The notes beneath the pieces are model-generated. The model worked only from the letters and a program-made list of their open reading frames with translations. It was not told where the DNA came from and searched no databases. From contig JBDRNO010000171.1 in NCBI GenBank assembly GCA_043811005.1, forward strand, positions 227 to 64,226: DNA of 64,000 bases, given 5' to 3'. Of the stretch, positions 1 through 64,000 are shown piece by piece. Numbering within the stretch: the stretch's first letter is position 1; each line of letters opens with the position of its first letter. Both the position numbers and the translations under genes were made by a program. This stretch comes from Bacteroidota bacterium (GTDB lineage Bacteria > Bacteroidota > Bacteroidia > NORP154).

Positions 1-652
1 GAGATTGCTCGGAATTGTTGGTTACGGGAATTTTGATTTTAGTAAATACCTGACCTGCATCAAAATATTTGCTGTTATTATTTTCCAGCACTTTCAGGAA
101 ATAATAGGCAAAGACCGAATGTCCGTCCCTTCCACCGTCCATAACAGGTTCGAGACCGCCTGAAGTCATTGCTTGTCGTGATGATAATTCATGCACTTCC
201 CTGTAATATTTTTCAGAGTCATCAAACGGGACTGAGATAGTGCTTCCCCTGAAAATATCTCCGCTAAAGCATGCGTCTGAAACCAATAATGTGTGTTTTG
301 ATTTGATCCCTCCTAAAAAGGTTTTAATATCCGAGTTGGATATGTATTTTGATGTAGATGCAGTTTGAGCATCAACCGGCACCCAATATCCCTTGTTTAG
401 TTCCTTCTTGAATTCACCATGACCGGAGTAATAAATGAACAAATTGTCTTTTTCCTTTACATTTGCAACCAGCCATTCCATCTCTTTGATGATATTTTCC
501 CGCGTTGCCTGTTCATCATATAATTTTCGGAAATGTTCGAATTTATATTTTGAATTCAACATGGCTTCGATAGCTTTGGCATCATTAACGGCATTTTGTA
601 AAGCTGGCCAGAACCCTTTATAACTATCAATCCCAATAATTAATGCATAATA
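1..652 (-). other. Peptidase C14 (caspase/orthocaspase-like) domain, truncated by the window edge
   Basis: YYALIIGIDSYKGFWPALQNAVNDAKAI...DNLFIYYSGHGEF..NKGYWVPVDA...KHTLLVSDACFSGDIF. Candidate catalytic His codon at 419-421 (SGHG) and Cys codon at 269-271 (DACFSG). The GYWxPVDA motif is typical of bacterial caspase-family proteins. Confidence 0.8.
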
Positions 653-2443
653 ACTTCCTATCCCAATATCTGCAGCTTTTGAAACATTAAGTCCTTTAAG
701 AGGGTCTCCGCTTCCACGGTACATGGTTTGATTTTCGGGTGTGATCTGGGCTATGGCAAGGTCAGATACAGGCAATTCCTCGTTCATTGTAATATCAAGA
801 TTTAAATCATTTACATTAGTATAAGTAGCACCTTCAATGTTAAGCCGTATTTTCATGTCGGTAGCGGTAAATTCTTCTTTAGCGTAAAATTCAACACTAA
901 CTTCTGCCATTTCGCCGGGGGCAAGACTTGGTATCAATTCAGATAATTTATCAACTGCCATTATATGTTCCGGGAAAATGTAATTCACTTTAATGTCTTT
1001 TGCTGCTCCTTTTGATGTGTTTTGAAGCTTTAGCTTTAAAGTAATTGGCGCTCCGATCTCAGCTTTTCCGGTAGCAGAGCTGTATTCATAATGCATAACC
1101 ATAATATAGCTGTAGCTCTCCTCCCCCTTGGTTTGAAAGTTCAAAACCAGAGGATCGGGATTAAAGCTATTTGCTTCAATAATTGTGACGGTAAAGGTAC
1201 CAGAAGAAGTTTCCAGTTCAGGTTTTGTGAATATGGGAATTTCAACTTTTTGTTTTTTATTGGAGCTGAGATTACCTATCAGGTATTCTTTGTCAAAACT
1301 TAATCCTTCAACTGAAGTTGCCTCTATCTTTGCAACTATATCATAAGCCGTACCTTTTCCTTCATTCATAATAGTAAAATTTAGTGAAGGTTTATCAGAT
1401 GGTTCCAATATTCCATTGTTATTGCTTTCTTTTAAAATTAATGCAGAGCAAACAATCTTTGGCTTTAATGTCCCAATTGTGTATTTTTTCTTGCCGATAT
1501 TCAACCCGCTTACATCCCATACATTGACATTTCCATCATAGCCGGCAGAGATCAAATCTGTTCCTTTATCATTAAAGGCGATGGCTGAGATATCTTCATT
1601 ATGGGCTGCAAAATTTTTTACCGGCTGACGGGTTTCAACGTCCCAGATAACGATTTTTTTATCAGAGCCGGCAGATGCCACATATTGTACATCTGCACTA
1701 AAGATCACAGAATTGACCGGAGATTTATGTTCAGAATGTTCGCTGAGCTGGTTGCAGGAATTGGCATCCCATAATATAACAGAGTTGTTCATGCCTCCAC
1801 TTACCAGGTACTTATTATCTGAACTATATCTCAATGAAATAACTCCTTTTGAATTTGCTTCTATTGTATTTATCAGTTCCCAGGTTGAAGCATCCCATAT
1901 TTTAATGGTATTGTCAGATGAGCCGGAAGCGAGGAGTTTCCCGTCAGAGCTGAATGTAACTGCATTCACCTGTTTTGAGTGACCTTCCAGCGTTGCTATT
2001 AATTTTCCGCTTGCATCCCATAAAATGATATTTTTATCCTTGGAGCCGCTGGCTATGTTGTCGTTGATAGGGTTTAATGCAATACATATAATTTCATCTT
2101 CATGGCCCTGCAATATTTTTTTTGGTTTCCCCAGTTCGCTGTCCCAAACTACCAACCTTTTATCAGCGCTTGCAGTAACAAATAGTTTATTGTTTGAACT
2201 ATATGAAACACCGGTAACCTTGTCGGAATGACCTGCAAATGATTTGATCTTTTTCCCGGTTTTTAAGTCCCATAAATAGGTTCTTTTATCGCTGCCGGAT
2301 GTTAAGATCGTATTTTCCGCATTATTGATAGAGAAAGATAATATTTGCCCGGCATGAGCATTTTCAATGGTTTTGAGAAGTTCCTGGGAGTAACTGTAAG
2401 TTACAACACTAATAAATAAAATACTTAAAATAGTTTTTTTCAT
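1..2443 (-). CDS. Exported WD40-repeat / beta-sandwich / caspase-like (peptidase C14) protein; C-terminus runs off the window start
   Basis: Missing from the ORF track because it is open to position 1. My translation from the ATG (complement of 2441-2443) gives MKKTILSILFISVVTYSYSQELLKTIENAHAGQILSFSINN, a signal-peptide-like start. WD40 units follow (SFAGHSDKVTGVSYSSNNKLFVTASADKRLVVWD; LEGHSKQVNAVTFSSDGKLLASGSSDNTIKIWD), then two beta-sandwich-like segments, then a caspase core. 814 codons with no stop. Confidence 0.85.
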   Translation of the reverse strand, partial: MKKTILSILFISVVTYSYSQELLKTIENAHAGQILSFSINNAENTILTSGSDKRTYLWDLKTGKKIKSFAGHSDKVTGVSYSSNNKLFVTASADKRLVVWDSELGKPKKILQGHEDEIICIALNPINDNIASGSKDKNIILWDASGKLIATLEGHSKQVNAVTFSSDGKLLASGSSDNTIKIWDASTWELINTIEANSKGVISLRYSSDNKYLVSGGMNNSVILWDANSCNQLSEHSEHKSPVNSVIFSADVQYVASAGSDKKIVIWDVETRQPVKNFAAHNEDISAIAFNDKGTDLISAGYDGNVNVWDVSGLNIGKKKYTIGTLKPKIVCSALILKESNNNGILEPSDKPSLNFTIMNEGKGTAYDIVAKIEATSVEGLSFDKEYLIGNLSSNKKQKVEIPIFTKPELETSSGTFTVTIIEANSFNPDPLVLNFQTKGEESYSYIMVMHYEYSSATGKAEIGAPITLKLKLQNTSKGAAKDIKVNYIFPEHIMAVDKLSELIPSLAPGEMAEVSVEFYAKEEFTATDMKIRLNIEGATYTNVNDLNLDITMNEELPVSDLAIAQITPENQTMYRGSGDPLKGLNVSKAADIGIGSYYALIIGIDSYKGFWPALQNAVNDAKAIEAMLNSKYKFEHFRKLYDEQATRENIIKEMEWLVANVKEKDNLFIYYSGHGEFKKELNKGYWVPVDAQTASTSKYISNSDIKTFLGGIKSKHTLLVSDACFSGDIFRGSTISVPFDDSEKYYREVHELSSRQAMTSGGLEPVMDGGRDGHSVFAYYFLKVLENNNSKYFDAGQVFTKIKIPVTNNSEQS
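1483..2371 (-). other. WD40 repeat beta-propeller region (about 7 blades)
   Basis: Reiterated ~42-aa units that contain GH and end in (I/V)WD: ...DKRTYLWD, ...DKRLVVWD, ...DKNIILWD, ...DNTIKIWD, ...NNSVILWD, ...DKKIVIWD, ...DGNVNVWD. Confidence 0.8.
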
Positions 2444-2523
2444 AATAAAATATATTTATATAATAATGGATTTAAGCAAAAATTATGCCTTAAATTCAAA
2501 AACTCGCTTCAATAATAAAATGG

Positions 2524-5500
2524 TTATTCCCCTTTGTTTTTTGCTTTTTCCGCTTCTGCCTTTGCTTTCTCTGCTTCTGCCTTGGCTTTCTCTGCTTCTG
2601 CCTTTGCTTTCTCTGCTTCTGCCTTTGCTTTCTCTGCTTCTGCCTTGGCTTTTTCTGCTTCTGCCTTGGCTTTTTCCGCCTCAGCGCTTTTTACCTTAGC
2701 ATCAGCTTCGGTTTTTTGTTTTGTTGCTTCTGCTGTAGCTTTCTCTGCTGCTGCTTTATGGGCTTCAGCTTTGGCTTTTTCCACCTCAGCGTTTTTTGTC
2801 ATAGCATCAGCTTCGGCTTTTTGTTTTGCTGCTTCTGCTGTAGCTTTCTCTGCTGATGCTTTTTGGGCTTCAGCTTTAGCTTTTTCTGCCTCTGCTGCCT
2901 TTGCATTAGCATCAGACTCTGCATTTAATTTTGCAGCTTCTGCCTTAGCTTTATCCGCTGTTGCTTTTTCCGCTTCGGCAGACTTGGTCTTGGCATCGGC
3001 TTCTGCTTTTGCCTTTTCAGCTTCTGCTTTTTGAGCATCAGCTTTTGCTTTTTCTGAATCGGCTTTTGCTTTTTCTGAATCGGCTTTTGCTTTTTCTGAA
3101 TCGGCTTTTGCTTTTTCTGAATCGGCTTTTGCTTTTTCTGAATCGGCTTTTGCTTTTTCTGAATCAGCGCTCTTTGCTTTAGCATCAGCTTCTGCTTTAG
3201 CTTTATCCGTTGCTGCTTTATCTGCCTGGGCTTTAGCTGTTTCTGCTTCTGCTGCCTTTGCCTTAGCTTCTGCTTCTTTTTGTGCTTTTTCGGCAGATGC
3301 TTTATCGGCTTCGGCTTTTGCTTTGTCAGCAACGGCTATCTCGGCTTTTGCCTTTTCTTTTTCCGCTTCTGCTTTTACCTTTTCAGCTTCTGCTGCTTTT
3401 GCCTTAGCTTCTGCCTCTGCCTTAGCTTTTGCCGCTTCTGCAGCACTTGACTCTGCTTTTGCTTTTTCCGCCTCAGCAACCTTAGATTTTGCCTCTGCCT
3501 GAGCTTTAGCTTTTTCTTCCGTTGCTATTTTAGCATCAGCGTTGGCTTTATCAGCGTCAGCCATCTTTGCTTTGGCTTTTTCTTTTTCTGCTTCAGCAGC
3601 TTTGATCCTGGCATCAGCTTCTGCCTTTGCTTTTTCCTCTTTGGCTCGTTCAGTATCTAATTTTGCCTTTTCAGCATCTGCTTTGGCTTTTTCAGCATCT
3701 GCTATCTTAGCATCTGCTTTTGCTTTTTCAGCTGCCGCTATTTGTGCCTCTGCCTTTACTTTTTCTGCCTCTGCTGCCTTTGCTTTAGCTTCTGCCTCTG
3801 CCTTAGCTATCTCCGCCTTTGCTTTTTCAACTTCTGCTTCTGCTATGCGTGCATCAGCTACTTTAGCGCTGTCCTTCATCGCTTTTTTGTTGATCTTTGC
3901 TATTTTTATATCGGCTTTCGCCTTTTGGGCATCTGCCTTGGCTTTTTCAGCTTCCGCCTTTTTTATTTCTGCCTCAGCGATAGTAGCATCAGCTTTGGCT
4001 TTTTCTGCCTCGGCTTTGGCTTTTTCCTCTTCTGCCTTTTTTATATCAGCTTCGGCTTGTATTTTATCGGCTTCGGCTTTCCTGATCTCTGCTTCTGCCT
4101 TCGCCTTTTCAGCATCCGCTTTGGCTTTTTCAGCTTCTGCCTTTGCCTGCTCTGCCTTTGCTTTGAATATTTCAGGGTCTTTTTCAACCTCCACTATTTC
4201 CACAACCTCCACTTCTTTTTCTATCTCAATTTCCACTTCCACCTCTGTTTCCAATTCAACAATTTCGGTTACCTCTACTTCTTTCTCAACTTCTTTTTCC
4301 AGCTCTATGATCTCCATAACTTCATGTTCTGTGGTCAACTCAACTACTGTGCCAGGTTTTAAATTTTGCTTGTCAAATTTGCCTTCCTCCAGGAAATAAA
4401 TATCATAATTGAATTTATCGCTTATTGCGGTACAGTAACGCATGCCATCTGCAGAAACATAAAAATTCATATCATCTCTTGTTGAGTTGATCGGGTATCC
4501 GATGTTTTGAGGTTCGGACCAGGTATTATCATCTGATAGTACTATGAAATAAATATCATAACCACCCATACCTTTTTCGCTAAATCCATTGGAACTAAAA
4601 TATATCTTTTTCCCGGTTGGGTGCATAAATGGTGATGTTTCATTAAAGGGGCTATTTATCTTTTCACCTAAATTTTTTGCTTTACCCCATTTACCGTTTT
4701 CAAGTTTTGTGCATTGGTAAAGATCCGACTTACCCTGACCGCCATCCCTGTCACTTGTAAAATATAAGGTATTACCGTCAGGTGATATTGTTACGCCCGA
4801 TTCATCGTAAGAAGTGTTAATGTTAGAACCCAAAGACTGCGGTTCAGTCCAGTCGCCATCAGAGAATGAACTTTGATAAAGATCAGTATTTCCCTTTTCA
4901 TCTCTTCTAAAATACAGGGTTTTCCCGTCTGTAGATATACATAAGGGCGATTCATTATTATCAGTGTTGTATAAAAAAGGTTTTGGTTTTTTCCAATTTC
5001 CAGATCCGTCTTTTTTAACTATATAAACATCTTCATAGTGCCTTCCGGTATTTTTATCAAAAATATCTTTATTGCTCTCATCTTCCCGCAGTCTTCTCGA
5101 ACTAAAAAAGAGGGTGGAATTATCAAGGGATATGACAGGGTTGGTTTCAGAAAATCCGGTGTTAATAGTTTCACCTGCATTTGTATATTTAATTTTAAGA
5201 GGGGCATTCATTATCTTTTTTGCATTTATACACATACGAACATACTTATCAACATTAATAGGTGGGTCACCATCAAATTTATCCTGGTAAAGCATGAAAT
5301 TTATTAGTGCAAGTTCCGGATCACCTGATTCAAGGTATGCTTCTGCCAAAAAATAGATTGCATCATAAGGGGCTTTTTTTAATTCCTTTTCGTAAAAATT
5401 GTATTTTGATGTAAGATTGACAACCGCATTTTTAAAATAAGGAAGCGCTTTGGTTTGTTTATCTAAGGAATTGCGGTAGCAAAGCCCCAGCTTGAAGTTG

Positions 5501-5748
5501 GCATTTGAATTGTTGACATCTTCTTTAAGGATATTAAGCCATACAGGTAAAGCTTCAGAAAAAAGACCTTTCCCCAGAAGCTTATTTCCTTCTGTGATCA
5601 TATTCTCAAGGATTGCATTTTCGTCTGCGGCAGCTTCTTTGTTTGCAGATTCAGCATCATTTCCTTTTGCAATTTCATCTTGTGAAATAGCTGTCTGAAC
5701 TGTTAAGAATAACGCTCCCGTTGCAATTAAAGTAAATAATTTATTCAT
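2524..5748 (-). CDS. Signal peptide + TPR-like + PD40 (TolB-like WD40-like) repeats + Glu/Val linker + ~550-aa Lys/Ala/Glu helical repeat protein
   Basis: ORF track 2524..5757. The track start is a TTG; an in-frame ATG at 5748 gives MNKLFTLIATGALFLTVQTAISQ, a cleaner signal peptide, so I use 5748. Full-length open frame of 1074 aa. Confidence 0.85.
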   Translation of the reverse strand: MNKLFTLIATGALFLTVQTAISQDEIAKGNDAESANKEAAADENAILENMITEGNKLLGKGLFSEALPVWLNILKEDVNNSNANFKLGLCYRNSLDKQTKALPYFKNAVVNLTSKYNFYEKELKKAPYDAIYFLAEAYLESGDPELALINFMLYQDKFDGDPPINVDKYVRMCINAKKIMNAPLKIKYTNAGETINTGFSETNPVISLDNSTLFFSSRRLREDESNKDIFDKNTGRHYEDVYIVKKDGSGNWKKPKPFLYNTDNNESPLCISTDGKTLYFRRDEKGNTDLYQSSFSDGDWTEPQSLGSNINTSYDESGVTISPDGNTLYFTSDRDGGQGKSDLYQCTKLENGKWGKAKNLGEKINSPFNETSPFMHPTGKKIYFSSNGFSEKGMGGYDIYFIVLSDDNTWSEPQNIGYPINSTRDDMNFYVSADGMRYCTAISDKFNYDIYFLEEGKFDKQNLKPGTVVELTTEHEVMEIIELEKEVEKEVEVTEIVELETEVEVEIEIEKEVEVVEIVEVEKDPEIFKAKAEQAKAEAEKAKADAEKAKAEAEIRKAEADKIQAEADIKKAEEEKAKAEAEKAKADATIAEAEIKKAEAEKAKADAQKAKADIKIAKINKKAMKDSAKVADARIAEAEVEKAKAEIAKAEAEAKAKAAEAEKVKAEAQIAAAEKAKADAKIADAEKAKADAEKAKLDTERAKEEKAKAEADARIKAAEAEKEKAKAKMADADKANADAKIATEEKAKAQAEAKSKVAEAEKAKAESSAAEAAKAKAEAEAKAKAAEAEKVKAEAEKEKAKAEIAVADKAKAEADKASAEKAQKEAEAKAKAAEAETAKAQADKAATDKAKAEADAKAKSADSEKAKADSEKAKADSEKAKADSEKAKADSEKAKADSEKAKADAQKAEAEKAKAEADAKTKSAEAEKATADKAKAEAAKLNAESDANAKAAEAEKAKAEAQKASAEKATAEAAKQKAEADAMTKNAEVEKAKAEAHKAAAEKATAEATKQKTEADAKVKSAEAEKAKAEAEKAKAEAEKAKAEAEKAKAEAEKAKAEAEKAKAEAEKAKNKGE
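2552..2677 (-). repeat. 21-bp tandem repeat x6, encoding the C-terminal AEAEKAK heptads
   Basis: Unit gcttctgcct(t/g)gctttctct counted six times (2552, 2573, 2594, 2615, 2636, 2657). Confidence 0.9.
3041..3166 (-). repeat. Perfect or near-perfect 21-bp tandem repeat x6, encoding SEKAKAD x6
   Basis: Unit gcttttgctttttctgaatcg counted six times head-to-tail in the sequence. Confidence 0.9.
4178..4350 (-). repeat. Glu/Val/Ile-rich low-complexity linker
   Basis: VVELTTEHEVMEIIELEKEVEKEVEVTEIVELETEVEVEIEIEKEVEVVEIVEVEKDPEIF. Confidence 0.85.
4385..5160 (-). other. PD40 / TolB-type WD40-like beta-propeller repeats
   Basis: Repeated signature: FSETNPVISLDNSTLFFSSRR; ESPLCISTDGKTLYFRR; ESGVTISPDGNTLYFTSDRDGGQGKSDLY; ETSPFMHPTGKKIYFSSNG...GGYDIY; DMNFYVSADG. 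Confidence 0.7.
5232..5592 (-). other. TPR-like helical repeats
   Basis: GKGLFSEALPVWLNILKED..NANFKLGLCYRNS and YFLAEAYLESGDPELALINFMLYQDKF match TPR-like A/L/Y spacing. Boundaries are approximate. Confidence 0.5.
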
Positions 5749-5811
5749 TGTTTTCAATTGTTAATTAAGATATTAATTTATAATTATGAGATTAACTTGA
5801 ATAATATCCGC

Positions 5812-5819
5812 CAAATTTA
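5812..5819 (-). promoter_or_regulatory. Candidate Bacteroidota -7 promoter box (TAnnTTTG) for the TPR/PD40 gene
   Basis: Plus-strand caaattta is TAAATTTG on the minus strand, 64 nt upstream of the ATG at 5748, inside a very AT-rich divergent intergenic region. A second match (TAATTTTG) lies at 5856-5863. Confidence 0.3.
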
Positions 5820-5953
5820 CAGAATAAATAATTAAATAATAAAGCATTAATTGAACAAAATTATTTTTTTAATGTTGTTATTAAAAAATGTTTTTATTAA
5901 ATAGATAATTTATAATTTTACATATTTATTTATTGAACAAATTTTTAAATCCC

Positions 5954-8900
5954 ATGAAAAAAAAACTACTCCAACTCGCATTAATCTTAACAGGCATCTC
6001 AGGCACAGGATTTGCCCAACCGGTTATCTCCTATAACCCGGATTCTTTTAATGTTACACTGCCCGGTTGTAATGATTCTACAACGCTTCCTTTTACGATA
6101 TATAATACTGGCAGTGTCGATCTGTATTCCGATGTTTTTAACGGAACAGTTGCTTCAGGCGGCACATTTGATTATGCCTATCTTGCCAATTCTAATGATG
6201 GTAATGTTTCTGTTATTGATCTTAGCAATAATTCGATAATCGGAAGCCCTATACCTGTTGGTATGTGGCCAATGAGGTTGTCTATTAGCCCTGATAGAAA
6301 ATATGTGTACGTTTCTAATAGAGGAAGCAATGATATTGATGTGATCCAAACATCTGACAATACTGTTATTGCAAATATTCCTGTTGGTTTTGCTCCAACC
6401 GGGATTGCTTTTACTCCTGACGGAAATTTTGCTTACTCATGCAACAGGGATGATAACAATGTCATTATGATAGATTGCAGTACTTATGCAATTGTAGATA
6501 CTATTACTCAGGACATGAATTGGCCCCAGGATATTGCAATCACCCCCAACGGGAAATATGCTTATGTTGTAAACAGGAATAGCGGTGTAACAGTCTTCGA
6601 AACAAGTACAAATAATGTGATTGCCAATTTGCCAAGTGTTAGCATGGGTCATTCTGTAGTTATTACTCCAGATGGTCAATTTGTTTACGTCTCTGAATCA
6701 GTAAACCCGGGATTTATTATGGTCATTGACGTCAATACAAACACCATCATTGACAGCATAGGAATATTCCAGCAGGCTGTTGGATTGGATATTACTCAGG
6801 ATGGTAATTATATTTATGCAGGGAACAAATGGAATTCGAGTGTTGAGGTTATTGATGTCAGCACCAATGCCATCATCACTACTATTATGGACCCAAGATT
6901 AAATAATTGTTGGGGTGTTGCGATATCTCCTGATGGTAATTATGTATATGTTACAGTTTCCTGGAATTCACCGAGCATAGTAATTATTGATGTCAATACA
7001 AATACAGTCATTGGTGATTTAACTGCAAGTTTTAATGGTTCCTGGGATATAACTACAATAAAGGGAGCCACATGGCTTTCTGAAGATCCTGTATCAGACA
7101 CTATTGTACCTGGTGACTCTTCAATAATATATGTAAAATTCAAAGCTTCCGGTTTAAATTCAGGTACATATACATCACAAATACTTATCAGCTCTAATGA
7201 CGTTGTTCCACCTATTGATACTATTCCTTGTACATTAACAGTAATTGGTGTCCCTGTATTGGAATTGTCCGATAGTTGTTTGGACCTTGATACGGCAATG
7301 GTAGGAGGAACCAATTTGGATACAGTGCTTTTTATCAACACAGGGTGCGATACGTTGTTCATCACCAGTATAACAAACTCTTTAAGTGAATTTAACGTAG
7401 ATACTTTTACTTCAGTAGTGTTACCTTATGAATACGGAGGGGCTATCATTTCGTTCACGCCAACATCTGTCACTAGTTACTTTGATACGCTTAATATTTT
7501 CACCAATGATGTGGATACTACTGTATGCTTGTCTGGTGTTGGTATACCTCCGGCTATTATTTCCGTTGTTCCTGATTCATTTGACGTTACTATATTAAGC
7601 TGTAGCGATTCGGTTACAATACCTCTGACGATATACAATACAGGTGCAGCAAACCTGACTTATGATTTCAACGCACCGTGCTTGTATATGGTGGTGACCA
7701 TTAATACGCAAAACTGGGGAGGTGAAGTTTCGTGGGAGATAGAAAATGAATTTAGTGTAGTTGTTATGTCCGGCTCGGGTTATGCGGATTTTTCAACTTA
7801 CGTTGATTCGTTATGCGTTCCTCCCGGCAACTACTCATTTTATGCCTATGACGCTTTTGGCGATGGTTGGAATGGCGGAACTTATGATGTTTCCGTAGGA
7901 GGAGTAACAATAGCAAATAATGGCGGTGCTTCACCTGATAATTTTTTCTGCTGCGGTTTTGACCTGGAGTCAACAGAACCATTTACCATCATTGGCGGAG
8001 TTTTTCTTCCTTCGTGGCTTTCTTTAAATCCCGGCACACCTGATACCTTGGCGCCCGGTGATTCAGCCATCGTTGATGTACAATTTAATTCAACAGGTTT
8101 GGGTAGCGGACAACATACTTACGACCTGAACATCAATTCAAACGATCCGGTAAATAACCCGCTTATTGTTCCATGCACATTAACTGTAAATGGTGTTCCG
8201 CAATTGGTTTTATCCGACACATGTCTTGACCTTGATACGGCAATGATAGGGGCAACCAATTACGATACAGTGATCTTTATGAACACCGGGTGCGATACAT
8301 TGTTCATCACCAGTATTACCAATACATTAAGTGAATTTAATATTGATACTTTTACTTCAGTGATTTTACCTTATAACTGGGGTGGAGCTATCATTTCATT
8401 CTCTCCAACATCTGTAGGCAGTTTCCTAGATACACTGAACATATTCAGCAATGATGTAGATACTGCCGTATGCTTATCAGGTGAGGGAATTCCCGCACCA
8501 ACAATTTCTTTTGTCCCTGATTCATTTAATGTTACATTATCAGGATGTGATGATTCAATCACACTTCCGGTTACCATCTATAATGCCGGTGGTGGTGATT
8601 TGGATTTTGATGTATTAGACGGGATTTATTCTCCTGTTGCGGAATTTGGGTTTGCCTATATTGCCAATTCAAATGACAATACTGTCTCAGTTCTGGATTT
8701 GGCAACAAATACTATTGTAGGAGTTCCGATACCGGTTGGTATGTATCCATGGCGGATAACCGTTAAACCGGATGGTAATTATGTTTATGTTTCAAATAGA
8801 GATGGTAATAGTATTTCAGTTATCCGGACTTCAGATAATACAGTAACTGCTACTATTCCTGTCGGACAAAGACCGACAGGACTGGCATTCACACCTGATG

Positions 8901-11900
8901 GGAATTATGCTTATGTAGGTAACAGGAATAGCAATAATGTTATGGTAATAAATTGCACAACAAATTCAGTTGTAGCAACTATCACCCAGAGTTTGAATGG
9001 CCCCCAGGATATTGCAATTACCCCCGATGGGAACTATGCCTATGTCGCTACGTTTAATAATAGTGTTACAGTTATAGATGTTGGACCAGATACTGTTTAT
9101 GCAAATATCCCCGGGGTTGGAAGTTGTCATTCAATAGCTATTACTCCTGACGGGCAATTTATTTATGTTACTGAAGGATGGGGTACTAATGTAAGGGTTA
9201 TTGAAACAGCTACAAACACTATACTTACTACAATTGGAGGTTTTAACAGTCCTGCGGGTATTGATATAACCCCTGACGGCAATTCAGCATGGGTAGCTGA
9301 TAGATGGGGCTCACGAATAGTGATGATTGATGTAATTACGAATACAGTTGTTAAAACTGTTCCTGACCCTCTATTTAATAACGCATGGGATATCGGAATA
9401 TCCAATGATGGGGTATATGCCTATGTCACTAATCCTAATAGTTTTCCTAATACATTAATAATATATGATATTGTGGGGGACTCAATTACCGGAACTCAGC
9501 TTGCAGGCAACGGATCCCGCGGATTATCATTACTTAAAGGAGGCGTTGAATGGATGATTGAGAATCCCACTGCCGGAACCATTGTTCCCGGAGACAGCGC
9601 TTCGGTTGATGTAACTTTCTATGCCTCAGGGCTAACTTCAGGTACATATACGGCAAATATTTTTATAATCTCCAATGACCCTGTAACACCTGTTGATACT
9701 ATCCCATGTACATTAACTCTAAACGGATATCCTGTATTGGAATTATCCGATACATGTCTGGACCTTGATACGACAATGGTGGGGGCAACCAATTACGATA
9801 CAGTTATCTTTTTGAACACCGGTTGCGATACGTTGTTTATATCCAGTATAACAAACTCTTTAAGCGAATTTAACGTAGATACTTTTACTTCGGTAGTTTT
9901 ACCTTATGATTTCGGTGGAGCTATCGTTTCGTTCTCTCCAACATCTGCCGGCAGCTTTTTTGATACCCTTAATATTTTCAGCAATGATGTGGATACTACT
10001 GTCTGCTTATCAGGTGAGGGAATTCCTGCACCAACAATTTCTTTTATCCCGGATTCATTTAATGTTACATTAACAGTATGTGATGATTCGATCACACTTC
10101 CGGTGACTATCTACAATACAGGTGCTGGAGATTTGGATTTTGATGTATTGGACGGGGTTTATTCGCCCGTTGTAGATTTCGGGTTTGCATATATTGCCAA
10201 CTCAAGTGACAATTCTGTCTCGGTTCTGGATTTGGCAACAAATACTATTGTAGGAGTTCCGATACCGGTAGGAATGTATCCGTGGCGGATAACCGTTAAA
10301 CCGGATGGTAATTATGTTTATGTTTCAAATAGAGATGATAATACTATTTCAGTTATCCGGACTTCAGATAATACCGTAACCGCAACTATTCCTGTCGGAC
10401 AAAGACCGACCGGCCTGGCATTCACACCTGATGGGAATTATGCTTATGTAGGTAACAGGAATAGTAATAATGTTATGGTAATAAATTGTACAACAAATTC
10501 AGTTGTAGCAACTATCACCCAGAGTTTAAATGGCCCCCAGGATATTGCAATAACCCCCGATGGGAACTATGCCTATGTCGCTACGTTTAATAATAGTGTT
10601 ACAGTTATAGATGTTGGCCCCGATACTGTTTTAATCAATATCCCCGGAATTGCAAATTGTCATTCAATAGTTATTACCCCTAACGGACAATTTGCTTATG
10701 TTACTGAGGGATGGAACGGCAATGTATGGGTTATTGAAACAGCTACAAACACCATACTTACTACAATTAGTAGTTTTAATAATACTGTAGGCATTGATAT
10801 CACACCTGATGGCAATTCAGTTTGGGTAGTTGATAAATGGAACTCACAGATTGTAATGATAGATGTAAATACGAATACGGTCGTTAAAACTGTTCCCAAC
10901 CCTCTGTTTAATAACGCATGGGATATCGGAATATCCAATGATGGTGGATATGCCTATGTCACTAATCCTAATAGTTTTCCGAATACATTAATAATATATG
11001 ATATTGTGGGTGATTCAATTGCCGGAACTCAATTTGCAGGCAACGGATCCCGCGGATTATCATTACTTAAAGGAGGAGTGGAATGGATGATTGAGAATCC
11101 CACTGCTGGAACAATTGTTCCCGGAGACAGCGCTTCAGTTGATGTAACTTTTTATACCTCCGGGCTAACTTCAGGTACATATACAGCAAATATCTTTATA
11201 ACCTCCAATGACCCTGTAACACCTATTGATACTATCCCATGTGCATTAACTTTTAACGGTTATCCTGTTTTAGCATTGTCCGACACGTGTCTGGATCTTG
11301 ATACTGCAATGGTAGGGACGACCAATAATCAACCGCTCTGGTTTTACAATACCGGCTGTGATACTTTATTTGTTACCAACATCACGAACACAGTACCTGA
11401 ATTCTTTGTTGATACAACCCAACTGACATTATTACCCGGTGACTCAGGATTGGTTATTGTTTCATTCTCTCCTGCAAGTGTGGGCACATTCCTGGATACA
11501 CTTGATATTTTTAACAACGATGTGGATACAACAGTTTGTTTGCGTGGTGAAGCGATCCTCGCACCTACTATATCTTTTAATCCTGATTCGTTTGATGTTA
11601 CAATAACCAGTTGTTGTGATTCTTCAACCTTACCTCTAACTATTTACAATACCGGGGGAAGTGATCTGATCTTTGACCTGGGAATAGATAACCAGACTAC
11701 TCCTAAAGTTCTATTAATGAATGCATGGGGTGATGCGAACGCTGTGAGAACCCAATTGGTGTCAACAGGCAGGTTTGTTCCTTCGGATTTTGGAATATTA
11801 ACAAATCCTGCTACATTATCAATGGCTGATTTGGCTTCTTTTGATGTTGTACTTGCATGGGGCGGTGCTAATTGGAGTGATCCCATACTTATCGGAGATA

Positions 11901-14900
11901 CATTGAAAAAATTTGTGGATCAGGGTGGTGGTGTTGTAATTGCAACTTATTCATTATCTGCACCATGGCCAATTGCAGGAGGTATATTAAATCCTAATTA
12001 TTCGCCATTTCTTCCTGGTCCAACACAAGCTGTATCCGGCACAATAGATATAACTACACTGCCTGATCCGAATCATCCGATTTTTAATAACATTAGCGTT
12101 GATCCAACATATTGGTCGAATATAAGTTACTCAAACCCCCCTTTAAATATCGGTGGCACGCTAATAGCAAGTGATATCGGAGGGAACAGGGTAGTAGCAG
12201 AGAATCCTGATGGGAATGTAATAGGCATATCTGTTTATCCGGATAATTTAGGTGCAGGAAATGCCGAAGCCCGCCTGATGTTTGCCAATGCATTATATTA
12301 TGTGAATAAAGTTGATTGGCTTTCTGCTTCTTTATCAGCAGATACAATAACACCCGGAGATTCAACGATCGTTAATTTAACATTCAATACGTGTGACAAG
12401 AATACAGGAATTTACACAGCTAATCTCACAATCAATTCAAATGATCCTGCATCGCCCCTTGAAACTATATCTTGTACACTGACTCTAAACGGATATCCTG
12501 TTATGGCATTGTCCGATACCTGTTTGGATCTTGATACTGCAATGGTAGGGACGACCAATATTCAACCGCTGTGGTTTTACAATACCGGTTGTGATACTTT
12601 ATTTGTTACCAACATCACGAACATATTACCTGATTTCTCTGTTGATACAACCATGCTGACATTATTACCCGGAGACTCAGGGTTGGTCATTGTTTCATTC
12701 TCTCCGGCAAGTGCAGCCACATTCCTGGATACACTTAATGTTTTCAGTAATGATGTGGATACTACCGTATGCTTATCAGGTGTTGGTATTCCTACACCTA
12801 CAATTTTCACCATTCCTGACTCGTTTGATGTTACTATTACCAGTTGCTGTGATTCAACAACTTTACCATTATACCTGTATAATATTGGAGGAGGTGATTT
12901 ATATATCAATAACATTGACTATGGTGGTGGTGTTCCTCCGCTTTTCTATGAGCCCTGGGAGTCAGGAACCTATCTTCCAACATGGACCACCGGATCTTGT
13001 GGTTTTACATATAATGTAACCACTACGGATCCGGCAGTTGGAGCGTACTGCATGGAAATGATCGGAGGATGCAGTAATCATTACCAGGGATTAAGGCACG
13101 CATGGGGAACAAGTACACCTTCTTACGTGAGCTTTAGGGTAAAGTCGGGCAACGCAGGCCTTTCGGATGGTTATTTCGTTATAGGAGAAAATCCTTCCGC
13201 ATCCACAACCAACCAGATGGCGTTTTTCTACATGCGGAATACTGGCAATATGCGACTGGCTGGTCCGGATATTGACTTTCCTTACTTGCCCAATCAGTGG
13301 TATCACATAGAGTTCAGGAATATCGATTACGGAACGCAAACCTTCGATTGGTATGTAGATGGTGCCCTGGTCAATGCAAGCACTTCTTTCCGGGGTACTA
13401 ATATAACCAATAATGAAGTGCATTTTTATAATTTCAATTCTTCCACATCCTGGTTCGATGAAATAGTTATTGGGGATGGTCCTCCTGGTATTGAATGGCT
13501 AACCGTTAATCCTTTAACAGATACTATAGCTCCCGGAGATTCTTCCTTGATTAATGTAGAATTCAATAATTGCGGGCTCGGTACAGGAACATATATAGCA
13601 GAAATTATTATTAATTCAAACGACCATGCAAATTCATTTGACACAGTACCAGTTACATTAAATAGTGTTGGCTCACCTGAAATAATATTATCCGATACAT
13701 GCCTTTATTTGGATTCTATCATGGAATTTACGGTCAATACCGGCTCTGTAATGATTTATAATAACGGATGTGATACTTTGTTCGTTACTAATATAACAAA
13801 CTCCCTTCCGGAATACAGTGTTGATACTGCTAATTTTGCATTGCTGCCTGGTGATTCGCAACAGGTTATTGTAACTTTTTCTCCGACATCGGCAGGAACA
13901 TTTACAGATACTCTCACTATTGTTAACAATGATGGGGATACTACGGTTTGCTTATTGGGAAAAGCATACGATTCACCTACCATCTCTTTTGTCCCTGACT
14001 CTTTTGATGTCACAATTGTAGGATGTTGTGACTCCAGCACTTTGCCTCTTACTATTTACAATACGGGTGGGATTGATCTGATTTTTAACCTCCAGGGTGA
14101 AAACGATTTCTTTGACGATTTTGAAAGTGGTTTGGGTAATTGGTCATGGACCGGAAATTGGGGGCTTACACCGGATGCATACCAGGGAGCTAACGCTCTT
14201 TCCGAAAGCCCGTTTGGTAATTATGGAGATGGTTGGAATCAATATATTGAACTTATTCAGCCAATACGAATCTCAGAGGCATCTAGTTGCGAGTTAACTT
14301 ATTGGCAAAAGAGAAGTATGGAATGCTGCTGTGATTGGTTCCAGACACAGATAAGCGTTAACGGAGGAGGTTGGATAACGTTGGCATCATGGAATTGTAA
14401 TGATCCTGCCTGGAATTTGAAAACCTTCGATCTTTCAGGATTTTTAACTGACGGTGACACACTGGGTGTCCGCTTTAATTTTACTTCTGACGGATCTGTA
14501 AATTTTGATGGTGTGCAAATTGATAATGTATCAATTACAGGTGTACATTCTTTTGAAACATGGATGAGTGGTACGCCTTTATCTGATACTGTGGCGAGCG
14601 GAGATTCAACAATAGTTAATTTTCAATTCAATAGCTGTGGGGTAAATGTCGGGAGCTACCCGGCAAACGTTATTATCATTTCCAATGACCCGTTAAATCC
14701 ACAGGATACAGTACCAGTTGTGTTAACGGTTCAGGGAGCACCAGTAATTGAATTATCCGACACTTGTATTGATCTGGATACGGCAATGCAATGGACAACA
14801 TCTACAAATACTTTCCGGATATACAATACAGGATGTGATACATTGTTCGTTTCCAATATGACTACGACTTTGGCTGAATTCTATCCGGACACAACGGCAT

Positions 14901-17900
14901 TGGCTATCCCCCTTGGCGATTCGGCTCAGGTGACGGTTTCGTTTTCGCCTGTAACTGCCGGTAATTTTTATGATACTCTTATCATTTATAATAATGATGT
15001 GGATACAAGTATATGCCTGTCGGGTTATGCATATCTGGCGCCTGATATTGCTACTGACCCTGACTCGTTTGATGTTACAATTCCCGCATGTTGTGACTCT
15101 ACTACCCAGTCATTGACCATTTATAATAATGGAGGAACAGATCTAACATTTACCATTACTATCTGTAGTTCTGCCAGTCTGACACTTGATACAATTCTTA
15201 ATAATCTAAACCAAAATTACCTCAATGTTACCAGTGTTATTCCGAGCCGGTATGATTTCACTGACGGAGTTGCAGGCACAAATATAGGTGATGGGGGCGG
15301 AGATATGTATGATAACGGAAACTACCTCTGGACCAATCTTGGAGGCACCTTCAATTATTCAGATAATACAGTTATTCCTGATGCCTGGTTAGGCGCTACA
15401 GGAAAATATTTTACCAGGAAGCATCCAGGATTGTTCGTATTTGCTGCCGACCTGGATGGAATTGATTGGTTCGAGATCACAGGAAATTTAGGCGCTGATG
15501 GTGGTGGCAATGCCGATACTGCTACCCTGACAGCAACAAATTGCGGTATTACATATAAAGGATTTGTGAAAAGAGTTTATAATGCAGGAGACCCTTCCGT
15601 AAACCATCTGATCATCGTGGAAAATGATCCTGCAATTGATTATACATGGACAGCAAATACAGATGATGACCAGCACAGGATTTACAATTTGAGCTCTGCT
15701 CCGACTACACGGTTATACTACTTATTGTATGCTTCAACCGGTGGTGGTTATATCAATAATGCCCAGACATTAAATATTATGACAGAATTTATTAAGGCAA
15801 TACTTCCGCCTGCCGGGTGGTTATCATTTTCACTAAATACAGATACAATAACACCTGGTGATTCAACAATAATTGACGCACAATTCAATACTTGTGGGAT
15901 GAATGCAGGAACACATACATCCGACATAATTATCACTTCCAATGATCCTTTAAATTCACAAACTGCGATACCGGCTACATTTACAGTTATTGGCGTTGCC
16001 GAGATAGAATTATCGGATACCTGCCTTGATCTGGATACTGTCATGCAATGGTCTACCGGAAATAATTCTTTTTGGATCTACAACACCGGCTGTGATACAT
16101 TGTTCGTTACCAATATGACAACATCATTAAGTGAATTCAGTACAGATACAACTGCACTTACGATCTTACTGGGTGACTCGGCACAGGTAACTGTTTCATT
16201 CTCACCGACAACTGCCGGGAATTTTTATGATACTCTTATCATTTACAATAATGATGTAGATACAAGTATCTGCCTGTCAGCGTATGCTTACCTTGCACCG
16301 GCTATTTCATTCGACCCTGACACATTTGATGTTTCTATAACTGCATGCTGCGATTCTTTAATATATCCTGTAACAATTTATAATACAGGTGGTTCAGATT
16401 TAATTTACAATAGTTCAACAATATCCGGTTCCGTGATGACCTACTCTGAAAATTTCACAAACGGTAATACCTATTGTCCCGGAACCCCACAATTCGATAA
16501 TTGGGTCTCTTTCAGAAGCCAGTTGGACACTAACCTATATATGTTTACAAGAGTAACAATAAAGGGAAGTAATGATATGACAGGACGATCATGTACCGAT
16601 CCGGTTATGGTGAAGCAGATGGCAGGATCCCTCTGGCATAGTGTTGCAAGCACCTGGACAGGTTGTGATGGTAATACATGGATGGTTGGTATGGGTTGTG
16701 GTGGCGGATGCGGTGCTCCTGCCTCTCAAATTGTTGAATTTACTGCAGACGGAACAACTTGTAATTGTACCAGCCCGGGCTACATTTTAAGACCTGCGAT
16801 TGGCAATAACAACTGGGGAGGCATCAACGGAGTAACATGTGGGGCGCCAACTCAAACCATGACCGTAGAATTTGAATTCATCAGTTGGTTGAAATTGTCC
16901 CAGACTTTAGCAGATACGATAGCGCCAGGAGATTCAGCCATAGTTAATGCAACGTTCAATAGCTGCGGAATAAATGCCGGTACATATATAAATACCATTG
17001 TAATTACCTCCAATGATCCGATAAATAGTCCCGATACGATCCCAGTAACATTTACAATTAATGGCGCTCCTGAGATAGCGTTGTCTGACTCTTGTCTGTA
17101 CCTGGATTCAATAATACAATACTCATCTAATACCGAGACCTTCTATATTAGAAATATCGGATGTGATACGTTGTTTGTTTCGGATATAAATAATTCACTT
17201 ACAGAATTCAGCGTTAGCGATACTGCAGGTTATATCATGCCGGGAGATTCGGCAGAGATCATTGTTACATTTGCCCCTCTGACTGACGGTTTTTTTCAGG
17301 ATACATTAACGATTTTTAATAATGATGCAGATACTACAGTATGCCTGTCAGCTTATGCATATCTTGCACCTGTTATTTCATACGTCCCTGACTCATTTGA
17401 TGTTACCTTAGCCGCTTGTTGTGATTCGGTGACCTATCCTTTAACGATTTACAATACAGGCGGAAGTGATTTAGCTGTTGAGCTAGCAGGAACAGGGACT
17501 ATGGGAACGCCCGATGTTGCTTTGGTCACTGCTGAAGAAGCTGCTTATAATACCGATGTCCGGAATAAACTGATAGCAACAGGAGCATTTAATTCGGTTA
17601 CATTGGTAGATGCGCGATTTACGACACCTACATTAGCCGATCTTCAGAATTATGATGCTGTGCTGGTTTGGCGTAATTATGGATTTAATAATGCAGCACT
17701 TCTTGGTGATAATCTTGCCGATTATGTTGATGGAGGTGGTGGTGTTGTCACTGCGGTTTTTGCTAATTCATCAAGCACAATAACCGGACGATTCAATTCT
17801 GATGACTATTGGGTTATCCCTCCTGTAGGAGATGTAACAGGAGCTCAAAGTATGGGAACTGTATTTTTCCCCGCACACCCTATAATGCAAGGGGTAACAA

Positions 17901-20900
17901 GTTTTAATGGCGGTACTACAGCCTGGAGGGTATCAAATTTCAACGTTCATGCCAGCGCTACCAGAATAGCTGATTGGGTGGATGGAAGGCCGTTGGTAGC
18001 TACCCGGCTTATTAATGATGCATATAGAGTGGATTTAGGTATGTTTCCTCCTTCCAGTGATATCATTGGAGGGGGATGGGTTTCCTCTACTGACGGAGCG
18101 TTGTTAATGGCTAATTCTTTGTTATGGTCTATTGACGGAGGTGCTGCTTCCTGGCTATCAGTTAATCCTGAAACAGATACGATTGCTCCCGGTGATTCTT
18201 CCTTGTTTAATGTAGAATTCAATAGTTGCGGTCAGAATACAGGAACATACTTCTCTGATATTATTATTATGTCAAATGATCCACTGACACCACAGGATAC
18301 AATACTTGCAGTGTTCACGGTACAGGGCGCTCCGGAAATAGTCCTGTCAGATTCTTGTCTGTATCTGGATTCAATAATGGAATATACATTTAGCGTTAAC
18401 TCATTCTGGATTTTCAACACAGGTTGCGATACTTTATTCGTTACTGATATTAATAATTCAACACCTGAATATGGCGTTACTGATACCGCATTTACCATAC
18501 CGCTTGGCGATTCTGCGTTGGTAATGGTATGGTTTGCCCCGGCTTCTGTAGGATTTTTCCAGGATACTTTAACGATATTGAACAATGATACGGATATCAC
18601 CGTTTGTTTATCAGGTTATGGTTATGGCAGACCTATCATCTCTACTGATCCGGATTCATTTGATGTTGCATTGAACGGCTGCTGCGATTCAATAATAGTT
18701 CCTATGACAATATATAACAGCGGCTTGTCAGATCTTACCTGGAATAGCTGTTCCAATACAGGTATTTACGATGATTTTGATCCTATAGATGGATCGGCAT
18801 GGTCATCCTATTCAGGAATTGCAAGTGCAAACTGCGGTTCAGTAAGCGGTAATGCTATGTATTTTAACGCTGCTGGCATAAGGGAGGCAACCACAATTGA
18901 TATGGATGTTCAATGTATTAATGCAATTTCGTTTTATCTTAAGGTTGCAAATGGTACAGCTTTCCCGTGTGAATCTGCTGATGCAGGCGAGGATGTGGTA
19001 TTGGAATACTCAACTGATGGCGGAGCATTTTGGAATAATATATTTACTTATGACCAGGATAATTATGCTAATTTCACATATATTAATGAACCCATACCGC
19101 CTCCTGCTCAAACCTCCTCTACAAGGTTCAGATGGAGGCAACTTTCACATTCCGGATCAGTCAATGATCATTGGGCAATAGAGGATGTTTTTATTGGGGA
19201 CACGGTTAGTATTGCAAGTATGTCGCCTGATACAGGGACTATTGTGTCCGGTGATTCTGCAATTGTAAATGTCATATTCGATGGCTGTGGACTGGCTCCG
19301 GGATCATATTCGGATTCAGTCATCATTAATTCCAATGACCCATTGAACCCGCAGATAGTATTAGATGCCACAATAACCAAAGACACGATGCCGGGAGCGC
19401 CTGTTGCTTCGGATACTACAATTTGCTTTGGCGATCCCACACCTGACCTGACAGCAACCGGCACCAATATCCAATGGTATGATGATCCGTTATTAGACTC
19501 CGTGATATTCAGCGGTAATCCGTTTGCTTCAGGAGATACAGTAGCGGGTATTTATACCTATTATGTAACCCAAACAGTAAATGGTTGCGAAAGCCCTGAA
19601 GACACATCCGTCCTTACAATTAATGCCGGTCCGCCAGCTCCGGTAGCCACTGATACCACAATATGTTTTGGCAACCCGACACCTGATCTGATCGCTGCCG
19701 GAACAAATATAAAATGGTATAGTGATCCACTTCTTGACACGCTGGTGTTTACCGGAAGTCCGTTTGCTTCGGGGGACACAGCAATAGGAATATACAACTA
19801 TTATGTTACAGATAGTATAACCGGCTGTATCCCCAGCACAGCCGATACTGCTTCATTAACCATTAATTTTGTACCAACAGCGCCTGGCTCTTCAGACACA
19901 ACAATCTGTTTCGGTGACCCAACACCTGACCTTATCGCAACCGGATCTAATATCAAATGGTATAGCGATTCATCATTAACCACTCTGGAATTTGTTGGAG
20001 ATTCATTCGCATCAGGTGATACAGCCGTGGGCATATATATATATTACGCCATGGATAGCATTAATGGATGTGCCGGTCCTTATACTGTGGTAACTTTATC
20101 TATCAATGGAGCGCCAACAGCGCCACCTGATTCTGACACTACGATATGTTATGGTGATCCGATACCAGACCTGGTCGCAACAGGCACATATATTCAGTGG
20201 TACAGTGATACGGGACTTACAACATTGGTATTTAGCGGAGATACTTTTGCAACGGGAGATTCGACTGTTGGAGCTCATATATATTATGTTACAGATAGTG
20301 TAAGCGGATGTGCCGCAAGCCCTGCCGATACCGCCATATTGTTCATTAATGCAATTCCACCGGCGCCCATAGCTTCTGATTCGGCAATATGTTTTGGCGA
20401 TCCTCCTGGTGAACTAACAGCAACAGGAACCAACCTCCAATGGTATAGCGATTCATTGTTAGACACATTGGTTTGGATTGGCGATCCTTTCACAACAGGT
20501 GAAACCGGGGCAGGAACATACACATATTTTGTTACTCAAACAGTAAGCGGATGTGAAAGTCCGGCTGATACCGTTACCCTGACAATATATGCAACCCCGG
20601 CGCCGGACTCTTCCGATACAACGATATGTTCCGGAGACCCGACACCCGACCTGACAGCCACAGGAACCAACATCAAATGGTACAGTGATTCATTGCTTGA
20701 TACATTATTGTTTAGCGGCAATCCTTTTGCAACAGGCGAAACAGCAGTGGGGATATATATATATTATGTTACCGATAGCTTAAATGGCTGTGAAAGCCCT
20801 GGAACCATGGTTACATTAACCATAAATGCAGGACCCGGAGTACCGGTTGCATCCGACACTGCAATATGCTTTGGTGATCCCACACCTGACCTCACGGCAA

Positions 20901-23900
20901 CCGGTACCAACATCCAATGGTATGATGATCCGTTACTTGATTATGTGATCTATACAGGCAGTCCGTTTGCGACAGGTGAAACGGCTGCAGGCATATATAC
21001 ATGGTATGTTACAGATAGCATTTTAGGATGCCCCGAAGGACCGGCTGATACTGTTACATTAACAATAAATGCCATACCCTCAGTTCCCGTTTCTTCCGAT
21101 ACATTAATTTGTTTTGGTAATCCTACACCTGATCTCTCAGCTACCGGAAGTAATATCCAATGGTATAGTGATCCGGGTTTAACTGTATTGGAATTCAGCG
21201 GTAATCCTTTTGCAACAGGCGAAACAGTTGCAGGAAGCTATACATATTATGCAACACAAACAGTCAGTAACTGTGAGAGTCCTTCTGTAACAGTTACATT
21301 AACAATAAATGATATTCCGGCAACGCCTGCAGTATCAGATACTGCTATATGTTTTGGCGATCCCACACCTGACCTGGTAGCATCAGGTACCAATATCCAA
21401 TGGTATGACGATGGAGGTTTGACTAATTTAGTGTTCACAGGCAGTCCGTTTGCAACAGGCAATACAGCAGCAGGAACATATACTTATTATGTCACGGATA
21501 GTGTAAATGGATGCCCGGCAAGCCCTGCGGATACAGTTACTTTGATAATCAATGCTATCCCGGCAGCTCCGTTAGCTTCCGATACTGCCTCATGTGTTGG
21601 CGATACAGTACCCGACCTGATAGCAGTAGGAGCCAACATACAATGGTACGATGATACACTATTAACTATCCCTGTATTTATTGGGGACACTTTTACAACA
21701 GGAGATACATTACCTGGAACATATATCTATTATGCTACCCAAACCGTAAACAATTGTGAAAGTCCTGCAGATACTGTTACGCTGACAATATATTCAACAC
21801 CTGCACCAACCTCTTCAGACACAACGATATGTTTTGGCGATCCAACACCTGATCTCTCAGCAACAGGAAGTAATATACAATGGTATAGTGATCCTGCGCT
21901 TACTACATGGGAATTCAGCGGCAATCCTTTCACATCAGGAGATGTTGCCGTTGGTATATATACTTATTATGCCACTCAAACGCTGAACAGTTGTGAGGGC
22001 CCTGCAGTATCAGTTATATTAACGATAAATGCAGGGCCGGGTATTCCAGTGGCATCTGACACGGCAATATGTTTCGGTGATACAATACCTGACTTAACGT
22101 CAACTGGTACCAACATCCAATGGTATGATGATCCATTGCTTGACTCAGTGATCTCTACCGGCAGTCCGTTTGTAACAGGTGAAACTGCCGTTGGAATATA
22201 CACATATTATGTTACCGATAGCGTAACCGGATGTGCCGAAGGTACTCCTGATACTGCTGTTTTAACCATAAATGCCATACCCACAGCACCGGTATCTTCA
22301 GACACAATAATATGTTTCGGAGATCCTACGCCTGATCTCTCGGCAACAGGAAGTAATATCCAATGGTATAGTGATTCTGCACTCACTACATTAGAATTCA
22401 GCGGTAATCCATTCTCCTCTGGAGATGTAGCAGTTGGTGTATATATTTATTATTCAACCCAGACCGTAAGCGGCTGTGAAAGTCCGGGAACTGCTGTAAC
22501 CTTAACTATCAATGCACCACCGGCTGTACCTGCTGGCTCAGATACTGCAATATGTTTTGGTGACCCGACACCTGACCTGACTGCAAGCGGTTTATATATC
22601 CAGTGGTATAGCGATACGGGTCTGACAACATTAGAATTTGCCGGAGACACTTTTGTTACTGGAGAGACAGCAGCAGGAACATATAACTATTATGTTACTG
22701 ACAGTGTTATAGGATGTGCTCAAAGTATACCCGATACAGCTACATTGATAATAAATGCAATACCTTCAGCGCCAATAGCTTCGGATACAGCTTCGTGTGT
22801 TGGAGACACAACACCAGATCTGATCGCAGTTGGAGCCAACATACAATGGTACGATGATACACTATTAACCATTCCTGTATTTATTGGGGACACTTTTACA
22901 ACAGGAGATACATTACCTGGAATATATACCTATTATGCTACACAGACCGTAAACAATTGTGAAAGTCCAGCAGATACTGTTACGCTGACAATATATTCAA
23001 CCCCTGCACCCACATCTTCCGACACAACGATATGTTTTGGCGATCCCACACCTGATCTATCGGTAACAGGAAGTAATATCCAATGGTATAGTGACCCTGC
23101 ACTTACCACATTGGAATTCAGCGGCAATCCTTTCTCATCAGGAGATACTACCGTTGGTATATATACTTACTATGCCACTCAAACACTCAACAATTGTGAA
23201 GGGCCTGCAGTAGCAGTTACATTGACGATAAATGCAGGGCCCGGAGTACCGGTTGCATCCGACACTGCAATATGCTTTGGCGATCCCACACCTGACCTGA
23301 CCTCAACCGGGACCAACATCCAATGGTATGATGATCCTCTGCTTGACTCAGTGATCGCTACCGTCAGCCCGTTTGCAACAGGAGAAACAGCAGTTGGAAC
23401 CTATGTGTATTATGTTACTGATAGCGTAACCGGATGTTCCGAAGGTACTCCTGATACTGCTGTTTTAACAATAAATGCTATACCCACAGCACCGGTGTCT
23501 TCAGACACAATAATATGTTTCGGAGATCCTACACCTGATCTCTCGGCTACCGGAAGTAACATACAATGGTATAGTGATTCTGCACTCACTACATTAGAAT
23601 TCAGCGGCAATCCATTCTCCTCAGGAGATGTAGCAGTTGGTGTATATATTTATTATGCAACCCAGACCGTAAACAATTGTGAAAGTCCGGGAACTACTGT
23701 AACCTTAACTATCAATGCGCCACCGGCTGTACCTGCTGGCTCAGATACTGCAATATGTTTTGGTGACCAGACACCTGACCTGACTGCAAGCGGTTTATAT
23801 AACCAGTGGTATAGCGATGCGGGTCTGACAATATTAGAATTTGCCGGAGACACTTTTGTTACTGGAGAGACAGCAGCAGCAACATATACTTATTATGTTA

Positions 23901-26900
23901 CGGATAGTGTTACAGGATGTGCTCAAAGCATACCCGATACAGCTACATTGATAATAAATGCAATACCTTTAGCGCCAATAGCTTCCGATACCGCTTCGTG
24001 TGTTGGAGATACAGTACCCGATCTGATCGCAGTTGGAGCCAACATCCAATGGTACGATGATACACTATTAACCATCCCTGTATTTATTGGAGACACTTTT
24101 ACAACAGGAGATACAACAGCAGGAATATTTATATATTATGTAACTCAAACCGTAAACAATTGTGAAAGTCCTGCAGATACAGTTACGCTGACAATATATT
24201 CAACACCAGCGCCAACCTCTTCCGACACAACGATATGTTTTGTTGATCCAACACCTGATCTGTCAGCAACCGGTTCCGGTATCCAATGGTATAGTGATTC
24301 TGCACTTACCACATTGGAATTCAGCGGCAATCCATTCTCATCAGGAGATACTATCGTTGGTATATTTACTTATTATGCTACTCAAACTCTAAACAATTGT
24401 GAAGGGCCCGCAGTAATAGTTACATTAACGATAAATGCAGGACCGGGTATCCCAGTGGCATCTGACACGGCAATATGTTTCGGTGATACCGTACCTGACC
24501 TGACCTCAACAGGTACTAATATACAATGGTATGATGATCCGCTGCTTGACTCAGTGATCTTTACCGGCAATCCGTTTGCAACAGGAGAAACAGCCGTTGG
24601 AATATACACATATTATGTTACCGATAGCGTAACCGGATGTGCCGAAGGTACTCCTGATACTGCTGTTTTAACCATAAATACTATACCCACAGCACCGGCA
24701 TCTTCTGACACAATAATATGTTTCGGAGATCCTACGCCTGATCTCTCGGCAACAGGAAGTAATATCCAATGGTATAGTGATTCTGCACTCACTACATTAG
24801 AATTCAGCGGTAATCCATTCTCATCAGGAGATGTAGCAGTTGGTGTATATATTTATTATGCAACCCAGACCGTAAGCGGATGTGAGAGTTCTGGAACTGC
24901 TGTAACCTTAACTATCAATGCGCCACCGGCTGCACCGGCAGCTTCAGCAGACACGGCTATCTGTTTTGGTGATCCTACACCAGACCTGACTTCAAGCGGC
25001 ACAAATATCCAGTGGTACAGCGATACAGGTCTGACAACATTAGAGTTTGCCGGAGACACTTTTGCCACAGGAGAAACTGCAACCGGAACATACACATATT
25101 ATGTCACGGATAGTGTTTCAGGATGTTCGCAAAGTCCTGCTGTTACGGTAACTTTAATTATTAATGTCCTTCCATCAGTACCTGTTGCCCCTGACACAGC
25201 TATTTGCTTTGGTGATACAGTTCCTGACCTGGTTGCCACAGGAGATAGTATCCAGTGGTATAGTGATCCATTATTGGATACATTGGTATATTCAGGCAGC
25301 TCATTTGCCACAGGTAATACTACCGCAGGGATTTATACCTATTATGTAACTCAAACCGATACTGTTACCCTTTGTGAGAGTTATCAGGATACCGTCACTT
25401 TAACAATAAATTCAATACCATTGGCACCAATATCGTCAGACGAAATTGTTTGCTATGGTGATCCTGTTCCCAACCTGGTAGCTACCGGGACCAATGTTCA
25501 GTGGTATAGTGATTCCTTATTAGATTCATTGGTATATTCAGGCAGCTCATTTGCCACAGGTGATACGGCAGAAGGCACTTATATTTATTACGCCACCCAG
25601 ACCCAAAATAATTGTGAAAGTCCTGCTATTACGGTTACTTTATCTATTAATACAGGGCCATCAGTACCGGCAGCAACGGCTGATACCGCCATTTGTTTTG
25701 GAGATACTACACCTGACATTACCGCTTCCGGAACATACATTCAATGGTATAGTGATCCATTGTTAGATTCAGTAGTGTTTACCGGCAGTCCATTTGCAAC
25801 AGGAGTAACTGCCGTTGGAATATATACATGGTATGTTACTGATAGTGTACCGGGATGTGTGGCAAGTATAGCCGATACTGTTACTTTTACAATTAATGCA
25901 ATACCATTAGCACCGGTATCTTCAGATACAACGGTCTGTTTCGGTGAACCAACACCTGACCTGGTTGCTTCAGGAACAAATATACAATGGTATAGTGATT
26001 CATTATTGACCGCTTTGGTATTCAGCGGAGACACTTATGCAACCGGAAATATCGCAGATAGTGTTTATACATATTACGCAACCCAAACTATAAACGGCTG
26101 TGAGAGCCCGGCTACAACGGTTGTCCTGACAATACTGCCTGCTCCACCTATGCCAACTGCATCAGACACTATTGTCTGCTATGGTGATCCTGTTCCTGAT
26201 CTTACAGCCACAGGTACCAACATCCAGTGGTACAGCGACCCATTGCTTGATACCCTGGTATTCAGCGGCAGTCCATTTGCAACAGGAGACACAGCAATAG
26301 GTGTATATACTTATTATGTTGTTGATAGTACAGGGAGTTGCTTCAGCCAGGTAAATCCTGTTACATTGACAATAACCAGTTATCCGATCCTAACCTTGTC
26401 AGACACATGCCTGGATCTGGGGCCAATCATCGAATTTACTACTATCACTGATACATTGTTCTTCTTCAACCCCGGTTGTGATACTTTACAAATAACAAAT
26501 ATTACGAACTCAACACCCGAGTTCAGCGTTGACACAACTTATATATCAGTATTACCAGGTAACACCGGACAAGTAATTGTTACTTTTGCACCTACTGCTT
26601 CCGGCATTTACCTGGATACACTTAATATCACCAGCAATGACGTTGACGATACTGTATGCCTGAGTGGTTCTGCCCTGGGCGCTCCTGTTATCGCTGCTTT
26701 ACCCGATTCATTTAACGTAGCTTTTGATGGTTGTTGTGACTCTTCTGTTTCAACATTGACCATTTACAACACCGGAGTAACCGACCTGATCTGTAATATA
26801 AGTACAGATAGCATCTGGCTTGGCGTTTCCATATCAGCCGAAACGGTTGCAGCAGGGGATTCAGCCATTGTTGCCGTTACCTTTAACGGTTGTATAATGA

Positions 26901-29900
26901 ATCCGGGGACATACATAGCAAGTATTACGATCAGTTCCAATGATCCCCTTAATCCTTTCGTTATTATACCGGTTACACTTGTCAAGGATCCATTACCGGC
27001 ATCACCATCTGCCGTTCTCACAGAAGTATGTTTTGGCGACTCCGTCCCAGCTCTTATTGCTAACGGGGGAGATACTATTTTATGGTATGATGATCCGGGT
27101 TTGACGAATCTCGTTTTTGTCGGTGACACCTTTGCTACCGGAGATACTGCCATCGGTGCCTATACTTATTATATCACATCCATGGTTCACAGTTGTGAGA
27201 GTCTTCCTGACAGTGTTACTTTGGCTATTAACACCCCCCCATCTGCTCCTGTCGCTTCCGATACCACCATTTGCTTTGGAGTTGCAACACCAGATCTGAT
27301 CGCCTCAGGTACTTATATCCAATGGTACAGCGACACTGGTCTGACAACACTTGTCTATGCAGGTGGTACCTTCCCGACAGGAATGACGGCTGATAGTGTT
27401 TATACCTGGTATGTTACAGACAGCACCGGAGGTTGTTCTGAAAGCCCTGCCGATACAGCTACGTTGACAATAATACCTGCGCCGGTGCCACCTGTTGTTT
27501 CCTCAGATACAGTAATTTGTTTTGGTGATCCAACACCTTCATTTACTGCAACAGGTGACAGTATTCTCTGGTATACTGATCCTCTGTTGATTACACCTGT
27601 ATTCAGCGGAGCCACTTTCGCACCTGCAGATACAGCCCCAGGTGTGTATACGTATTACGCTACTCAAACAGATACTTCCGTTAGCAATTGCCAAAGTCCT
27701 GCGGATTCTGTTATATTAACAATTAATGAAATACCCTCTGCCCCGGCAACTGCAGGTGATACTTCTATTTGTGTTGGTAGTCCCACACCTGAACTCGTTG
27801 CTTTCGGTTCATACCTGCGATGGTATGACGATATCGGGCTTACAAACCTGGTATTTTCAGGAGACACTTTCCAACCAGCGGATACGGTTGTTGGAGTATT
27901 CGAATACTTTGTTACAGATAGCGTTGCTACTTGCGCTCAGGGACCTGCCAGTATGGTTACTTTAACCATAAATACTTTGTCAACCATACCGGTAGCGACA
28001 GATACTACTATATGTTACGGTTATCCAACACCGGCACTTATTGCGACAGGAACATATATCAAGTGGTATAGTGACAGCGGTCTGTCAAACCTTGTTTTCA
28101 GTGGAGATACTTTCCCGAGCGGAGATTCATTAGCCGGGATATATACTTATTATGTTACAGATAGTGTTGGAGGTTGTCCGGCAACATCGGCAGATACGGC
28201 AATCTTAACTATAAATACCTTGCCGTCAGCACCTGCTTTATCCGATACTACAATATGCTACGGAGATCCGACACCTGACCTGGTAGCTTCCGGAACGCTT
28301 ATTAAGTGGTACAGTGATTCACTATTAGACACGATGGTATTTTCAGGCAGCTCATTTACCACAGGCGAAACTGCTGCTGGATTATATATATATTATACCA
28401 CTCAAACTGATACTTTGACAGGTTGTGAAAGCCCTGCAACTATGATCACTTTGACCATTAATGCCATACCTGCTGCACCAACGGCTACCGATGAGACGGT
28501 ATGTGAAGGAGATTCCGTTCCTGACCTTATCGCAACAGGGGTAAATATCATCTGGTATAGTGATACCGGATTAAGCGTTGTGGAATTTAGCGGTGATACA
28601 TTTGCTACGGGACAAATCATCCCGGGAACGTTTACCTATTATGTAACTCAAACAGTGCTTGACTGTGAAAGCCCTGCTGATACCGTTACATTGGTCATTT
28701 TGCCAACTCCGTCAGTTCCAACGGCATCTGATGAAACGGCATGCGAAGGTAGTGCGATCCCTGACCTGATTGCAACGGGAACCGATATAAAATGGTATAG
28801 TGATTCATCGTTAACAATATTATCAGACACCGGTAATACATATGCCACCGGTCAGACAGTTCCGGGCACGTACACGTATTATGTAACAGACAGTCTGCCG
28901 GGATGTTCCGGGCTTTCAGCATCAGTTGCATTAACAATAATCCCGATGCCGGTAGCGCCAACAGCTTCCGACTCCGTGATTTGCTATGGCGAACCGACAC
29001 CTGACATGGTAGCAACGGGGACGCTTATCAGATGGTATGATGATATACTACTCCAGAACTTAATATACAGCGGAGATACCCTTGTTCCTGCTGATACTGC
29101 TGCCGGTATATATCTGTATTATGCTACACAAACCGATACAGTAACACTTTGCGAAGGTCCGGCAATTACTGTATCATTGACCATTAATGCCCTGCCGTCA
29201 ATACCAACAGCTTCTGATGAAGTTGCTTGTGAAGGTGCTGCTGTTCCCGACCTGGTAGCTTCAGGATCAAATATTACATGGTATAGTGATACAAGCTTAA
29301 GTGTTATAGAGTTCATTGGTGATACCTTTACTACCGGAGATAGTGTTGCAGGTACATATATTTACTATGTAACTCAAACAATTCTTTCCTGTGAGGGTCC
29401 GGCAGATACAGTTTCATTGAACATCCTGCTATCGGTACCTGCACCAACAGCATCTGATGAAATAGGTTGCGAGGGTGGTACTATCCCTGATCTTTCAGCG
29501 ACAGGTTCTAACATTCAATGGTATAATAGTCCACTGTTAGACACTGTAATATTTACCGGCAGTTTTTTTGCAACAGGCGATACGGCTCTGGGAACATATA
29601 CATGGTATGTTACTGATAGTGTTCCGGGATGCGCTGAAAGCGCTGCTGATACGGTTACTCTTACAATTAACGCGATACCATCAGCACCGGTATCTTCCGA
29701 TACAACAATCTGTTTCGGTGATCCAACACCTGACCTTGTTGCTTCAGGAACTATCATCCAATGGTACAGCGATTCATTATTGACAGCATTAGTATATAGC
29801 GGAAACACTTATGCAACCGGAAATACCCTAGATAGTATTTATACATATTACGCTACTCAAACCATAAACGGTTGTGAGAGCCCGGCTACATCGGTTATCC

Positions 29901-32900
29901 TCACAATACTGCCTGCTCCTCCAATGCCGGCAGCAACTGACGTTATTGTTTGTTGGGGTGATTCTGTTCCTGATCTTACAGCTACAGGCGCCAACATCCA
30001 GTGGTACAGCGATCCATTGCTTGATACCCTGGTATTTAGCGGCAGTCCTTTCACAACAGGAGACACCGCAATAGGTACAAATACTTATTATGTTGTTGAC
30101 AGTTCAGGAAGCTGCTTTAGCCCGGTAAATACGGTTACATTGACAATAACCAGTTACCCGATCCTAACCTTGTCAGACACATGCCTGGACCTGGGAGCAA
30201 TCATAGAATTAACATCCAGCACGGATATATTGTTCTTCTTTAACCCGGGTTGTGATACATTGCAGATAACAAATATTACTAACACAACACCCGAATACAG
30301 TGTAGATACGACCAGCATAACCGTATTACCCGGAGACACAGGGCAACTCATTGTTACTTTCTCTCCTGCTGCTTCCGGCACTTACCTGGATACACTAAAC
30401 ATCACCAGCAATGACGTTGACGCTACCGTATGCCTGAGTGGTTCAGCCCTTGGCGCTCCTGTCATCGCAGCTTTACCCGATTCGTTTAACGTAGCATTTA
30501 ACGGTTGTTGTGACTCATCTGTATCTACATTGACCATTTCCAACACAGGAGCCACCGACCTGATCTGTAATATAAGTACCGATAGCATCTGGCTTGGAGT
30601 TTCCACAACAACTGATACTGTAGCAACAGGAGATTCAAGCTTGATTGCCGTAACATTTAACGGCTGTATAATGAATCCCGGGACATATACTGCAAGTATC
30701 ACTATAGGTTCCAATGATCCACTGGATCCTTCCGTTATCATACCTGTTACACTTGTCAAGGATTCATTACCGTCATCACCATCAGCCGTCCTCACAGAAG
30801 TGTGTTTTGGCGATTCCGTCCCTGCTCTTATAGCTACCGGGGGAGATACAATTTTATGGTATGATGATCCTGGCCTGACCAACCTCGTTTTTGTCGGAGA
30901 CACCTTTGCCACCGGAGAAACTGCAATCGGTGCATATACTTATTATATCACTTCCATGGTAGACAGTTGTGAGAGTATTGCAGACAGTGTTACTTTAGGA
31001 ATTAACACCCCGGCATCCGCACCAGTCGCACCCGATACCACCGTCTGCTTTGGAGTAGCAACACCTGACCTGATAGCTTCAGGAACCTATATCCAGTGGT
31101 ACAGCGATACAGGACTGACAACACTTGTCTTTAGCGGTGATAACTTCCCTACAGGAATGACGGCTGATAGCGTTTATACCTGGTATGTCACAGACAGCAC
31201 CGGAGGCTGTTCAGCTAGTCCTGCCGATACCGCTACCTTGACAATAATACCTGCACCTGTGCCACCTGTTGCCTCTGCAGATACAATAATCTGTTTTGGT
31301 GATCCAATACCTTCATTTGCTGCAACAGGTGACAGTATCCTCTGGTATAACGATCCACTGCTGATAACACCTATATTCAGCGGAGATACATTCGCACCGG
31401 CAGATACAGCCCCGGGTGTGTATACGTATTACGTCACACAAACAGATACTTCCATCAGCAATTGCCAAAGTCCAGCGGATTCTGCTTTATTGACTATTAA
31501 TGCCATACCATCTGCACCTGTTACCTCTGGCGATACTGCTATTTGTCTCGGTAACCCTACTCCTGATCTTATCGCTTTCGGGTCATATATCCGGTGGTAT
31601 GATGATAGCGGGCTAACCAGCCTGGTATTTGTAGGAGATACTTTCCAACCCGTAGATTCAATTGTTGGTATATATACGTACTATGTTACGGACAGCGTAG
31701 CTACTTGCTCTCAGGGACCTGCCAATACAGTTACTCTGACCATTAATGTTTTATCAACAGTACCAACTCCTACTGATACTACAATATGTTATGGTGATCC
31801 TACACCAGACCTTATTGCAACCGGAACATATATTAAATGGTATAGTGACAGCGACTTGACGAACCTGGTATTCAGCGGTGATACATTCCCGAGTGGAGAT
31901 ACAGCAGCGGGGATCTATACTTATTATGTTACAGATAGTGTTGGAGGTTGTCCGGCAACTCCGGCTGATACAGCTACTTTAACTATCAACGCCTTACCGG
32001 CAGCGCCAATTGCCAATGACACGACAATTTGTTTCGGTGAAACAACACCTGACCTGGTTGCAACCGGAGTGGGTATCCGCTGGTATAATGATTCGTTATT
32101 AGACACATTGGTATTTACCGGGGATACTTTCCCGACAGGAGATACAATAACAGGTATTTATACCTATTATGCCACACAAACTGATACACTGACAAATTGT
32201 GAAAGCCCGGCAGTTACTGTTATCCTGACCATTAATCCCATACCGACAGCCCCAACATCTACAGGTGTAACGGAATGTGAAGGAAATCCAATACCTGATC
32301 TGACTGCTACAGGAACTAATATTCAATGGTATAGTGATACTGCGCTGACCGTGTTAGAGTTCAGCGGAGACACCTTTGCAACTGGACAAACAGTTGCCGG
32401 AACATATACATATTATGTAACACAAACATTACTCGGATGTGAAAGCCCTGCTGATACTGTTTCACTGGTCATTTTACCCACACCGTCAGCACCTGTAGCT
32501 TTAGACGAATCGGCATGTGAGGGAGGTACAATTCCTGATTTGACAGCAATAGGAACTAATATTAAATGGTATGGCGATCCGGGATTGACTAATCAGGTAT
32601 GTACAGGAAATACTTTTGCAACCGGTCAAACATCTCCGGGTATATACACATATTACGTGACTGATAGCTTGCCTGGTTGCCCGGGTCCGGCAACAACTGT
32701 TACGTTAACAATAAATACAATGCCGGGAGCGCCTACAGCAAATGATGTAACAATATGCTACGGAGAACCGACACCTGATCTGACAGCAACTGGAACTAAT
32801 GTACAATGGTATAAAGATCCTACATTGCTCATATTGTCATATAGCGGAAATACATTTGCAACAGGTGTAACAGCAGTAGGAATATATACCTGGTATGTCA

Positions 32901-33478
32901 CCCAAACTGCAATCGGCTGCGGTGAAAGTCAAGCTGATTCTGTTACATTGACCATAAATCCCAAGCCGTTGGTTACTTTAAATACTTACTCTGTTCCTAT
33001 TGCCCTTGGTGATTCGGTAACATTGATAGCTTACAATGCTACAACATATATATGGTCACCTTCGGCAGGTTTAAATACCAATAACGGCTCAACCGTAATA
33101 GCATCACCTGATACTACAAAAACTTATACTGTAACAGGAACAAATGATTGGGGCTGTTCCAATGATGCCAGTGTAATAGTTATTGTGAAAGGAACAGGGA
33201 TTGACGAAAACACCATTGTTCAGAATTTGTCAATATATCCCAATCCCACGAGAGATGTATTTGTTGTAGATTTTATTTCTTCCGAAAGTGGACTTGTAGA
33301 GATCAATTTACAAAACTCCCTGGGGCAAATGCTGATCATTAAGGAAATTGAATCTGATAAAGGTCACTATTACACTCAAACATTCGATGTGAAAGATCTG
33401 GGAACAGGGGTGTATAATTTGCAGATAGTTACTGATAGTGGGGTAATTAATAGTAAAGTGGTGGTGTTTAAAAATTAA
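5954..33478 (+). CDS. Giant (9,174 aa) mosaic cell-surface protein, T9SS type-A cargo
   Basis: One uninterrupted ORF (track 5933..33478). The track start is a TTG; the ATG at 5954 gives MKKKLLQLALILTGISGTGFAQ, which matches the N-termini of the two downstream paralogues, so I use 5954. It ends in a T9SS sorting domain followed by a hairpin. Confidence 0.95.
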   Translation: MKKKLLQLALILTGISGTGFAQPVISYNPDSFNVTLPGCNDSTTLPFTIYNTGSVDLYSDVFNGTVASGGTFDYAYLANSNDGNVSVIDLSNNSIIGSPIPVGMWPMRLSISPDRKYVYVSNRGSNDIDVIQTSDNTVIANIPVGFAPTGIAFTPDGNFAYSCNRDDNNVIMIDCSTYAIVDTITQDMNWPQDIAITPNGKYAYVVNRNSGVTVFETSTNNVIANLPSVSMGHSVVITPDGQFVYVSESVNPGFIMVIDVNTNTIIDSIGIFQQAVGLDITQDGNYIYAGNKWNSSVEVIDVSTNAIITTIMDPRLNNCWGVAISPDGNYVYVTVSWNSPSIVIIDVNTNTVIGDLTASFNGSWDITTIKGATWLSEDPVSDTIVPGDSSIIYVKFKASGLNSGTYTSQILISSNDVVPPIDTIPCTLTVIGVPVLELSDSCLDLDTAMVGGTNLDTVLFINTGCDTLFITSITNSLSEFNVDTFTSVVLPYEYGGAIISFTPTSVTSYFDTLNIFTNDVDTTVCLSGVGIPPAIISVVPDSFDVTILSCSDSVTIPLTIYNTGAANLTYDFNAPCLYMVVTINTQNWGGEVSWEIENEFSVVVMSGSGYADFSTYVDSLCVPPGNYSFYAYDAFGDGWNGGTYDVSVGGVTIANNGGASPDNFFCCGFDLESTEPFTIIGGVFLPSWLSLNPGTPDTLAPGDSAIVDVQFNSTGLGSGQHTYDLNINSNDPVNNPLIVPCTLTVNGVPQLVLSDTCLDLDTAMIGATNYDTVIFMNTGCDTLFITSITNTLSEFNIDTFTSVILPYNWGGAIISFSPTSVGSFLDTLNIFSNDVDTAVCLSGEGIPAPTISFVPDSFNVTLSGCDDSITLPVTIYNAGGGDLDFDVLDGIYSPVAEFGFAYIANSNDNTVSVLDLATNTIVGVPIPVGMYPWRITVKPDGNYVYVSNRDGNSISVIRTSDNTVTATIPVGQRPTGLAFTPDGNYAYVGNRNSNNVMVINCTTNSVVATITQSLNGPQDIAITPDGNYAYVATFNNSVTVIDVGPDTVYANIPGVGSCHSIAITPDGQFIYVTEGWGTNVRVIETATNTILTTIGGFNSPAGIDITPDGNSAWVADRWGSRIVMIDVITNTVVKTVPDPLFNNAWDIGISNDGVYAYVTNPNSFPNTLIIYDIVGDSITGTQLAGNGSRGLSLLKGGVEWMIENPTAGTIVPGDSASVDVTFYASGLTSGTYTANIFIISNDPVTPVDTIPCTLTLNGYPVLELSDTCLDLDTTMVGATNYDTVIFLNTGCDTLFISSITNSLSEFNVDTFTSVVLPYDFGGAIVSFSPTSAGSFFDTLNIFSNDVDTTVCLSGEGIPAPTISFIPDSFNVTLTVCDDSITLPVTIYNTGAGDLDFDVLDGVYSPVVDFGFAYIANSSDNSVSVLDLATNTIVGVPIPVGMYPWRITVKPDGNYVYVSNRDDNTISVIRTSDNTVTATIPVGQRPTGLAFTPDGNYAYVGNRNSNNVMVINCTTNSVVATITQSLNGPQDIAITPDGNYAYVATFNNSVTVIDVGPDTVLINIPGIANCHSIVITPNGQFAYVTEGWNGNVWVIETATNTILTTISSFNNTVGIDITPDGNSVWVVDKWNSQIVMIDVNTNTVVKTVPNPLFNNAWDIGISNDGGYAYVTNPNSFPNTLIIYDIVGDSIAGTQFAGNGSRGLSLLKGGVEWMIENPTAGTIVPGDSASVDVTFYTSGLTSGTYTANIFITSNDPVTPIDTIPCALTFNGYPVLALSDTCLDLDTAMVGTTNNQPLWFYNTGCDTLFVTNITNTVPEFFVDTTQLTLLPGDSGLVIVSFSPASVGTFLDTLDIFNNDVDTTVCLRGEAILAPTISFNPDSFDVTITSCCDSSTLPLTIYNTGGSDLIFDLGIDNQTTPKVLLMNAWGDANAVRTQLVSTGRFVPSDFGILTNPATLSMADLASFDVVLAWGGANWSDPILIGDTLKKFVDQGGGVVIATYSLSAPWPIAGGILNPNYSPFLPGPTQAVSGTIDITTLPDPNHPIFNNISVDPTYWSNISYSNPPLNIGGTLIASDIGGNRVVAENPDGNVIGISVYPDNLGAGNAEARLMFANALYYVNKVDWLSASLSADTITPGDSTIVNLTFNTCDKNTGIYTANLTINSNDPASPLETISCTLTLNGYPVMALSDTCLDLDTAMVGTTNIQPLWFYNTGCDTLFVTNITNILPDFSVDTTMLTLLPGDSGLVIVSFSPASAATFLDTLNVFSNDVDTTVCLSGVGIPTPTIFTIPDSFDVTITSCCDSTTLPLYLYNIGGGDLYINNIDYGGGVPPLFYEPWESGTYLPTWTTGSCGFTYNVTTTDPAVGAYCMEMIGGCSNHYQGLRHAWGTSTPSYVSFRVKSGNAGLSDGYFVIGENPSASTTNQMAFFYMRNTGNMRLAGPDIDFPYLPNQWYHIEFRNIDYGTQTFDWYVDGALVNASTSFRGTNITNNEVHFYNFNSSTSWFDEIVIGDGPPGIEWLTVNPLTDTIAPGDSSLINVEFNNCGLGTGTYIAEIIINSNDHANSFDTVPVTLNSVGSPEIILSDTCLYLDSIMEFTVNTGSVMIYNNGCDTLFVTNITNSLPEYSVDTANFALLPGDSQQVIVTFSPTSAGTFTDTLTIVNNDGDTTVCLLGKAYDSPTISFVPDSFDVTIVGCCDSSTLPLTIYNTGGIDLIFNLQGENDFFDDFESGLGNWSWTGNWGLTPDAYQGANALSESPFGNYGDGWNQYIELIQPIRISEASSCELTYWQKRSMECCCDWFQTQISVNGGGWITLASWNCNDPAWNLKTFDLSGFLTDGDTLGVRFNFTSDGSVNFDGVQIDNVSITGVHSFETWMSGTPLSDTVASGDSTIVNFQFNSCGVNVGSYPANVIIISNDPLNPQDTVPVVLTVQGAPVIELSDTCIDLDTAMQWTTSTNTFRIYNTGCDTLFVSNMTTTLAEFYPDTTALAIPLGDSAQVTVSFSPVTAGNFYDTLIIYNNDVDTSICLSGYAYLAPDIATDPDSFDVTIPACCDSTTQSLTIYNNGGTDLTFTITICSSASLTLDTILNNLNQNYLNVTSVIPSRYDFTDGVAGTNIGDGGGDMYDNGNYLWTNLGGTFNYSDNTVIPDAWLGATGKYFTRKHPGLFVFAADLDGIDWFEITGNLGADGGGNADTATLTATNCGITYKGFVKRVYNAGDPSVNHLIIVENDPAIDYTWTANTDDDQHRIYNLSSAPTTRLYYLLYASTGGGYINNAQTLNIMTEFIKAILPPAGWLSFSLNTDTITPGDSTIIDAQFNTCGMNAGTHTSDIIITSNDPLNSQTAIPATFTVIGVAEIELSDTCLDLDTVMQWSTGNNSFWIYNTGCDTLFVTNMTTSLSEFSTDTTALTILLGDSAQVTVSFSPTTAGNFYDTLIIYNNDVDTSICLSAYAYLAPAISFDPDTFDVSITACCDSLIYPVTIYNTGGSDLIYNSSTISGSVMTYSENFTNGNTYCPGTPQFDNWVSFRSQLDTNLYMFTRVTIKGSNDMTGRSCTDPVMVKQMAGSLWHSVASTWTGCDGNTWMVGMGCGGGCGAPASQIVEFTADGTTCNCTSPGYILRPAIGNNNWGGINGVTCGAPTQTMTVEFEFISWLKLSQTLADTIAPGDSAIVNATFNSCGINAGTYINTIVITSNDPINSPDTIPVTFTINGAPEIALSDSCLYLDSIIQYSSNTETFYIRNIGCDTLFVSDINNSLTEFSVSDTAGYIMPGDSAEIIVTFAPLTDGFFQDTLTIFNNDADTTVCLSAYAYLAPVISYVPDSFDVTLAACCDSVTYPLTIYNTGGSDLAVELAGTGTMGTPDVALVTAEEAAYNTDVRNKLIATGAFNSVTLVDARFTTPTLADLQNYDAVLVWRNYGFNNAALLGDNLADYVDGGGGVVTAVFANSSSTITGRFNSDDYWVIPPVGDVTGAQSMGTVFFPAHPIMQGVTSFNGGTTAWRVSNFNVHASATRIADWVDGRPLVATRLINDAYRVDLGMFPPSSDIIGGGWVSSTDGALLMANSLLWSIDGGAASWLSVNPETDTIAPGDSSLFNVEFNSCGQNTGTYFSDIIIMSNDPLTPQDTILAVFTVQGAPEIVLSDSCLYLDSIMEYTFSVNSFWIFNTGCDTLFVTDINNSTPEYGVTDTAFTIPLGDSALVMVWFAPASVGFFQDTLTILNNDTDITVCLSGYGYGRPIISTDPDSFDVALNGCCDSIIVPMTIYNSGLSDLTWNSCSNTGIYDDFDPIDGSAWSSYSGIASANCGSVSGNAMYFNAAGIREATTIDMDVQCINAISFYLKVANGTAFPCESADAGEDVVLEYSTDGGAFWNNIFTYDQDNYANFTYINEPIPPPAQTSSTRFRWRQLSHSGSVNDHWAIEDVFIGDTVSIASMSPDTGTIVSGDSAIVNVIFDGCGLAPGSYSDSVIINSNDPLNPQIVLDATITKDTMPGAPVASDTTICFGDPTPDLTATGTNIQWYDDPLLDSVIFSGNPFASGDTVAGIYTYYVTQTVNGCESPEDTSVLTINAGPPAPVATDTTICFGNPTPDLIAAGTNIKWYSDPLLDTLVFTGSPFASGDTAIGIYNYYVTDSITGCIPSTADTASLTINFVPTAPGSSDTTICFGDPTPDLIATGSNIKWYSDSSLTTLEFVGDSFASGDTAVGIYIYYAMDSINGCAGPYTVVTLSINGAPTAPPDSDTTICYGDPIPDLVATGTYIQWYSDTGLTTLVFSGDTFATGDSTVGAHIYYVTDSVSGCAASPADTAILFINAIPPAPIASDSAICFGDPPGELTATGTNLQWYSDSLLDTLVWIGDPFTTGETGAGTYTYFVTQTVSGCESPADTVTLTIYATPAPDSSDTTICSGDPTPDLTATGTNIKWYSDSLLDTLLFSGNPFATGETAVGIYIYYVTDSLNGCESPGTMVTLTINAGPGVPVASDTAICFGDPTPDLTATGTNIQWYDDPLLDYVIYTGSPFATGETAAGIYTWYVTDSILGCPEGPADTVTLTINAIPSVPVSSDTLICFGNPTPDLSATGSNIQWYSDPGLTVLEFSGNPFATGETVAGSYTYYATQTVSNCESPSVTVTLTINDIPATPAVSDTAICFGDPTPDLVASGTNIQWYDDGGLTNLVFTGSPFATGNTAAGTYTYYVTDSVNGCPASPADTVTLIINAIPAAPLASDTASCVGDTVPDLIAVGANIQWYDDTLLTIPVFIGDTFTTGDTLPGTYIYYATQTVNNCESPADTVTLTIYSTPAPTSSDTTICFGDPTPDLSATGSNIQWYSDPALTTWEFSGNPFTSGDVAVGIYTYYATQTLNSCEGPAVSVILTINAGPGIPVASDTAICFGDTIPDLTSTGTNIQWYDDPLLDSVISTGSPFVTGETAVGIYTYYVTDSVTGCAEGTPDTAVLTINAIPTAPVSSDTIICFGDPTPDLSATGSNIQWYSDSALTTLEFSGNPFSSGDVAVGVYIYYSTQTVSGCESPGTAVTLTINAPPAVPAGSDTAICFGDPTPDLTASGLYIQWYSDTGLTTLEFAGDTFVTGETAAGTYNYYVTDSVIGCAQSIPDTATLIINAIPSAPIASDTASCVGDTTPDLIAVGANIQWYDDTLLTIPVFIGDTFTTGDTLPGIYTYYATQTVNNCESPADTVTLTIYSTPAPTSSDTTICFGDPTPDLSVTGSNIQWYSDPALTTLEFSGNPFSSGDTTVGIYTYYATQTLNNCEGPAVAVTLTINAGPGVPVASDTAICFGDPTPDLTSTGTNIQWYDDPLLDSVIATVSPFATGETAVGTYVYYVTDSVTGCSEGTPDTAVLTINAIPTAPVSSDTIICFGDPTPDLSATGSNIQWYSDSALTTLEFSGNPFSSGDVAVGVYIYYATQTVNNCESPGTTVTLTINAPPAVPAGSDTAICFGDQTPDLTASGLYNQWYSDAGLTILEFAGDTFVTGETAAATYTYYVTDSVTGCAQSIPDTATLIINAIPLAPIASDTASCVGDTVPDLIAVGANIQWYDDTLLTIPVFIGDTFTTGDTTAGIFIYYVTQTVNNCESPADTVTLTIYSTPAPTSSDTTICFVDPTPDLSATGSGIQWYSDSALTTLEFSGNPFSSGDTIVGIFTYYATQTLNNCEGPAVIVTLTINAGPGIPVASDTAICFGDTVPDLTSTGTNIQWYDDPLLDSVIFTGNPFATGETAVGIYTYYVTDSVTGCAEGTPDTAVLTINTIPTAPASSDTIICFGDPTPDLSATGSNIQWYSDSALTTLEFSGNPFSSGDVAVGVYIYYATQTVSGCESSGTAVTLTINAPPAAPAASADTAICFGDPTPDLTSSGTNIQWYSDTGLTTLEFAGDTFATGETATGTYTYYVTDSVSGCSQSPAVTVTLIINVLPSVPVAPDTAICFGDTVPDLVATGDSIQWYSDPLLDTLVYSGSSFATGNTTAGIYTYYVTQTDTVTLCESYQDTVTLTINSIPLAPISSDEIVCYGDPVPNLVATGTNVQWYSDSLLDSLVYSGSSFATGDTAEGTYIYYATQTQNNCESPAITVTLSINTGPSVPAATADTAICFGDTTPDITASGTYIQWYSDPLLDSVVFTGSPFATGVTAVGIYTWYVTDSVPGCVASIADTVTFTINAIPLAPVSSDTTVCFGEPTPDLVASGTNIQWYSDSLLTALVFSGDTYATGNIADSVYTYYATQTINGCESPATTVVLTILPAPPMPTASDTIVCYGDPVPDLTATGTNIQWYSDPLLDTLVFSGSPFATGDTAIGVYTYYVVDSTGSCFSQVNPVTLTITSYPILTLSDTCLDLGPIIEFTTITDTLFFFNPGCDTLQITNITNSTPEFSVDTTYISVLPGNTGQVIVTFAPTASGIYLDTLNITSNDVDDTVCLSGSALGAPVIAALPDSFNVAFDGCCDSSVSTLTIYNTGVTDLICNISTDSIWLGVSISAETVAAGDSAIVAVTFNGCIMNPGTYIASITISSNDPLNPFVIIPVTLVKDPLPASPSAVLTEVCFGDSVPALIANGGDTILWYDDPGLTNLVFVGDTFATGDTAIGAYTYYITSMVHSCESLPDSVTLAINTPPSAPVASDTTICFGVATPDLIASGTYIQWYSDTGLTTLVYAGGTFPTGMTADSVYTWYVTDSTGGCSESPADTATLTIIPAPVPPVVSSDTVICFGDPTPSFTATGDSILWYTDPLLITPVFSGATFAPADTAPGVYTYYATQTDTSVSNCQSPADSVILTINEIPSAPATAGDTSICVGSPTPELVAFGSYLRWYDDIGLTNLVFSGDTFQPADTVVGVFEYFVTDSVATCAQGPASMVTLTINTLSTIPVATDTTICYGYPTPALIATGTYIKWYSDSGLSNLVFSGDTFPSGDSLAGIYTYYVTDSVGGCPATSADTAILTINTLPSAPALSDTTICYGDPTPDLVASGTLIKWYSDSLLDTMVFSGSSFTTGETAAGLYIYYTTQTDTLTGCESPATMITLTINAIPAAPTATDETVCEGDSVPDLIATGVNIIWYSDTGLSVVEFSGDTFATGQIIPGTFTYYVTQTVLDCESPADTVTLVILPTPSVPTASDETACEGSAIPDLIATGTDIKWYSDSSLTILSDTGNTYATGQTVPGTYTYYVTDSLPGCSGLSASVALTIIPMPVAPTASDSVICYGEPTPDMVATGTLIRWYDDILLQNLIYSGDTLVPADTAAGIYLYYATQTDTVTLCEGPAITVSLTINALPSIPTASDEVACEGAAVPDLVASGSNITWYSDTSLSVIEFIGDTFTTGDSVAGTYIYYVTQTILSCEGPADTVSLNILLSVPAPTASDEIGCEGGTIPDLSATGSNIQWYNSPLLDTVIFTGSFFATGDTALGTYTWYVTDSVPGCAESAADTVTLTINAIPSAPVSSDTTICFGDPTPDLVASGTIIQWYSDSLLTALVYSGNTYATGNTLDSIYTYYATQTINGCESPATSVILTILPAPPMPAATDVIVCWGDSVPDLTATGANIQWYSDPLLDTLVFSGSPFTTGDTAIGTNTYYVVDSSGSCFSPVNTVTLTITSYPILTLSDTCLDLGAIIELTSSTDILFFFNPGCDTLQITNITNTTPEYSVDTTSITVLPGDTGQLIVTFSPAASGTYLDTLNITSNDVDATVCLSGSALGAPVIAALPDSFNVAFNGCCDSSVSTLTISNTGATDLICNISTDSIWLGVSTTTDTVATGDSSLIAVTFNGCIMNPGTYTASITIGSNDPLDPSVIIPVTLVKDSLPSSPSAVLTEVCFGDSVPALIATGGDTILWYDDPGLTNLVFVGDTFATGETAIGAYTYYITSMVDSCESIADSVTLGINTPASAPVAPDTTVCFGVATPDLIASGTYIQWYSDTGLTTLVFSGDNFPTGMTADSVYTWYVTDSTGGCSASPADTATLTIIPAPVPPVASADTIICFGDPIPSFAATGDSILWYNDPLLITPIFSGDTFAPADTAPGVYTYYVTQTDTSISNCQSPADSALLTINAIPSAPVTSGDTAICLGNPTPDLIAFGSYIRWYDDSGLTSLVFVGDTFQPVDSIVGIYTYYVTDSVATCSQGPANTVTLTINVLSTVPTPTDTTICYGDPTPDLIATGTYIKWYSDSDLTNLVFSGDTFPSGDTAAGIYTYYVTDSVGGCPATPADTATLTINALPAAPIANDTTICFGETTPDLVATGVGIRWYNDSLLDTLVFTGDTFPTGDTITGIYTYYATQTDTLTNCESPAVTVILTINPIPTAPTSTGVTECEGNPIPDLTATGTNIQWYSDTALTVLEFSGDTFATGQTVAGTYTYYVTQTLLGCESPADTVSLVILPTPSAPVALDESACEGGTIPDLTAIGTNIKWYGDPGLTNQVCTGNTFATGQTSPGIYTYYVTDSLPGCPGPATTVTLTINTMPGAPTANDVTICYGEPTPDLTATGTNVQWYKDPTLLILSYSGNTFATGVTAVGIYTWYVTQTAIGCGESQADSVTLTINPKPLVTLNTYSVPIALGDSVTLIAYNATTYIWSPSAGLNTNNGSTVIASPDTTKTYTVTGTNDWGCSNDASVIVIVKGTGIDENTIVQNLSIYPNPTRDVFVVDFISSESGLVEINLQNSLGQMLIIKEIESDKGHYYTQTFDVKDLGTGVYNLQIVTDSGVINSKVVVFKN
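6174..7030 (+). other. YVTN-family beta-propeller 1
   Basis: ~40-aa repeats: YAYLANSNDGNVSVIDL...PVGMWPMRLSISPDRKYVYVSNRGSNDIDVI...PVGFAPTGIAFTPDGNFAYSCNRDDNNVIMID...PQDIAITPNGKYAYVVNR... Confidence 0.8.
7672..7990 (+). other. Unassigned ~105-aa domain with an SWEI ... GDGWNGG signature
   Basis: APCLYMVVTINTQNWGGEVSWEIENEFSVVVMSGSGYADFSTYVDSLCVPPGNYSFYAYDAFGDGWNGGTYDVSVGGVTIANNGGASPDNFFCCGFDLESTEPFTI. Only one copy in the window. Confidence 0.5.
8651..9545 (+). other. YVTN-family beta-propeller 2
   Basis: FAYIANSNDNTVSVLDLATNTIVGVPIPVGMYPWRITVKPDGNYVYVSNRDGNSISVI...PTGLAFTPDGNYAYVGNRNSNNVMVIN... Confidence 0.8.
10184..11078 (+). other. YVTN-family beta-propeller 3 (recent duplicate of propeller 2)
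   Basis: FAYIANSSDNSVSVLDLATNTIVGVPIPVGMYPWRITVKPDGNYVYVSNRDDNTISVI..., near-identical to 8651-9545. Confidence 0.8.
11705..12306 (+). other. Flavodoxin-like / class-I glutamine-amidotransferase-like (ThuA/DUF4159-type) domain, copy A (tentative)
   Basis: KVLLMNAWGDANAVRTQLVSTGRFVP...PATLSMADLASFDVVLAWGGANWSDPILIGDTLKKFVDQGGGVVIATYS...HPIFNNIS...ARLMFANALYYV. I named it from the pattern only (buried beta strands, a GGG(V)V loop, a terminal helix); no catalytic Cys is evident. Confidence 0.35.
12943..13475 (+). other. Concanavalin-A-like / LamG-like jelly-roll domain (tentative)
   Basis: FYEPWESGTYLPTWTTG...SYVSFRVKSGNAGLSDGYFVIGE...NQWYHIEFRNIDYGTQTFDWYVDGALVNASTSFRG...VHFYNFNSSTSWFDEIVIG. 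Confidence 0.4.
14101..14542 (+). other. MAM-like / choice-of-anchor-J-like jelly-roll domain (tentative)
   Basis: NDFFDDFESGLGNWSWTGNWGLTPDAYQGANALSESP...CELTYWQKRSMECCCDWFQTQISVNGGGWITLASWN...LSGFLTDGDTLGVRFNFTSDGSVNFDGVQIDNVSITG. Confidence 0.4.
15174..15806 (+). other. Unassigned conserved ~210-aa domain (DGGGDMYD-GNYL signature), copy in gene 1
   Basis: LDTILNNLNQNY..VTSVIPSRYDFTDGVAGTNIGDGGGDMYDNGNYLWTNLGGTFNYSDNTVIPDAWLGATGKYFTRKHPGLFVFAADLDGIDWFEITGNLGADGGGNAD...FVKRVYNAGDPSVNHLIIVEN...DDDQHRIYNL...LYYLLYASTGGGYINNAQTLNIM. Paralogous copies at 42973-43595 and 58521-59140. Confidence 0.6.
16435..16885 (+). other. Unassigned Cys-rich ~150-aa domain (CGGGCGAP signature), copy in gene 1
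   Basis: MTYSENFTNGNTYCPGTPQFDNWVSFRSQLDTNLYMFTRVTIKGSNDMTGRSCTDPVMVKQMAGSLWHSVASTWTGCDGNTWMVGMGCGGGCGAPASQIVEFTADGTTCNCTSPGYILRPAIGNNNWGGINGVTCGAPTQTMTVEFEF. Paralogue at 60397-60852. Confidence 0.6.
17510..18132 (+). other. Flavodoxin-like / GATase1-like domain, copy B (tentative)
   Basis: PDVALVTAEEAAYNTDVRNKLIATGAFNSVTLVDARFTTPTLADLQNYDAVLVWRNYGFNNAALLGDNLADYVDGGGGVVTAVFA...HPIMQGVTSF...ALLMANSLLWSI. Colinear with copy A. Confidence 0.35.
18764..19200 (+). other. Reelin-subrepeat-like beta-sandwich domain (tentative)
   Basis: IYDDFDPIDGSAWSS...CGSVSGNAMYFNAAGIREATTIDMD...ISFYLKVANGTAFPCESADAGEDVVLEYSTDGGAFWNNI...PAQTSSTRFRWRQLSHSG..DHWAIEDVFIGD. The V-LEYS-DGG-W, TRFRWRQ and WAI(D/E)-V-IG pattern recalls reelin repeat B-type subrepeats. 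Confidence 0.5.
19390..26380 (+). repeat. Array 1 of ~80-aa (about 240-bp) two-Cys Ig-like repeats, 29 copies
   Basis: Consensus: SDT-ICFGDPTPDL-ATGTNIQWYSDP-L-TLVFSG-PFATG-TA-GIYTYYVTQT-NGCESP-DTVTLTIN. I counted 29 C-x-G starts in the translation. It resembles the Ig-like domain family found in large Cytophaga-type (CHU) surface proteins. Confidence 0.85.
21551..25162 (+). repeat. Higher-order repeat: 3 x 1203 bp (third copy 1206 bp), each spanning five Ig-like domains
   Basis: The codon aat of the (I/L)INAIP motif sits at 21551, 22754 and 23957. The copies read ...ASDTASCVGDT(V/T)PDLIAVGANIQWYDDTLLTIPVFIGDTFTTGDT... and are roughly 90 percent identical by eye. Confidence 0.9.
26381..26990 (+). 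repeat. Scaffold interlude (two ASH/choice-of-anchor-D-like beta-sandwiches) between Ig arrays, copy 1 of 3
   Basis: YPILTLSDTCLDLGPIIEFTT..FFFNPGCDTLQITNITNSTPEFSVDT...VTFAPTASGIYLDTLNITSNDVDDTVCLSGSALGAPVIAALPDSFNVAFDGCCDSSVSTLTIYNTGVTDL...SSNDPLNP. Near-identical copies at 30151 and 51477. Confidence 0.8.
26990..30150 (+). repeat. Array 2 of Ig-like repeats, 13 copies (mixed CFG and CEG subtypes)
   Basis: Starts EVCFGDSVPALIANGGDTILWYDD. Includes ETVCEGDSVPDL, ETACEGSAIPDL and EVACEGAAVPDL units. Confidence 0.85.
30151..30760 (+). repeat. Scaffold interlude, copy 2 of 3
   Basis: accagttacccgatcctaaccttgtcagacacatgcctgg at 30147 matches 26377 (offset 3770) and 51473 in gene 2. Confidence 0.8.
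30760..32960 (+). repeat. Array 3 of Ig-like repeats, 9 copies
   Basis: Colinear with the first units of array 2 and with gene 2 array C. Confidence 0.85.
32960..33190 (+). other. Distinct terminal Ig-like domain preceding the sorting signal
   Basis: PKPLVTLNTYSVPIALGDSVTLIAYNATTYIWSPSAGLNTNNGSTVIASPDTTKTYTVTGTNDWGCSNDASVIVIVKG. Confidence 0.5.
33221..33475 (+). other. T9SS type-A C-terminal sorting domain
   Basis: NLSIYPNPTRDVFVVDFISSESGLVEINLQNSLGQMLIIKEIESDKGHYYTQTFDVKDLGTGVYNLQIVTDSGVINSKVVVFKN. Shows the YPNP motif, a G-x-Y-x-(L/V)-x-(I/V) motif and a terminal K-(V/I)-(V/I) strand. Confidence 0.85.
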
Positions 33479-33489
33479 AAGTAGAAAAT

Positions 33490-33522
33490 AGACCTCACAG
33501 GTTTCCAAAACCTGTGAGGTCT
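33490..33522 (+). terminator. Perfect 15-bp-stem hairpin 12 nt after the gene 1 stop (likely intrinsic terminator, no clear U-tract)
   Basis: agacctcacaggttt-cca-aaacctgtgaggtct. Confidence 0.6.
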
Positions 33523-33891
33523 GATCTGTTCATTCTGAGCCCCGCCATCCGTTAGCCAGTATGTAAGCCATAACGGGGTGAAGAAATTCCCGGCTATTTG
33601 CACCAACCCATCAACAAGCATCTTACCGGGGACGGTGGGTTCAGCCGAACCGACAATCAGGGTGGGGGGGGAGTTAACGCGTTAGCTTTCCCATGTTTTT
33701 AGGGGGAGATACAGAGGGGGTAAAAAATCTTTGCAATACTTTATTCCTTAATCACTTCGTAAACTTCAAAAATACCCCATTTCCCCTGCGTTACTCCAAT
33801 CCAGCCATCCCGCATTTTAACTACCAAAATTTGATTCAGATGTCAAGTTTTTTTATTATATTAAGTATAAATATTTATAATAATAATATGC

Positions 33892-33899
33892 TATATTTG
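33892..33899 (+). promoter_or_regulatory. Candidate Bacteroidota -7 promoter box (TAnnTTTG) for gene 2
   Basis: TATATTTG, 77 nt upstream of the ATG at 33976, in very AT-rich sequence. Confidence 0.3.
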
Positions 33900-33975
33900 T
33901 AAATTGAGGAAGTTTTATTCCATTCTAATTTAGAAATAGTAAAAATAGTACTTTGTCAATAATATTATAAGAATA

Positions 33976-36900
33976 ATGAAAAAAAAACTTATCCAACTCG
34001 CATTGATCATGGCAGGTATTCCGGGTATTGGATTTGCCCAGCCACTAATTTCCTTTTCGCCTGATACGATAAAGGCAACTGTAACAATATGCAATGACTC
34101 CACCACACAGCCGTTGACAATATACAACACTGGCTCACAGAACCTGGATTACACCATTAGTATTAACCTTACAAGTATAGGCAATGACCAGCCAAAATCA
34201 GCGTGTATCCCAAACAATGGTACATGCTGGAGCAATCAGGGCATAACTAATGTGACATTTAATACTATTAATAATTCATCAGGGACATGTGATGGTTATA
34301 AGAATTATACAAATATAAAAACATGTGTAATTGCCGGTGAATCTTATTCAATATCCATTAAAAATGGAGTTACATTAGAAGAGGATGTCCGTACATGGAT
34401 AGACTATAACAATGATGGGGTATTTCAAGCATCAGAAAAGGTATTTGAATCTCTTAAGAAATATCTTCATACCGGAACAGTTAATATTCCAATTACAGCA
34501 GTAAAAAATCAACCATTAAGAATGCGGGTTGCCGATAACTATTTTGCTAGCCCTATCCCCGAAGTTTGCTCTACTCCATCTTTTTATGGACAATATGAAG
34601 ATTATACCATAATCATACTGGAAGACAGCATAGTCACTCTATCTGACACATCCGGCACATTGCCCGGTGACTCAGTAATAATTGACGTCTATCTCAATGC
34701 TCTTGGGTTGCCTGCCAATGTTTATACTGCAGAGATAATTATCAATTCAAATGATCCGGTTAATCCGGTTGTTACCATCCCTGTGGTATTTACAGTAGAA
34801 GGTGAACCTGAAATTGATTTATCTGATACAATTATTGATTATGATTCTATCATGCAGTGGGCTAGCAAGACTGATACTCTAATCATCTATAATACTGGCT
34901 GCGATACTATGTTTGTTACCAGCATAACAAATTCCCTTAGCGAATATACTTTAGATACAAACAATATGACAATTCCTCCATTCGATTCTGCACTTATACA
35001 GATAACATTTAATCCTTTAACTGTTGGAAGCTTTACTGATACATTGAACATATATAATAATGTTGTTGATACTATTGTCATATTAACAGGTGTAGGTACT
35101 CCCTCTCCAAAAATATCTTATAGTCCGGATTCATTTAATGTTACATTTACTACATGTAATGACTCTACGACACAACCGCTGACAATTTACAATACAGGAA
35201 CAGCAGATATGTATCTTGATATTAACATTGAATACAGCGAAAGCATAAAACCTCCTCCCTGTACACCTGCAACAACCGCCTATTGCTGTGGTATGGGAAT
35301 AATAACTGTTCAGTTTAATACAATTAACAATACATCAGGAAATGGCTCTGTTGGCTACGAAAACTTTGATTACATCAGCACTACTGTATATGCAGGACAG
35401 ACTTACCCAATCACAATTAACTCCGGTCTTCCAAATAATCACAATGTTCGTGCATGGATTGACTATGATAATAGCGGAACATTTGAAGACCCTGCCGAGA
35501 GAGTGCTTCAATCAATGAATAAAGACGTCCATACCGGAAATATCACTATTCCAGAAACAGCAGTACTTGATATTCCATTAAGAATGCGTATTGCCGGTGA
35601 CTATTATTTGAATTCTACACCCGGACCTTGTAGCAATGTTCAATATGGACAGCATGAAGACTATACTGTAGTAATTGTTTATTCAGACAGTATTTTTTCG
35701 CTTTCTGAGTCCGCAGATACTATTATACCAGGGGATTCGTCAATAGTTGATGTATATTTCGATGCTTCAGGGCTAATTTCCGGAGTATATACATCAAAGA
35801 TAACTATTAATTCAAACGACCCTTCGAGTCCGGTTAATACTATACCTCTGAGTCTCACAGTACAAGGTCATCCAATAATTGGACTATCTAATGACACCCT
35901 GGTTTTTGATTCAATATTACAATACACAAGCGATACTGTCAGTTTAACAATTTACAACACCGGATGCGACACTTTATTTGTTACTAATATTACTGCATCA
36001 GATACTGATTTCACAACGGATACTACTATTTTAACAATACCGCAAGATGACTCATCCTCGGTACAGGTCATATTCACACCTCAATCTTTTGGTGCTTATT
36101 TAGATACCCTAACAATTTTTAATAATTATAATGATACAACAATTATCTTAAAAGGATTTAGCAAACAACCGCCAATTATTGTTACAGTTCCTGACTCATT
36201 CAGTGTTAATTATACTGCCTGCGATGATTCCTCTACATCGTTATTAAAAATTTATAATACAGGCACTGAAGACCTTATTTTTAATATTGATTATCCATCA
36301 TGGGTAACATTATCAGATACTGCAGACATCATAACCAACGGTGATTCATTACTGATTGATGTCAAGTTTTATGCTTCGGGATTACTCACAGGAACACATA
36401 ATTCTTACATTATTGTAAATTCAAATGACCCGTTGAATCCGGCTGATTCAACTCAATGTACACTCATATTAAATGGTTATCCTGTAATAGGACTATCGGA
36501 TACAATTATATCTATGGATACTATAATGCAATGGACAGAAGATATTGATACATTATTGATATTTAACACAGGTTGTGATACTTTGTTCGTTACCAATATG
36601 ACAAACACACTTGGTGATTTCAGCACTGATACGACCAATTTTACCCTTTTACCAGGTGACACAGGACTTGTACAGATAACATTCAGCCCAACGATTGTCG
36701 GCACACAGATTGATACAATTCAAATATTTAACAATGATATAGAGACATTAGTAATCTTACAAGGTGTTGGAACAGAGCCCCCTGTAATATCCTATAATCC
36801 CGACACATTTGATGTTACTATAACAACGTGCAATGATATTATAACGTTGCCACTAACAATATACAATTCAGGATTAGCAGATTTGTATTTGAATATGAAT

Positions 36901-39900
36901 ATTGAATTAAATGAAAGCATTAAACCTCCTCCCTGTACACCTGCAACAACCGCCTATTGCTGTGGTATGGGAATAATCACTGTTCAGTTTAACACAATAA
37001 ACAATACATCAGGGAATGGCTCTGTGGGCTACGAAAACTTTGATGCCATCAACACTACAGTATATGCAGGACAGACTTATCCAATCACAATTAACTCCGG
37101 TCTTCCAAATAATCATAATGTTCGCGCATGGATTGACTATGATAATAACGGAACCTTTGAAGACGCTACCGAGAGAGTGCTTCAATCACTGAATAAAGAC
37201 GTCCATACCGGGAATATCACTATTCCAGAAACAGCAGTAATTGATATTCCATTAAGAATGCGTGTTGCCGGGGACTATTATCAAAATTCAGTGCCGGGAC
37301 CATGCAGTAATGTTCAATATGGACAACATGAAGACTATACAGTAATTATAATTCTTTCAGACAGCATTTTCTCATTGTCTGAATATACAGATACTATCCC
37401 ACAAGTAGATTCTGCAATAATAGATGTCGAATTTAATGCAGGGGGATTAATTACCGGTGAATATTCAAAACAAATAATTATTAATTCCAATGATCCTTTA
37501 AGTCCTTATGATACAATACCTTTAATTCTTACAGTAGAAGGTCATCCAATAGTAGAATTCTCAGATGATACTTTAGTTTTTGATTCAATATTACAATATA
37601 CAAGTGATACACTTATTTTAACAATTTCTAATACCGGATGTGACACCTTGCTTGTTACTAATATAACAGCATCTGACAGCGATTTTGAAGTAGATACTAC
37701 TAACTTGATAATACCGCAAGGCGACTCAGCATCAGTTCAGGTGGTATTTAATCCTCAATCAGATGGAAACTATTTAGATACACTTAATATTTTCAATAAT
37801 TATAATGACACAACTATTATCTTAAAAGGCTATAGTAAAAGTCCTCCAAATATTGTTACAGTACCTGACTCACTTAGCGCTAATCTATCGGCTTGTGATG
37901 ACTCAGCCACATCGGTATTAAAAATATATAATACTGGTTTTGAAAACCTTATTTTCGATATAGATTATCCATTATGGATAACACTATCGGATACAGCAGA
38001 CACTATCTCTAATGGAGATTCATTGCTTATAGACGTAAAGTTCAAAGCTGCAGGATTAAATACAGGTATTCATAATTCTTATATTATTGTCAATTCAAAT
38101 GATCCGTTAAACCAGGCAGACTCAACTGCATGTACACTTACATTAGCAGGTTACCCCATATTGGCGCTGTTAGATACAAGTTTCAGTATGGATACAATAA
38201 TGCAATGGGCAGTTGATACTGACACGCTGTTGATCTATAATACAGGATGTGATACCTTGTTTATCACAAACATAACTACTTCAATAACAGATTTCAGTGT
38301 TGATACAACCAATCTTTCAATATTGATGGGCGATTCAGGAACAGTAATTATCACCTTTAACCCGGCTACTGTTGATACATTCACCTGCGATCTCAATATT
38401 TTCAGCAATGATGTAGACACAATTGTTATGCTGTATGGCGTAAGTACTTATCCTCCGGTAATTTCTTATGATCCTTCTTCATTCACAGATACTGTAGGAA
38501 CCTGTATTGATTCATTGGTAAATCAGTTGACAATATCCAATTCAGGATTAACAGATCTGAATTTCGATATAGAAATTGAATACGGAGAGCCTGTACTTCC
38601 ACCACCCTGTACACCTGCTACAACCGGCTATTGCTGTGGCATGGGAATAATCACTGTTCAGTTTAACACAATTAATAATACATCAGGAAATGGCTCGTTA
38701 GGCTACGAAAACTTTGATTCCATCAGCACTACAGTATATGCAGGACAGACTTACCCGATCACAATTAACTCCGGTCTTCCAAATAATCATAATGTTCGTG
38801 CATGGATAGACTACGATAATAGCGGAACATTTGAAGATGCTTCTGAGAGAGTGTTTCAATCGTTAAATCTAGATGTCCATACCGGAAATGTTACTATTCC
38901 TACAACAGCAGTAGTTGGGACTTTGTTAAGAATGCGTGTTGCCGGTGAATTCTGGCAGAATTCAACACCAGGGCCTTGTAGCAATGTTGAATACGGACAA
39001 CATGAGGACTACTCTGTTTTAATACTGGTAGATAGTATGATCACCTTATCCTCTACGGCAGATACTTTATCAACCGGAGATACAACGGTCATTGATATAA
39101 TATATAATACAGAAGAGCTAAACCTGGGTACTTACACTTTTGACCTGGCTGTCAGTACCAATGATCCGTTATACTACAATTTTGATATACCAATGTCATT
39201 AACAATAGAACCTGTCCCTGCTGAACCATCGGCAGCCAACCAGTCTGCCTGTGAAGGAGATTCTGTCCCTGACCTCACTGCTACCGGTACGAACATAAAA
39301 TGGTATAGTGATACAGCGCTGGCAATCCTGGAATACAGCGGGAGTCCGTTTCCGACAGGACATGATACTGCAGGCACTTATATTTATCATGCTACACAAA
39401 CACAATATGGTTGTGAAAGTGCATATAATACTGTTAGTTTAACTATTAATCCATTACCTTCTGCTCCAACAGCTTCCGATACATCTGCATGTGAAGGTGA
39501 CACAATTCCGGATCTTACTGCTACAGGAGCGAATATCAAATGGTATAGTGATACCGGACTGACAACATTAGTATATACAGGAAGTCCGTTTACAACAGGA
39601 GATACTGCTTCAGGAGTATATAACTATTATGTTACACAAACTGTAAGCTCCTGTGAAGGTCCTGCTGATACTGCATCATTAACCATTTATTCTATGCCGC
39701 CTGCTCCAACAGCTGCTGACAAAATCGCCTGTGAAGGAGGCACAATACCTGACCTTACTGCCACAGGTACTGACATCAAATGGTACAGTGATCCTGCACT
39801 GACAATTCTTGAGTTCAGCGGAGATACATTTGCCACAGGAAATACCACAGCCGGTACGTATACCTATTATGCTACACAAACGGAAACAGTGAACAGTTGT

Positions 39901-42900
39901 GAAAGCCTTTCAGACACTGTTACTTTAACCATATATTCCGTACCTGCCATGCCTCCAACATCAGACGAATCAGTTTGCGAAGGAGGTTCGGTACCTGACC
40001 TTGCTGCTACAGGCACTGATATCAAATGGTACAGCGATCCGGCATTAACAATCCTCGAGTTCAGTGATGATACGTTCGCCACAGGGCAAACTGCTGCAGG
40101 TATTTACGATTATTATGTCACACAAACAGTAAACACCTGCGAAAGCCCGGCTGATACTGCCACCCTGACTATCTATGCGACACCTGCTGCTCCGGCTGCA
40201 GCAGATACATCGGCATGTGAAAATGAGACAATACCTGATTTTACTGCTTCAGGCACAGATATCAAATGGTACAGCGATCCGGCATTGACAATACTTGAGT
40301 TCAGCGGAGATACATTTGCCACAGGGCATACTGTTCCGGGTGCATATACATATTATGTCACAGAAACACTAGGTTCCTGTGCAGGTCCTGCTGATACTGT
40401 TACACTATCTATTTACCCGTTACCGGTAGTTCCGGTAGCTTCTGACGAAACTGCCTGTGAAGGAGGCACAATACCTGACCTTACAGCTGCCGGAACAGAT
40501 ATCAAATGGTACAGTGATCCTGCATTGACAACTCTGGTGTTTAGCGGAAGCCCGTTCGCTACAGGGGAAACAATTGCTGGAACGTATACTTATTACGTCA
40601 CTCAAACCGAAGCTGTGAACGGCTGTGAAAGTCCTTCTGACACAGTTACTTTAACAATATATTCTGTACCGGCTGTGCCAACTTCATCTGACGAGACTGC
40701 TTGTGAGGGAGGTACAATACCTGACCTAACAGCAACAGGCACTGATATAAAATGGTACAGCGATCCGGCACTGACAATACTTGAGTTCAGCGGAAGTCCG
40801 TTCGCTACAGGAGAAACCAATGCGGGAATTTATACATATTATGTCACTCAAACTGTCAATACCTGTGAGAGTCCTTCTGACACTGTTACATTAATAATAT
40901 ATTCTGTACCGGCTGTGCCAACTATATCTGACGAGATTGCCTGTGAAGGAGGTACAATACCTGATCTAACTGCAACAGGCACTGATGTAAAATGGTACAG
41001 CGACCCGGCATTAACAACACTGGTGTTCAGCGGAAGTCCATTCGTTACAGGGGAAACCAATGCGGGAACTTATTCATATTATGTCACTCAAACAGTTAAT
41101 ACCTGTGAGAGCCCTTCCGATACCATTACATTAACCATTTATACGGTACCGGCAGCCACGGCAGCATCTGACGAGATTGCCTGTGAAGGAGGCTCAATAC
41201 CTGATCTTACAGCTACCGGGACTGATATTAAGTGGTATAGTGATCCAGCACTGACAATGCTTGAGTTCAGTGGAAGTCCGTTCGCTACAGGAGAAACTAC
41301 TGCAGGAACGTATACATATTACGTTATACAGACAGTAAATGCCTGTGAAAGTCCTGCTGACACTGTTTCCCTTACAATTTATCCTATACCTACCGTCCCG
41401 GTTGCTTCTGATGAAACAGCTTGCGAAGGAACTTCAATATCTGATCTTACAGCCACAGGCACAGATCTCAAATGGTACAGTGATCCGGCTCTGACAATAC
41501 TGGTGTTCAGCGGAAGCCCGTTCGTAACAGGGGAAACTGCAACGGGCACATATACTTATTACGTTACTCAAACAGTAAATACGTGCGAAAGTCCTGCTGA
41601 TACTGTCCTCCTGACCATTTATCCGGCACCTGCAGTTCCTGTTGCCTCTGACGAGGTAGCATGTGAAGGAGGAACAATTCCTGACTTGACGGCAACAGGT
41701 ACTGATATCAAATGGTATAGTGATCCGGCACTTACAACTCTTGTATTCAGCGGAAGCCCGTTCGCTACAGGGGAAACAAATGCAGGAACATATACTTATT
41801 ACGTCACTCAGACCGAAGCTGTGAACAACTGTGAAAGTCCTTCTGACACCATCACTTTAACAATATATTCGATACCGGCAGTGCCAACTTCAGCGGACGA
41901 GACTGCCTGTGAGGGAGGCACAATACCTGACCTGACTGCAACAGGTACCGATATCAAATGGTATAGTGACCCTGCTCTCACTACACTTGTATTCAACGGA
42001 AGTCCGTTCGCCACAGGGGAAACTACTGCAGGAACATATACTTATTATATCACTCAAACAGTGAATACATGTGAGAGTCTTTCAGACACTATTACTTTGA
42101 CAATATATTCTCTACCTGCCGCTCCAATTTCATCTGACGAGACAGCCTGTGAAGGAGACACAATACCTGATCTTGCAGCTGCCGGAACAGATATCAAATG
42201 GTACAGTGACCCTGCACTGACAATATTGGTATTCAGCGGAAGCCCGTTCGCTACAGGGGAAACATCTGCAGGAACGTTTACATATTATGTCACTCAAACA
42301 ATAAATGCATGCGAGAGTCCTTCCGATACTGTCGCGTTAACTATTTATCCGGTACCGGCAACCCCGGCTTCATCTGATGAGATTGCCTGTGAAGGAGGTT
42401 TAATACCTGAGCTAACTGCTACAGGGACTGATATTAAATGGTACAGCGATTCGGCATTGACAACACTTGAATTCAGTGGGGATACGTTTTCCACAGGATA
42501 TTCTACACCTGGAACATATACATATTACGTCACTCAGACCGAAGCTGTGAACGGCTGTGAAAGTCCTTCTGTCACTGTCACTTTAACAATATATTCTTTA
42601 CCGGCAACACCAACGTCATCTAACACGTCAATATGTGTATTAGGATCAATACCTGACCTAACGGCAACTGGTACTGATATCAAATGGTACAGCAATCCTG
42701 CGTTGACAACGCTGGTATTCAGCGGAAGCCCGTTTGCCACCGGGGAGACAATTCCTGGCACATATACATATTATGTAACTCAAACGGTAAATACATGTGA
42801 AAGCCCTGCTGATACGGTCACTCTGACTATTCTTTCCGCACCTGTTATTTCTGCCGATCCTGACTCGTTTAATGTTGCTCTTGCCTGTGCAGACACACTC

Positions 42901-45900
42901 ATTTTACCACTCACAATTTATAATAATGGAGGGTGTGATCTGGATTTTAATATAACTGAGGAAGGTGCTCCCGGTCTTGATACTATTCTCAATAGATTAA
43001 ATCAAAATTACAGTTCTGTTACAAGCGCTGTTCCATTCATTTATAATTTCATAGATGGAGTTACGGGCAATAATATTGATGATGGTGGGGGAGATATGTA
43101 CGATTGGGGAAATTATCTTTCGACAGACATTGGTGGTGATTTCAACTATTCAGACAATATGATAGTTCCTAATGCCTGGCTGGGCGATTCAGGAAAGTAT
43201 TTTACCAGGAAGCATCCAGGGTTGTTCGTGTTTGCTGCCGATATGGATGGAGTAAGCTGGTTTGAGATAAACGGGAACCTCGGTGCGGATGGAGACGGTA
43301 ATGCAGATGCTGTAATCCTGACCTTGAATATGTATGGAACTTCTTTTAAAGGATTAGTAAAAAGAGTTTATAATGCCGGTGACCCTTCTATCAATCATTT
43401 GATCATAGTGGAAGATAAGCCGTTAATTGACCATACATGGACAGCAAATACAAATGATGATCAGCACCGTGTTACAAATTTATCTTCTACTGATCGCATA
43501 TATCACTTATTGTATGCCTCATTGGGTGGCGGTTATATTGATGATGCCCAGACATTAAATATTATGAAAAAATTTCTGGAGGCAGTAGGTCCGTTTGCTT
43601 TAAATATACCATTATCAGCTTATTCAGATACAGTAACTATCGGCGATTCATCAGTGATTGACGTGCAGTTTAATTCGACATATCTAAATGCCGGTCAATA
43701 TAATACGATCATGATCATCAATTCAAACGATCCATTAAATCCCGTGGATTCCGTGCCTGTCACGTTAAATGTAACAGGTGATCCTGAAATAGAATTATCC
43801 GATACCTGCCTGTACCTTGATTCAATAATAGAATATACAACCAACACAGAATCATTATGGATATACAATACCGGTTGTGATACATTGTTCATTACCGGCA
43901 TAAATAATTCACTACCTGAATTCAGCTTAAGTGATACTTCCGGTTTTATATTACCCGGTGATTCTGTAGAAATTATTGTAACCTTTGCTCCGGTATCTGC
44001 CGGCTTTTTCCAGGATAATATTACTATATTTAATAATGATGAGGATACTACCGTATGTCTTTCAGGTTATGGATATCCAAAACCGGTTATCTCTGCTGAC
44101 CCGGATTCATTTGATGTTACCCTTGCTTGTGTTGATTCAGTTACATTGCCTCTGACAATTTACAATACCGGGGGAAGTGATCTTGATTTTGATATTGTAA
44201 CCTGGACATATTCACCGTTATTTAATTTGGCTTATATAGCTAACAGCGATGACAATACTGTATCAGTGCTTGATATAACTACCAATACAATGGTGGGAGC
44301 TCCTGTTGCGGTAGGTTCATATCCCTGGAGGGTGAGCATAAATCCGGATGCCAGCTATGTTTATGTTTCCAACAGGAATAGTAATAATATTTCCGTTATT
44401 AGAATATCAGATAATACAGTAACCACTACTATTCCGGTTGGTGACGGACCAACCGGCCTGGCATTCACACCAAATGGGAACTATGTATATGTAGGCAATA
44501 GATATGACAATAATGTGATGGTGATTGATTGTTCTACGAATACCGTAGTAGATACCATCACAACAAGCATGAATGAGCCACAGGATATTGTAATTACACC
44601 GGATGGATCTTATGCTTATGTTGCAAACAGGAATAGTGGAGTGGCTGTCATTGAGACGGCTACCAATACTGTTGTTGCAAATATCGGGGGCATTGCCGTT
44701 GCTCATTCAATAACCATTACGCCTGATGGCCGTTTTGTATATGTTTCTGAATCAATGTGGGTTACCGGAAGCGTGCAGGTAATAGAAACAGCAACCAATA
44801 CAATAATTGCTTCAATAGGGGGAGATTTTGATCCGGCAGCCGGCCTGGATATTACCCCTGATGGCAACTTTGTATATGTTGTGGATAGGTGGAACGCTGA
44901 AGTTGATGTCATTGATGTCAGCACTAATACGATAGTTAATACTATTTCAGATGGCAGGCTCGGTGACGCCTGGGGACTGGCAATATCACCGTATGGAGAT
45001 TATGCTTATGTAACATATCCATATGGTGCAGCGCAAAGTGTGGTCATTATTGACATAAGTACTAATACGGTTATTGGCGATCTGAGTTCCGGTAGTGGTG
45101 CAAGAGGAATAGCTTCTCTAAATGGAGGAGTGCCATGGCTTGCAGTAAGTACCAACTCAGGCAGTATTCCTCCCGGAGATTCAACAGTAATTGATGTTGC
45201 ATTTAATTCAACAGGTTTAAATATCGGTCAGTATAACTCAGACTTGATTGTTTATTCAAACGATCCTTTAAATCCGGCAGATACCGTCCCTACCACGTTA
45301 AATGTTGTTAGTGTCCCTGAAATAGAGTTGTCAGATACCTGCCTTGATTTAGATACAACCATGCAATGGACAACCATTACCGATACCTTCTGGATCTATA
45401 ACAACGGTTGCGGTATATTGACAATCACCGATATGACAACATCCTTAAGTGAATTTAGCACGGATACAACTGCATTGACGATCTTACAGGATGACTCGGC
45501 ACAGGTAACAGTTTCATTCACACCCACAGCAGTGGGTAATCTTTATGATACTCTTATTATATTTAATGATGATGTAGATACTACTATTTGCTTATCGGGT
45601 TATGCCTATCCGCCACCTGTTGTTTCTACTACCCCTGATTCGTTTGATGTTACCATGACCGGCTGTTGTGACTCCAAAACATTGCCTTTAACTGTTTATA
45701 ATACTGGTGGAAGTGATCTGTTATACAACATTAGTTCAGACAGCAGTTGGATAAGCTTTTCTATTTCAGCAGATACAGTAGCAGCCGGAGATTCGTCAAT
45801 AGTTGATGTAACATTTGATGGTTGTGTATTGACACCTGGAGTTTACGCTCCTAACATTATTATCAGTTCCAACGACCCGTTGAATCCTTCAGATACTATA

Positions 45901-48900
45901 CCTGTTACCGTAACAAAAGAGTCATTGCCCCCTTCACCGGCATCTTCAGACACTTCGATCTGTTTCGGTGATCCTGCATCGGACCTTACTGCTACAGGCA
46001 CCATTATCCAATGGTATGATGATCCGTTATTGGACACAGTGATATTTAGCGGGAGTCCTTTTGCCTCTGGAGATACAGCCGTGGGTATTTATACTTATTA
46101 TGTTACCCAAACGATAGATAGCTGTGAAGGTACTGCCGATACCGTTACCTTGACCATCAATGCAGGCCCTCCGGTGCCAGCCGTTTCTGACACAACAATT
46201 TGCTTTGGTGATCCAACTCCCGACCTGACAGCAACGGGAACCAATATTCAATGGTACAGTGATGCCGGGCTGACTACATTGGTATCCTCCGGCAGTACCT
46301 ATGCGTCAGGTGATTCGACAGTTGGCATATATTACTATTATGTTACGGATAGTATTGCAGGATGCACTGAAGGGCAATCCGATACTGCTACATTGACAAT
46401 CAATTTAGTGCCTGCAGCACCAGCATCTTCAGACATGACAGTCTGTTATGGTGAGCCGACACCCAACCTTATTGCTACAGGTACTAATATTAAATGGTAC
46501 AGCGATTCATCATTATCCACACTGAAATTTGTTGGAGATACATTCGCATCAGGCGACACAACAGAGGGAATATATACCTATTACGCTACTGATAGTGTAA
46601 ATGGATGTACAAGCCCTTATACTGTTATTGCATTAACTATCGCTGCAGCGCCAACAACTCCTGTTGTTTCTGATACAGCTACCTGTTTTGGCGATCCTGC
46701 ACCTGACCTGGTCGCAACCGGAACATATATCCAATGGTACAGCGATTCGCTACTGACAAACTGGGTATTTAGCGGAGACACTTTCGCATCAGGAGATACG
46801 GCAGAGGGTATATATACCTATTACGTCACAGATAGTATAAGCGGATGTGCTGCAAGTCCTGCCGGTACAGCAACATTAACAATAAATGCAATTCCATCTG
46901 TACCTGTAGCTTCCGATACATCATCCTGTTTCGGAGATACTCCTCCTGACCTGACAGCAACAGGAACCAACATTCAATGGTATAGTGATCCATTATTTGA
47001 CACATTAGTTTATAGTGGAGATCCTTTCACAACAGGTGAAACCCAGGCAGGAACATACACATGGTATGCCACCCAAACAGTAAATGGCTGTGAAAGTCCT
47101 GCTGATATGGTTACATTGATCATAAATGCAACACCTGCAGCCCCTGTATCTTCCGATACCATAATTTGCTTTGGTGATCCAACACCAAACCTGACGGCTA
47201 CTGGAAGCAATATCCAATGGTACAGCGACCCATTGCTTGATACCCTGGTGTCTACCGGTAGTCCTTTTGCAACAGGAGATACAACAGTAGGAATTCATAC
47301 TTATTATGTTACGCAAACTATAGATAACTGTGAAGGTACTGCTGAGAATGTTACCCTGACCATCAATGCAGGCCCTCCGGTGCCAACCGCTTCTGACACA
47401 ACAATCTGCTTTGGTGATCCGACACCTGACCTGGCTGCCTCAGGAACCAACATTCAATGGTACAGTGATCCATTGCTTGATACCTTGGTATATGCCGGAA
47501 GTGCCTTTACGTCAGGAGACTCGGTAGTTGGCATATATAACTATTATGTTACGGATAGTATTGCAGGCTGCATTGAAGGACTTGCCGATACTGCGACATT
47601 AACCATCAATTTAGTACCTGCGGTACCGGCATCTTCAGACACGGCAATCTGTTACGGTGAGCCGGTACCCAACCTTATTGCCACAGGAACCAATATCAAA
47701 TGGTACAGCGATTCATCATTATCCACACTGAAATTTATTGGAGATACATTCGCATCAGGCGATACAGCAGAGGGAATATATACATATTATGCTACTGATA
47801 GCATTAATGGATGTACAAGCCCTTATACTGTTATTGCATTGACTATCACAGCAGCGCCAACAACACCTGTTGTTTCTGATACAGCTACCTGTTTTGGCGA
47901 TCCTGCACCAGACCTTGTCGCAACCGGAACATATATCCAATGGTATAGCGATACGGGTCTGTCAACATTAGAATTTGCCGGAGACACTTTTGCTACAGGA
48001 GAAACTGCATCCGGAACATACACCTATTATGTCACGGATAGTATAAGCGGATGTGCTGCAAGTCCTGCCGGTACAGCAACATTAACAATAAATGCAATTC
48101 CGCCGGCACCTGTAGCTTCAGATACATCATCCTGTTTCGGGGATACTCCTCCCAACCTGACAGCAACAGGAACCAACATCCAATGGTATAGTGATCCATT
48201 GTTAGACACTTTGGTTTATATTGGTGATCCTTTCACAACAGGTGAAACAGATCCGGGAACATACACATATTATGTCACTCAAACAGTAAGCGGATGTGAA
48301 AGTCCGGCTGATACCGTTACCATGACAATATATGCAATCCCGGCACCAACTTCTTCCGATACAACGATATGTTTCGGAGACCCGACACCCGACCTGGCAG
48401 CCACAGGAACCAACATCAAATGGTACAGTGATTCATTGCTGGATACATTATTGTTTAGCGGCAATCCTTTTGCAACAGGGAAGTCAGCAGTGGGGATATA
48501 TAGATATCATGTTACCGATAGTTTAAATGGCTGTGAAAGCCCTGGAACCATGGTTACATTAACCATAAATGCAGGACCCGGGCAACCAGCAGCATCAGAT
48601 ACTACAATTTGTTTCGGTGATCCCACACCTGACCTGTCTGCCACAGGAACCAACATCCAATGGTATGATGATCCATTACTTGACTCTGTGATCTATACAG
48701 GCAGTCCGTTTACTACAGGTGAAACGGCAGTAGGCATATATACCTGGTATGTTACAGATAGCATTTTAGGATGTTCTGAAGGACCGGCTGATACTGTTAC
48801 ATTAACAATAAATGCGATACCTTCAGCACCCGTTTCTTCCTATACATTAATTTGTTTTGGTGATCCTACACCTGATCTCTCAGCGACCGGAAGTAATATC

Positions 48901-51900
48901 CAGTGGTATGACGATCCGGGGCTCGGCTCCATGGTCTTCAGCGGTAATCCATTCTCATCAGGAGATGTAGCAGTTGGTATCCATACTTATTATGCTACCC
49001 AGACCGTAAGCGGCTGTGAAAGTCCGGGAACTGCCGTAACTTTAACTATCAATGCGCCACCGGCTGTACTTGTAGCGTCAGATACTGCAATATGTTTCGG
49101 TGACCCGACACCTGACCTGACAGCAAGCGGTTTATATATCCAGTGGTATAGCGATACGGGTCTGACAACATTAGAATTTGCCGGAGACACTTTTGCCACA
49201 GGAGAAACTGCAACCGGAACATACACCTATTATGTCACGGATAGTGTTTCAGGATGTCCGCAAAGTCCTGCTGACACAGTTATCTTAACCATAAATGCCT
49301 TTCCATCAGCCCCAGTTGCCTCTGACATTGCTATTTGCATAGGTGATACCGTACCTGACCTGGTTGCTGTAGGAGATAGTGTCCGTTGGTACAGTGATCC
49401 ACTATTAGACACAATGGTATATTCAGGCGGCTCATTTGCCACAGGCCATACTGCTTCGGGAGTTTATATCTATTATGTAACTCAAACGGATACAATTACT
49501 CTTTGTGAGAGCCCTGCTGATACAGTCACATTAGCAATTTATTCAACACCTGCACCATCATCGTCTGATTTGATCGTGTGCTTTGGTGATTCTGTTCCTG
49601 ACCTGGTAGCAACCGGAGTTGGTATTCGCTGGTATAGTGATTCGTTTTTAGACTCACTGATATTTATTGGGGATACTCTTACACTTAGTGATTCCACTGT
49701 AGGTTCGCATACATATTTTACCACCCAAACGGATACTGTAACCGGTTGTGAAAGTCCGGCAACAACCGTTACATTGACCATTAATGCAATACCTGCTGTG
49801 CCGGCAACTACCGATGAGACAGTATGTGAAGGAGGATCCATACCGGACCTTATCGCTACCGGAACCAATAACACCTGGTACAGCGATACAAGTCTGAGCA
49901 TAATAGAATTCAGCGGTGATACCTTTGCAACAGGACAAACAATAGTAGGTACATATACATATTATATAACCCAAACAGTGCTTAGTTGTGAAAGCCCTGC
50001 TGATACATCTGTCCTTACTATTAGCCCAACCCCATCAGCACCGACTGCTTCAGACGAATCCGCATGTGAAGGCAGTACAATCCCTGACCTGATTGCAACG
50101 GGAACCGATGTAAAATGGTATAGTGATTCATCATTGACAGTGTTAGCAGACACCGGTAATACGTATGCCACCGGTCAGACAGTTCCTGGTACATATACAT
50201 ATTATGTAACAGACAGTCTACCTGGATGCCCCGGACTTTCAGCATCAGTTAGATTAACTATAATCCCTATGCCGGTAGCGCCAACAGCTACCGATACCAC
50301 GATTTGCTATGGTGAGCCGACACCTGACCTGGTAGCAACGGGATCGCTTATCAGATGGTATGATGATCCACTGCTCCAGAATTTAATATATAGCGGGGAT
50401 ACCCTTGCACCGGTTGATACTGCTGCCGGTATATACATGTATTATGCTACACAAACCGATGCATTAACACTTTGCGAAGGTCCTGCAATTACGGTATCCT
50501 TGACCATTAATGCCATTCCGTCAATACCAACAGCTTCGGATGAGGTAGCTTGTGAAGGCTCTGCTGTTCCCGACCTGGTAGCGACAGGGATTAATATCAC
50601 CTGGTATAGTGATTCAGTCTTGAGCATTGTAGAATTCAACGGTGATACATTTACAACCGAAGATTCCGTTGCAGGTATATATACATATTATGTAACTCAG
50701 ACAATACTTGGTTGTGAGAGCCCAGCAGATACCGTTTTATTATCCATATTGTCAACAGTACCGGCACCAACTGCATCTGATGAAACAGCTTGCGTGGGTG
50801 GTACTATCCCTGATCTTTCAGCGTCAGGTTCTAACATTCAATGGTATAATAGTCCACTGTTAGACACGGTAATATTTACCGGCAGTTCTTTTGCAACAGG
50901 AGAAACAGCCGTGGGAACATATACATGGTATGTTACGGATAGTGTGCCAGGATGTGGCGAAAGCGGAGCCGATACGGTTACACTGACCATAAATTCAATA
51001 CCATCAGCACCTTTATCTTCCGATAAAACGGTCTGTTTCGGTGAACCAACACCTGACCTGGTTACTGCAGGAACCAATATACAGTGGTATAGTGACTCAT
51101 TATTGACTGTTTTAGCATTCAGCGGAGACATTTATGCAACCGGAAATACCGTAGATAGTGTTTATACATATTACGCTACTCAAATCATAAACAGCTGTGA
51201 GAGCCAGGCAACTACGGTTATATTAACCATTAAGCCGGCTCCACCTATGCCGGCAGCAACTGACGTTATTGTTTGTTGGGGTGATCCCGTTCCTGATCTG
51301 ACAGCTACAGGTACCAACATCCAGTGGTACAGCGACCCATTGCTTGATACCCTGGTATTTAGCGGCAGTCCTTTCGCAACAGGAGACACCGTAATTGGTA
51401 CATATACTTATTATGTCGTTGATAGTTCAGGTAGCTGCTTTAGCCCGGTAAATCCTGTAACATTGACAATAACCAGTTACCCGATCCTGACCTTGTCAGA
51501 CACATGCCTGGACCTGGGAGCAATAATTGAATTAACATCCAGCACTGATACATTGTTCTTCTTCAACCCGGGTTGTGATACTTTACAGGTAACAAATATT
51601 ACTAACTCAACACCCGAATACAGTGTTGATACTACCAGCTTAACCGTATTGCCCGGAGACACAGGGCAGGTTATTGTTTCTTTCTCTCCGGCTGCTTCCG
51701 GCATTTACCTGGATACACTAAATATAACCAGCAATGACGTTGACGCTACTGTATGCCTGGGTGGTTCTGCCCTGGGCGTTCCTGTCATCGCTGCTTTACC
51801 CGATTCCTTTAACGTATCTTTTAATGGTTGTTGTGATTCCTCTATTTCAACATTGGCCATTTACAACACCGGAGTAACCGACCTGATCTGTAATATAAGT

Positions 51901-54795
51901 ACAGATAGCATCTGGCTTGGCGTTTCCGTATCAGCCGATTCGGTTACAGCAGGAGACTCAAACCTGGTTGCCGTTACCTTTAACGGTTGTATATTGAATC
52001 CGGGGACATACACGGCAAGTATCACGATCATTTCCAATGATCCCCTGGATCCTATAGTCATTATACCGGTTACACTTGTCAAGGATCCATTACCGGCATC
52101 ACCAACTGCTGCTCTCACAGAAGTGTGTTTTGGCGATTCCGTCCCGGCTCTTATAGCTACCGGGGGAGATACTATTCTTTGGTATGATGATCCGGGTCTG
52201 ACGAACCTCGTTTTTGTCGGAGATACCTTTGCTACCGGTGATACTGCCATCGGTGCCTCTACTTATTATATCACATCAATGGTTGACAGTTGTGAGAGTC
52301 TTCCGGACAGTGTTACTTTGGCTATTAACACACCGGCATCTGCTCCGGTCGCTCCTGATACTGCAATCTGTTTCAGTTTGACAGCACCGACACTGATAGT
52401 TACAGGTACATATATCCAATGGTATAGTGATACTGGACTAAGCTCTCTGATCTTTAGCGGTGATACTTTCCCGACAGGAGATACGGCAGCGGGTGTTTAT
52501 ACTTATTACGTAACAGATAGTACGGGTGGATGTCTTGAAAGCCCTGCCGACACCGCTACCTTGACGATAATACCTGCACCTGTGCCACCGGTTGCCTCTG
52601 CTGATACAATAATCTGTTTTAGCGATCCAATACCTTCATTTACTGCAACAGGTGACAGTATCCTATGGTATAACGATCCCCTGCTGATAACACCTGTATT
52701 CAGCGGAGACACATTTGCACCAGTAGATACAGCGCCAGGTGTATATACGTATTACGTCACTCAAACAGATACTTCAATAAGCAATTGCCAAAGTCCTGCG
52801 GATTCTGTTGTATTAACCATAAATGGAATACCCTCTGCACCAACGACCTCTGGCGATACTGCTATTTGCCTCGGTAACCCGGCTCCTGAATTTACTGCTA
52901 CCGGCTCATATCTCCGGTGGTATGATGATAGCGGGCTAACCAGCCTGGTATTTGTAGGAGATACTTTCCAACCCACGGATACAACTGTTGGAATATATAC
53001 GTATTATGTTACGGACAGCGTAGCTATTTGTTCCCAGGGACCTGCTAGTGCGGTTACTCTAACCATTAATGTTTTATCAACAGTACCAGCGGCTACTGAT
53101 ACTACAATATGTTATGGTGATCCCACACCAGACCTTGTTGCAACAGGAACATATATAAAATGGTATAGTGATAGCGACCTGGCGAACCTGGTATTCAGCG
53201 GGGATACTTTCCCAAGCGGAGATTCATTAGCCGGGATCTATACATTTTATGTAACTGATAGTATAGCTGGTTGTTCTGCCAGTCCTGCAGATACAGCTAC
53301 ATTGACTATCAACGCCTTACCGGCAGCGCCAATTGCAAATGACACAACAATTTGTTTCGGTGAACCAACACCAGACCTGGTTGCAACAGGGGTAGGTATC
53401 CGCTGGTATAATGATTCGTTATTGGTATTCACCGGGGATACTTTCGCCTCCGGAGATACGGCAACAGGTATATATACCTATTACGTAACACAAACTGACA
53501 CTTCAGTAAATAATTGTGAAAGCCCTGCAGATACTGTTATCCTGACCATTAATCCTATACCGTCAGCCCCAACATCTACAGGTGGCACAGAATGTGAAGG
53601 AAATTCAATACCTGATCTGACTGCTATAGGAACTAATATTCAATGGTATAGTGATGCAGGGCTGACCGTATTAGAGTTCAGCGGAAACACCTATGCAACT
53701 GTGCAAACAGCAGCCGGAACATATATATATTATGTAACTCAAACAATCCTCGGTTGTGAAAGTCCGGCAAATACTTCAACGTTAATTATTATGCCAACCC
53801 CACCGTCACCAACGGCATCAGATGAAGCAGCATGTGAGGGAGGTGCAATTCCTGATCTTACAGCAACGGGAACAAATATCAATTGGTATAGCGATTCTGG
53901 CTTGACAAATTGGATGGGTGCCGGTAGTACTTTCACAACAGGACAAACAACACCTGGTATTTATACCTATTACGTTAATGATAGCTTGCCGGGTTGTCCG
54001 GGACCTGCAACTACAGTTACATTAACTATAAACACTATGCCTGGAGCACCTACAGCAACTGACATAACAATATGCTATGGTGATCCAACACCTGACCTGA
54101 TATCAACGGGAACCAATGTACAATGGTATAAGGATCCTACATTGCTCATATTGTCATATAGCGGAAATACATTTGCAACAGGAATAACAGCAGTAGGAAC
54201 ATATACCTGGTATGTAACTCAAACAGCAAGCGGCTGCGGTGAAAGTCAATCTGATACTGTTTCACTGACGATAAATCCCAAGCCATTGGTTACTTTAAAT
54301 ACTTACTCGGTTCCTATTGCCCTTGGTGATTCGGTAACATTGATAGCTTACAATGCTTCAACTTATTCATGGTCACCTCCGGCAGGTTTAAATACCGACA
54401 CCGGCTCAGCCGTAACAGCTTCACCTGATACCACAACAACCTATACAGTTACAGGAACAAATGATTGGGGCTGTTCCAATGATGCCAGTGTAATAGTTAT
54501 TGTTAAAGGAACCTGGATTGACGAAAACACCTTTGTTCAGAATTTGTCAATATATCCCAATCCAACGAGAGACGAATTTGTAGTTGATTTTATTTCTTCC
54601 CAAAGCGGAGTTGTAGAGATCAATTTACAAAACTCCCTGGGACAAATTCTGATCATTAAGGAAATTGAATCAGATAAAGGTCATCATTACATTCAATCAT
54701 TCGATGTGAAAGATCTGGGAACAGGGATTTATAATTTGCAGATAGTTACTGATAGTGGGGTGATTAATAGTAAAGTGGTGGTATTTAGAAATTAA
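33976..54795 (+). CDS. Giant (6,939 aa) mosaic cell-surface protein, T9SS type-A cargo, paralogue of gene 1
   Basis: One uninterrupted ORF in the track. N-terminus MKKKLIQLALIMAGIPGIGFAQ. C-terminal sorting domain followed by a hairpin. Confidence 0.95.
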   Translation: MKKKLIQLALIMAGIPGIGFAQPLISFSPDTIKATVTICNDSTTQPLTIYNTGSQNLDYTISINLTSIGNDQPKSACIPNNGTCWSNQGITNVTFNTINNSSGTCDGYKNYTNIKTCVIAGESYSISIKNGVTLEEDVRTWIDYNNDGVFQASEKVFESLKKYLHTGTVNIPITAVKNQPLRMRVADNYFASPIPEVCSTPSFYGQYEDYTIIILEDSIVTLSDTSGTLPGDSVIIDVYLNALGLPANVYTAEIIINSNDPVNPVVTIPVVFTVEGEPEIDLSDTIIDYDSIMQWASKTDTLIIYNTGCDTMFVTSITNSLSEYTLDTNNMTIPPFDSALIQITFNPLTVGSFTDTLNIYNNVVDTIVILTGVGTPSPKISYSPDSFNVTFTTCNDSTTQPLTIYNTGTADMYLDINIEYSESIKPPPCTPATTAYCCGMGIITVQFNTINNTSGNGSVGYENFDYISTTVYAGQTYPITINSGLPNNHNVRAWIDYDNSGTFEDPAERVLQSMNKDVHTGNITIPETAVLDIPLRMRIAGDYYLNSTPGPCSNVQYGQHEDYTVVIVYSDSIFSLSESADTIIPGDSSIVDVYFDASGLISGVYTSKITINSNDPSSPVNTIPLSLTVQGHPIIGLSNDTLVFDSILQYTSDTVSLTIYNTGCDTLFVTNITASDTDFTTDTTILTIPQDDSSSVQVIFTPQSFGAYLDTLTIFNNYNDTTIILKGFSKQPPIIVTVPDSFSVNYTACDDSSTSLLKIYNTGTEDLIFNIDYPSWVTLSDTADIITNGDSLLIDVKFYASGLLTGTHNSYIIVNSNDPLNPADSTQCTLILNGYPVIGLSDTIISMDTIMQWTEDIDTLLIFNTGCDTLFVTNMTNTLGDFSTDTTNFTLLPGDTGLVQITFSPTIVGTQIDTIQIFNNDIETLVILQGVGTEPPVISYNPDTFDVTITTCNDIITLPLTIYNSGLADLYLNMNIELNESIKPPPCTPATTAYCCGMGIITVQFNTINNTSGNGSVGYENFDAINTTVYAGQTYPITINSGLPNNHNVRAWIDYDNNGTFEDATERVLQSLNKDVHTGNITIPETAVIDIPLRMRVAGDYYQNSVPGPCSNVQYGQHEDYTVIIILSDSIFSLSEYTDTIPQVDSAIIDVEFNAGGLITGEYSKQIIINSNDPLSPYDTIPLILTVEGHPIVEFSDDTLVFDSILQYTSDTLILTISNTGCDTLLVTNITASDSDFEVDTTNLIIPQGDSASVQVVFNPQSDGNYLDTLNIFNNYNDTTIILKGYSKSPPNIVTVPDSLSANLSACDDSATSVLKIYNTGFENLIFDIDYPLWITLSDTADTISNGDSLLIDVKFKAAGLNTGIHNSYIIVNSNDPLNQADSTACTLTLAGYPILALLDTSFSMDTIMQWAVDTDTLLIYNTGCDTLFITNITTSITDFSVDTTNLSILMGDSGTVIITFNPATVDTFTCDLNIFSNDVDTIVMLYGVSTYPPVISYDPSSFTDTVGTCIDSLVNQLTISNSGLTDLNFDIEIEYGEPVLPPPCTPATTGYCCGMGIITVQFNTINNTSGNGSLGYENFDSISTTVYAGQTYPITINSGLPNNHNVRAWIDYDNSGTFEDASERVFQSLNLDVHTGNVTIPTTAVVGTLLRMRVAGEFWQNSTPGPCSNVEYGQHEDYSVLILVDSMITLSSTADTLSTGDTTVIDIIYNTEELNLGTYTFDLAVSTNDPLYYNFDIPMSLTIEPVPAEPSAANQSACEGDSVPDLTATGTNIKWYSDTALAILEYSGSPFPTGHDTAGTYIYHATQTQYGCESAYNTVSLTINPLPSAPTASDTSACEGDTIPDLTATGANIKWYSDTGLTTLVYTGSPFTTGDTASGVYNYYVTQTVSSCEGPADTASLTIYSMPPAPTAADKIACEGGTIPDLTATGTDIKWYSDPALTILEFSGDTFATGNTTAGTYTYYATQTETVNSCESLSDTVTLTIYSVPAMPPTSDESVCEGGSVPDLAATGTDIKWYSDPALTILEFSDDTFATGQTAAGIYDYYVTQTVNTCESPADTATLTIYATPAAPAAADTSACENETIPDFTASGTDIKWYSDPALTILEFSGDTFATGHTVPGAYTYYVTETLGSCAGPADTVTLSIYPLPVVPVASDETACEGGTIPDLTAAGTDIKWYSDPALTTLVFSGSPFATGETIAGTYTYYVTQTEAVNGCESPSDTVTLTIYSVPAVPTSSDETACEGGTIPDLTATGTDIKWYSDPALTILEFSGSPFATGETNAGIYTYYVTQTVNTCESPSDTVTLIIYSVPAVPTISDEIACEGGTIPDLTATGTDVKWYSDPALTTLVFSGSPFVTGETNAGTYSYYVTQTVNTCESPSDTITLTIYTVPAATAASDEIACEGGSIPDLTATGTDIKWYSDPALTMLEFSGSPFATGETTAGTYTYYVIQTVNACESPADTVSLTIYPIPTVPVASDETACEGTSISDLTATGTDLKWYSDPALTILVFSGSPFVTGETATGTYTYYVTQTVNTCESPADTVLLTIYPAPAVPVASDEVACEGGTIPDLTATGTDIKWYSDPALTTLVFSGSPFATGETNAGTYTYYVTQTEAVNNCESPSDTITLTIYSIPAVPTSADETACEGGTIPDLTATGTDIKWYSDPALTTLVFNGSPFATGETTAGTYTYYITQTVNTCESLSDTITLTIYSLPAAPISSDETACEGDTIPDLAAAGTDIKWYSDPALTILVFSGSPFATGETSAGTFTYYVTQTINACESPSDTVALTIYPVPATPASSDEIACEGGLIPELTATGTDIKWYSDSALTTLEFSGDTFSTGYSTPGTYTYYVTQTEAVNGCESPSVTVTLTIYSLPATPTSSNTSICVLGSIPDLTATGTDIKWYSNPALTTLVFSGSPFATGETIPGTYTYYVTQTVNTCESPADTVTLTILSAPVISADPDSFNVALACADTLILPLTIYNNGGCDLDFNITEEGAPGLDTILNRLNQNYSSVTSAVPFIYNFIDGVTGNNIDDGGGDMYDWGNYLSTDIGGDFNYSDNMIVPNAWLGDSGKYFTRKHPGLFVFAADMDGVSWFEINGNLGADGDGNADAVILTLNMYGTSFKGLVKRVYNAGDPSINHLIIVEDKPLIDHTWTANTNDDQHRVTNLSSTDRIYHLLYASLGGGYIDDAQTLNIMKKFLEAVGPFALNIPLSAYSDTVTIGDSSVIDVQFNSTYLNAGQYNTIMIINSNDPLNPVDSVPVTLNVTGDPEIELSDTCLYLDSIIEYTTNTESLWIYNTGCDTLFITGINNSLPEFSLSDTSGFILPGDSVEIIVTFAPVSAGFFQDNITIFNNDEDTTVCLSGYGYPKPVISADPDSFDVTLACVDSVTLPLTIYNTGGSDLDFDIVTWTYSPLFNLAYIANSDDNTVSVLDITTNTMVGAPVAVGSYPWRVSINPDASYVYVSNRNSNNISVIRISDNTVTTTIPVGDGPTGLAFTPNGNYVYVGNRYDNNVMVIDCSTNTVVDTITTSMNEPQDIVITPDGSYAYVANRNSGVAVIETATNTVVANIGGIAVAHSITITPDGRFVYVSESMWVTGSVQVIETATNTIIASIGGDFDPAAGLDITPDGNFVYVVDRWNAEVDVIDVSTNTIVNTISDGRLGDAWGLAISPYGDYAYVTYPYGAAQSVVIIDISTNTVIGDLSSGSGARGIASLNGGVPWLAVSTNSGSIPPGDSTVIDVAFNSTGLNIGQYNSDLIVYSNDPLNPADTVPTTLNVVSVPEIELSDTCLDLDTTMQWTTITDTFWIYNNGCGILTITDMTTSLSEFSTDTTALTILQDDSAQVTVSFTPTAVGNLYDTLIIFNDDVDTTICLSGYAYPPPVVSTTPDSFDVTMTGCCDSKTLPLTVYNTGGSDLLYNISSDSSWISFSISADTVAAGDSSIVDVTFDGCVLTPGVYAPNIIISSNDPLNPSDTIPVTVTKESLPPSPASSDTSICFGDPASDLTATGTIIQWYDDPLLDTVIFSGSPFASGDTAVGIYTYYVTQTIDSCEGTADTVTLTINAGPPVPAVSDTTICFGDPTPDLTATGTNIQWYSDAGLTTLVSSGSTYASGDSTVGIYYYYVTDSIAGCTEGQSDTATLTINLVPAAPASSDMTVCYGEPTPNLIATGTNIKWYSDSSLSTLKFVGDTFASGDTTEGIYTYYATDSVNGCTSPYTVIALTIAAAPTTPVVSDTATCFGDPAPDLVATGTYIQWYSDSLLTNWVFSGDTFASGDTAEGIYTYYVTDSISGCAASPAGTATLTINAIPSVPVASDTSSCFGDTPPDLTATGTNIQWYSDPLFDTLVYSGDPFTTGETQAGTYTWYATQTVNGCESPADMVTLIINATPAAPVSSDTIICFGDPTPNLTATGSNIQWYSDPLLDTLVSTGSPFATGDTTVGIHTYYVTQTIDNCEGTAENVTLTINAGPPVPTASDTTICFGDPTPDLAASGTNIQWYSDPLLDTLVYAGSAFTSGDSVVGIYNYYVTDSIAGCIEGLADTATLTINLVPAVPASSDTAICYGEPVPNLIATGTNIKWYSDSSLSTLKFIGDTFASGDTAEGIYTYYATDSINGCTSPYTVIALTITAAPTTPVVSDTATCFGDPAPDLVATGTYIQWYSDTGLSTLEFAGDTFATGETASGTYTYYVTDSISGCAASPAGTATLTINAIPPAPVASDTSSCFGDTPPNLTATGTNIQWYSDPLLDTLVYIGDPFTTGETDPGTYTYYVTQTVSGCESPADTVTMTIYAIPAPTSSDTTICFGDPTPDLAATGTNIKWYSDSLLDTLLFSGNPFATGKSAVGIYRYHVTDSLNGCESPGTMVTLTINAGPGQPAASDTTICFGDPTPDLSATGTNIQWYDDPLLDSVIYTGSPFTTGETAVGIYTWYVTDSILGCSEGPADTVTLTINAIPSAPVSSYTLICFGDPTPDLSATGSNIQWYDDPGLGSMVFSGNPFSSGDVAVGIHTYYATQTVSGCESPGTAVTLTINAPPAVLVASDTAICFGDPTPDLTASGLYIQWYSDTGLTTLEFAGDTFATGETATGTYTYYVTDSVSGCPQSPADTVILTINAFPSAPVASDIAICIGDTVPDLVAVGDSVRWYSDPLLDTMVYSGGSFATGHTASGVYIYYVTQTDTITLCESPADTVTLAIYSTPAPSSSDLIVCFGDSVPDLVATGVGIRWYSDSFLDSLIFIGDTLTLSDSTVGSHTYFTTQTDTVTGCESPATTVTLTINAIPAVPATTDETVCEGGSIPDLIATGTNNTWYSDTSLSIIEFSGDTFATGQTIVGTYTYYITQTVLSCESPADTSVLTISPTPSAPTASDESACEGSTIPDLIATGTDVKWYSDSSLTVLADTGNTYATGQTVPGTYTYYVTDSLPGCPGLSASVRLTIIPMPVAPTATDTTICYGEPTPDLVATGSLIRWYDDPLLQNLIYSGDTLAPVDTAAGIYMYYATQTDALTLCEGPAITVSLTINAIPSIPTASDEVACEGSAVPDLVATGINITWYSDSVLSIVEFNGDTFTTEDSVAGIYTYYVTQTILGCESPADTVLLSILSTVPAPTASDETACVGGTIPDLSASGSNIQWYNSPLLDTVIFTGSSFATGETAVGTYTWYVTDSVPGCGESGADTVTLTINSIPSAPLSSDKTVCFGEPTPDLVTAGTNIQWYSDSLLTVLAFSGDIYATGNTVDSVYTYYATQIINSCESQATTVILTIKPAPPMPAATDVIVCWGDPVPDLTATGTNIQWYSDPLLDTLVFSGSPFATGDTVIGTYTYYVVDSSGSCFSPVNPVTLTITSYPILTLSDTCLDLGAIIELTSSTDTLFFFNPGCDTLQVTNITNSTPEYSVDTTSLTVLPGDTGQVIVSFSPAASGIYLDTLNITSNDVDATVCLGGSALGVPVIAALPDSFNVSFNGCCDSSISTLAIYNTGVTDLICNISTDSIWLGVSVSADSVTAGDSNLVAVTFNGCILNPGTYTASITIISNDPLDPIVIIPVTLVKDPLPASPTAALTEVCFGDSVPALIATGGDTILWYDDPGLTNLVFVGDTFATGDTAIGASTYYITSMVDSCESLPDSVTLAINTPASAPVAPDTAICFSLTAPTLIVTGTYIQWYSDTGLSSLIFSGDTFPTGDTAAGVYTYYVTDSTGGCLESPADTATLTIIPAPVPPVASADTIICFSDPIPSFTATGDSILWYNDPLLITPVFSGDTFAPVDTAPGVYTYYVTQTDTSISNCQSPADSVVLTINGIPSAPTTSGDTAICLGNPAPEFTATGSYLRWYDDSGLTSLVFVGDTFQPTDTTVGIYTYYVTDSVAICSQGPASAVTLTINVLSTVPAATDTTICYGDPTPDLVATGTYIKWYSDSDLANLVFSGDTFPSGDSLAGIYTFYVTDSIAGCSASPADTATLTINALPAAPIANDTTICFGEPTPDLVATGVGIRWYNDSLLVFTGDTFASGDTATGIYTYYVTQTDTSVNNCESPADTVILTINPIPSAPTSTGGTECEGNSIPDLTAIGTNIQWYSDAGLTVLEFSGNTYATVQTAAGTYIYYVTQTILGCESPANTSTLIIMPTPPSPTASDEAACEGGAIPDLTATGTNINWYSDSGLTNWMGAGSTFTTGQTTPGIYTYYVNDSLPGCPGPATTVTLTINTMPGAPTATDITICYGDPTPDLISTGTNVQWYKDPTLLILSYSGNTFATGITAVGTYTWYVTQTASGCGESQSDTVSLTINPKPLVTLNTYSVPIALGDSVTLIAYNASTYSWSPPAGLNTDTGSAVTASPDTTTTYTVTGTNDWGCSNDASVIVIVKGTWIDENTFVQNLSIYPNPTRDEFVVDFISSQSGVVEINLQNSLGQILIIKEIESDKGHHYIQSFDVKDLGTGIYNLQIVTDSGVINSKVVVFRN
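34204..34620 (+). other. GEVED domain 1 (divergent copy)
   Basis: CIPNNGTCWSNQGITNVTFNTINNSSG...VRTWIDYNNDGVFQASEKV...PLRMRVADNY...CSTPSFYGQYEDYTIIIL. Confidence 0.7.
35251..35679 (+). other. GEVED domain 2
   Basis: PPPCTPATTAYCCGMGIITVQFNTINNTSGNGSVGYENFD...VRAWIDYDNSGTFEDPAERV...PLRMRIAGDYY...PCSNVQYGQHEDYTVVIV. Confidence 0.75.
36925..37353 (+). other. GEVED domain 3
   Basis: Same signature as domain 2: ...VRAWIDYDNNGTFEDATERV...LRMRVAGDYY...QYGQHEDYTVIII. Confidence 0.75.
38599..39027 (+). other. GEVED domain 4
   Basis: PPPCTPATTGYCCGMGIITVQFNTINNTSG...VRAWIDYDNSGTFEDASERV...LRMRVAGEFW...EYGQHEDYSVLIL. Confidence 0.75.
39208..42840 (+). repeat. Array A of Ig-like repeats, 15 copies, homogeneous ACEG subtype
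   Basis: Consensus: SDETACEGGTIPDLTATGTDIKWYSDPALT(I/T)L(E/V)FSGSPFATGET-AGTYTYYVTQTVNTCESPSDTVTLTIY. I counted 15 C-E-G-type starts. Confidence 0.85.
42973..43595 (+). other. Unassigned DGGGDMYD-GNYL domain, copy in gene 2
   Basis: LDTILNRLNQNYSSVTSAVPFIYNFIDGVTGNNIDDGGGDMYDWGNYLSTDIGGDFNYSDNMIVPNAWLGDSGKYFTRKHPGLFVFAADMDGVSWFEINGNLGADGDGNAD...VKRVYNAGDPSINHLIIVED...NDDQHRVTNL... Confidence 0.6.
44229..45125 (+). other. YVTN-family beta-propeller (gene 2)
   Basis: LAYIANSDDNTVSVLDITTNTMVGAPVAVGSYPWRVSINPDASYVYVSNRNSNNISVI...PTGLAFTPNGNYVYVGNRYDNNVMVID... Confidence 0.8.
45925..51475 (+). repeat. Array B of Ig-like repeats, 23 copies
   Basis: Starts SSDTSICFGDPASDLTATGTIIQWYDD. Counted 23 units. 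The last ~8 units are colinear with gene 1 at about 28250-30150. Confidence 0.85.
46165..48576 (+). repeat. Higher-order repeat, 2 x 1206 bp (five-domain period, four domains highly similar)
   Basis: ggccctccggtgcca at 46165 and 47371. Both copies carry the unit order TTICFGDPTPDL / (M)T(V/I)CYGEP(T/V)PNL / TATCFGDPAPDL / TSSCFGDTPP(D/N)L. Confidence 0.85.
51476..52085 (+). repeat. Scaffold interlude, copy 3 of 3 (gene 2)
   Basis: YPILTLSDTCLDLGAIIELTSSTDTLFFFNPGCDTLQVTNITNSTPEYSVDT..., near-identical to 30151-30760. Confidence 0.8.
52085..54275 (+). repeat. Array C of Ig-like repeats, 9 copies
   Basis: Unit-for-unit colinear with gene 1 array 3, apart from one 9-bp (DTL) deletion. Confidence 0.85.
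54276..54510 (+). other. Terminal Ig-like domain (gene 2)
   Basis: PKPLVTLNTYSVPIALGDSVTLIAYNASTYSWSPPAGLNTDTGSAVTASPDTTTTYTVTGTNDWGCSNDASVIVIVKG. Confidence 0.5.
54538..54792 (+). other. T9SS type-A C-terminal sorting domain (gene 2)
   Basis: NLSIYPNPTRDEFVVDFISSQSGVVEINLQNSLGQILIIKEIESDKGHHYIQSFDVKDLGTGIYNLQIVTDSGVINSKVVVFRN. Confidence 0.85.
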
Positions 54796-54799
54796 AAAT

Positions 54800-54832
54800 A
54801 GACCCCACAGGTTTCCAAAACCTGTGAGGTCT
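54800..54832 (+). terminator. Hairpin 5 nt after the gene 2 stop; same sequence as 33490-33522 with one stem mismatch
   Basis: agaccccacaggttt-cca-aaacctgtgaggtct. Confidence 0.55.
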
Positions 54833-55281
54833 GATCTGTTCATTCTGAGCCCCGCCATTCGCTAGCCAGTATGTAAGCCTTGGTGGAGCGAAAAATCTTC
54901 AGGATATCAGTACCTAATCTTCAAAGAAGTATTTTATAGCGGATGCCTTCAGATGATGTGTTGCGCGATGGCTCTCCCCCTGTTTTTAGGGGGAGATACA
55001 GAGGGAGTAAAAATCTTATCAATACTTTATTTCTTAATCATTTCATAAACTTTAAAATACCCAAGTTTACTTGCTTAACTACAATCCAGTCATCCAGAAT
55101 TCTTGACTACCGGTTTTTTTTGCCAGACTATTTAATAATATAAATAAATAAAATTTATTATCATTTCATTGATAATTTATATTTTTACCAGTTTTCTATC
55201 CAAATAATTTGAATAAAAAGTTTTAACATAATACAAAAAATTCCCGAATTGTTGTATTTAAAAAACTAATATTTAAAACCC

Positions 55282-58200
55282 ATGAAAAGAAAACTTATCC
55301 AACTCGCTTTTATCCTTACAGGAATACCTGCCATAGGATTTGCCCAACCGGTAATTTCGGTTGACCCTGGTTCCTTTAATGTTAATTTAAACTGCGGGGA
55401 TACAACTACCCAGGGTTTAACCATTTATAATACAGGTACAGATACTTTGTTTTTCGTATCTTTCTATCCTTATTGTTATATCGGTAACTCAAATGGTAGC
55501 GATGTTACTGTTCTTGATATGACCAGCAATGCAATGACTGGAAGTTCTATAAATGTAAGTGGCTGGCCTTATTTGCTTGCCATGACTCCTGACAATCAGT
55601 ATGTTTATGTTGCAGATTATGATAATATTGTTAGTGTAATCCGAACTTTGGATAATACATTGGTAAGTTCTATCCCTGTTGGTAACTATCCTTATGGTAT
55701 AGACATCACTCCTGATGGAAGCCATGCTTATGTAACTTGTAAAGATGATAACAGTGTAATGGTTATTGATTGTGGCACAAATACTGTTGTTGATACAATC
55801 TCACAAAATTTATCTGCTCCGAGAGGTATTAAGATTACTCCTGATGGAAAATATGCTTACGTGGCTAATGAAGGAGGAGGAGTAACTGTTATCGAAATTA
55901 GCACAAATACTTCTATAGCTTTTATTGGTGGCATCACATTTGGACATCAGATAGCCATTACTCCTGATGGCAAATATGTTTATGTTTCTGATGCTGATAA
56001 CAACTGGAATTGGGGATTTATACATGTAATATCAACTAAAACTAATACAATAATTAACACTATCCCTGGAAATGGAGGTTCGCCACATCCCAAAGGTTTA
56101 GATGTTACTCCTGATGGTAAATATGTATATGTAGCTGATTCGGATGGCAGGATTTATGTTATTGAAGTAAGCACACAAACAATAATAAACACAATTACAG
56201 ATCCGGGATTAAACGGACCCTGGGCATTAAGGATATCCCCTGATGGAAGATATGCTTTTGTTACTGACCGATGGGATGCAACATCTCTGGCAGTTATTGA
56301 CATTAGTACAAACACAGTTATTGATAATTTTTATTCAGGCGATGGCTCACGTGGCATAACTACTCCAAAAAAATATCCCTCCTGGCTTTCTCTTAATCCT
56401 TCATTAGATTATGTTTTAGCTGGTGATTCCTTAAAAATAGATGTATTTTTTGATGCTTCAGGTGTTCCTGCCGGCACCTATACTTATGACTTGACTATCT
56501 ATTCTAATGATACAACAAATTCTCTTATTTTAGTTCCTTGCTCATTAACAGTATCTGGAAATCCTGTATTAGTTTTATCAGATACCTGTCTGGATTATGA
56601 TACGGTGATGGAAGGAGGGATCTATCCCTTATCCTTGTGGATTATTAATACAGGATGTGACACTTTGTTTGTCACAAGTATGACAACATCAACAAGTGAT
56701 TTCAGCCCTGATACAAACGCTTTGGCGGTTTTACCTTATAGTTCTGAAGAAGTAATTGTTTATTTCACACCATCTACAACAGGTACATTAACGGATACGC
56801 TTGAAATATTCAGCAATGGAGGGGATACAACTATTTGTTTATCAGGTTTTGGAATTGATGCACCTCATATCTCCCTCAACCCCGAATCCTTTAATGTAGT
56901 ATTTAATAATTGTGATGATACTGCATCTTTTCCCTTAACTATTTATAATACAGGTGCGATCAATTTAGATTTCGATATTACAACTATGACATATTCCCCA
57001 CCCTTTAATTTTGCTTATATTGCCAATAGGAGTGATAACACTGTTACCGTTCTTGATGTAACTACCAATACTTTAGTAGGAGCACCCATTTCGGTTGGTG
57101 CCTTACCCTGGAGGGTGACCATAAAGCCCGATGCCAGGTATGTATATGTTTCTAACAGGGACGGGAACAGTATTTCGGTTATCAGGACTTCAGATAACAC
57201 AGTGACCACCACTATTCCCGTAGGGAACAGACCAACCGGTCTGGCATTCACACCTGATGGAAACTATGCCTATGTAGGTAACAGAAATAGCGATAATGTA
57301 ATGAAAATTGATTGCGGAACAAATACTGTTGTAAATACGATCACTACAAGCATTAGTGAACCGCAAGATATTGCTATTACCCCGGACGGAAAATATGCTT
57401 ATGTTGCAAATGCAGGCAGTGGCATAATAGTTATCGAAGTAGGTCCTGATACTGTTGTTGCTACTATCGGAGGAACATGGCTTGGTGACCATTTTATTGA
57501 TATTACCCCTGACGGGCAATATGTTTATGTTTCCCGGTCATGGAATGATGATGTGATTGTGATCAGCACAGCAACCAATTCCATTGTTGCAACTATCGGT
57601 GGCTTTGATGAACCACATGGTTTGGATATAACCCCTGATGGTAATTTTGTTTATGTACTAGATAAATGGAACGAACAGGTTGACATTATTGATGTCAACA
57701 CGAATTCTATAGTTTATTCAATTAACGATAGCAGGTTCGATAACGGCTGGGGACTGGCGATATCACCGTATGGAGATTATGCTTATGTTACAAATGCGTG
57801 GAATACACCATCTCTGATAATTATTGATATAAGCACAAATACGATTGTTGATGCTTTTTCACCTGGCAACGACCCGCGCGGAATAGCTACTTTATTCGGG
57901 GGTTTGCCATGGCTTGATGCAAGTATAACTTCCGGCAGCATTACCCCCGGAGATAGTACTACATTAAATATTTTGTTCGATGGCATAGATTTGAATGCCG
58001 GAACATATACCGGAGATATAATCATCAATTCCAACGACCCTTTATCACCTGCTGCCATCCCGTGCACTTTAACTGTTATCGGTACACCTGAAATTGTACT
58101 GTCTGACACCTGTCTTAACTTTGATACAACCTTTCAGTTCGGAACCAGCACAGAGACCTTGCGTATTTATAACACTGATTGTGGTAACCTAAGCGTCACA

Positions 58201-61200
58201 GACATTATCAGCATGGTAGGTGAGTTTAGTGTGGATACAACAACTTTTATTGTTTTACCAGATGACTCAGTTGATGTTATTATCTCATTTTCTCCATTAT
58301 CCACAGGCAGCTTTTCAGGAACCCTTAATATATTTAATAATGATATGGACACAACAGTTTGCCTGTCCGGTGAAGCAATTTTTCCCCCTATCATCTCTTT
58401 TATTCCTGATTCATATAATATTACAACTCCATGTAATACCTTAGTTACCGACACACTGGTTATATATAATACTGGGGCTGATAATCTTTTATTTGATCTG
58501 ATCCCGTGCAATCTCAATGGATCTCTTGATAATATTCTCGTTGCTTTAAATCAAAATTTCACTCCTGTAATAAATGCTATTCCCAGTAGGTATAATTTCT
58601 CAGATGGAGTAACCGGCACCTACATTAACGATGGAGGCGGTGATATGTATGATGGCGGAAATTACCTCAGGACCAACATTGGCGGTTCTTTTAATTATTC
58701 AGATAATTTAGTTGTCAGTAATACATGGCTTGGCTCGACCGGGAAATATTTTACCAGGAAATATACAGGTTTGTTTGTATTTGGCGCTGACATTAACGGG
58801 GTTGACTGGTTCGAGATATCCGGTAATTTAGGTGCAGATGGAAGTGGCAGTTCCGATGCATCAATCCTGACCGTGGATATGTGCGGAACCACCTACAAGG
58901 GTTTTGTAAAAAGAGTTTATAACGCTGGTGACCCGTCAGTGAATCACCTGATCATTGTTGAAGATAAACCGGGTATTGATCATAACTGGTCGTCCAATAC
59001 GGATGATGATCAGCACATGGTATTTAATCTAGCCACGACAACCCGGCTCTATCATTTATTATATGCTTCAAGCGGTGGGGGTTATATTGATGATAATGCC
59101 ACGTTGAATATTATGTCAGAATTCCTTAATGCAATAAATATTTTTCCCGATTGGTTATCATTATCACCTGAATCAGATACGATCATACCCGGGGATTCAA
59201 CAGTAGTTGATGTTCAATTTAACACAACTGGCTATACCGTAGGTCAGTATTCAACAAATATTTTCGTCAGTTCAAATGACCCGGTAAACCCGCTGGATAC
59301 AATACCTGTTGTATTAACTGTCACAGGTGCCTCTGAAATTACAATATCTGATACCTGCCTGTATTTGGATTCAATTATGGAATTCACCACTAATTCCGAA
59401 TCATTTTGGATCTTAAATACAGGCTGTGATACCTTGTTCATTACCGATGCCAATAATTCATTACCTGAATTTAGTTTAAGTGATACTGCTGGGTATATCA
59501 TGCCAGGTGATTCGACAGAAATTATTGTTACGTTTGCTCCTGTATCCGCAGGTTTTTTCATGGATAACATCAATATTTTCAGCAATGATGTGGATACATC
59601 TTTATGCCTATACGGCTATGCTTATTTATCTCCTTCAATATCTTTTAATCCAGATTCATTTGATGTTTTCGTTGCATGTGGGGATTCACTCATAGATTCA
59701 TTAACTATTTATAATACCGGCTTAAATGAACTGAATTGGAATATTGGATTTTCTGTTATAATTGGCGGTATTAGCGTGGATTCGTTATCAGGTGTTATTG
59801 CTGCTGGTGATTCAACAACTGTATATGTGGATTTTAACGCTTCAGGAATGAATGTAGGGACTTATGCAACTGATATCATTATCAATTCCAATGACCCTTT
59901 AAACCCGCTGGTTACAGTACCAATCCTTATGAATGTGACTGGCACCCCGGAAATTACGGTTTCTGATTCATGCTTATATTTGGATTCAATAATGCAATAT
60001 ACAATCAATACCAATTCATTCTGGATCTTAAACACCGGCTGTGATACCTTGTTCTTTACCGATGCCAATAATTCAATACCTGAATTTAGTTTAAGTGATA
60101 CAGCAGGATATATCATGCCAGGTGGTTCGACAGAAATTATTGTTACGTTTACTCCTGTATCCGTAGGCTTTTTTCAGGACACCATCAATATTTTCAGCAA
60201 TGATGTGGATACTTCAGTATGTTTGTTTGGTTATGCTTATCCGTCAGCTTCTATTTCATTTAATCCTGACACATTTGATGTTACTATCAATAGTTGTTGT
60301 GATTCTACAATATTACCACTTACAATTTACAATACCGGTGGTTCAGATTTAATTTACACTGCCTCTTCTGGATCCGGATCTGGTGGAGGTTCGTTAATGA
60401 CTTACTCTGAAACTTACACAAACGGTGCTTCCTATTGCCCCGGATCCCCGCAATTCGATAATTGGGTGTCTTTCAGAAGCCAGTTGGACACCAACCTAAA
60501 TAAGTTTACGAGTGTAACAATCAAGGGAAGTAATGATATGACAGGACGAACATGTACCGACCCGGTTAAGGTGATGCAGATGGCAGGATCCCTCAGGAAT
60601 AGTGTTGCAGGCACCTGGGCGGGTTGTGATGGTTATACCTGGATAGTTGCTATGGGTTGTGGTAGCGGATGCGGTGCTCCTGCCTCTCAAATTGTTGAAT
60701 TTAATGCAAACGGAACAACTTGTAACTGTGCCAGCCCTGGCTACGATCTAAGACCTGCGATTGCTAATAACAACTGGGGAGGTATAAACTCAACCTCTTG
60801 CGGTGCGCCAACTCAAACCATGATCGTAGAATTTGAATATATCAGTTGGTTGACTTTATCACAGACCGGGGAAGATACTATAGCGCCGGGAGATTCAGCC
60901 ATAGTTGATGTAACTTTCAAAAGTTGCGATTTAAATGCCGGTACTTATACAAGCACTATTGAAGTTACCTCCAATGATCCGATGAATAGCCCCTATACAA
61001 TCCCGGTAACATTTACAATAGATGCTCCGCCTCAAATTATCCTTTCAGACACATGCCTGTATCTGGATTCAATAATGGAATTTATCACCAATTCTGAATC
61101 ATTTTGGATACTAAACACCGGTTGTGATACCTTGTTCATTACCGATGCCAATAATTCATTACCAGAATTTAGTTTAAGTGATACAGCAGGATATATCATG

Positions 61201-64000
61201 CCCGGTGATTCGGTAGAGATTATTGTAACCTTTGCTCCGACATCTGCCGGTTTCTTCCAGGATACTGTTAATATATTAAGCAATGATGTGGATACTTCGG
61301 TATGTTTGTTTGGTTATGCTTTCCTTTCACCTGCTATTTCCTATGATCCTGACTCATTTGATGTTACAATAGCCGGTTGTTGTGATTCTTCAACCTATCC
61401 GTTAACAATATATAATACGGGCGGGGCAGATCTTGATTGGACTATCAGTATCTCATCCGGAATCGCTGATGATTTTGACCCCGGGATTGATCTTAGCCAG
61501 TGGACGGGCTTAACCGGTTGGGCAAGCGCAAACTGCGGCTCGGTGAGCGGTAATGCATTGTATTTTGATGATAATGGTATAAGACAGGCAGAGACAATTG
61601 ACCTTAATGTGGTAGGTGTCAGTACGGTTGATTTTTATCTTAAAATTGCAACTGGCAGTGCACCTTGTGAAAATGCAGATGCCGGAGAAGACGTTGTGCT
61701 GGAATATTCTACTAATGGCGGAGGAAGCTGGACAATTATAAACACATATCTGGAAAGTGTTTATCCTAACTTCACGTTGATAAATGAACCGATTCCTGCT
61801 CCGGCTAAAACCACTTCAACAAGATTCCGCTGGAGACAACTCTTTCATAGCGGTAATTGTTGTGACCATTGGGCTATTGATAATATCTCTATTGGTTCTA
61901 CGGTAGTATATTTAACTGTTGATCCTGATACAGGGACAATAATACCAGGAGATTCAACAATTATTAATGTACAATTTAACACTTGCGGATTAACAACCGG
62001 CACATATTTCTCTGATATAGTAATCAATTCAAATGATCCCTTGAGCCCCCAGGAAATCATACCCGCGGTATTTACTGTTCAGGGTGTTCCTGAAATAATA
62101 TTATCCGATACATGTTTATACCTGGATTCAATAATGGAGTTTACAACTAATTCCAGCACTCTATTGATCTCTAATAACGGTTGCGATACACTGTTTGTCA
62201 GTAATATAACAAATACACTTCCTGAATACAGCGTTGATATTACTTCCTTCACCCTTTTACCTGGCGGGTCACAACCTGTTGTTGTTACATTTGCTCCCAC
62301 ATCTGTTGGCTTTTTCCAGGATACAATTGTTATTTATAACAATGATGCCGATACTACAGTATGCTTATCCGGTTATGGCTATGTCATGCCTGAAATTTCC
62401 GTTGATCCTGCCTCATTTAGTGATACAATAGCATATTGTGTCGATTCTATCACATTTCCTATGACCATTTACAATACCGGAGGCAGCGACCTGATCTTTG
62501 ATATAGATACCGGGGGATATTATGCAACGTTTGATGGAGTCAATGATTACATTCGTGTTAGTAACAATTACAGCGGATTGAGTGTAGTTACACTGGAGAC
62601 ATGGATATATCCTACCAATACGACAGGCTTGCACTGGATATTAAGTAATGCAAGAGACTGCTGTACACCAACAGGAGGATTTAATTTTTATATGAACGGA
62701 ACAAACCTGCAGGGATCAGTATGGAGAAGTACGAGCAGTACTTTGATCTCTGTTTCTGCTGGCGGGGTGCTTTCTATTAACACCTGGCAGCACGTAGCTT
62801 TGGTGTATGATGGTACCAAAATCGAACTATTTCTCAATGGAAACCTTGTTGCTACATCCGCAATTTCTGGTTTATCTGCAGTTCAGAATGGTTCGCAAAA
62901 TTTACATATGGGTGTTCTGGCATTCAGCGCACCATCTTATTATGATTACCAAGGGTATATGGATAATGTAAGAATTTGGAATATCGTAAGAAACCAATCG
63001 GAGATCAATGCCAACATGAATATTGGGCTAAGTGGAAATGAACCCGGATTAATAAGTTACTGGGATTTTGATGACCAAACTGCAAATGATCAAAGCCCAA
63101 ATGGAAATGACGGTACATTTTTTGGAAATGCCACCACAACCATAGGAGGACCTTTCACAGATTTGTTCACTGGTTCTTTGATTACGAATACAGTACCTGC
63201 CGGAGATTCATCGGTTGTGGATGTATTTATTGACATGTCATCCCTGAATTCGGGATTATATGTTGATACCATTGAGATAAACTCAAATGATCCTCTGAAT
63301 TCCCCGGTCATAGTGCCGATTTTGATTGATTATATTGGCGCTCCGGAGATAGCTTTATCTGATACATGCATAAATTCTGATACGATCTTCCAATGGGCAT
63401 CAACCACGGATAGTCTTTACATAGGGAATACTGGATGCGATACCTTATTCGTTACCGATATCGTTTCTTCTTCAGCAGAATTTACTGTGGATATAACTAC
63501 ACTGCCAATCATGCCCGGAGACTCATCGCTGGTTATAATCACATTTAGCCCGGTTACCCCGGGCAGCTATTCCGAAACACTGACAATATTTAATAATGAT
63601 ATTGATACAACGATTTGCCTGACAGGATTTGCCTTAAGTCCTCCGATAATATCTTATAATCCTGACTCTTTTAATGTATTATTTACAACATGTGCCGATT
63701 CAGTGACACTTCCTCTAACTGTTTATAATAGCGGTACCGAAGATCTGATTTTTGATGTCGGTAATGGATATTCTACATCTTTGGACGGAGTGAATAGTCA
63801 TGTGGATTGCGGGAATAATGCCATTTTCCAGATTCCTCAAGGAACTATTGAAGCATGGTTTAGAACTAATAGTACATCAGTACAGTTTGCTGCAGGCGTT
63901 CCTTATGATGATGGGTCTGCATGGGACAACCCATGGGTTGGCTTTCAGATTGGAACAAGCTCCAATCAAGGACGATTTTGGTTAAATGTCAATGGTAGTG
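55282..64000 (+). CDS. Third giant mosaic surface protein (more than 2,906 aa); 3' end beyond the window
   Basis: Missing from the ORF track because it is open-ended. The ATG at 55282 gives MKRKLIQLAFILTGIPAIGFAQPVISVDPGSFNVNL. I checked the frame (position = 1 mod 3) at 58621, 61468, 62518 and 63961, and found no stop through 64000. Confidence 0.9.
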   Translation, partial: MKRKLIQLAFILTGIPAIGFAQPVISVDPGSFNVNLNCGDTTTQGLTIYNTGTDTLFFVSFYPYCYIGNSNGSDVTVLDMTSNAMTGSSINVSGWPYLLAMTPDNQYVYVADYDNIVSVIRTLDNTLVSSIPVGNYPYGIDITPDGSHAYVTCKDDNSVMVIDCGTNTVVDTISQNLSAPRGIKITPDGKYAYVANEGGGVTVIEISTNTSIAFIGGITFGHQIAITPDGKYVYVSDADNNWNWGFIHVISTKTNTIINTIPGNGGSPHPKGLDVTPDGKYVYVADSDGRIYVIEVSTQTIINTITDPGLNGPWALRISPDGRYAFVTDRWDATSLAVIDISTNTVIDNFYSGDGSRGITTPKKYPSWLSLNPSLDYVLAGDSLKIDVFFDASGVPAGTYTYDLTIYSNDTTNSLILVPCSLTVSGNPVLVLSDTCLDYDTVMEGGIYPLSLWIINTGCDTLFVTSMTTSTSDFSPDTNALAVLPYSSEEVIVYFTPSTTGTLTDTLEIFSNGGDTTICLSGFGIDAPHISLNPESFNVVFNNCDDTASFPLTIYNTGAINLDFDITTMTYSPPFNFAYIANRSDNTVTVLDVTTNTLVGAPISVGALPWRVTIKPDARYVYVSNRDGNSISVIRTSDNTVTTTIPVGNRPTGLAFTPDGNYAYVGNRNSDNVMKIDCGTNTVVNTITTSISEPQDIAITPDGKYAYVANAGSGIIVIEVGPDTVVATIGGTWLGDHFIDITPDGQYVYVSRSWNDDVIVISTATNSIVATIGGFDEPHGLDITPDGNFVYVLDKWNEQVDIIDVNTNSIVYSINDSRFDNGWGLAISPYGDYAYVTNAWNTPSLIIIDISTNTIVDAFSPGNDPRGIATLFGGLPWLDASITSGSITPGDSTTLNILFDGIDLNAGTYTGDIIINSNDPLSPAAIPCTLTVIGTPEIVLSDTCLNFDTTFQFGTSTETLRIYNTDCGNLSVTDIISMVGEFSVDTTTFIVLPDDSVDVIISFSPLSTGSFSGTLNIFNNDMDTTVCLSGEAIFPPIISFIPDSYNITTPCNTLVTDTLVIYNTGADNLLFDLIPCNLNGSLDNILVALNQNFTPVINAIPSRYNFSDGVTGTYINDGGGDMYDGGNYLRTNIGGSFNYSDNLVVSNTWLGSTGKYFTRKYTGLFVFGADINGVDWFEISGNLGADGSGSSDASILTVDMCGTTYKGFVKRVYNAGDPSVNHLIIVEDKPGIDHNWSSNTDDDQHMVFNLATTTRLYHLLYASSGGGYIDDNATLNIMSEFLNAINIFPDWLSLSPESDTIIPGDSTVVDVQFNTTGYTVGQYSTNIFVSSNDPVNPLDTIPVVLTVTGASEITISDTCLYLDSIMEFTTNSESFWILNTGCDTLFITDANNSLPEFSLSDTAGYIMPGDSTEIIVTFAPVSAGFFMDNINIFSNDVDTSLCLYGYAYLSPSISFNPDSFDVFVACGDSLIDSLTIYNTGLNELNWNIGFSVIIGGISVDSLSGVIAAGDSTTVYVDFNASGMNVGTYATDIIINSNDPLNPLVTVPILMNVTGTPEITVSDSCLYLDSIMQYTINTNSFWILNTGCDTLFFTDANNSIPEFSLSDTAGYIMPGGSTEIIVTFTPVSVGFFQDTINIFSNDVDTSVCLFGYAYPSASISFNPDTFDVTINSCCDSTILPLTIYNTGGSDLIYTASSGSGSGGGSLMTYSETYTNGASYCPGSPQFDNWVSFRSQLDTNLNKFTSVTIKGSNDMTGRTCTDPVKVMQMAGSLRNSVAGTWAGCDGYTWIVAMGCGSGCGAPASQIVEFNANGTTCNCASPGYDLRPAIANNNWGGINSTSCGAPTQTMIVEFEYISWLTLSQTGEDTIAPGDSAIVDVTFKSCDLNAGTYTSTIEVTSNDPMNSPYTIPVTFTIDAPPQIILSDTCLYLDSIMEFITNSESFWILNTGCDTLFITDANNSLPEFSLSDTAGYIMPGDSVEIIVTFAPTSAGFFQDTVNILSNDVDTSVCLFGYAFLSPAISYDPDSFDVTIAGCCDSSTYPLTIYNTGGADLDWTISISSGIADDFDPGIDLSQWTGLTGWASANCGSVSGNALYFDDNGIRQAETIDLNVVGVSTVDFYLKIATGSAPCENADAGEDVVLEYSTNGGGSWTIINTYLESVYPNFTLINEPIPAPAKTTSTRFRWRQLFHSGNCCDHWAIDNISIGSTVVYLTVDPDTGTIIPGDSTIINVQFNTCGLTTGTYFSDIVINSNDPLSPQEIIPAVFTVQGVPEIILSDTCLYLDSIMEFTTNSSTLLISNNGCDTLFVSNITNTLPEYSVDITSFTLLPGGSQPVVVTFAPTSVGFFQDTIVIYNNDADTTVCLSGYGYVMPEISVDPASFSDTIAYCVDSITFPMTIYNTGGSDLIFDIDTGGYYATFDGVNDYIRVSNNYSGLSVVTLETWIYPTNTTGLHWILSNARDCCTPTGGFNFYMNGTNLQGSVWRSTSSTLISVSAGGVLSINTWQHVALVYDGTKIELFLNGNLVATSAISGLSAVQNGSQNLHMGVLAFSAPSYYDYQGYMDNVRIWNIVRNQSEINANMNIGLSGNEPGLISYWDFDDQTANDQSPNGNDGTFFGNATTTIGGPFTDLFTGSLITNTVPAGDSSVVDVFIDMSSLNSGLYVDTIEINSNDPLNSPVIVPILIDYIGAPEIALSDTCINSDTIFQWASTTDSLYIGNTGCDTLFVTDIVSSSAEFTVDITTLPIMPGDSSLVIITFSPVTPGSYSETLTIFNNDIDTTICLTGFALSPPIISYNPDSFNVLFTTCADSVTLPLTVYNSGTEDLIFDVGNGYSTSLDGVNSHVDCGNNAIFQIPQGTIEAWFRTNSTSVQFAAGVPYDDGSAWDNPWVGFQIGTSSNQGRFWLNVNGS
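55470..56365 (+). other. YVTN-family beta-propeller 1 (gene 3)
   Basis: YCYIGNSNGSDVTVLDMTSNAMTGSSINVSGWPYLLAMTPDNQYVYVADYDNIVSVI...PYGIDITPDGSHAYVTCKDDNSVMVID... Confidence 0.8.
57010..57900 (+). other. YVTN-family beta-propeller 2 (gene 3)
   Basis: FAYIANRSDNTVTVLDVTTNTLVGAPISVGALPWRVTIKPDARYVYVSNRDGNSISVI...PTGLAFTPDGNYAYVGNRNSDNVMKID... Confidence 0.8.
58521..59140 (+). other. Unassigned DGGGDMYD-GNYL domain, copy in gene 3
   Basis: LDNILVALNQNFTPVINAIPSRYNFSDGVTGTYINDGGGDMYDGGNYLRTNIGGSFNYSDNLVVSNTWLGSTGKYFTRKYTGLFVFGADINGVDWFEISGNLGADGSGSSD...VKRVYNAGDPSVNHLIIVED...DDDQHMVFNL... Confidence 0.6.
60397..60852 (+). other. Unassigned Cys-rich CGSGCGAP domain, copy in gene 3
   Basis: MTYSETYTNGASYCPGSPQFDNWVSFRSQLDTNLNKFTSVTIKGSNDMTGRTCTDPVKVMQMAGSLRNSVAGTWAGCDGYTWIVAMGCGSGCGAPASQIVEFNANGTTCNCASPGYDLRPAIANNNWGGINSTSCGAPTQTMIVEFEY. 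Confidence 0.6.
61463..61897 (+). other. Reelin-subrepeat-like beta-sandwich domain (gene 3, tentative)
   Basis: ADDFDPGIDLSQWTG...CGSVSGNALYFDDNGIRQAETIDL...VDFYLKIATGSAPCENADAGEDVVLEYSTNGGGSWTII...PAKTTSTRFRWRQLFHSGNCCDHWAIDNISIGS. Confidence 0.5.
62518..63150 (+). other. Laminin-G_3 / concanavalin-A-like lectin domain 1
   Basis: YYATFDGVNDYIRVSNNYSGLSVVTLETWIYP...INTWQHVALVYDGTKIELFLNGNLVAT...YQGYMDNVRIWNIVRNQSEINANM...GLISYWDFDD. Confidence 0.8.
63767..64000 (+). other. Laminin-G_3-like domain 2 (truncated by the window end)
   Basis: GYSTSLDGVNSHVDCGNNAIFQIPQGTIEAWFRTNSTS...; same opening pattern as domain 1. Confidence 0.55.

Follow-up and report, generated by a model that had tools for sequence, protein, structure and literature searches.

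Three giant open reading frames, all intact, lie in tandem on the + strand of the stretch of DNA analysed here (64,000 nt; the window) and together span 57,064 nt. Do such frames represent real genes, how are their products built, and what might proteins of this size do on a bacterial cell?

Three giant genes

An earlier note on this DNA had described three giant head-to-tail genes, and in our ORF scan they lie exactly where it had placed them and are exactly as long. G1 (5954..33478, + strand) is a complete coding sequence of 9,174 aa, or about 0.98 MDa. Its frame can be opened at 5933 or 5954 and runs to 33478; the ATG at 5954 was taken as the start because the signal peptide encoded there resembles those of G2 and G3. 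At this length G1 does exceed, as had been claimed, SprB of Flavobacterium johnsoniae (6,497 aa; PMC9870892), being 41% longer. G2 (33976..54795, + strand) is likewise complete and encodes 6,939 aa; an identical sequence is recorded in an NCBI-derived collection, on a single 65,959-bp contig that exceeds the window by about 2 kb. Peptide-pattern scans of GTDB representative genomes with the N-terminus of G1 retrieved nothing related, and neither an exact 38-nt scan of JGI metagenome contigs nor an exact look-up of the protein encoded upstream gave a match. Of G3 (55282..64000, + strand), the ORF and domain scans covered the 5' part: the frame begins with the ATG at 55282 and meets no stop before the end of the window (2,906 codons), where the gene is cut by the contig end, and its product has at least 2,906 aa.

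Heads nested within Ig domains

The products of G1 and G2 share one layout, in which N-terminal heads on an Ig backbone are followed by a stalk of 47-51 Ig_7 domains and then by the sorting domain. Within the head region of G1 (6020..19393, + strand), 11 guests sit in split choice-of-anchor-D Ig domains, each followed by one complete Ig domain; the heads are, in order, a propeller, a GDGW module, two further propellers, a ThuA-like, a LamG-like and a MAM-like domain, H6, H7, a second ThuA-like domain and Reelin-B. G2 has four GEVED heads, 15 Ig_7 domains, an H6 head, a propeller head, 23 + 9 Ig_7 domains and the C-terminal sorting domain (CTD). The sequenced part of G3 contains seven heads (two propellers, H6, H7, Reelin-B, LamG_3 and a LamG-like domain) and stops before any stalk or CTD.

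Every second Ig domain of the backbone bears a different guest in one fixed loop. The host is a 108-residue Ig domain of the choice-of-anchor-D/HYDIN type, which all 24 heads enter at a single loop position, about residues 42-44; seven copies of this host domain carry no insertion ('empty sockets'). An HMM of the host Ig, built from seven uninterrupted 108-aa Ig domains, matched 24/24 interrupted sites as halves, with residues ~1-42 before the guest and ~44-108 after it. With the library model PF25248 the N-terminal half alone was matched, ahead of the guest, and with PF22544 and NF041425 the C-terminal halves alone, behind it. NF012200 (choice-of-anchor D, cut-off 45 bits) was matched at 47-99 bits in eight scanned segments representing all three genes, and the host-Ig sequences flanking each head are highly similar. 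The AF2 model of one socket unit (G1 aa 3030-3350) reached a pLDDT of 93.3 and a pTM of 0.85, the four N-terminal strands having pLDDT values of 88-97. The sequence halves and these confidence scores suggest that the two Ig halves pair as one domain. Nested at a fixed loop of the host Ig, the heads would therefore form side branches off a continuous Ig backbone. In our literature searches, neither this architecture nor the insertion of guest domains into a choice-of-anchor-D/DUF1573 Ig was found described. The earlier, sequence-only reading had overlooked that the heads are placed inside Ig domains rather than strung between them.

The Ig_7 stalk and the head repertoire

The stalk of G1 (19391..32968, + strand) consists of 29 + 13 + 9 Ig_7 domains (PF19081) and is broken twice by a complete Ig together with an empty-socket host Ig (aa 6813-7015 and 8071-8273). 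As assembled, G1 has 51 and G2 47 Ig_7 domains, 98 in total, and all but one of these (97/98) contain exactly two Cys. There are also ~55 choice-of-anchor-D/HYDIN-type Ig domains, a figure tallied from domain scans and not a direct count. The mix of propellers, lectin-like folds and about 100 Ig domains proposed in the earlier note was confirmed. The guests comprise six YVTN beta-propellers, four GEVED domains, LamG (including LamG_3), Reelin-B (Reelin subrepeat B), MAM-like (InhA-like MAM) and ThuA-like domains, and the unannotated H2, H6 and H7. No catalytic family was recognised at threshold in G1-G3 (20 segments searched with Pfam, 10 with NCBIfam), and the ThuA match, seen in two G1 heads, is weak.

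H6 is encoded at 15152..15835 in G1 (aa 3067-3294), at 42949-43617 in G2 and at 58495-59163 in G3, all on the + strand, and matched no Pfam or NCBIfam model. Its AF2 model has a pLDDT of 94. A sequence profile search against the PDB gave no match below E=0.2, and Foldseek found no close solved fold (query-normalised TM-score at most 0.38); the only structural resemblance, a weak one, is to beta-sandwich domains, themselves non-catalytic, at the N-terminus of glycoside hydrolases and phosphorylases. About 1,550 protein clusters (representatives at 50% identity) match H6, which also carries invariant or nearly invariant Asp, His and Lys residues. Frequent and confidently modelled, yet without annotation or a close solved fold, H6 represents a gap in the domain databases. 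The H6 and ThuA-like heads could be enzymes. The Cys-rich H7 (G1 16409..16903, aa 3486-3650; second copy in G3 at 60358-60870; both + strand) is 80% identical between the two genes; it had no Pfam match at E<=1 and no homologue among 191 retrieved proteins.

Export signals

The N-terminal signal peptides of G1-G3, read directly from the sequence, are MKKKLLQLALILTGISGTGFAQP, MKKKLIQLALIMAGIPGIGFAQP and MKRKLIQLAFILTGIPAIGFAQP. In G1 the Sec signal peptide occupies 5954..6016 (+ strand; aa 1-21), with predicted cleavage between GFA and QP, and by eye it displays a KKK n-region, a hydrophobic core and an A-Q junction. The Sec signal peptide characteristic of T9SS type A cargo is recognisable by eye in MKKKLLQLALILTGISGTGFA, followed by QP, and in its two paralogous versions. 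The three had been called near-identical; they are indeed conserved, but at a counted identity of only 74-78% this wording was generous.

At the opposite end, T9SS type A sorting domains (PF18962, TIGR04183) were found in both complete genes, at 33233..33475 in G1 and 54550..54792 in G2 (+ strand). Scores for G1 were 42.7 bits with PF18962 (cut-off 27) and 35.5-39.7 bits with TIGR04183 (cut-off 23), and those for G2 were 39.1 and 36.7 bits, respectively. The HMM check of the translations that had been proposed thus yielded scores above curated thresholds in G1 and G2 alike. The matches lie at the extreme C-terminus, 3-4 residues short of the stop codon, and the two domains, earlier described as near-identical, show 89% identity across 80 aa. 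Domains of type A co-occur almost strictly with T9SS core genes (PMC10202324), and the 64-kb window itself holds no T9SS machinery gene. Judged by their sequences, G1 and G2 are real giant T9SS type A cargo.

Paralogy, selection and neighbourhood

Signal peptides and scaffold domains are common to G1-G3, as are five families of heads, whose order is partly conserved; over their C-terminal 1,730 codons, G1 and G2 show 84% protein identity. Paralogous blocks have a DNA identity of 62-84% and a dS of 0.2-1.7, and twelve comparisons of such blocks gave dN/dS values of 0.14-0.40. On such sequence evidence the three genes are paralogues. The divergence of the blocks, combined with low dN/dS, indicates that the genes are old and under purifying selection rather than a product of assembly collapse or recent expansion. 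The earlier note had left the choice between genes maintained and genes very recently expanded; maintenance agrees with the dN/dS values, whereas recent expansion is contradicted by the dS values. The longest exact repeat inside the genes is 116 nt; this and an 87-nt exact repeat lie at 22187-24822. Divergence between G1 and G3 differs from module to module, with a dS of 0.34 for H7, 1.67 for H6 and 1.74 for Reelin-B.

A conserved non-coding block follows G1 (33479..33825, + strand; fold z-score -4.3) and aligns with the one that follows G2 (54796..55111, + strand). Each includes a hairpin downstream of the stop codon, at 33490-33522 (15-nt arms, perfect) and 54800-54832 (15-nt arms, one mismatch). 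The hairpins reported earlier are therefore present, but their reading as classical terminators is not supported, as neither is followed by a T-run on the + strand. Searching the window for tRNAs, and with Rfam at gathering thresholds, yielded no match. Apart from these hairpins, the intergenic regions contained only AT-rich low-complexity inverted repeats and the window no recombinase gene; an invertible promoter or phase variation was rejected for lack of evidence. The Bacteroidota -7 box (TAnnTTTG) was seen upstream of G2 only and is uninformative. Upstream of G1 lie genes for a PD40/coiled-coil protein and a WD40-caspase protein. An upstream gene resembles only the N-terminal part of PorE/CHU_0125, at a score far below the cut-offs; its best match is 53% identical (in a MAG labelled Chlorobiota), and the others, from Bacteroidota, are 26-40% identical. 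These matches place the uncultured source bacterium no more narrowly than in Bacteroidota/FCB, probably Flavobacteriales-like.

Discussion

Bacterial surface fibres are a known class, of which G1-G3 would be large members of unusual construction, and it is their architecture that is the new point. Marine Flavobacteriales/Cryomorphaceae MAGs contain smaller relatives (4,000-5,500 aa) that are built alike and carry a type A sorting domain, so the mosaic is not unique to this locus. Those of UWMA-0023 (DTRK01000169.1, 5,498 aa), NORP157 and Cryomorphaceae E2-BRE-20 (4,800 aa) follow the plan of G1 and G2, sharing split-Ig heads, an Ig_7 stalk, a domain of approximately 90 aa and the type A sorting domain; in UWMA-0023 a tandem paralogue follows, as in G1-G3. 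Having 3-8 heads and 21-27 Ig_7 domains, these relatives are shorter; they are annotated as 'choice-of-anchor D / T9SS type A sorting domain-containing' proteins but are uncharacterised. The nearest protein found (P0001, from another Flavobacteriales MAG) is at most 54% identical to G1-G3.

Among characterised proteins, SprB is alike in being a giant, repeat-rich, filamentous T9SS cargo of the Bacteroidota surface, exported after Sec transport. However, SprB depends on SprF, its sorting domain is of type B, and it contains SprB repeats and a different domain repertoire, whereas G1 and G2 carry a type A sorting domain, and neither the type B domain (PF13585/TIGR04131) nor the SprB repeat (PF13573) was reported in the 20 Pfam and 10 NCBIfam segments of G1-G3. 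An adjacent gene of the sprF/porP family is also absent: G2 follows G1, G3 follows G2, and the upstream genes belong to other families. Because of its type B sorting domain and SprF partner, SprB lends itself poorly to comparison. RemA and other type A surface proteins, which use the PorV/PorU route, share the TIGR04183/PF18962 domain and present lectin-type modules at the surface. RemA, of about 1,400 aa, has a single lectin domain in series, in contrast to about 7 to 11 Ig-nested heads per protein and a ~50-domain stalk here. Cytophaga hutchinsonii CHU_large proteins share arrays of Ig_7 ('CHU_C associated', PF19081) but end in CHU_C, a type B sorting domain. Functionally comparable are the giant T1SS RTX adhesins (MpIBP of Marinomonas primoryensis, 1.5 MDa; SiiE; LapA), in which a long Ig-like extender keeps several ligand-binding modules far off the cell (PMC5550230, PMC5466336). 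They differ in their secretion system, in their reversed polarity, with binding modules near the C-terminus, and in having binding domains in series; no RTX or haemolysin-type calcium-binding family was matched by Pfam in any G1-G3 segment, and the C-terminus of G1 and G2 is the T9SS sorting domain.

We infer that G1-G3 are probably giant multivalent, multi-specific adhesive or capture fibres delivered by the T9SS. The earlier suggestion of surface fibres or adhesins with different binding heads likewise fits the lectin-like folds, propellers and Ig stalks. According to the established biology of the family, the Sec signal peptide would bring each protein into the periplasm, where it would fold, each Ig_7 domain probably forming one disulfide. 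Its type A sorting domain would then direct it through the T9SS translocon, to be anchored by its C-terminus on the outer surface (PorV/PorU route) or released. In model species, the PorV/PorU route anchors T9SS cargo to anionic LPS. If each Ig domain is taken to add ~4 nm, the number of domains suggests, as an estimate rather than a computed value, that a fully extended fibre would measure very roughly 0.3 micrometre, with heads of several kinds projecting sideways. Such fibres may capture or adhere to particles, polysaccharides or other cells, and the three paralogues would display different head sets atop a similar stalk.

Other readings of the locus have to be weighed against this one. It is hardly credible that the frames arose from mis-joined repeats in a metagenome assembly or are decaying pseudogenes. 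The window does make up nearly all of one 65,959-bp contig of a public assembly, and with exact repeats of up to 116 nt the Ig_7 copy number could err by a super-repeat; but no stop interrupts the frames over 27.5 kb and 20.8 kb, repeats of more than 1 kb share only 62-84% identity, dN/dS is well under 1 everywhere tested, and independent MAGs hold 4,000-5,500-aa genes of the same layout. Instead of static fibres, the proteins might, like SprB or RemA, be mobile adhesins of gliding motility, which the gliding machinery moves along the cell surface. Their giant size and filament-like repeats are as in SprB, several weaker homologues are annotated 'gliding motility-associated-like protein', and a type A sorting domain need not speak against this role, since RemA, a motility adhesin, has one (PMC10202324). 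We nonetheless regard this as very unlikely, given the lack of reported type B domains and SprB repeats, the absence of gld or spr genes from the 64-kb window, and the missing sprF/porP-like gene, the usual neighbour of type B cargo genes (PMC10202324).

Distinctly unlikely, too, is a released extracellular matrix or scaffold of weakly recognisable enzymes, in which H6, ThuA-like heads and propellers would act catalytically on polymers and adhesion would be secondary. This reading is favoured by the release of many type A cargo proteins in environmental Bacteroidota, by the conserved Asp, His and Lys of H6, by its weak structural neighbours from glycoside hydrolases and phosphorylases, and by the weak ThuA matches. 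On the other hand, no catalytic family reached threshold, the H6 structural matches are poor and to non-catalytic domains, and a ~50-Ig stalk adjoining the sorting domain is a classic design to hold things off the surface.

Going beyond adhesive fibres as such, one may speculate, although we consider it unlikely, that the split-Ig socket is a general plug-in scaffold whose flanks serve as homology arms, that the locus is a combinatorial generator of adhesin specificity, and that H6 is a new fold family. If so, the tandem paralogues could exchange, duplicate or lose heads. The unequal per-module divergence between G1 and G3 is consistent with such exchange, as are the seven empty sockets and the recurrence of H6-in-socket units in proteins whose annotations span several phyla.

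Characterised giant adhesins have their domains in series, whereas here some ten kinds of guest are nested in a fixed loop of one Ig scaffold; the Ig socket is also a natural template for the display of foreign domains. To our knowledge, SprB is almost the only giant Bacteroidota surface protein to have been studied. A T9SS substrate of ~1 MDa, as G1 would be, bears on the maximum folded cargo of the translocon, and it is giant surface proteins that decide what environmental Bacteroidota stick to.

Integrity of the giant genes

Of the 64,000 bases of the window, 57,064 belong to the three giant genes, and the ORF calls agree in position and size with the three head-to-tail plus-strand frames claimed in the earlier note. 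G1 (5954-33478, +) is a complete ORF of 9,174 aa, G2 (33976-54795, +) is a complete ORF of 6,939 aa, and G3 (55282-64000, +) runs from an ATG to the final base without a stop, over 2,906 codons. For G1, the ATG at 5954 is preferred to an in-frame TTG at 5933 (seven additional codons) because it yields the signal peptide common to the paralogues. The exact sequence of G2 is recorded in an NCBI-derived collection on one 65,959-bp contig. Since the window is nearly this entire contig, the end of G3 is set by the assembly and not by biology.

Self-comparison of the window gave 28274-33825 versus 49597-55111 as the best long DNA pair (84% identical), which comprises the C-terminal parts of G1 and G2 and about 350 nt beyond their stops. 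Internal repeats of the giant genes show 62-78% DNA identity. The self-comparison thus marks the many repeats as old. The arrays of Ig_7 domains that form the stalk have a period of 240 nt and a super-period of 1,203 nt, or five domains. The two longest exact repeats inside the giant genes, of 116 and 87 nt, both lie in 22187-22416 versus 24593-24822, at an offset of 2,406 nt that equals two Ig_7 super-repeats. With the longest exact repeat only 116 nt, collapse or chimaera is unlikely. The number of Ig_7 super-repeats in the assembly could nevertheless be in error, these two sites being the likeliest places for a short-read copy-number error.

Across twelve paralogous block pairs, Nei-Gojobori estimates range over 0.14-0.40 for dN/dS and 0.20-1.74 for dS; in the C-terminal block shared by G1 and G2 (1,730 codons, 84% protein identity) dS is 0.48 and dN/dS 0.19. 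Purifying selection has acted on the copies ever since they were duplicated. Of the two possibilities entertained earlier, that the genes are maintained or very recently expanded, these dN/dS values favor the former, and the dS values show that the duplications are not recent.

Domain layout

The layout was derived from Pfam and NCBIfam scans of 1,000-aa segments together with our own iterated HMMs. G1 consists of a signal peptide, 11 heads (guest domains set in a loop of a host Ig domain), 29 Ig_7, two Ig, 13 Ig_7, two Ig, 9 Ig_7, a domain of about 90 aa and the sorting domain. In G2 the signal peptide is followed by four GEVED heads among Ig domains, 15 Ig_7, a head of the unannotated type H6, a propeller head, 23 Ig_7, two Ig, 9 Ig_7, the ~90-aa domain and the sorting domain. 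The available 5' part of G3 encodes a signal peptide, two propellers, H6, a guest-free Ig, H7 (another unannotated type), Reelin-B, LamG_3 and the start of a LamG-like head. The mix of propellers, lectin-like folds and about 100 Ig domains proposed from the raw sequence is thereby borne out, with 98 Ig_7 domains and 24 heads found by HMM scans. Exactly two cysteines are present in 97 of the 98 Ig_7 domains, which suggests one disulfide in each.

In an all-against-all comparison the 24 heads fall into about ten families: YVTN/lactonase-type propellers (six copies, 42-90% identical), GEVED (four), H6 (three, 67-70% identical), LamG_3 or LamG-like (three), H7 (two, 80% identical), Reelin subrepeat B (two), a weakly ThuA-like module (two), an InhA-type MAM module (one) and the 'GDGW' module H2 (one). 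The order H6, H7, Reelin-B is common to G1 and G3.

Nesting of heads in Ig domains

About 40 residues ahead of every head conform to P.IS..PDSF.V....DS.T.P.TIYNTG..DL, and about 60 residues behind heads conform to WLS..P.SDTI.PGDS..V.V.F...G...G.Y...I.I.SNDP.... At seven places, the empty sockets, these flanking pieces are contiguous and make up one 108-aa domain. An HMM built from the seven intact domains gives two half-matches per interrupted site, positions ~1-42 before the head and ~44-108 after it. The match is split in this way at 24 sites, the final one in G3 showing the first half only because the window ends there. Library models behave similarly: PF25248 matches with its N-terminal half only, before the first G2 head, and matches to PF22544 (model positions 52-89) and to NF041425 (model positions 46-95) are confined to the stretches that follow heads. 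In an AlphaFold2 model of G1 aa 3030-3350 (25-sequence alignment; mean pLDDT 93.3, pTM 0.85), the four N-terminal strands have pLDDT of 88-97, values that would be hard to obtain for unpacked strands and from which we infer that they pack with the five C-terminal strands as one sandwich. Complete choice-of-anchor-D domains are matched by NF012200 at 47-99 bits. The split matches indicate that the backbone is a continuous Ig chain made of host domains and complete choice-of-anchor-D domains in alternation, with the heads branching off sideways. Since the unit of socket and H6 also occurs in proteins annotated as Bacteroidota, Verrucomicrobiota, Latescibacteria, Eisenbacteria and Marinimicrobia, the nesting is old and widespread, not specific to this contig.

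Unannotated heads

H6 (15152-15835 in G1, 42949-43617 in G2, 58495-59163 in G3) is a domain of about 215 aa with the motifs DGGGDMYDGGN, YFTRKYPGLF and DPSVNHLIIVED. It has no Pfam match at E<=1, and the NCBIfam matches of the segment containing it at E<=0.01 are to Ig-type models only. Modelled alone, it reaches pLDDT 94.0 and pTM 0.92. Its best structural matches in the PDB, beta-sandwich domains at the N-termini of GH92, GH65 and GH116 enzymes, are weak (query-normalised TM-score at most 0.38), and a sequence profile search against the PDB found nothing. Out of 1.84 billion representative proteins, an H6 profile retrieved 1,550 at E<=0.001, including 698 at E<=1e-30. Among the best 150 of these 1,550, most are 1,000-5,800 aa long, some carry up to five H6 stretches and one carries nine, fragmentary ones. 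In the retrieved homologues that align across the flanks, H6 lies inside the same split Ig, and the domain is a candidate for a family entry of its own.

H7 (16409-16903 in G1, 60358-60870 in G3) is a Cys-rich guest of 165 aa, with stretches such as CGGGCGAP and TCNCTSPGY; with no Pfam match and no homologue in 191 retrieved proteins, it may be an orphan domain. The guest H2 (7664-8035, G1 aa 571-694) spans 124 aa, contains several cysteines and a GDGWNGG motif, and has no Pfam match at E<=0.05.

Secretion signals

The signal peptides of G1, G2 and G3 are closely related: MK(K/R)KL(L/I)QLA(L/F)I..GI..(T/I)GFA followed by QP. The type A T9SS sorting domains attributed to G1 and G2 in the earlier note are matched above cut-offs by both Pfam and NCBIfam models, namely PF18962 (42.7 bits for G1, 39.1 for G2; cut-off 27) and TIGR04183 (35.5 and 36.7 bits; cut-off 23; 39.7 for the isolated G1 tail). 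YPNP and GxY motifs are present in the domain, whose end lies 3-4 residues ahead of the stop codon. The Pfam and NCBIfam segment scans reported neither a type B domain (PF13585) nor an SprB repeat.

Neighboring genes and non-coding blocks

A PorE-like gene (2524-5757, -; 1,077 aa from TTG; the scanned form starts at the first ATG and has 1,073 aa) points away from G1, from which 196 nt of 14% GC separate it. The first ~430 aa of its product resemble the TPR and PD40 part of CHU_0125 and PorE at 176 and 154 bits, far below the respective cut-offs of 620 and 600 bits. In place of the OmpA domain of CHU_0125/PorE, the product has an (E/A)KAKA coiled coil of about 600 aa, which accounts for the AT skew of -0.5 in this region. 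Its best identity among GTDB representative genomes is 53%. A further gene (2-2443, -), cut by the window start, encodes a WD40 beta-propeller and a caspase (Peptidase_C14) domain of the EACC1-associated type.

The non-coding blocks after G1 (33479-33825) and G2 (54796-55111), of about 350 nt, are conserved with each other and were duplicated along with the 3' ends of the two genes. Both open with a hairpin whose arms are 15 nt long (16 base pairs when folded as RNA), past which ~70 nt are identical, and their conservation exceeds that of the adjacent coding DNA. They also contain a second GC-rich stem-loop and a conserved CTGTTTTTAGGGGGAGATACAGAGGG motif, and their fold z-scores are -4.3 and -4.9. 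The hairpins had been taken for terminators; they are present in both blocks, but neither block has a T-run, nor an Rfam match. Such a block may serve as a 3' UTR element, act as a site that regulates the gene that follows, or represent a repeat element.

Relatives

The nearest proteins, at most 54% identical, are partial entries from marine metagenome-assembled genomes (MAGs) labelled Flavobacteriales, Bacteroidetes or Bacteroidales. They come from a homology search whose hits did not exceed about 1.75 times the query length (2,443 aa with a 1,400-aa query, 1,170 aa with a 679-aa query), so giant relatives would escape it. DTRK01000169.1 (Flavobacteriales MAG UWMA-0023; the same sequence as JYMV01012279.1) has a complete 5,498-aa gene with seven heads, 21 Ig_7 and a type A sorting domain, followed in tandem by a second paralogue. 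MAG NORP157 has a related gene of at least 3,966 aa, and a Cryomorphaceae MAG has a 4,800-aa gene with the same design and a sorting domain. In a groundwater Bacteroidia MAG, a 5,234-aa gene encodes split-Ig heads and Ig_7; a sorting domain was not detected in this protein. A Cyclobacteriaceae MAG locus retrieved through a LamG-type match (JBGALO010000004.1, 2-20668) is open over all 20.7 kb and beyond both ends. It encodes at least 6,889 aa and may exceed even G2 in size, so very large genes are not unique to the present organism.

Discussion

The occurrence of proteins bearing such sorting domains follows that of T9SS core genes almost strictly, and type A domains are PorV-dependent and cleaved, whereas SprB has a type B domain and requires SprF, whose gene usually adjoins (PMC10202324). 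G1 and G2 differ from SprB in having type A domains, with no SprB repeats reported. Judged from the genes in this window alone, the prediction that these proteins are secreted by the T9SS is well supported. As to function, G1-G3 are putative adhesive fibres. Heads mounted on a stalk, folds of lectin-like and propeller type, and the parallel with MpIBP, SiiE and similar giant adhesins suggest this role, as does the fact that no catalytic domain was recognised.

Giant surface proteins are a class already well known. In 580 prokaryotic genomes, an earlier survey found 3,732 genes of more than 5 kb, and UniProtKB holds more than 41,000 proteins above 5,000 aa (PMC11573180), so that size by itself is only moderately remarkable. 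What is distinctive here is the tandem family of three genes with reshuffled heads, an Ig scaffold that systematically carries its 24 guest domains in one and the same loop, and a head, H6, that is frequent yet unannotated.

What the first reader, a model, noticed from the sequence alone, without database searches (positions are those of the whole stretch)
7560..19390. Payload-in-scaffold design: unrelated globular domains sit at one fixed position of a reiterated beta-sandwich unit
One ~200-aa unit recurs through all three genes. It begins with a short N-terminal piece (PDSF(N/D)VT...C(C)DS.T.PLTIYNTG..DL). Next comes a segment W(L/M)S..P..DTI.PGDS..V.V.F...G...GTY...I.I.SNDP.NP...IP.TL.V.G. 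Last comes a full ASH/choice-of-anchor-D-like domain (LSDTCL.LD...NTGCDTLF.T.I.N...F...D......PGDS....V.F.P...G.F.DTL.I.NND.DT..CLSG). Every divergent domain lies exactly between the first two pieces: propeller, GDGWNGG, GATase-like, ConA-like, MAM-like, DGGGDMYD, Cys-rich, reelin-like, GEVED and LamG. Some units carry no payload, for example 59640-60240 (...LNELNWNIGFSVIIGGISVDSLSG...) and 36180-36780. Joined together, the two flanking pieces look like one complete beta-sandwich. That suggests nested domain insertion into a loop, a modular display scaffold. The payload order is partly shared between gene 1 (DGGGDMYD, Cys-rich, GATase-like, reelin-like) and gene 3 (DGGGDMYD, empty unit, Cys-rich, reelin-like).
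Basis: inference. Interest (0 to 1): 0.7.

Follow-up and report, generated by a model that had tools for sequence, protein, structure and literature searches.

The report
Split Ig domains displaying swappable payload domains
Three giant secreted surface proteins of an uncultured Bacteroidota bacterium are built from a repeated Ig-like domain that is cut open at one fixed loop. Whole unrelated domains (propellers, lectin-like folds and unknown folds) are plugged into that loop. This is the same trick known from "split domains" of RTX adhesins, but with a different fold, a different secretion system and far more copies.

Summary

**Layout.** Local profile searches find 31 units in strict order across three tandem giant genes: a 40-aa N-piece, a payload, a ~70-aa post-piece, then an intact ~92-aa PF22544 / choice-of-anchor-D Ig domain. 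23 units carry a complete payload, 7 are empty with a 2-5 aa loop, and 1 is cut by the window end. The payloads fall into 10 sequence types.

**The two pieces form one domain.**
- With the payload deleted, N+post matches PF22544 end to end above threshold. The post-piece alone matches only the C-terminal half.
- In 366 loaded modules from related giant proteins, N-pieces co-evolve strongly with the post-piece after the payload (couplings up to 3.3). These include parallel and antiparallel strand ladders and a perfectly covarying Cys pair.
- Couplings to the preceding unit's post-piece are at noise level (≤1.3).

**Spread.** The module occurs in at least 127 of the 150 best-matching giant proteins, with about 31 payload families, one of them a subtilase.

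**Context.** Genes 1 and 2 end in T9SS type A sorting domains after long Ig_7 stalks.

**Closest known.** Split Ig-like domains of T1SS RTX adhesins. I rate this a new variant of a known kind. The adhesin or display function is inferred, not shown.

The parts
5933..33478 (+). Gene 1 (9181 aa). Layout: Sec signal peptide, 11 loaded modules (aa 29-4487), about 45-50 Ig_7 stalk repeats interrupted by two (intact + empty split) domain pairs, then a T9SS type A sorting domain. The true start is probably the ATG at 5954.
33976..54795 (+). Gene 2 (6939 aa). 10 units (6 loaded, 4 empty), then Ig_7 stalk repeats by DNA-repeat similarity, then a T9SS type A sorting domain. Identical to database representative P0077.
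55282..64000 (+). Gene 3 (at least 2906 aa in the window; the database version P0078 is 3484 aa and is itself truncated). 8 units.
6017..7546 (+). g1 unit 1. N-piece 6017-6136; payload 6137-7066 (YVTN 7-bladed propeller, 310 aa); post-piece 7067-7276; intact Ig 7271-7546.
7553..8491 (+). g1 unit 2. N-piece 7553-7669; payload 7670-8008 (GDGWNGG domain, 113 aa, no Pfam match); post-piece 8009-8221; intact Ig 8216-8491.
8495..10024 (+). g1 unit 3. N-piece 8495-8614; payload 8615-9544 (YVTN propeller); post-piece 9545-9754; intact Ig 9749-10024.
10028..11557 (+). g1 unit 4. N-piece 10028-10147; payload 10148-11077 (YVTN propeller, 89% identical to unit 3); post-piece 11078-11287; intact Ig 11282-11557.
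11561..12790 (+). g1 unit 5. N-piece 11561-11680; payload 11681-12310 (ThuA/GATase1-like, weak match, 210 aa); post-piece 12311-12520; intact Ig 12515-12790.
12794..13969 (+). g1 unit 6. N-piece 12794-12913; payload 12914-13489 (ConA/Laminin_G_3-like, weak match, 192 aa); post-piece 13490-13699; intact Ig 13694-13969.
13973..15034 (+). g1 unit 7. N-piece 13973-14092; payload 14093-14554 (InhA-like MAM, 154 aa); post-piece 14555-14764; intact Ig 14759-15034.
15038..16291 (+). g1 unit 8. N-piece 15038-15157; payload 15158-15811 (DGGGDMYD domain, 218 aa, no Pfam or PDB relative); post-piece 15812-16021; intact Ig 16016-16291.
16295..17362 (+). g1 unit 9. N-piece 16295-16414; payload 16415-16879 (Cys-rich domain, 155 aa, no Pfam match); post-piece 16880-17092; intact Ig 17087-17362.
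17366..18625 (+). g1 unit 10. N-piece 17366-17485; payload 17486-18145 (ThuA/GATase1-like, weak match, 220 aa); post-piece 18146-18355; intact Ig 18350-18625.
18629..19393 (+). g1 unit 11. N-piece 18629-18748; payload 18749-19204 (Reelin subrepeat B, 152 aa); post-piece 19205-19393. The array ends on a post-piece and is followed by Ig_7 repeats.
19400..33200 (+). g1 stalk. About 45-50 Ig_7 (PF19081, CHU_C-associated) repeats of roughly 80 aa (240 nt).
26402..26983 (+). g1 intact Ig 26402-26674 plus empty split unit 12 (N-piece 26681-26800, loop STD, post-piece 26810-26983), embedded in the stalk.
30176..30757 (+). g1 intact Ig 30176-30448 plus empty split unit 13 (N-piece 30455-30574, loop STD, post-piece 30584-30757).
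33233..33475 (+). g1 T9SS type A C-terminal sorting domain (Por_Secre_tail / TIGR04183).
34039..35097 (+). g2 unit 1. N-piece 34039-34158; payload 34159-34623 (GEVED); post-piece 34624-34830; intact Ig 34825-35097.
35107..36159 (+). g2 unit 2. N-piece 35107-35223; payload 35224-35685 (GEVED); post-piece 35686-35892; intact Ig 35899-36159.
36172..36771 (+). g2 unit 3, EMPTY. N-piece 36172-36288; loop DY; post-piece 36295-36504; intact Ig 36499-36771.
36781..37836 (+). g2 unit 4. N-piece 36781-36897; payload 36898-37359 (GEVED); post-piece 37360-37566; intact Ig 37567-37836.
37846..38442 (+). g2 unit 5, EMPTY. N-piece 37846-37962; loop DY; post-piece 37969-38178; intact Ig 38173-38442.
38455..39219 (+). 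g2 unit 6. N-piece 38455-38571; payload 38572-39030 (GEVED); post-piece 39031-39219. This array ends on a post-piece.
42838..44076 (+). g2 unit 7. N-piece 42838-42954; payload 42955-43596 (DGGGDMYD); post-piece 43597-43806; intact Ig 43801-44076.
44080..45609 (+). g2 unit 8. N-piece 44080-44196; payload 44197-45129 (YVTN propeller); post-piece 45130-45339; intact Ig 45334-45609.
45616..45930 (+). g2 unit 9, EMPTY. N-piece 45616-45732; loop SSD; post-piece 45742-45930.
51499..52080 (+). g2 intact Ig 51499-51771 plus EMPTY unit 10 (N-piece 51781-51897; loop STD; post-piece 51907-52080).
54550..54792 (+). g2 T9SS type A C-terminal sorting domain.
55345..56856 (+). g3 unit 1. N-piece 55345-55461; payload 55462-56376 (YVTN propeller); post-piece 56377-56586; intact Ig 56581-56856.
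56860..58380 (+). g3 unit 2. N-piece 56860-56979; payload 56980-57903 (YVTN propeller); post-piece 57904-58110; intact Ig 58105-58380.
58387..59625 (+). g3 unit 3. N-piece 58387-58500; payload 58501-59145 (DGGGDMYD); post-piece 59146-59355; intact Ig 59350-59625.
59632..60240 (+). g3 unit 4, EMPTY. N-piece 59632-59745; loop GFSVI; post-piece 59761-59970; intact Ig 59965-60240.
60247..61323 (+). g3 unit 5. N-piece 60247-60363; payload 60364-60840 (Cys-rich); post-piece 60841-61053; intact Ig 61048-61323.
61327..62382 (+). g3 unit 6. N-piece 61327-61446; payload 61447-61902 (Reelin subrepeat B); post-piece 61903-62112; intact Ig 62107-62382.
62389..63633 (+). g3 unit 7. N-piece 62389-62505; payload 62506-63156 (Laminin_G_3, E=5e-24); post-piece 63157-63366; intact Ig 63361-63633.
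63643..64000 (+). g3 unit 8. N-piece 63643-63759; the payload begins and is cut by the window end.

Best explanation
**What it is (shown).** Each roughly 200-aa 'unit' is two ASH/PapD-type Ig-like domains of Pfam family PF22544 (NCBIfam 'choice-of-anchor D').
- One domain is intact and acts as a spacer.
- The other is a split host domain. Its first four strands (A, A', B, B'; the 40-aa N-piece) and its last five strands (the ~70-aa post-piece) are separated in sequence by a complete foreign domain.
- The foreign domain sits in the loop after the 'NTG..DL.f.i' hairpin and before the 'WLS' strand. In empty units this loop is only 2-5 residues long.
- The two pieces fold back together into one sandwich. 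Co-evolution points to A' pairing in parallel with the last strand and B' pairing antiparallel with C'. In one lineage a Cys-Cys staple joins the pieces.
- The payload therefore hangs off the side of the chain on two tethers.

**How it most likely works (inferred).**
- The three genes encode giant T9SS cargo proteins (shown for g1 and g2) that would be anchored at the C-terminus.
- A long Ig_7 stalk would hold an N-terminal, distal 'business end' away from the cell.
- That end consists of alternating intact and split domains that present many different binding modules. In relatives one payload is a subtilase.
- Tension along the fibre would run through the Ig sandwich and not through the payload.
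- This is the same logic as the split domains that project ligand-binding domains in RTX adhesins.
For: **Architecture**
- Strict N -> payload -> post -> intact order in 31 units.
- Constant segments of 199-202 aa.
- Junction alignment of loaded and empty units.

**One domain from two pieces**
- Payload-deleted chimeras hit PF22544 at profile positions 1-89/96 above the gathering score. The post-piece alone hits only 49-93, the N-piece alone hits nothing, and the best natural empty unit hits 1-95.
- The 'full' HMM hits across the N/post junction of empty units.
- Arrays begin with an N-piece after the signal peptide and end with a post-piece.

**Co-evolution in loaded modules only**
- 12 of the top 20 DCA couplings link N and post.
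- 10 N-post couplings exceed every shuffled control.
- Ladders at j-i=84 and i+j~92 are present.
- Pairing with the preceding unit is at noise level.
- The Cys pair at columns 21 and 70 co-occurs 21/21 in loaded and 5/5 in empty modules and is never single. In the window it is 13/13 against 0/17.

**AlphaFold2 and Foldseek**
- N-piece pLDDT is 90-94 with flanking domains and 85-91 without them. The unit-3 model has pTM 0.73, and low confidence is confined to the two linkers.
- Foldseek on the unit-8 model puts ASH-domain proteins of the ciliary central pair (hydin and others) at the top. The propeller's best hit is 1l0q.

**Autonomy of payloads**
- The DGGGDMYD domain occurs with the same boundaries both nested in split Ig domains and free-standing right after signal peptides.

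**Generality**
- Among the 150 best representative proteins, 445 of 492 intact-to-post intervals are loaded and 43 are empty.
- There are about 31 payload clusters, one of them Peptidase_S8 with its prodomain.
- The same module is found in Flavobacteriales and Bacteroidales MAGs.

**Surface protein context**
- T9SS type A sorting domains and Ig_7 stalks.
- Payloads lie at a median relative position of 0.30 in complete-looking relatives.

**Analogy**
- Split domains in RTX adhesins (PMC10865825, PMC12077191, bioRxiv 10.1101/2025.09.30.679566).
Against: - No atomic coordinates were available from the structure tool. Strand contacts between the pieces and the distance between payload termini were never measured directly.
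- The AlphaFold2 alignments contained empty units, so the models are partly guided by homology.
- The payload in model 1 is poorly predicted (pLDDT 32-69).
- The DCA is my own mean-field script, run on about 350-430 effective sequences taken from the best 150 hits only.
- The Cys pair is confined to 8 of 128 proteins.
- One native empty unit scores 23.7 bits and one chimera (g3 unit 7) 14.5 bits against PF22544, both below the 25.5 cut-off.
- Function is entirely inferred. No ligand, expression or localisation data exist, and several payloads (ThuA-like, subtilase) look enzymatic rather than adhesive.
- The g3 C-terminus is not in the window.
Confidence: 0.85

Rival explanations
1. Beads on a string. 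The 40-aa N-piece is a linker, an independent mini-domain, or an extension of the preceding intact domain. The post-piece is a truncated Ig domain. Payloads are then ordinary tandem domains, not nested ones.
For: - Read linearly, the sequence is compatible with this.
- Pfam reports only the C-terminal half of PF22544 for the post-piece in native sequence (unit 2: profile 52-89).
Against: - Chimeras restore a full-length PF22544 match.
- Empty units are contiguous.
- N(i) co-evolves with post(i), and couplings to the preceding unit are at noise level.
- A Cys pair spans the two pieces.
- The N-piece keeps pLDDT 85-91 when the preceding domain is absent from the construct.
Confidence: 0.03
2. 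Circularly permuted pairing. N(i) completes the post-piece of the preceding unit, post(i-1), so that the intact domain rather than the payload is the inserted element.
For: post(i-1), the intact domain and N(i) form one constant contiguous block of 199-202 aa.
Against: - DCA for N(i)+post(i-1) gives a maximum coupling of 1.28, the same as shuffled controls. N(i)+post(i) gives 3.33.
- Arrays would be left with an orphan N-piece at the start and an orphan post-piece at the end.
- Empty units show N directly joined to its own post-piece.
Confidence: 0.02
3. The nested architecture is real, but the proteins are not adhesins. They could be surface-tethered multi-enzyme or nutrient-capture platforms, or a protective coat or S-layer-like matrix. 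The payloads would then act as catalytic or structural modules rather than ligand binders.
For: - ThuA/GATase1-like payloads are the largest payload cluster (81 members).
- A complete subtilase with prodomain is a payload in relatives.
- The closest solved propeller (1l0q) comes from an archaeal surface-layer protein.
Against: - Most annotated payload types are classic binding folds: LamG/ConA-like, MAM, reelin-B jelly rolls, and propellers.
- The stalk-plus-distal-module layout matches fibrillar adhesins (PMC8286594).
- ThuA-like matches are below Pfam thresholds, and catalytic residues were not checked.
Confidence: 0.25
4. Assembly artefact. The repeats were mis-joined in a metagenome assembly, creating chimeric units that do not exist in any genome.
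For: - Giant repetitive genes are error-prone in short-read assemblies.
- Units 3 and 4 of g1 are about 90% identical.
Against: - Most units share only 38-68% identity.
- The longest exact DNA match between constant segments is 41 nt, with a median of 12.5 nt.
- The reading frame stays open for 9181 and 6939 codons.
- The same architecture recurs in at least 127 independent giant proteins and in MAGs of other orders.
Confidence: 0.02

Closest known systems
Split Ig-like domains that project ligand-binding domains in T1SS RTX adhesins (MpIBP, V. cholerae FrhA, A. hydrophila AhLap). Sources: Sherik et al. 2024, PMC10865825; PMC12077191; bioRxiv 10.1101/2025.09.30.679566; Graham et al. 2024, Proteins 92:933, cited there but not held.
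   Same: - An Ig-like stalk domain is discontinuous in sequence.
- A complete foreign domain buds from it with both termini at one site.
- Intact extender domains lie between split ones.
- The split domains sit in a distinct 'ligand-binding region' at the end of a long repetitive stalk of a giant surface protein.
- Payloads are diverse (CBMs, vWFA, PA14, peptide-binding domains).
   Different: - The host fold here is ASH/PapD-type PF22544 / choice-of-anchor D, not BIg.
- The split comes after the fourth strand, not after the first strand or before the last two.
- Export is by Sec plus a T9SS type A sorting domain, not by a T1SS with an RTX beta-roll and N-terminal retention module. Polarity is therefore reversed, with the payload region N-terminal.
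- Multiplicity is much higher: 11 loaded modules in one protein and 23 complete ones in the window. The RTX papers read describe at most six CBMs in one adhesin (Ab3a).
- In the window, split and intact domains alternate strictly 1:1 with a constant 199-202 aa cassette.
- No search of the held literature linked T9SS with split domains.
PF22544 HYDIN/CFA65/VesB-like Ig-like domain, ASH domain and NCBIfam NF012200 choice-of-anchor D
   Same: - Intact domains match at 38-68 bits.
- Foldseek's and phmmer's best solved relatives are hydin and other ciliary central-pair ASH proteins.
   Different: - The family profiles (PF22544, NF012200) cover one uninterrupted ~100-aa stretch. Here, half of the copies are interrupted by 113-311 aa, and up to 421 aa in relatives.
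- Standard domain annotation therefore sees only the C-terminal half, or nothing, of the host domain.
Tandem YVTN beta-propeller + PKD of the Methanosarcina surface-layer protein (PDB 1l0q)
   Same: It is the best structural match of the propeller payload (E=3.6e-31, 30% identity). A surface-protein propeller is combined with an Ig-like domain.
   Different: The entry title describes the two 1l0q domains as tandem. Here the propeller is nested inside the Ig-like domain.
Bacteroidota fibrillar adhesin-like proteins with Por_Secre_tail or CHU_C anchors (Monzon et al. 2021, PMC8286594)
   Same: - Giant proteins with stalk repeats plus adhesive domains and a T9SS anchor.
- That survey noted adhesive domains placed internally in Bacteroidetes proteins.
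   Different: That survey treats domains as linear beads. A term search of it found no mention of nested domains or DUF1573, and the only hits for 'inserted' concern membrane insertion of RTX adhesins.

Membership tests
PF22544 HYDIN/CFA65/VesB-like Ig-like domain (ASH/PapD-like) | Full-length match to the Pfam profile above the gathering score (25.5 bits): the intact domains | tested here: met
   38.5-67.7 bits at profile positions 1-90 in nine units.
PF22544 HYDIN/CFA65/VesB-like Ig-like domain (ASH/PapD-like) | Full-length match of the split domain once the payload is removed | tested here: met
   Chimeras score 38.4, 26.8, 33.0 and 37.2 bits over profile positions 1-89/96, and one weak case scores 14.5 bits. 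Native empty units score 39.5, 26.7 and 23.7 bits. The post-piece alone covers only 49-93, and the N-piece alone matches nothing.
PF22544 HYDIN/CFA65/VesB-like Ig-like domain (ASH/PapD-like) | ASH-type beta-sandwich fold | tested here: met
   Foldseek on the AF2 model puts hydin and other ciliary central-pair chains (7som, 7sqc, 9ijj) at the top, E down to 1e-20. It also hits CEP192 SPD-2 and P. gingivalis 2qsv. No coordinates could be inspected.
NCBIfam NF012200 choice-of-anchor D domain | Score above the curated cut-off (45 bits) | tested here: inconclusive
   Scores of 37.7-51.5 bits. Three of five tested units pass and two fall below.
RTX-adhesin split domain + ligand-binding domain unit | Host Ig-like domain discontinuous in sequence, interrupted by a complete autonomous domain | tested here: met
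   The payload (DGGGDMYD) also occurs free-standing with the same boundaries.
RTX-adhesin split domain + ligand-binding domain unit | N and C termini of the inserted domain emerge next to each other from the host | tested here: inconclusive
   Inferred from the 2-5 aa loop of empty units and from strand ladders on both sides of the junction. Not measured, because no model coordinates were available.
RTX-adhesin split domain + ligand-binding domain unit | Host is a BIg-type extender, split after the first strand or before the last two strands | tested here: not met
   The host is PF22544 (ASH type). The split lies after four strands and before five.
RTX-adhesin split domain + ligand-binding domain unit | Protein has an N-terminal retention module and a C-terminal RTX beta-roll with a T1SS signal | tested here: not met
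   An N-terminal Sec-type signal peptide is read from the sequence. A C-terminal T9SS type A sorting domain is found, and no RTX match appears in the segments scanned.
RTX-adhesin split domain + ligand-binding domain unit | The inserted domain binds a ligand | not testable with these tools
   Only fold-family hints are available (LamG, MAM, reelin-B, propeller).
T9SS type A cargo / fibrillar adhesin-like protein | C-terminal Por_Secre_tail (TIGR04183 / PF18962) sorting domain | tested here: met
   g1 scores 36.9 bits and g2 38.1 bits against a cut-off of 23. PF18962 scores 42.2 bits. g3's C-terminus lies outside the window.
T9SS type A cargo / fibrillar adhesin-like protein | Long array of stalk (Ig-like) repeats | tested here: met
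   Ig_7 (PF19081) is found in every 481-aa slice of g1 aa 4480-9100, 3-5 matched stretches per slice. DNA repeat families with 240-nt spacing (up to 86 copies of one 95-nt core) run through g1 and g2.

The most novel reading that the evidence does not exclude
One specific loop of a bacterial ASH-type Ig domain may be a general-purpose 'socket'.
- It has captured at least about 31 unrelated domain families, one of them a subtilase with its prodomain, in at least 127 giant surface proteins, several with T9SS tails.
- The constant 200-aa cassette (post + intact + N) may double as the recombination unit that lets payloads be shuffled, duplicated or deleted between modules and between tandem paralogous genes.
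- If so, this would be a natural plug-and-play display platform for rapid diversification of what a cell surface can bind or digest.

Partial support:
- The same payload type sits in different scaffold subtypes. DGGGDMYD is found in a CC-type scaffold in g1 and in single-Cys scaffolds in g2 and g3.
- Payloads are more conserved than their scaffolds.
- Empty sockets exist.

Against recent exchange: no long identical DNA tracts were found.
Probability: 0.35. Interest if true: 0.7.

Novelty: new variant of a known kind. Interest (0 to 1): 0.55.

Why it matters
**Annotation.** Domain annotation treats proteins as linear strings of beads, so it misses or halves the host Ig domain in these proteins and mis-sets payload boundaries. 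Recognising the split gives exact construct boundaries (N + payload + post) for expressing about 31 payload families. Many of these have no Pfam or PDB relative, for example DGGGDMYD, GDGWNGG and the Cys-rich domain.

**Biology.** The 'split domain projects the functional domain' rule, so far described for T1SS RTX adhesins of Proteobacteria, also applies with a different fold and insertion site to giant proteins that include T9SS cargo of Bacteroidota. This argues for convergent evolution of a mechanical design in which the payload is kept off the load-bearing axis.

**Practical use.** The rule can serve as a search key for the functional modules in these otherwise unannotated giant proteins of environmental Bacteroidota. 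The scaffold also tolerates 100-420 aa insertions at one loop, which makes it a candidate for engineered surface display.

Tried and rejected
1. **Model coordinates.** I hoped to measure N-post contacts and payload-terminus distances in the AF2 models. The tool returns no coordinates and /data holds none. I replaced this with profile tests and DCA.
2. **Foldseek across the payload.** The alignments span the whole query (520-737 columns), but no per-residue alignment is shown, so they do not decide the split.
3. **Word-indexed homologue search, GDGWNGG unit.** It gave only 2 hits.
4. **Word-indexed homologue search, constant-cassette profile.** It gave only 6 hits, too insensitive for a census. 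The exhaustive HMMER search solved this.
5. **N-piece HMM in relatives.** It was too weak at first, with many intact-to-post transitions lacking a detected N-piece. I redefined intervals from the end of the intact domain. The N.G motif was then present in 477 of 492.
6. **Source organism.**
   - The genome scan found only relatives at 38-53% identity.
   - Exact-protein look-ups of the upstream gene and of P0078 found nothing.
   - The source remains 'uncultured Bacteroidota-like'.
7. **Recent gene conversion between cassettes.** Not supported. The longest exact DNA match is 41 nt.
8. **Second insertion site in the intact domain.** It exists but is rare, in 2 of 150 proteins plus L001. It is not part of the window.
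9. **Graham et al. 2024 (Proteins 92:933).** It could not be read because it is not held.

Full report
**1. What is in the window**

The window holds three tandem + strand giant ORFs:
- g1, 5933-33478, 9181 aa.
- g2, 33976-54795, 6939 aa.
- g3, from 55282, running off the end of the window.

Each begins with a Sec-type signal peptide (MKKKLLQLALILTGISGTGFAQ|P), read directly from the sequence.

They hit all three proteins in one invariant order, N -> gap -> post -> full -> N and so on, with domain E-values of 1e-10 to 1e-48. This defines 31 units:
- 23 carry a complete payload of 113-311 aa.
- 7 are 'empty', with only 2-5 residues between N and post (STD, SSD, DY, GFSVI).
- 1 is cut by the window end.

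The constant stretch between two payloads (post + full + N) is 199-202 aa in all 24 measurable cases. The finding's coordinates, 7560-19390, correspond to g1 units 2-11. Unit 1 (6017-7546) also belongs.

**2. Payloads**

| Payload type | Copies | Support |
|---|---|---|
| 7-bladed YVTN propeller | 6 | Best PDB match 1l0q |
| GDGWNGG | 1 | No Pfam match |
| ThuA/GATase1-like | 2 | Weak, below threshold |
| ConA/Laminin_G_3-like | 1 | Weak |
| InhA-like MAM | 1 | Pfam |
| DGGGDMYD | 3 | No Pfam match; no PDB relative |
| Cys-rich | 2 | No Pfam match |
| Reelin subrepeat B | 2 | E=7e-32 |
| GEVED | 4 | Pfam |
| Laminin_G_3 | 1 | E=5e-24 |

The partly shared order is also confirmed. g1 has DGGGDMYD, Cys-rich, ThuA-like, reelin. 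g3 has DGGGDMYD, empty, Cys-rich, reelin.

**3. Are the two flanking pieces one domain?**

*Profile test.* The intact domain is PF22544 (HYDIN/CFA65/VesB-like Ig; also ASH, DUF1573, and NCBIfam choice-of-anchor D).
- In native loaded units, Pfam sees the post-piece only as the C-terminal half of PF22544 (profile 52-89).
- When I deleted the payload in silico, N+post matched PF22544 in a single stretch from profile position 1 to 89-96 of 100. Scores were 26.8-38.4 bits against a cut-off of 25.5.
- The post-piece alone matched 49-93 (20.6 bits), and the N-piece alone matched nothing.
- Native empty units matched up to 1-95 (39.5 bits).
- One chimera (g3 unit 7, 14.5 bits) and one empty unit (23.7 bits) fall below the cut-off.

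*Array ends.* Every array starts with an N-piece directly after the signal peptide and ends on a post-piece (g1 unit 11, g2 unit 6). Nested pairing predicts this. The alternative pairing of N(i) with post(i-1) does not.

*Structure prediction.*
- Model 1 covers g1 aa 2943-3453 (intact + N + DGGGDMYD + post + intact). The N-piece has pLDDT 90-94 and the post-piece block means of 78-95. The payload is poor (32-69).
- DSSP gives eight strands for the intact domain. For the split domain it gives four strands in the N-piece plus five in the post-piece.
- Model 2 covers g1 unit 3 without any flanking domain (N + propeller + post). Mean pLDDT is 86.9 and pTM 0.73. The N-piece has pLDDT 85-91. Inside the modelled unit, only the two linkers fall below 50; the last residues after the post-piece do too.
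- The N-piece is therefore modelled confidently without the preceding unit.
- The tool returns no coordinates, so I could not measure contacts. The alignments also contained empty units, so these models are partly guided by homology.
- Foldseek puts hydin and other ciliary central-pair ASH proteins at the top for model 1.

*Co-evolution, the decisive test.* An exhaustive HMMER search with the 24-sequence profile of the constant cassette found 40,664 representatives at E≤1e-3 and 3,687 at E≤1e-30. The best 150 are giant proteins of 1,286-7,628 aa that match the cassette end to end several times.
- From these I extracted N-pieces and post-pieces of loaded modules only (payload >100 aa) and ran a mean-field direct-coupling analysis.
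- With 448 modules (Meff 433), the strongest couplings in the whole alignment link the two pieces.
- With 366 modules for which the preceding unit's post-piece is also known, the results are:

| Pairing | Strongest N-post couplings |
|---|---|
| N(i) + post(i), across the payload | 3.33, 3.28, 3.09, 2.37, 1.90 |
| N(i) + post(i-1), preceding unit | at most 1.28 |
| Three random re-pairings | at most 1.31-1.48 |
| Intra-piece, for comparison | about 2.5 |

- Ten N-post pairs exceed every control, and 12 of the top 20 couplings are N-post.
- The pairs form a parallel ladder (columns 14-98, 16-100, 18-102; strand A' with the last strand).
- They also form an antiparallel ladder (35-57, 37-54, 39-53, 40-53; strand B' with C').
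- The top pair is a Cys pair: the second Cys of 'CCDS' in the N-piece with the Cys of 'FN.C' in the post-piece.
  - It co-occurs 21/21 in loaded and 5/5 in empty modules and never occurs singly.
  - In the window the count is 13/13 against 0/17.
  - A second, looser pair (columns 20 and 97) is also enriched.
- Caveats: this is my own script, the depth is modest, and the Cys pair is restricted to 8 of 128 proteins.

**4. Position of the insertion**

In every unit the scaffold similarity stops after '...NTG..DL.f.i' and resumes at '(s)W(L/M)S..P'. In the intact domain the equivalent stretch is 'NTGCDTLFVTNI-TNSLP-EFSVD'.

The site is therefore the loop between the fourth strand (B') and the next strand. 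Among relatives this one site dominates, with 445 loaded intervals. A second site in the intact domain (profile position ~45-50) was seen in only 2 of 150 proteins and in locus L001.

**5. Payloads are autonomous, mobile domains**

Homologues of the DGGGDMYD unit include:
- Fragments with the same nested arrangement (P0001 at 99% coverage; also P0003, P0005, P0007-9, P0013, P0015, P0016, P0036, P0037).
- Proteins where the domain stands free directly after a signal peptide, with the same helix-to-helix boundaries (P0010, P0011, P0014, P0017, P0021, P0024).
- Proteins where it sits next to Fn3, SdrD-like, S8 peptidase or LamG domains.

Between paralogous units the payloads are generally more conserved (57-68% in most cross-gene pairs) than their scaffolds (38-68%). 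The same payload type also sits in different scaffold subtypes.

No long identical DNA tracts link the cassettes (longest 41 nt, median 12.5). Recent gene conversion is therefore not evident.

**6. Generality**

- In the 150 representatives there are 492 intact-to-post intervals. 43 are 35-60 aa (N-piece plus empty loop), 445 exceed 100 aa, and only 4 fall in between. The N-piece 'h.h.N.G' motif follows the intact domain in 477 of 492.
- The 461 payloads form about 31 BLAST clusters, 25 of them non-singleton. This count includes the window's payloads, and those of g2 and g3 are counted twice because P0077 and P0078 are those proteins.
- All ten window types recur elsewhere.
- Further types include DUF4350/ThuA-like, Kelch-like, DUF6923-like, several without Pfam matches, and a complete Peptidase_S8 subtilase with a fervidolysin-type prodomain.
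- The same module is present in a Flavobacteriales MAG (L001, 5 loaded units) and an uncultured Bacteroidales MAG (L002, 4 units with a new ~225-aa payload).

**7. Protein context and likely mechanism**

- g1 and g2 end in T9SS type A sorting domains.
- Between the loaded modules and the C-terminus, g1 carries about 45-50 Ig_7 (CHU_C-associated) repeats, interrupted twice by an intact-plus-empty-split pair.
- In complete-looking relatives, payloads lie at a median relative position of 0.30.
- From established knowledge of T9SS type A cargo (C-terminal attachment to the cell surface), the loaded modules would form the distal end of a long fibre.
- I infer that the split domains keep the chain's load path inside the Ig sandwich, with A'-G pairing and in some lineages a disulfide. 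The payloads would then be presented sideways on two tethers.
- Whether the payloads bind ligands, catalyse reactions or both is not shown.

**8. Comparison with what is known**

Split Ig-like domains that project ligand-binding domains are established for T1SS RTX adhesins (PMC10865825; PMC12077191; bioRxiv 10.1101/2025.09.30.679566).

The present system works like those but fails their membership tests on four points:
- Host fold: ASH/PF22544 rather than BIg.
- Split position: after four strands, not after one strand or before the last two.
- Secretion and anchoring: Sec plus T9SS, not T1SS with RTX and a retention module.
- Polarity: the payload region is N-terminal.

It also differs in scale (11 loaded modules in one protein) and, in the window, in its regular 1:1 alternation with an intact spacer.

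Full-text searches found no paper linking T9SS with split domains. Term searches in the Bacteroidota fibrillar-adhesin survey found no mention of nested domains (PMC8286594).

**9. Verdict**

- It is a new variant of a known design principle, widespread but apparently undescribed for this fold and secretion system.
- Confidence is about 0.9 for the nested architecture and about 0.6 for the adhesin or display function.

Noticed in passing
window 15158-15811, 42955-43596, 58501-59145: The ~215-aa 'DGGGDMYD' payload is an uncharacterised domain family with no Pfam or PDB relative. It occurs nested in split Ig domains and also free-standing after signal peptides in small T9SS proteins. It is found next to Fn3, SdrD-like, S8 and LamG domains. 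It also hits proteins of the green alga Cymbomonas tetramitiformis.
   Followed up: partly
L001 ORF aa 1348-1613; also P0080 aa 1054-1318 and P0090 aa 1340-1605: In relatives the normally intact spacer domain is itself split at a second site (profile position ~45-50, before the 'LPGDS' strand) by an insert of ~168-174 aa. This is rare: 2 of 150 proteins plus L001.
   Followed up: partly
P0226 aa 544-964 (relative, not in the window): A complete subtilase (Peptidase_S8, E=1e-59) with a fervidolysin-type N-terminal prodomain sits as a payload in the same Ig loop. Three proteins share this payload, so payloads are not only binding modules.
   Followed up: partly
window 19400-33200 and 39150-54300: Very large arrays of ~240-nt (80-aa) Ig_7 / CHU_C-associated repeats form the stalks of g1 and g2 (up to 86 copies of one 95-nt repeat core). 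Higher-order periods of 483/720/1203 nt in g1 suggest duplication of multi-repeat blocks.
   Followed up: no
window 8495-11557: g1 units 3 and 4 are a recent tandem duplicate. The payload is 89% identical, the N-piece 88% and the post-piece 93%, while the intact domains that follow them are only 65% identical.
   Followed up: no
window 2524-5757 (- strand): The divergently oriented upstream gene encodes a 1077-aa protein with a signal peptide, PD40 beta-propeller repeats and a ~500-aa low-complexity 'AEKAKAEA' Ala/Glu/Lys-rich tail. This tail explains the extreme AT skew (-0.5) at 2001-4000.
   Followed up: partly
window 59632-59970 and 15023-16279: NCBIfam NF041425 'OS_HP2 family (seleno)protein' gives weak matches (23 bits against a cut-off of 100). 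In the empty unit the match covers the split domain almost end to end (residues 15-102, profile 12-97 of 98). This probably reflects a shared Ig-like fold.
   Followed up: no
window-wide, units of g1, g2 and g3: Between paralogous units the payloads are in most pairs more conserved than the Ig scaffold that carries them (for example DGGGDMYD 66-68% against N-piece 38-60% and post-piece 45-50%). The scaffold of one payload type often resembles the scaffold of a different payload type most closely. This hints at decoupled histories.
   Followed up: partly
L002 ORF aa 66-1565 (uncultured Bacteroidales): Four consecutive modules carry a ~225-aa payload type absent from the window. It is repeat-rich with 'YNLDG...WDG' motifs and may be a small propeller.
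   Followed up: no
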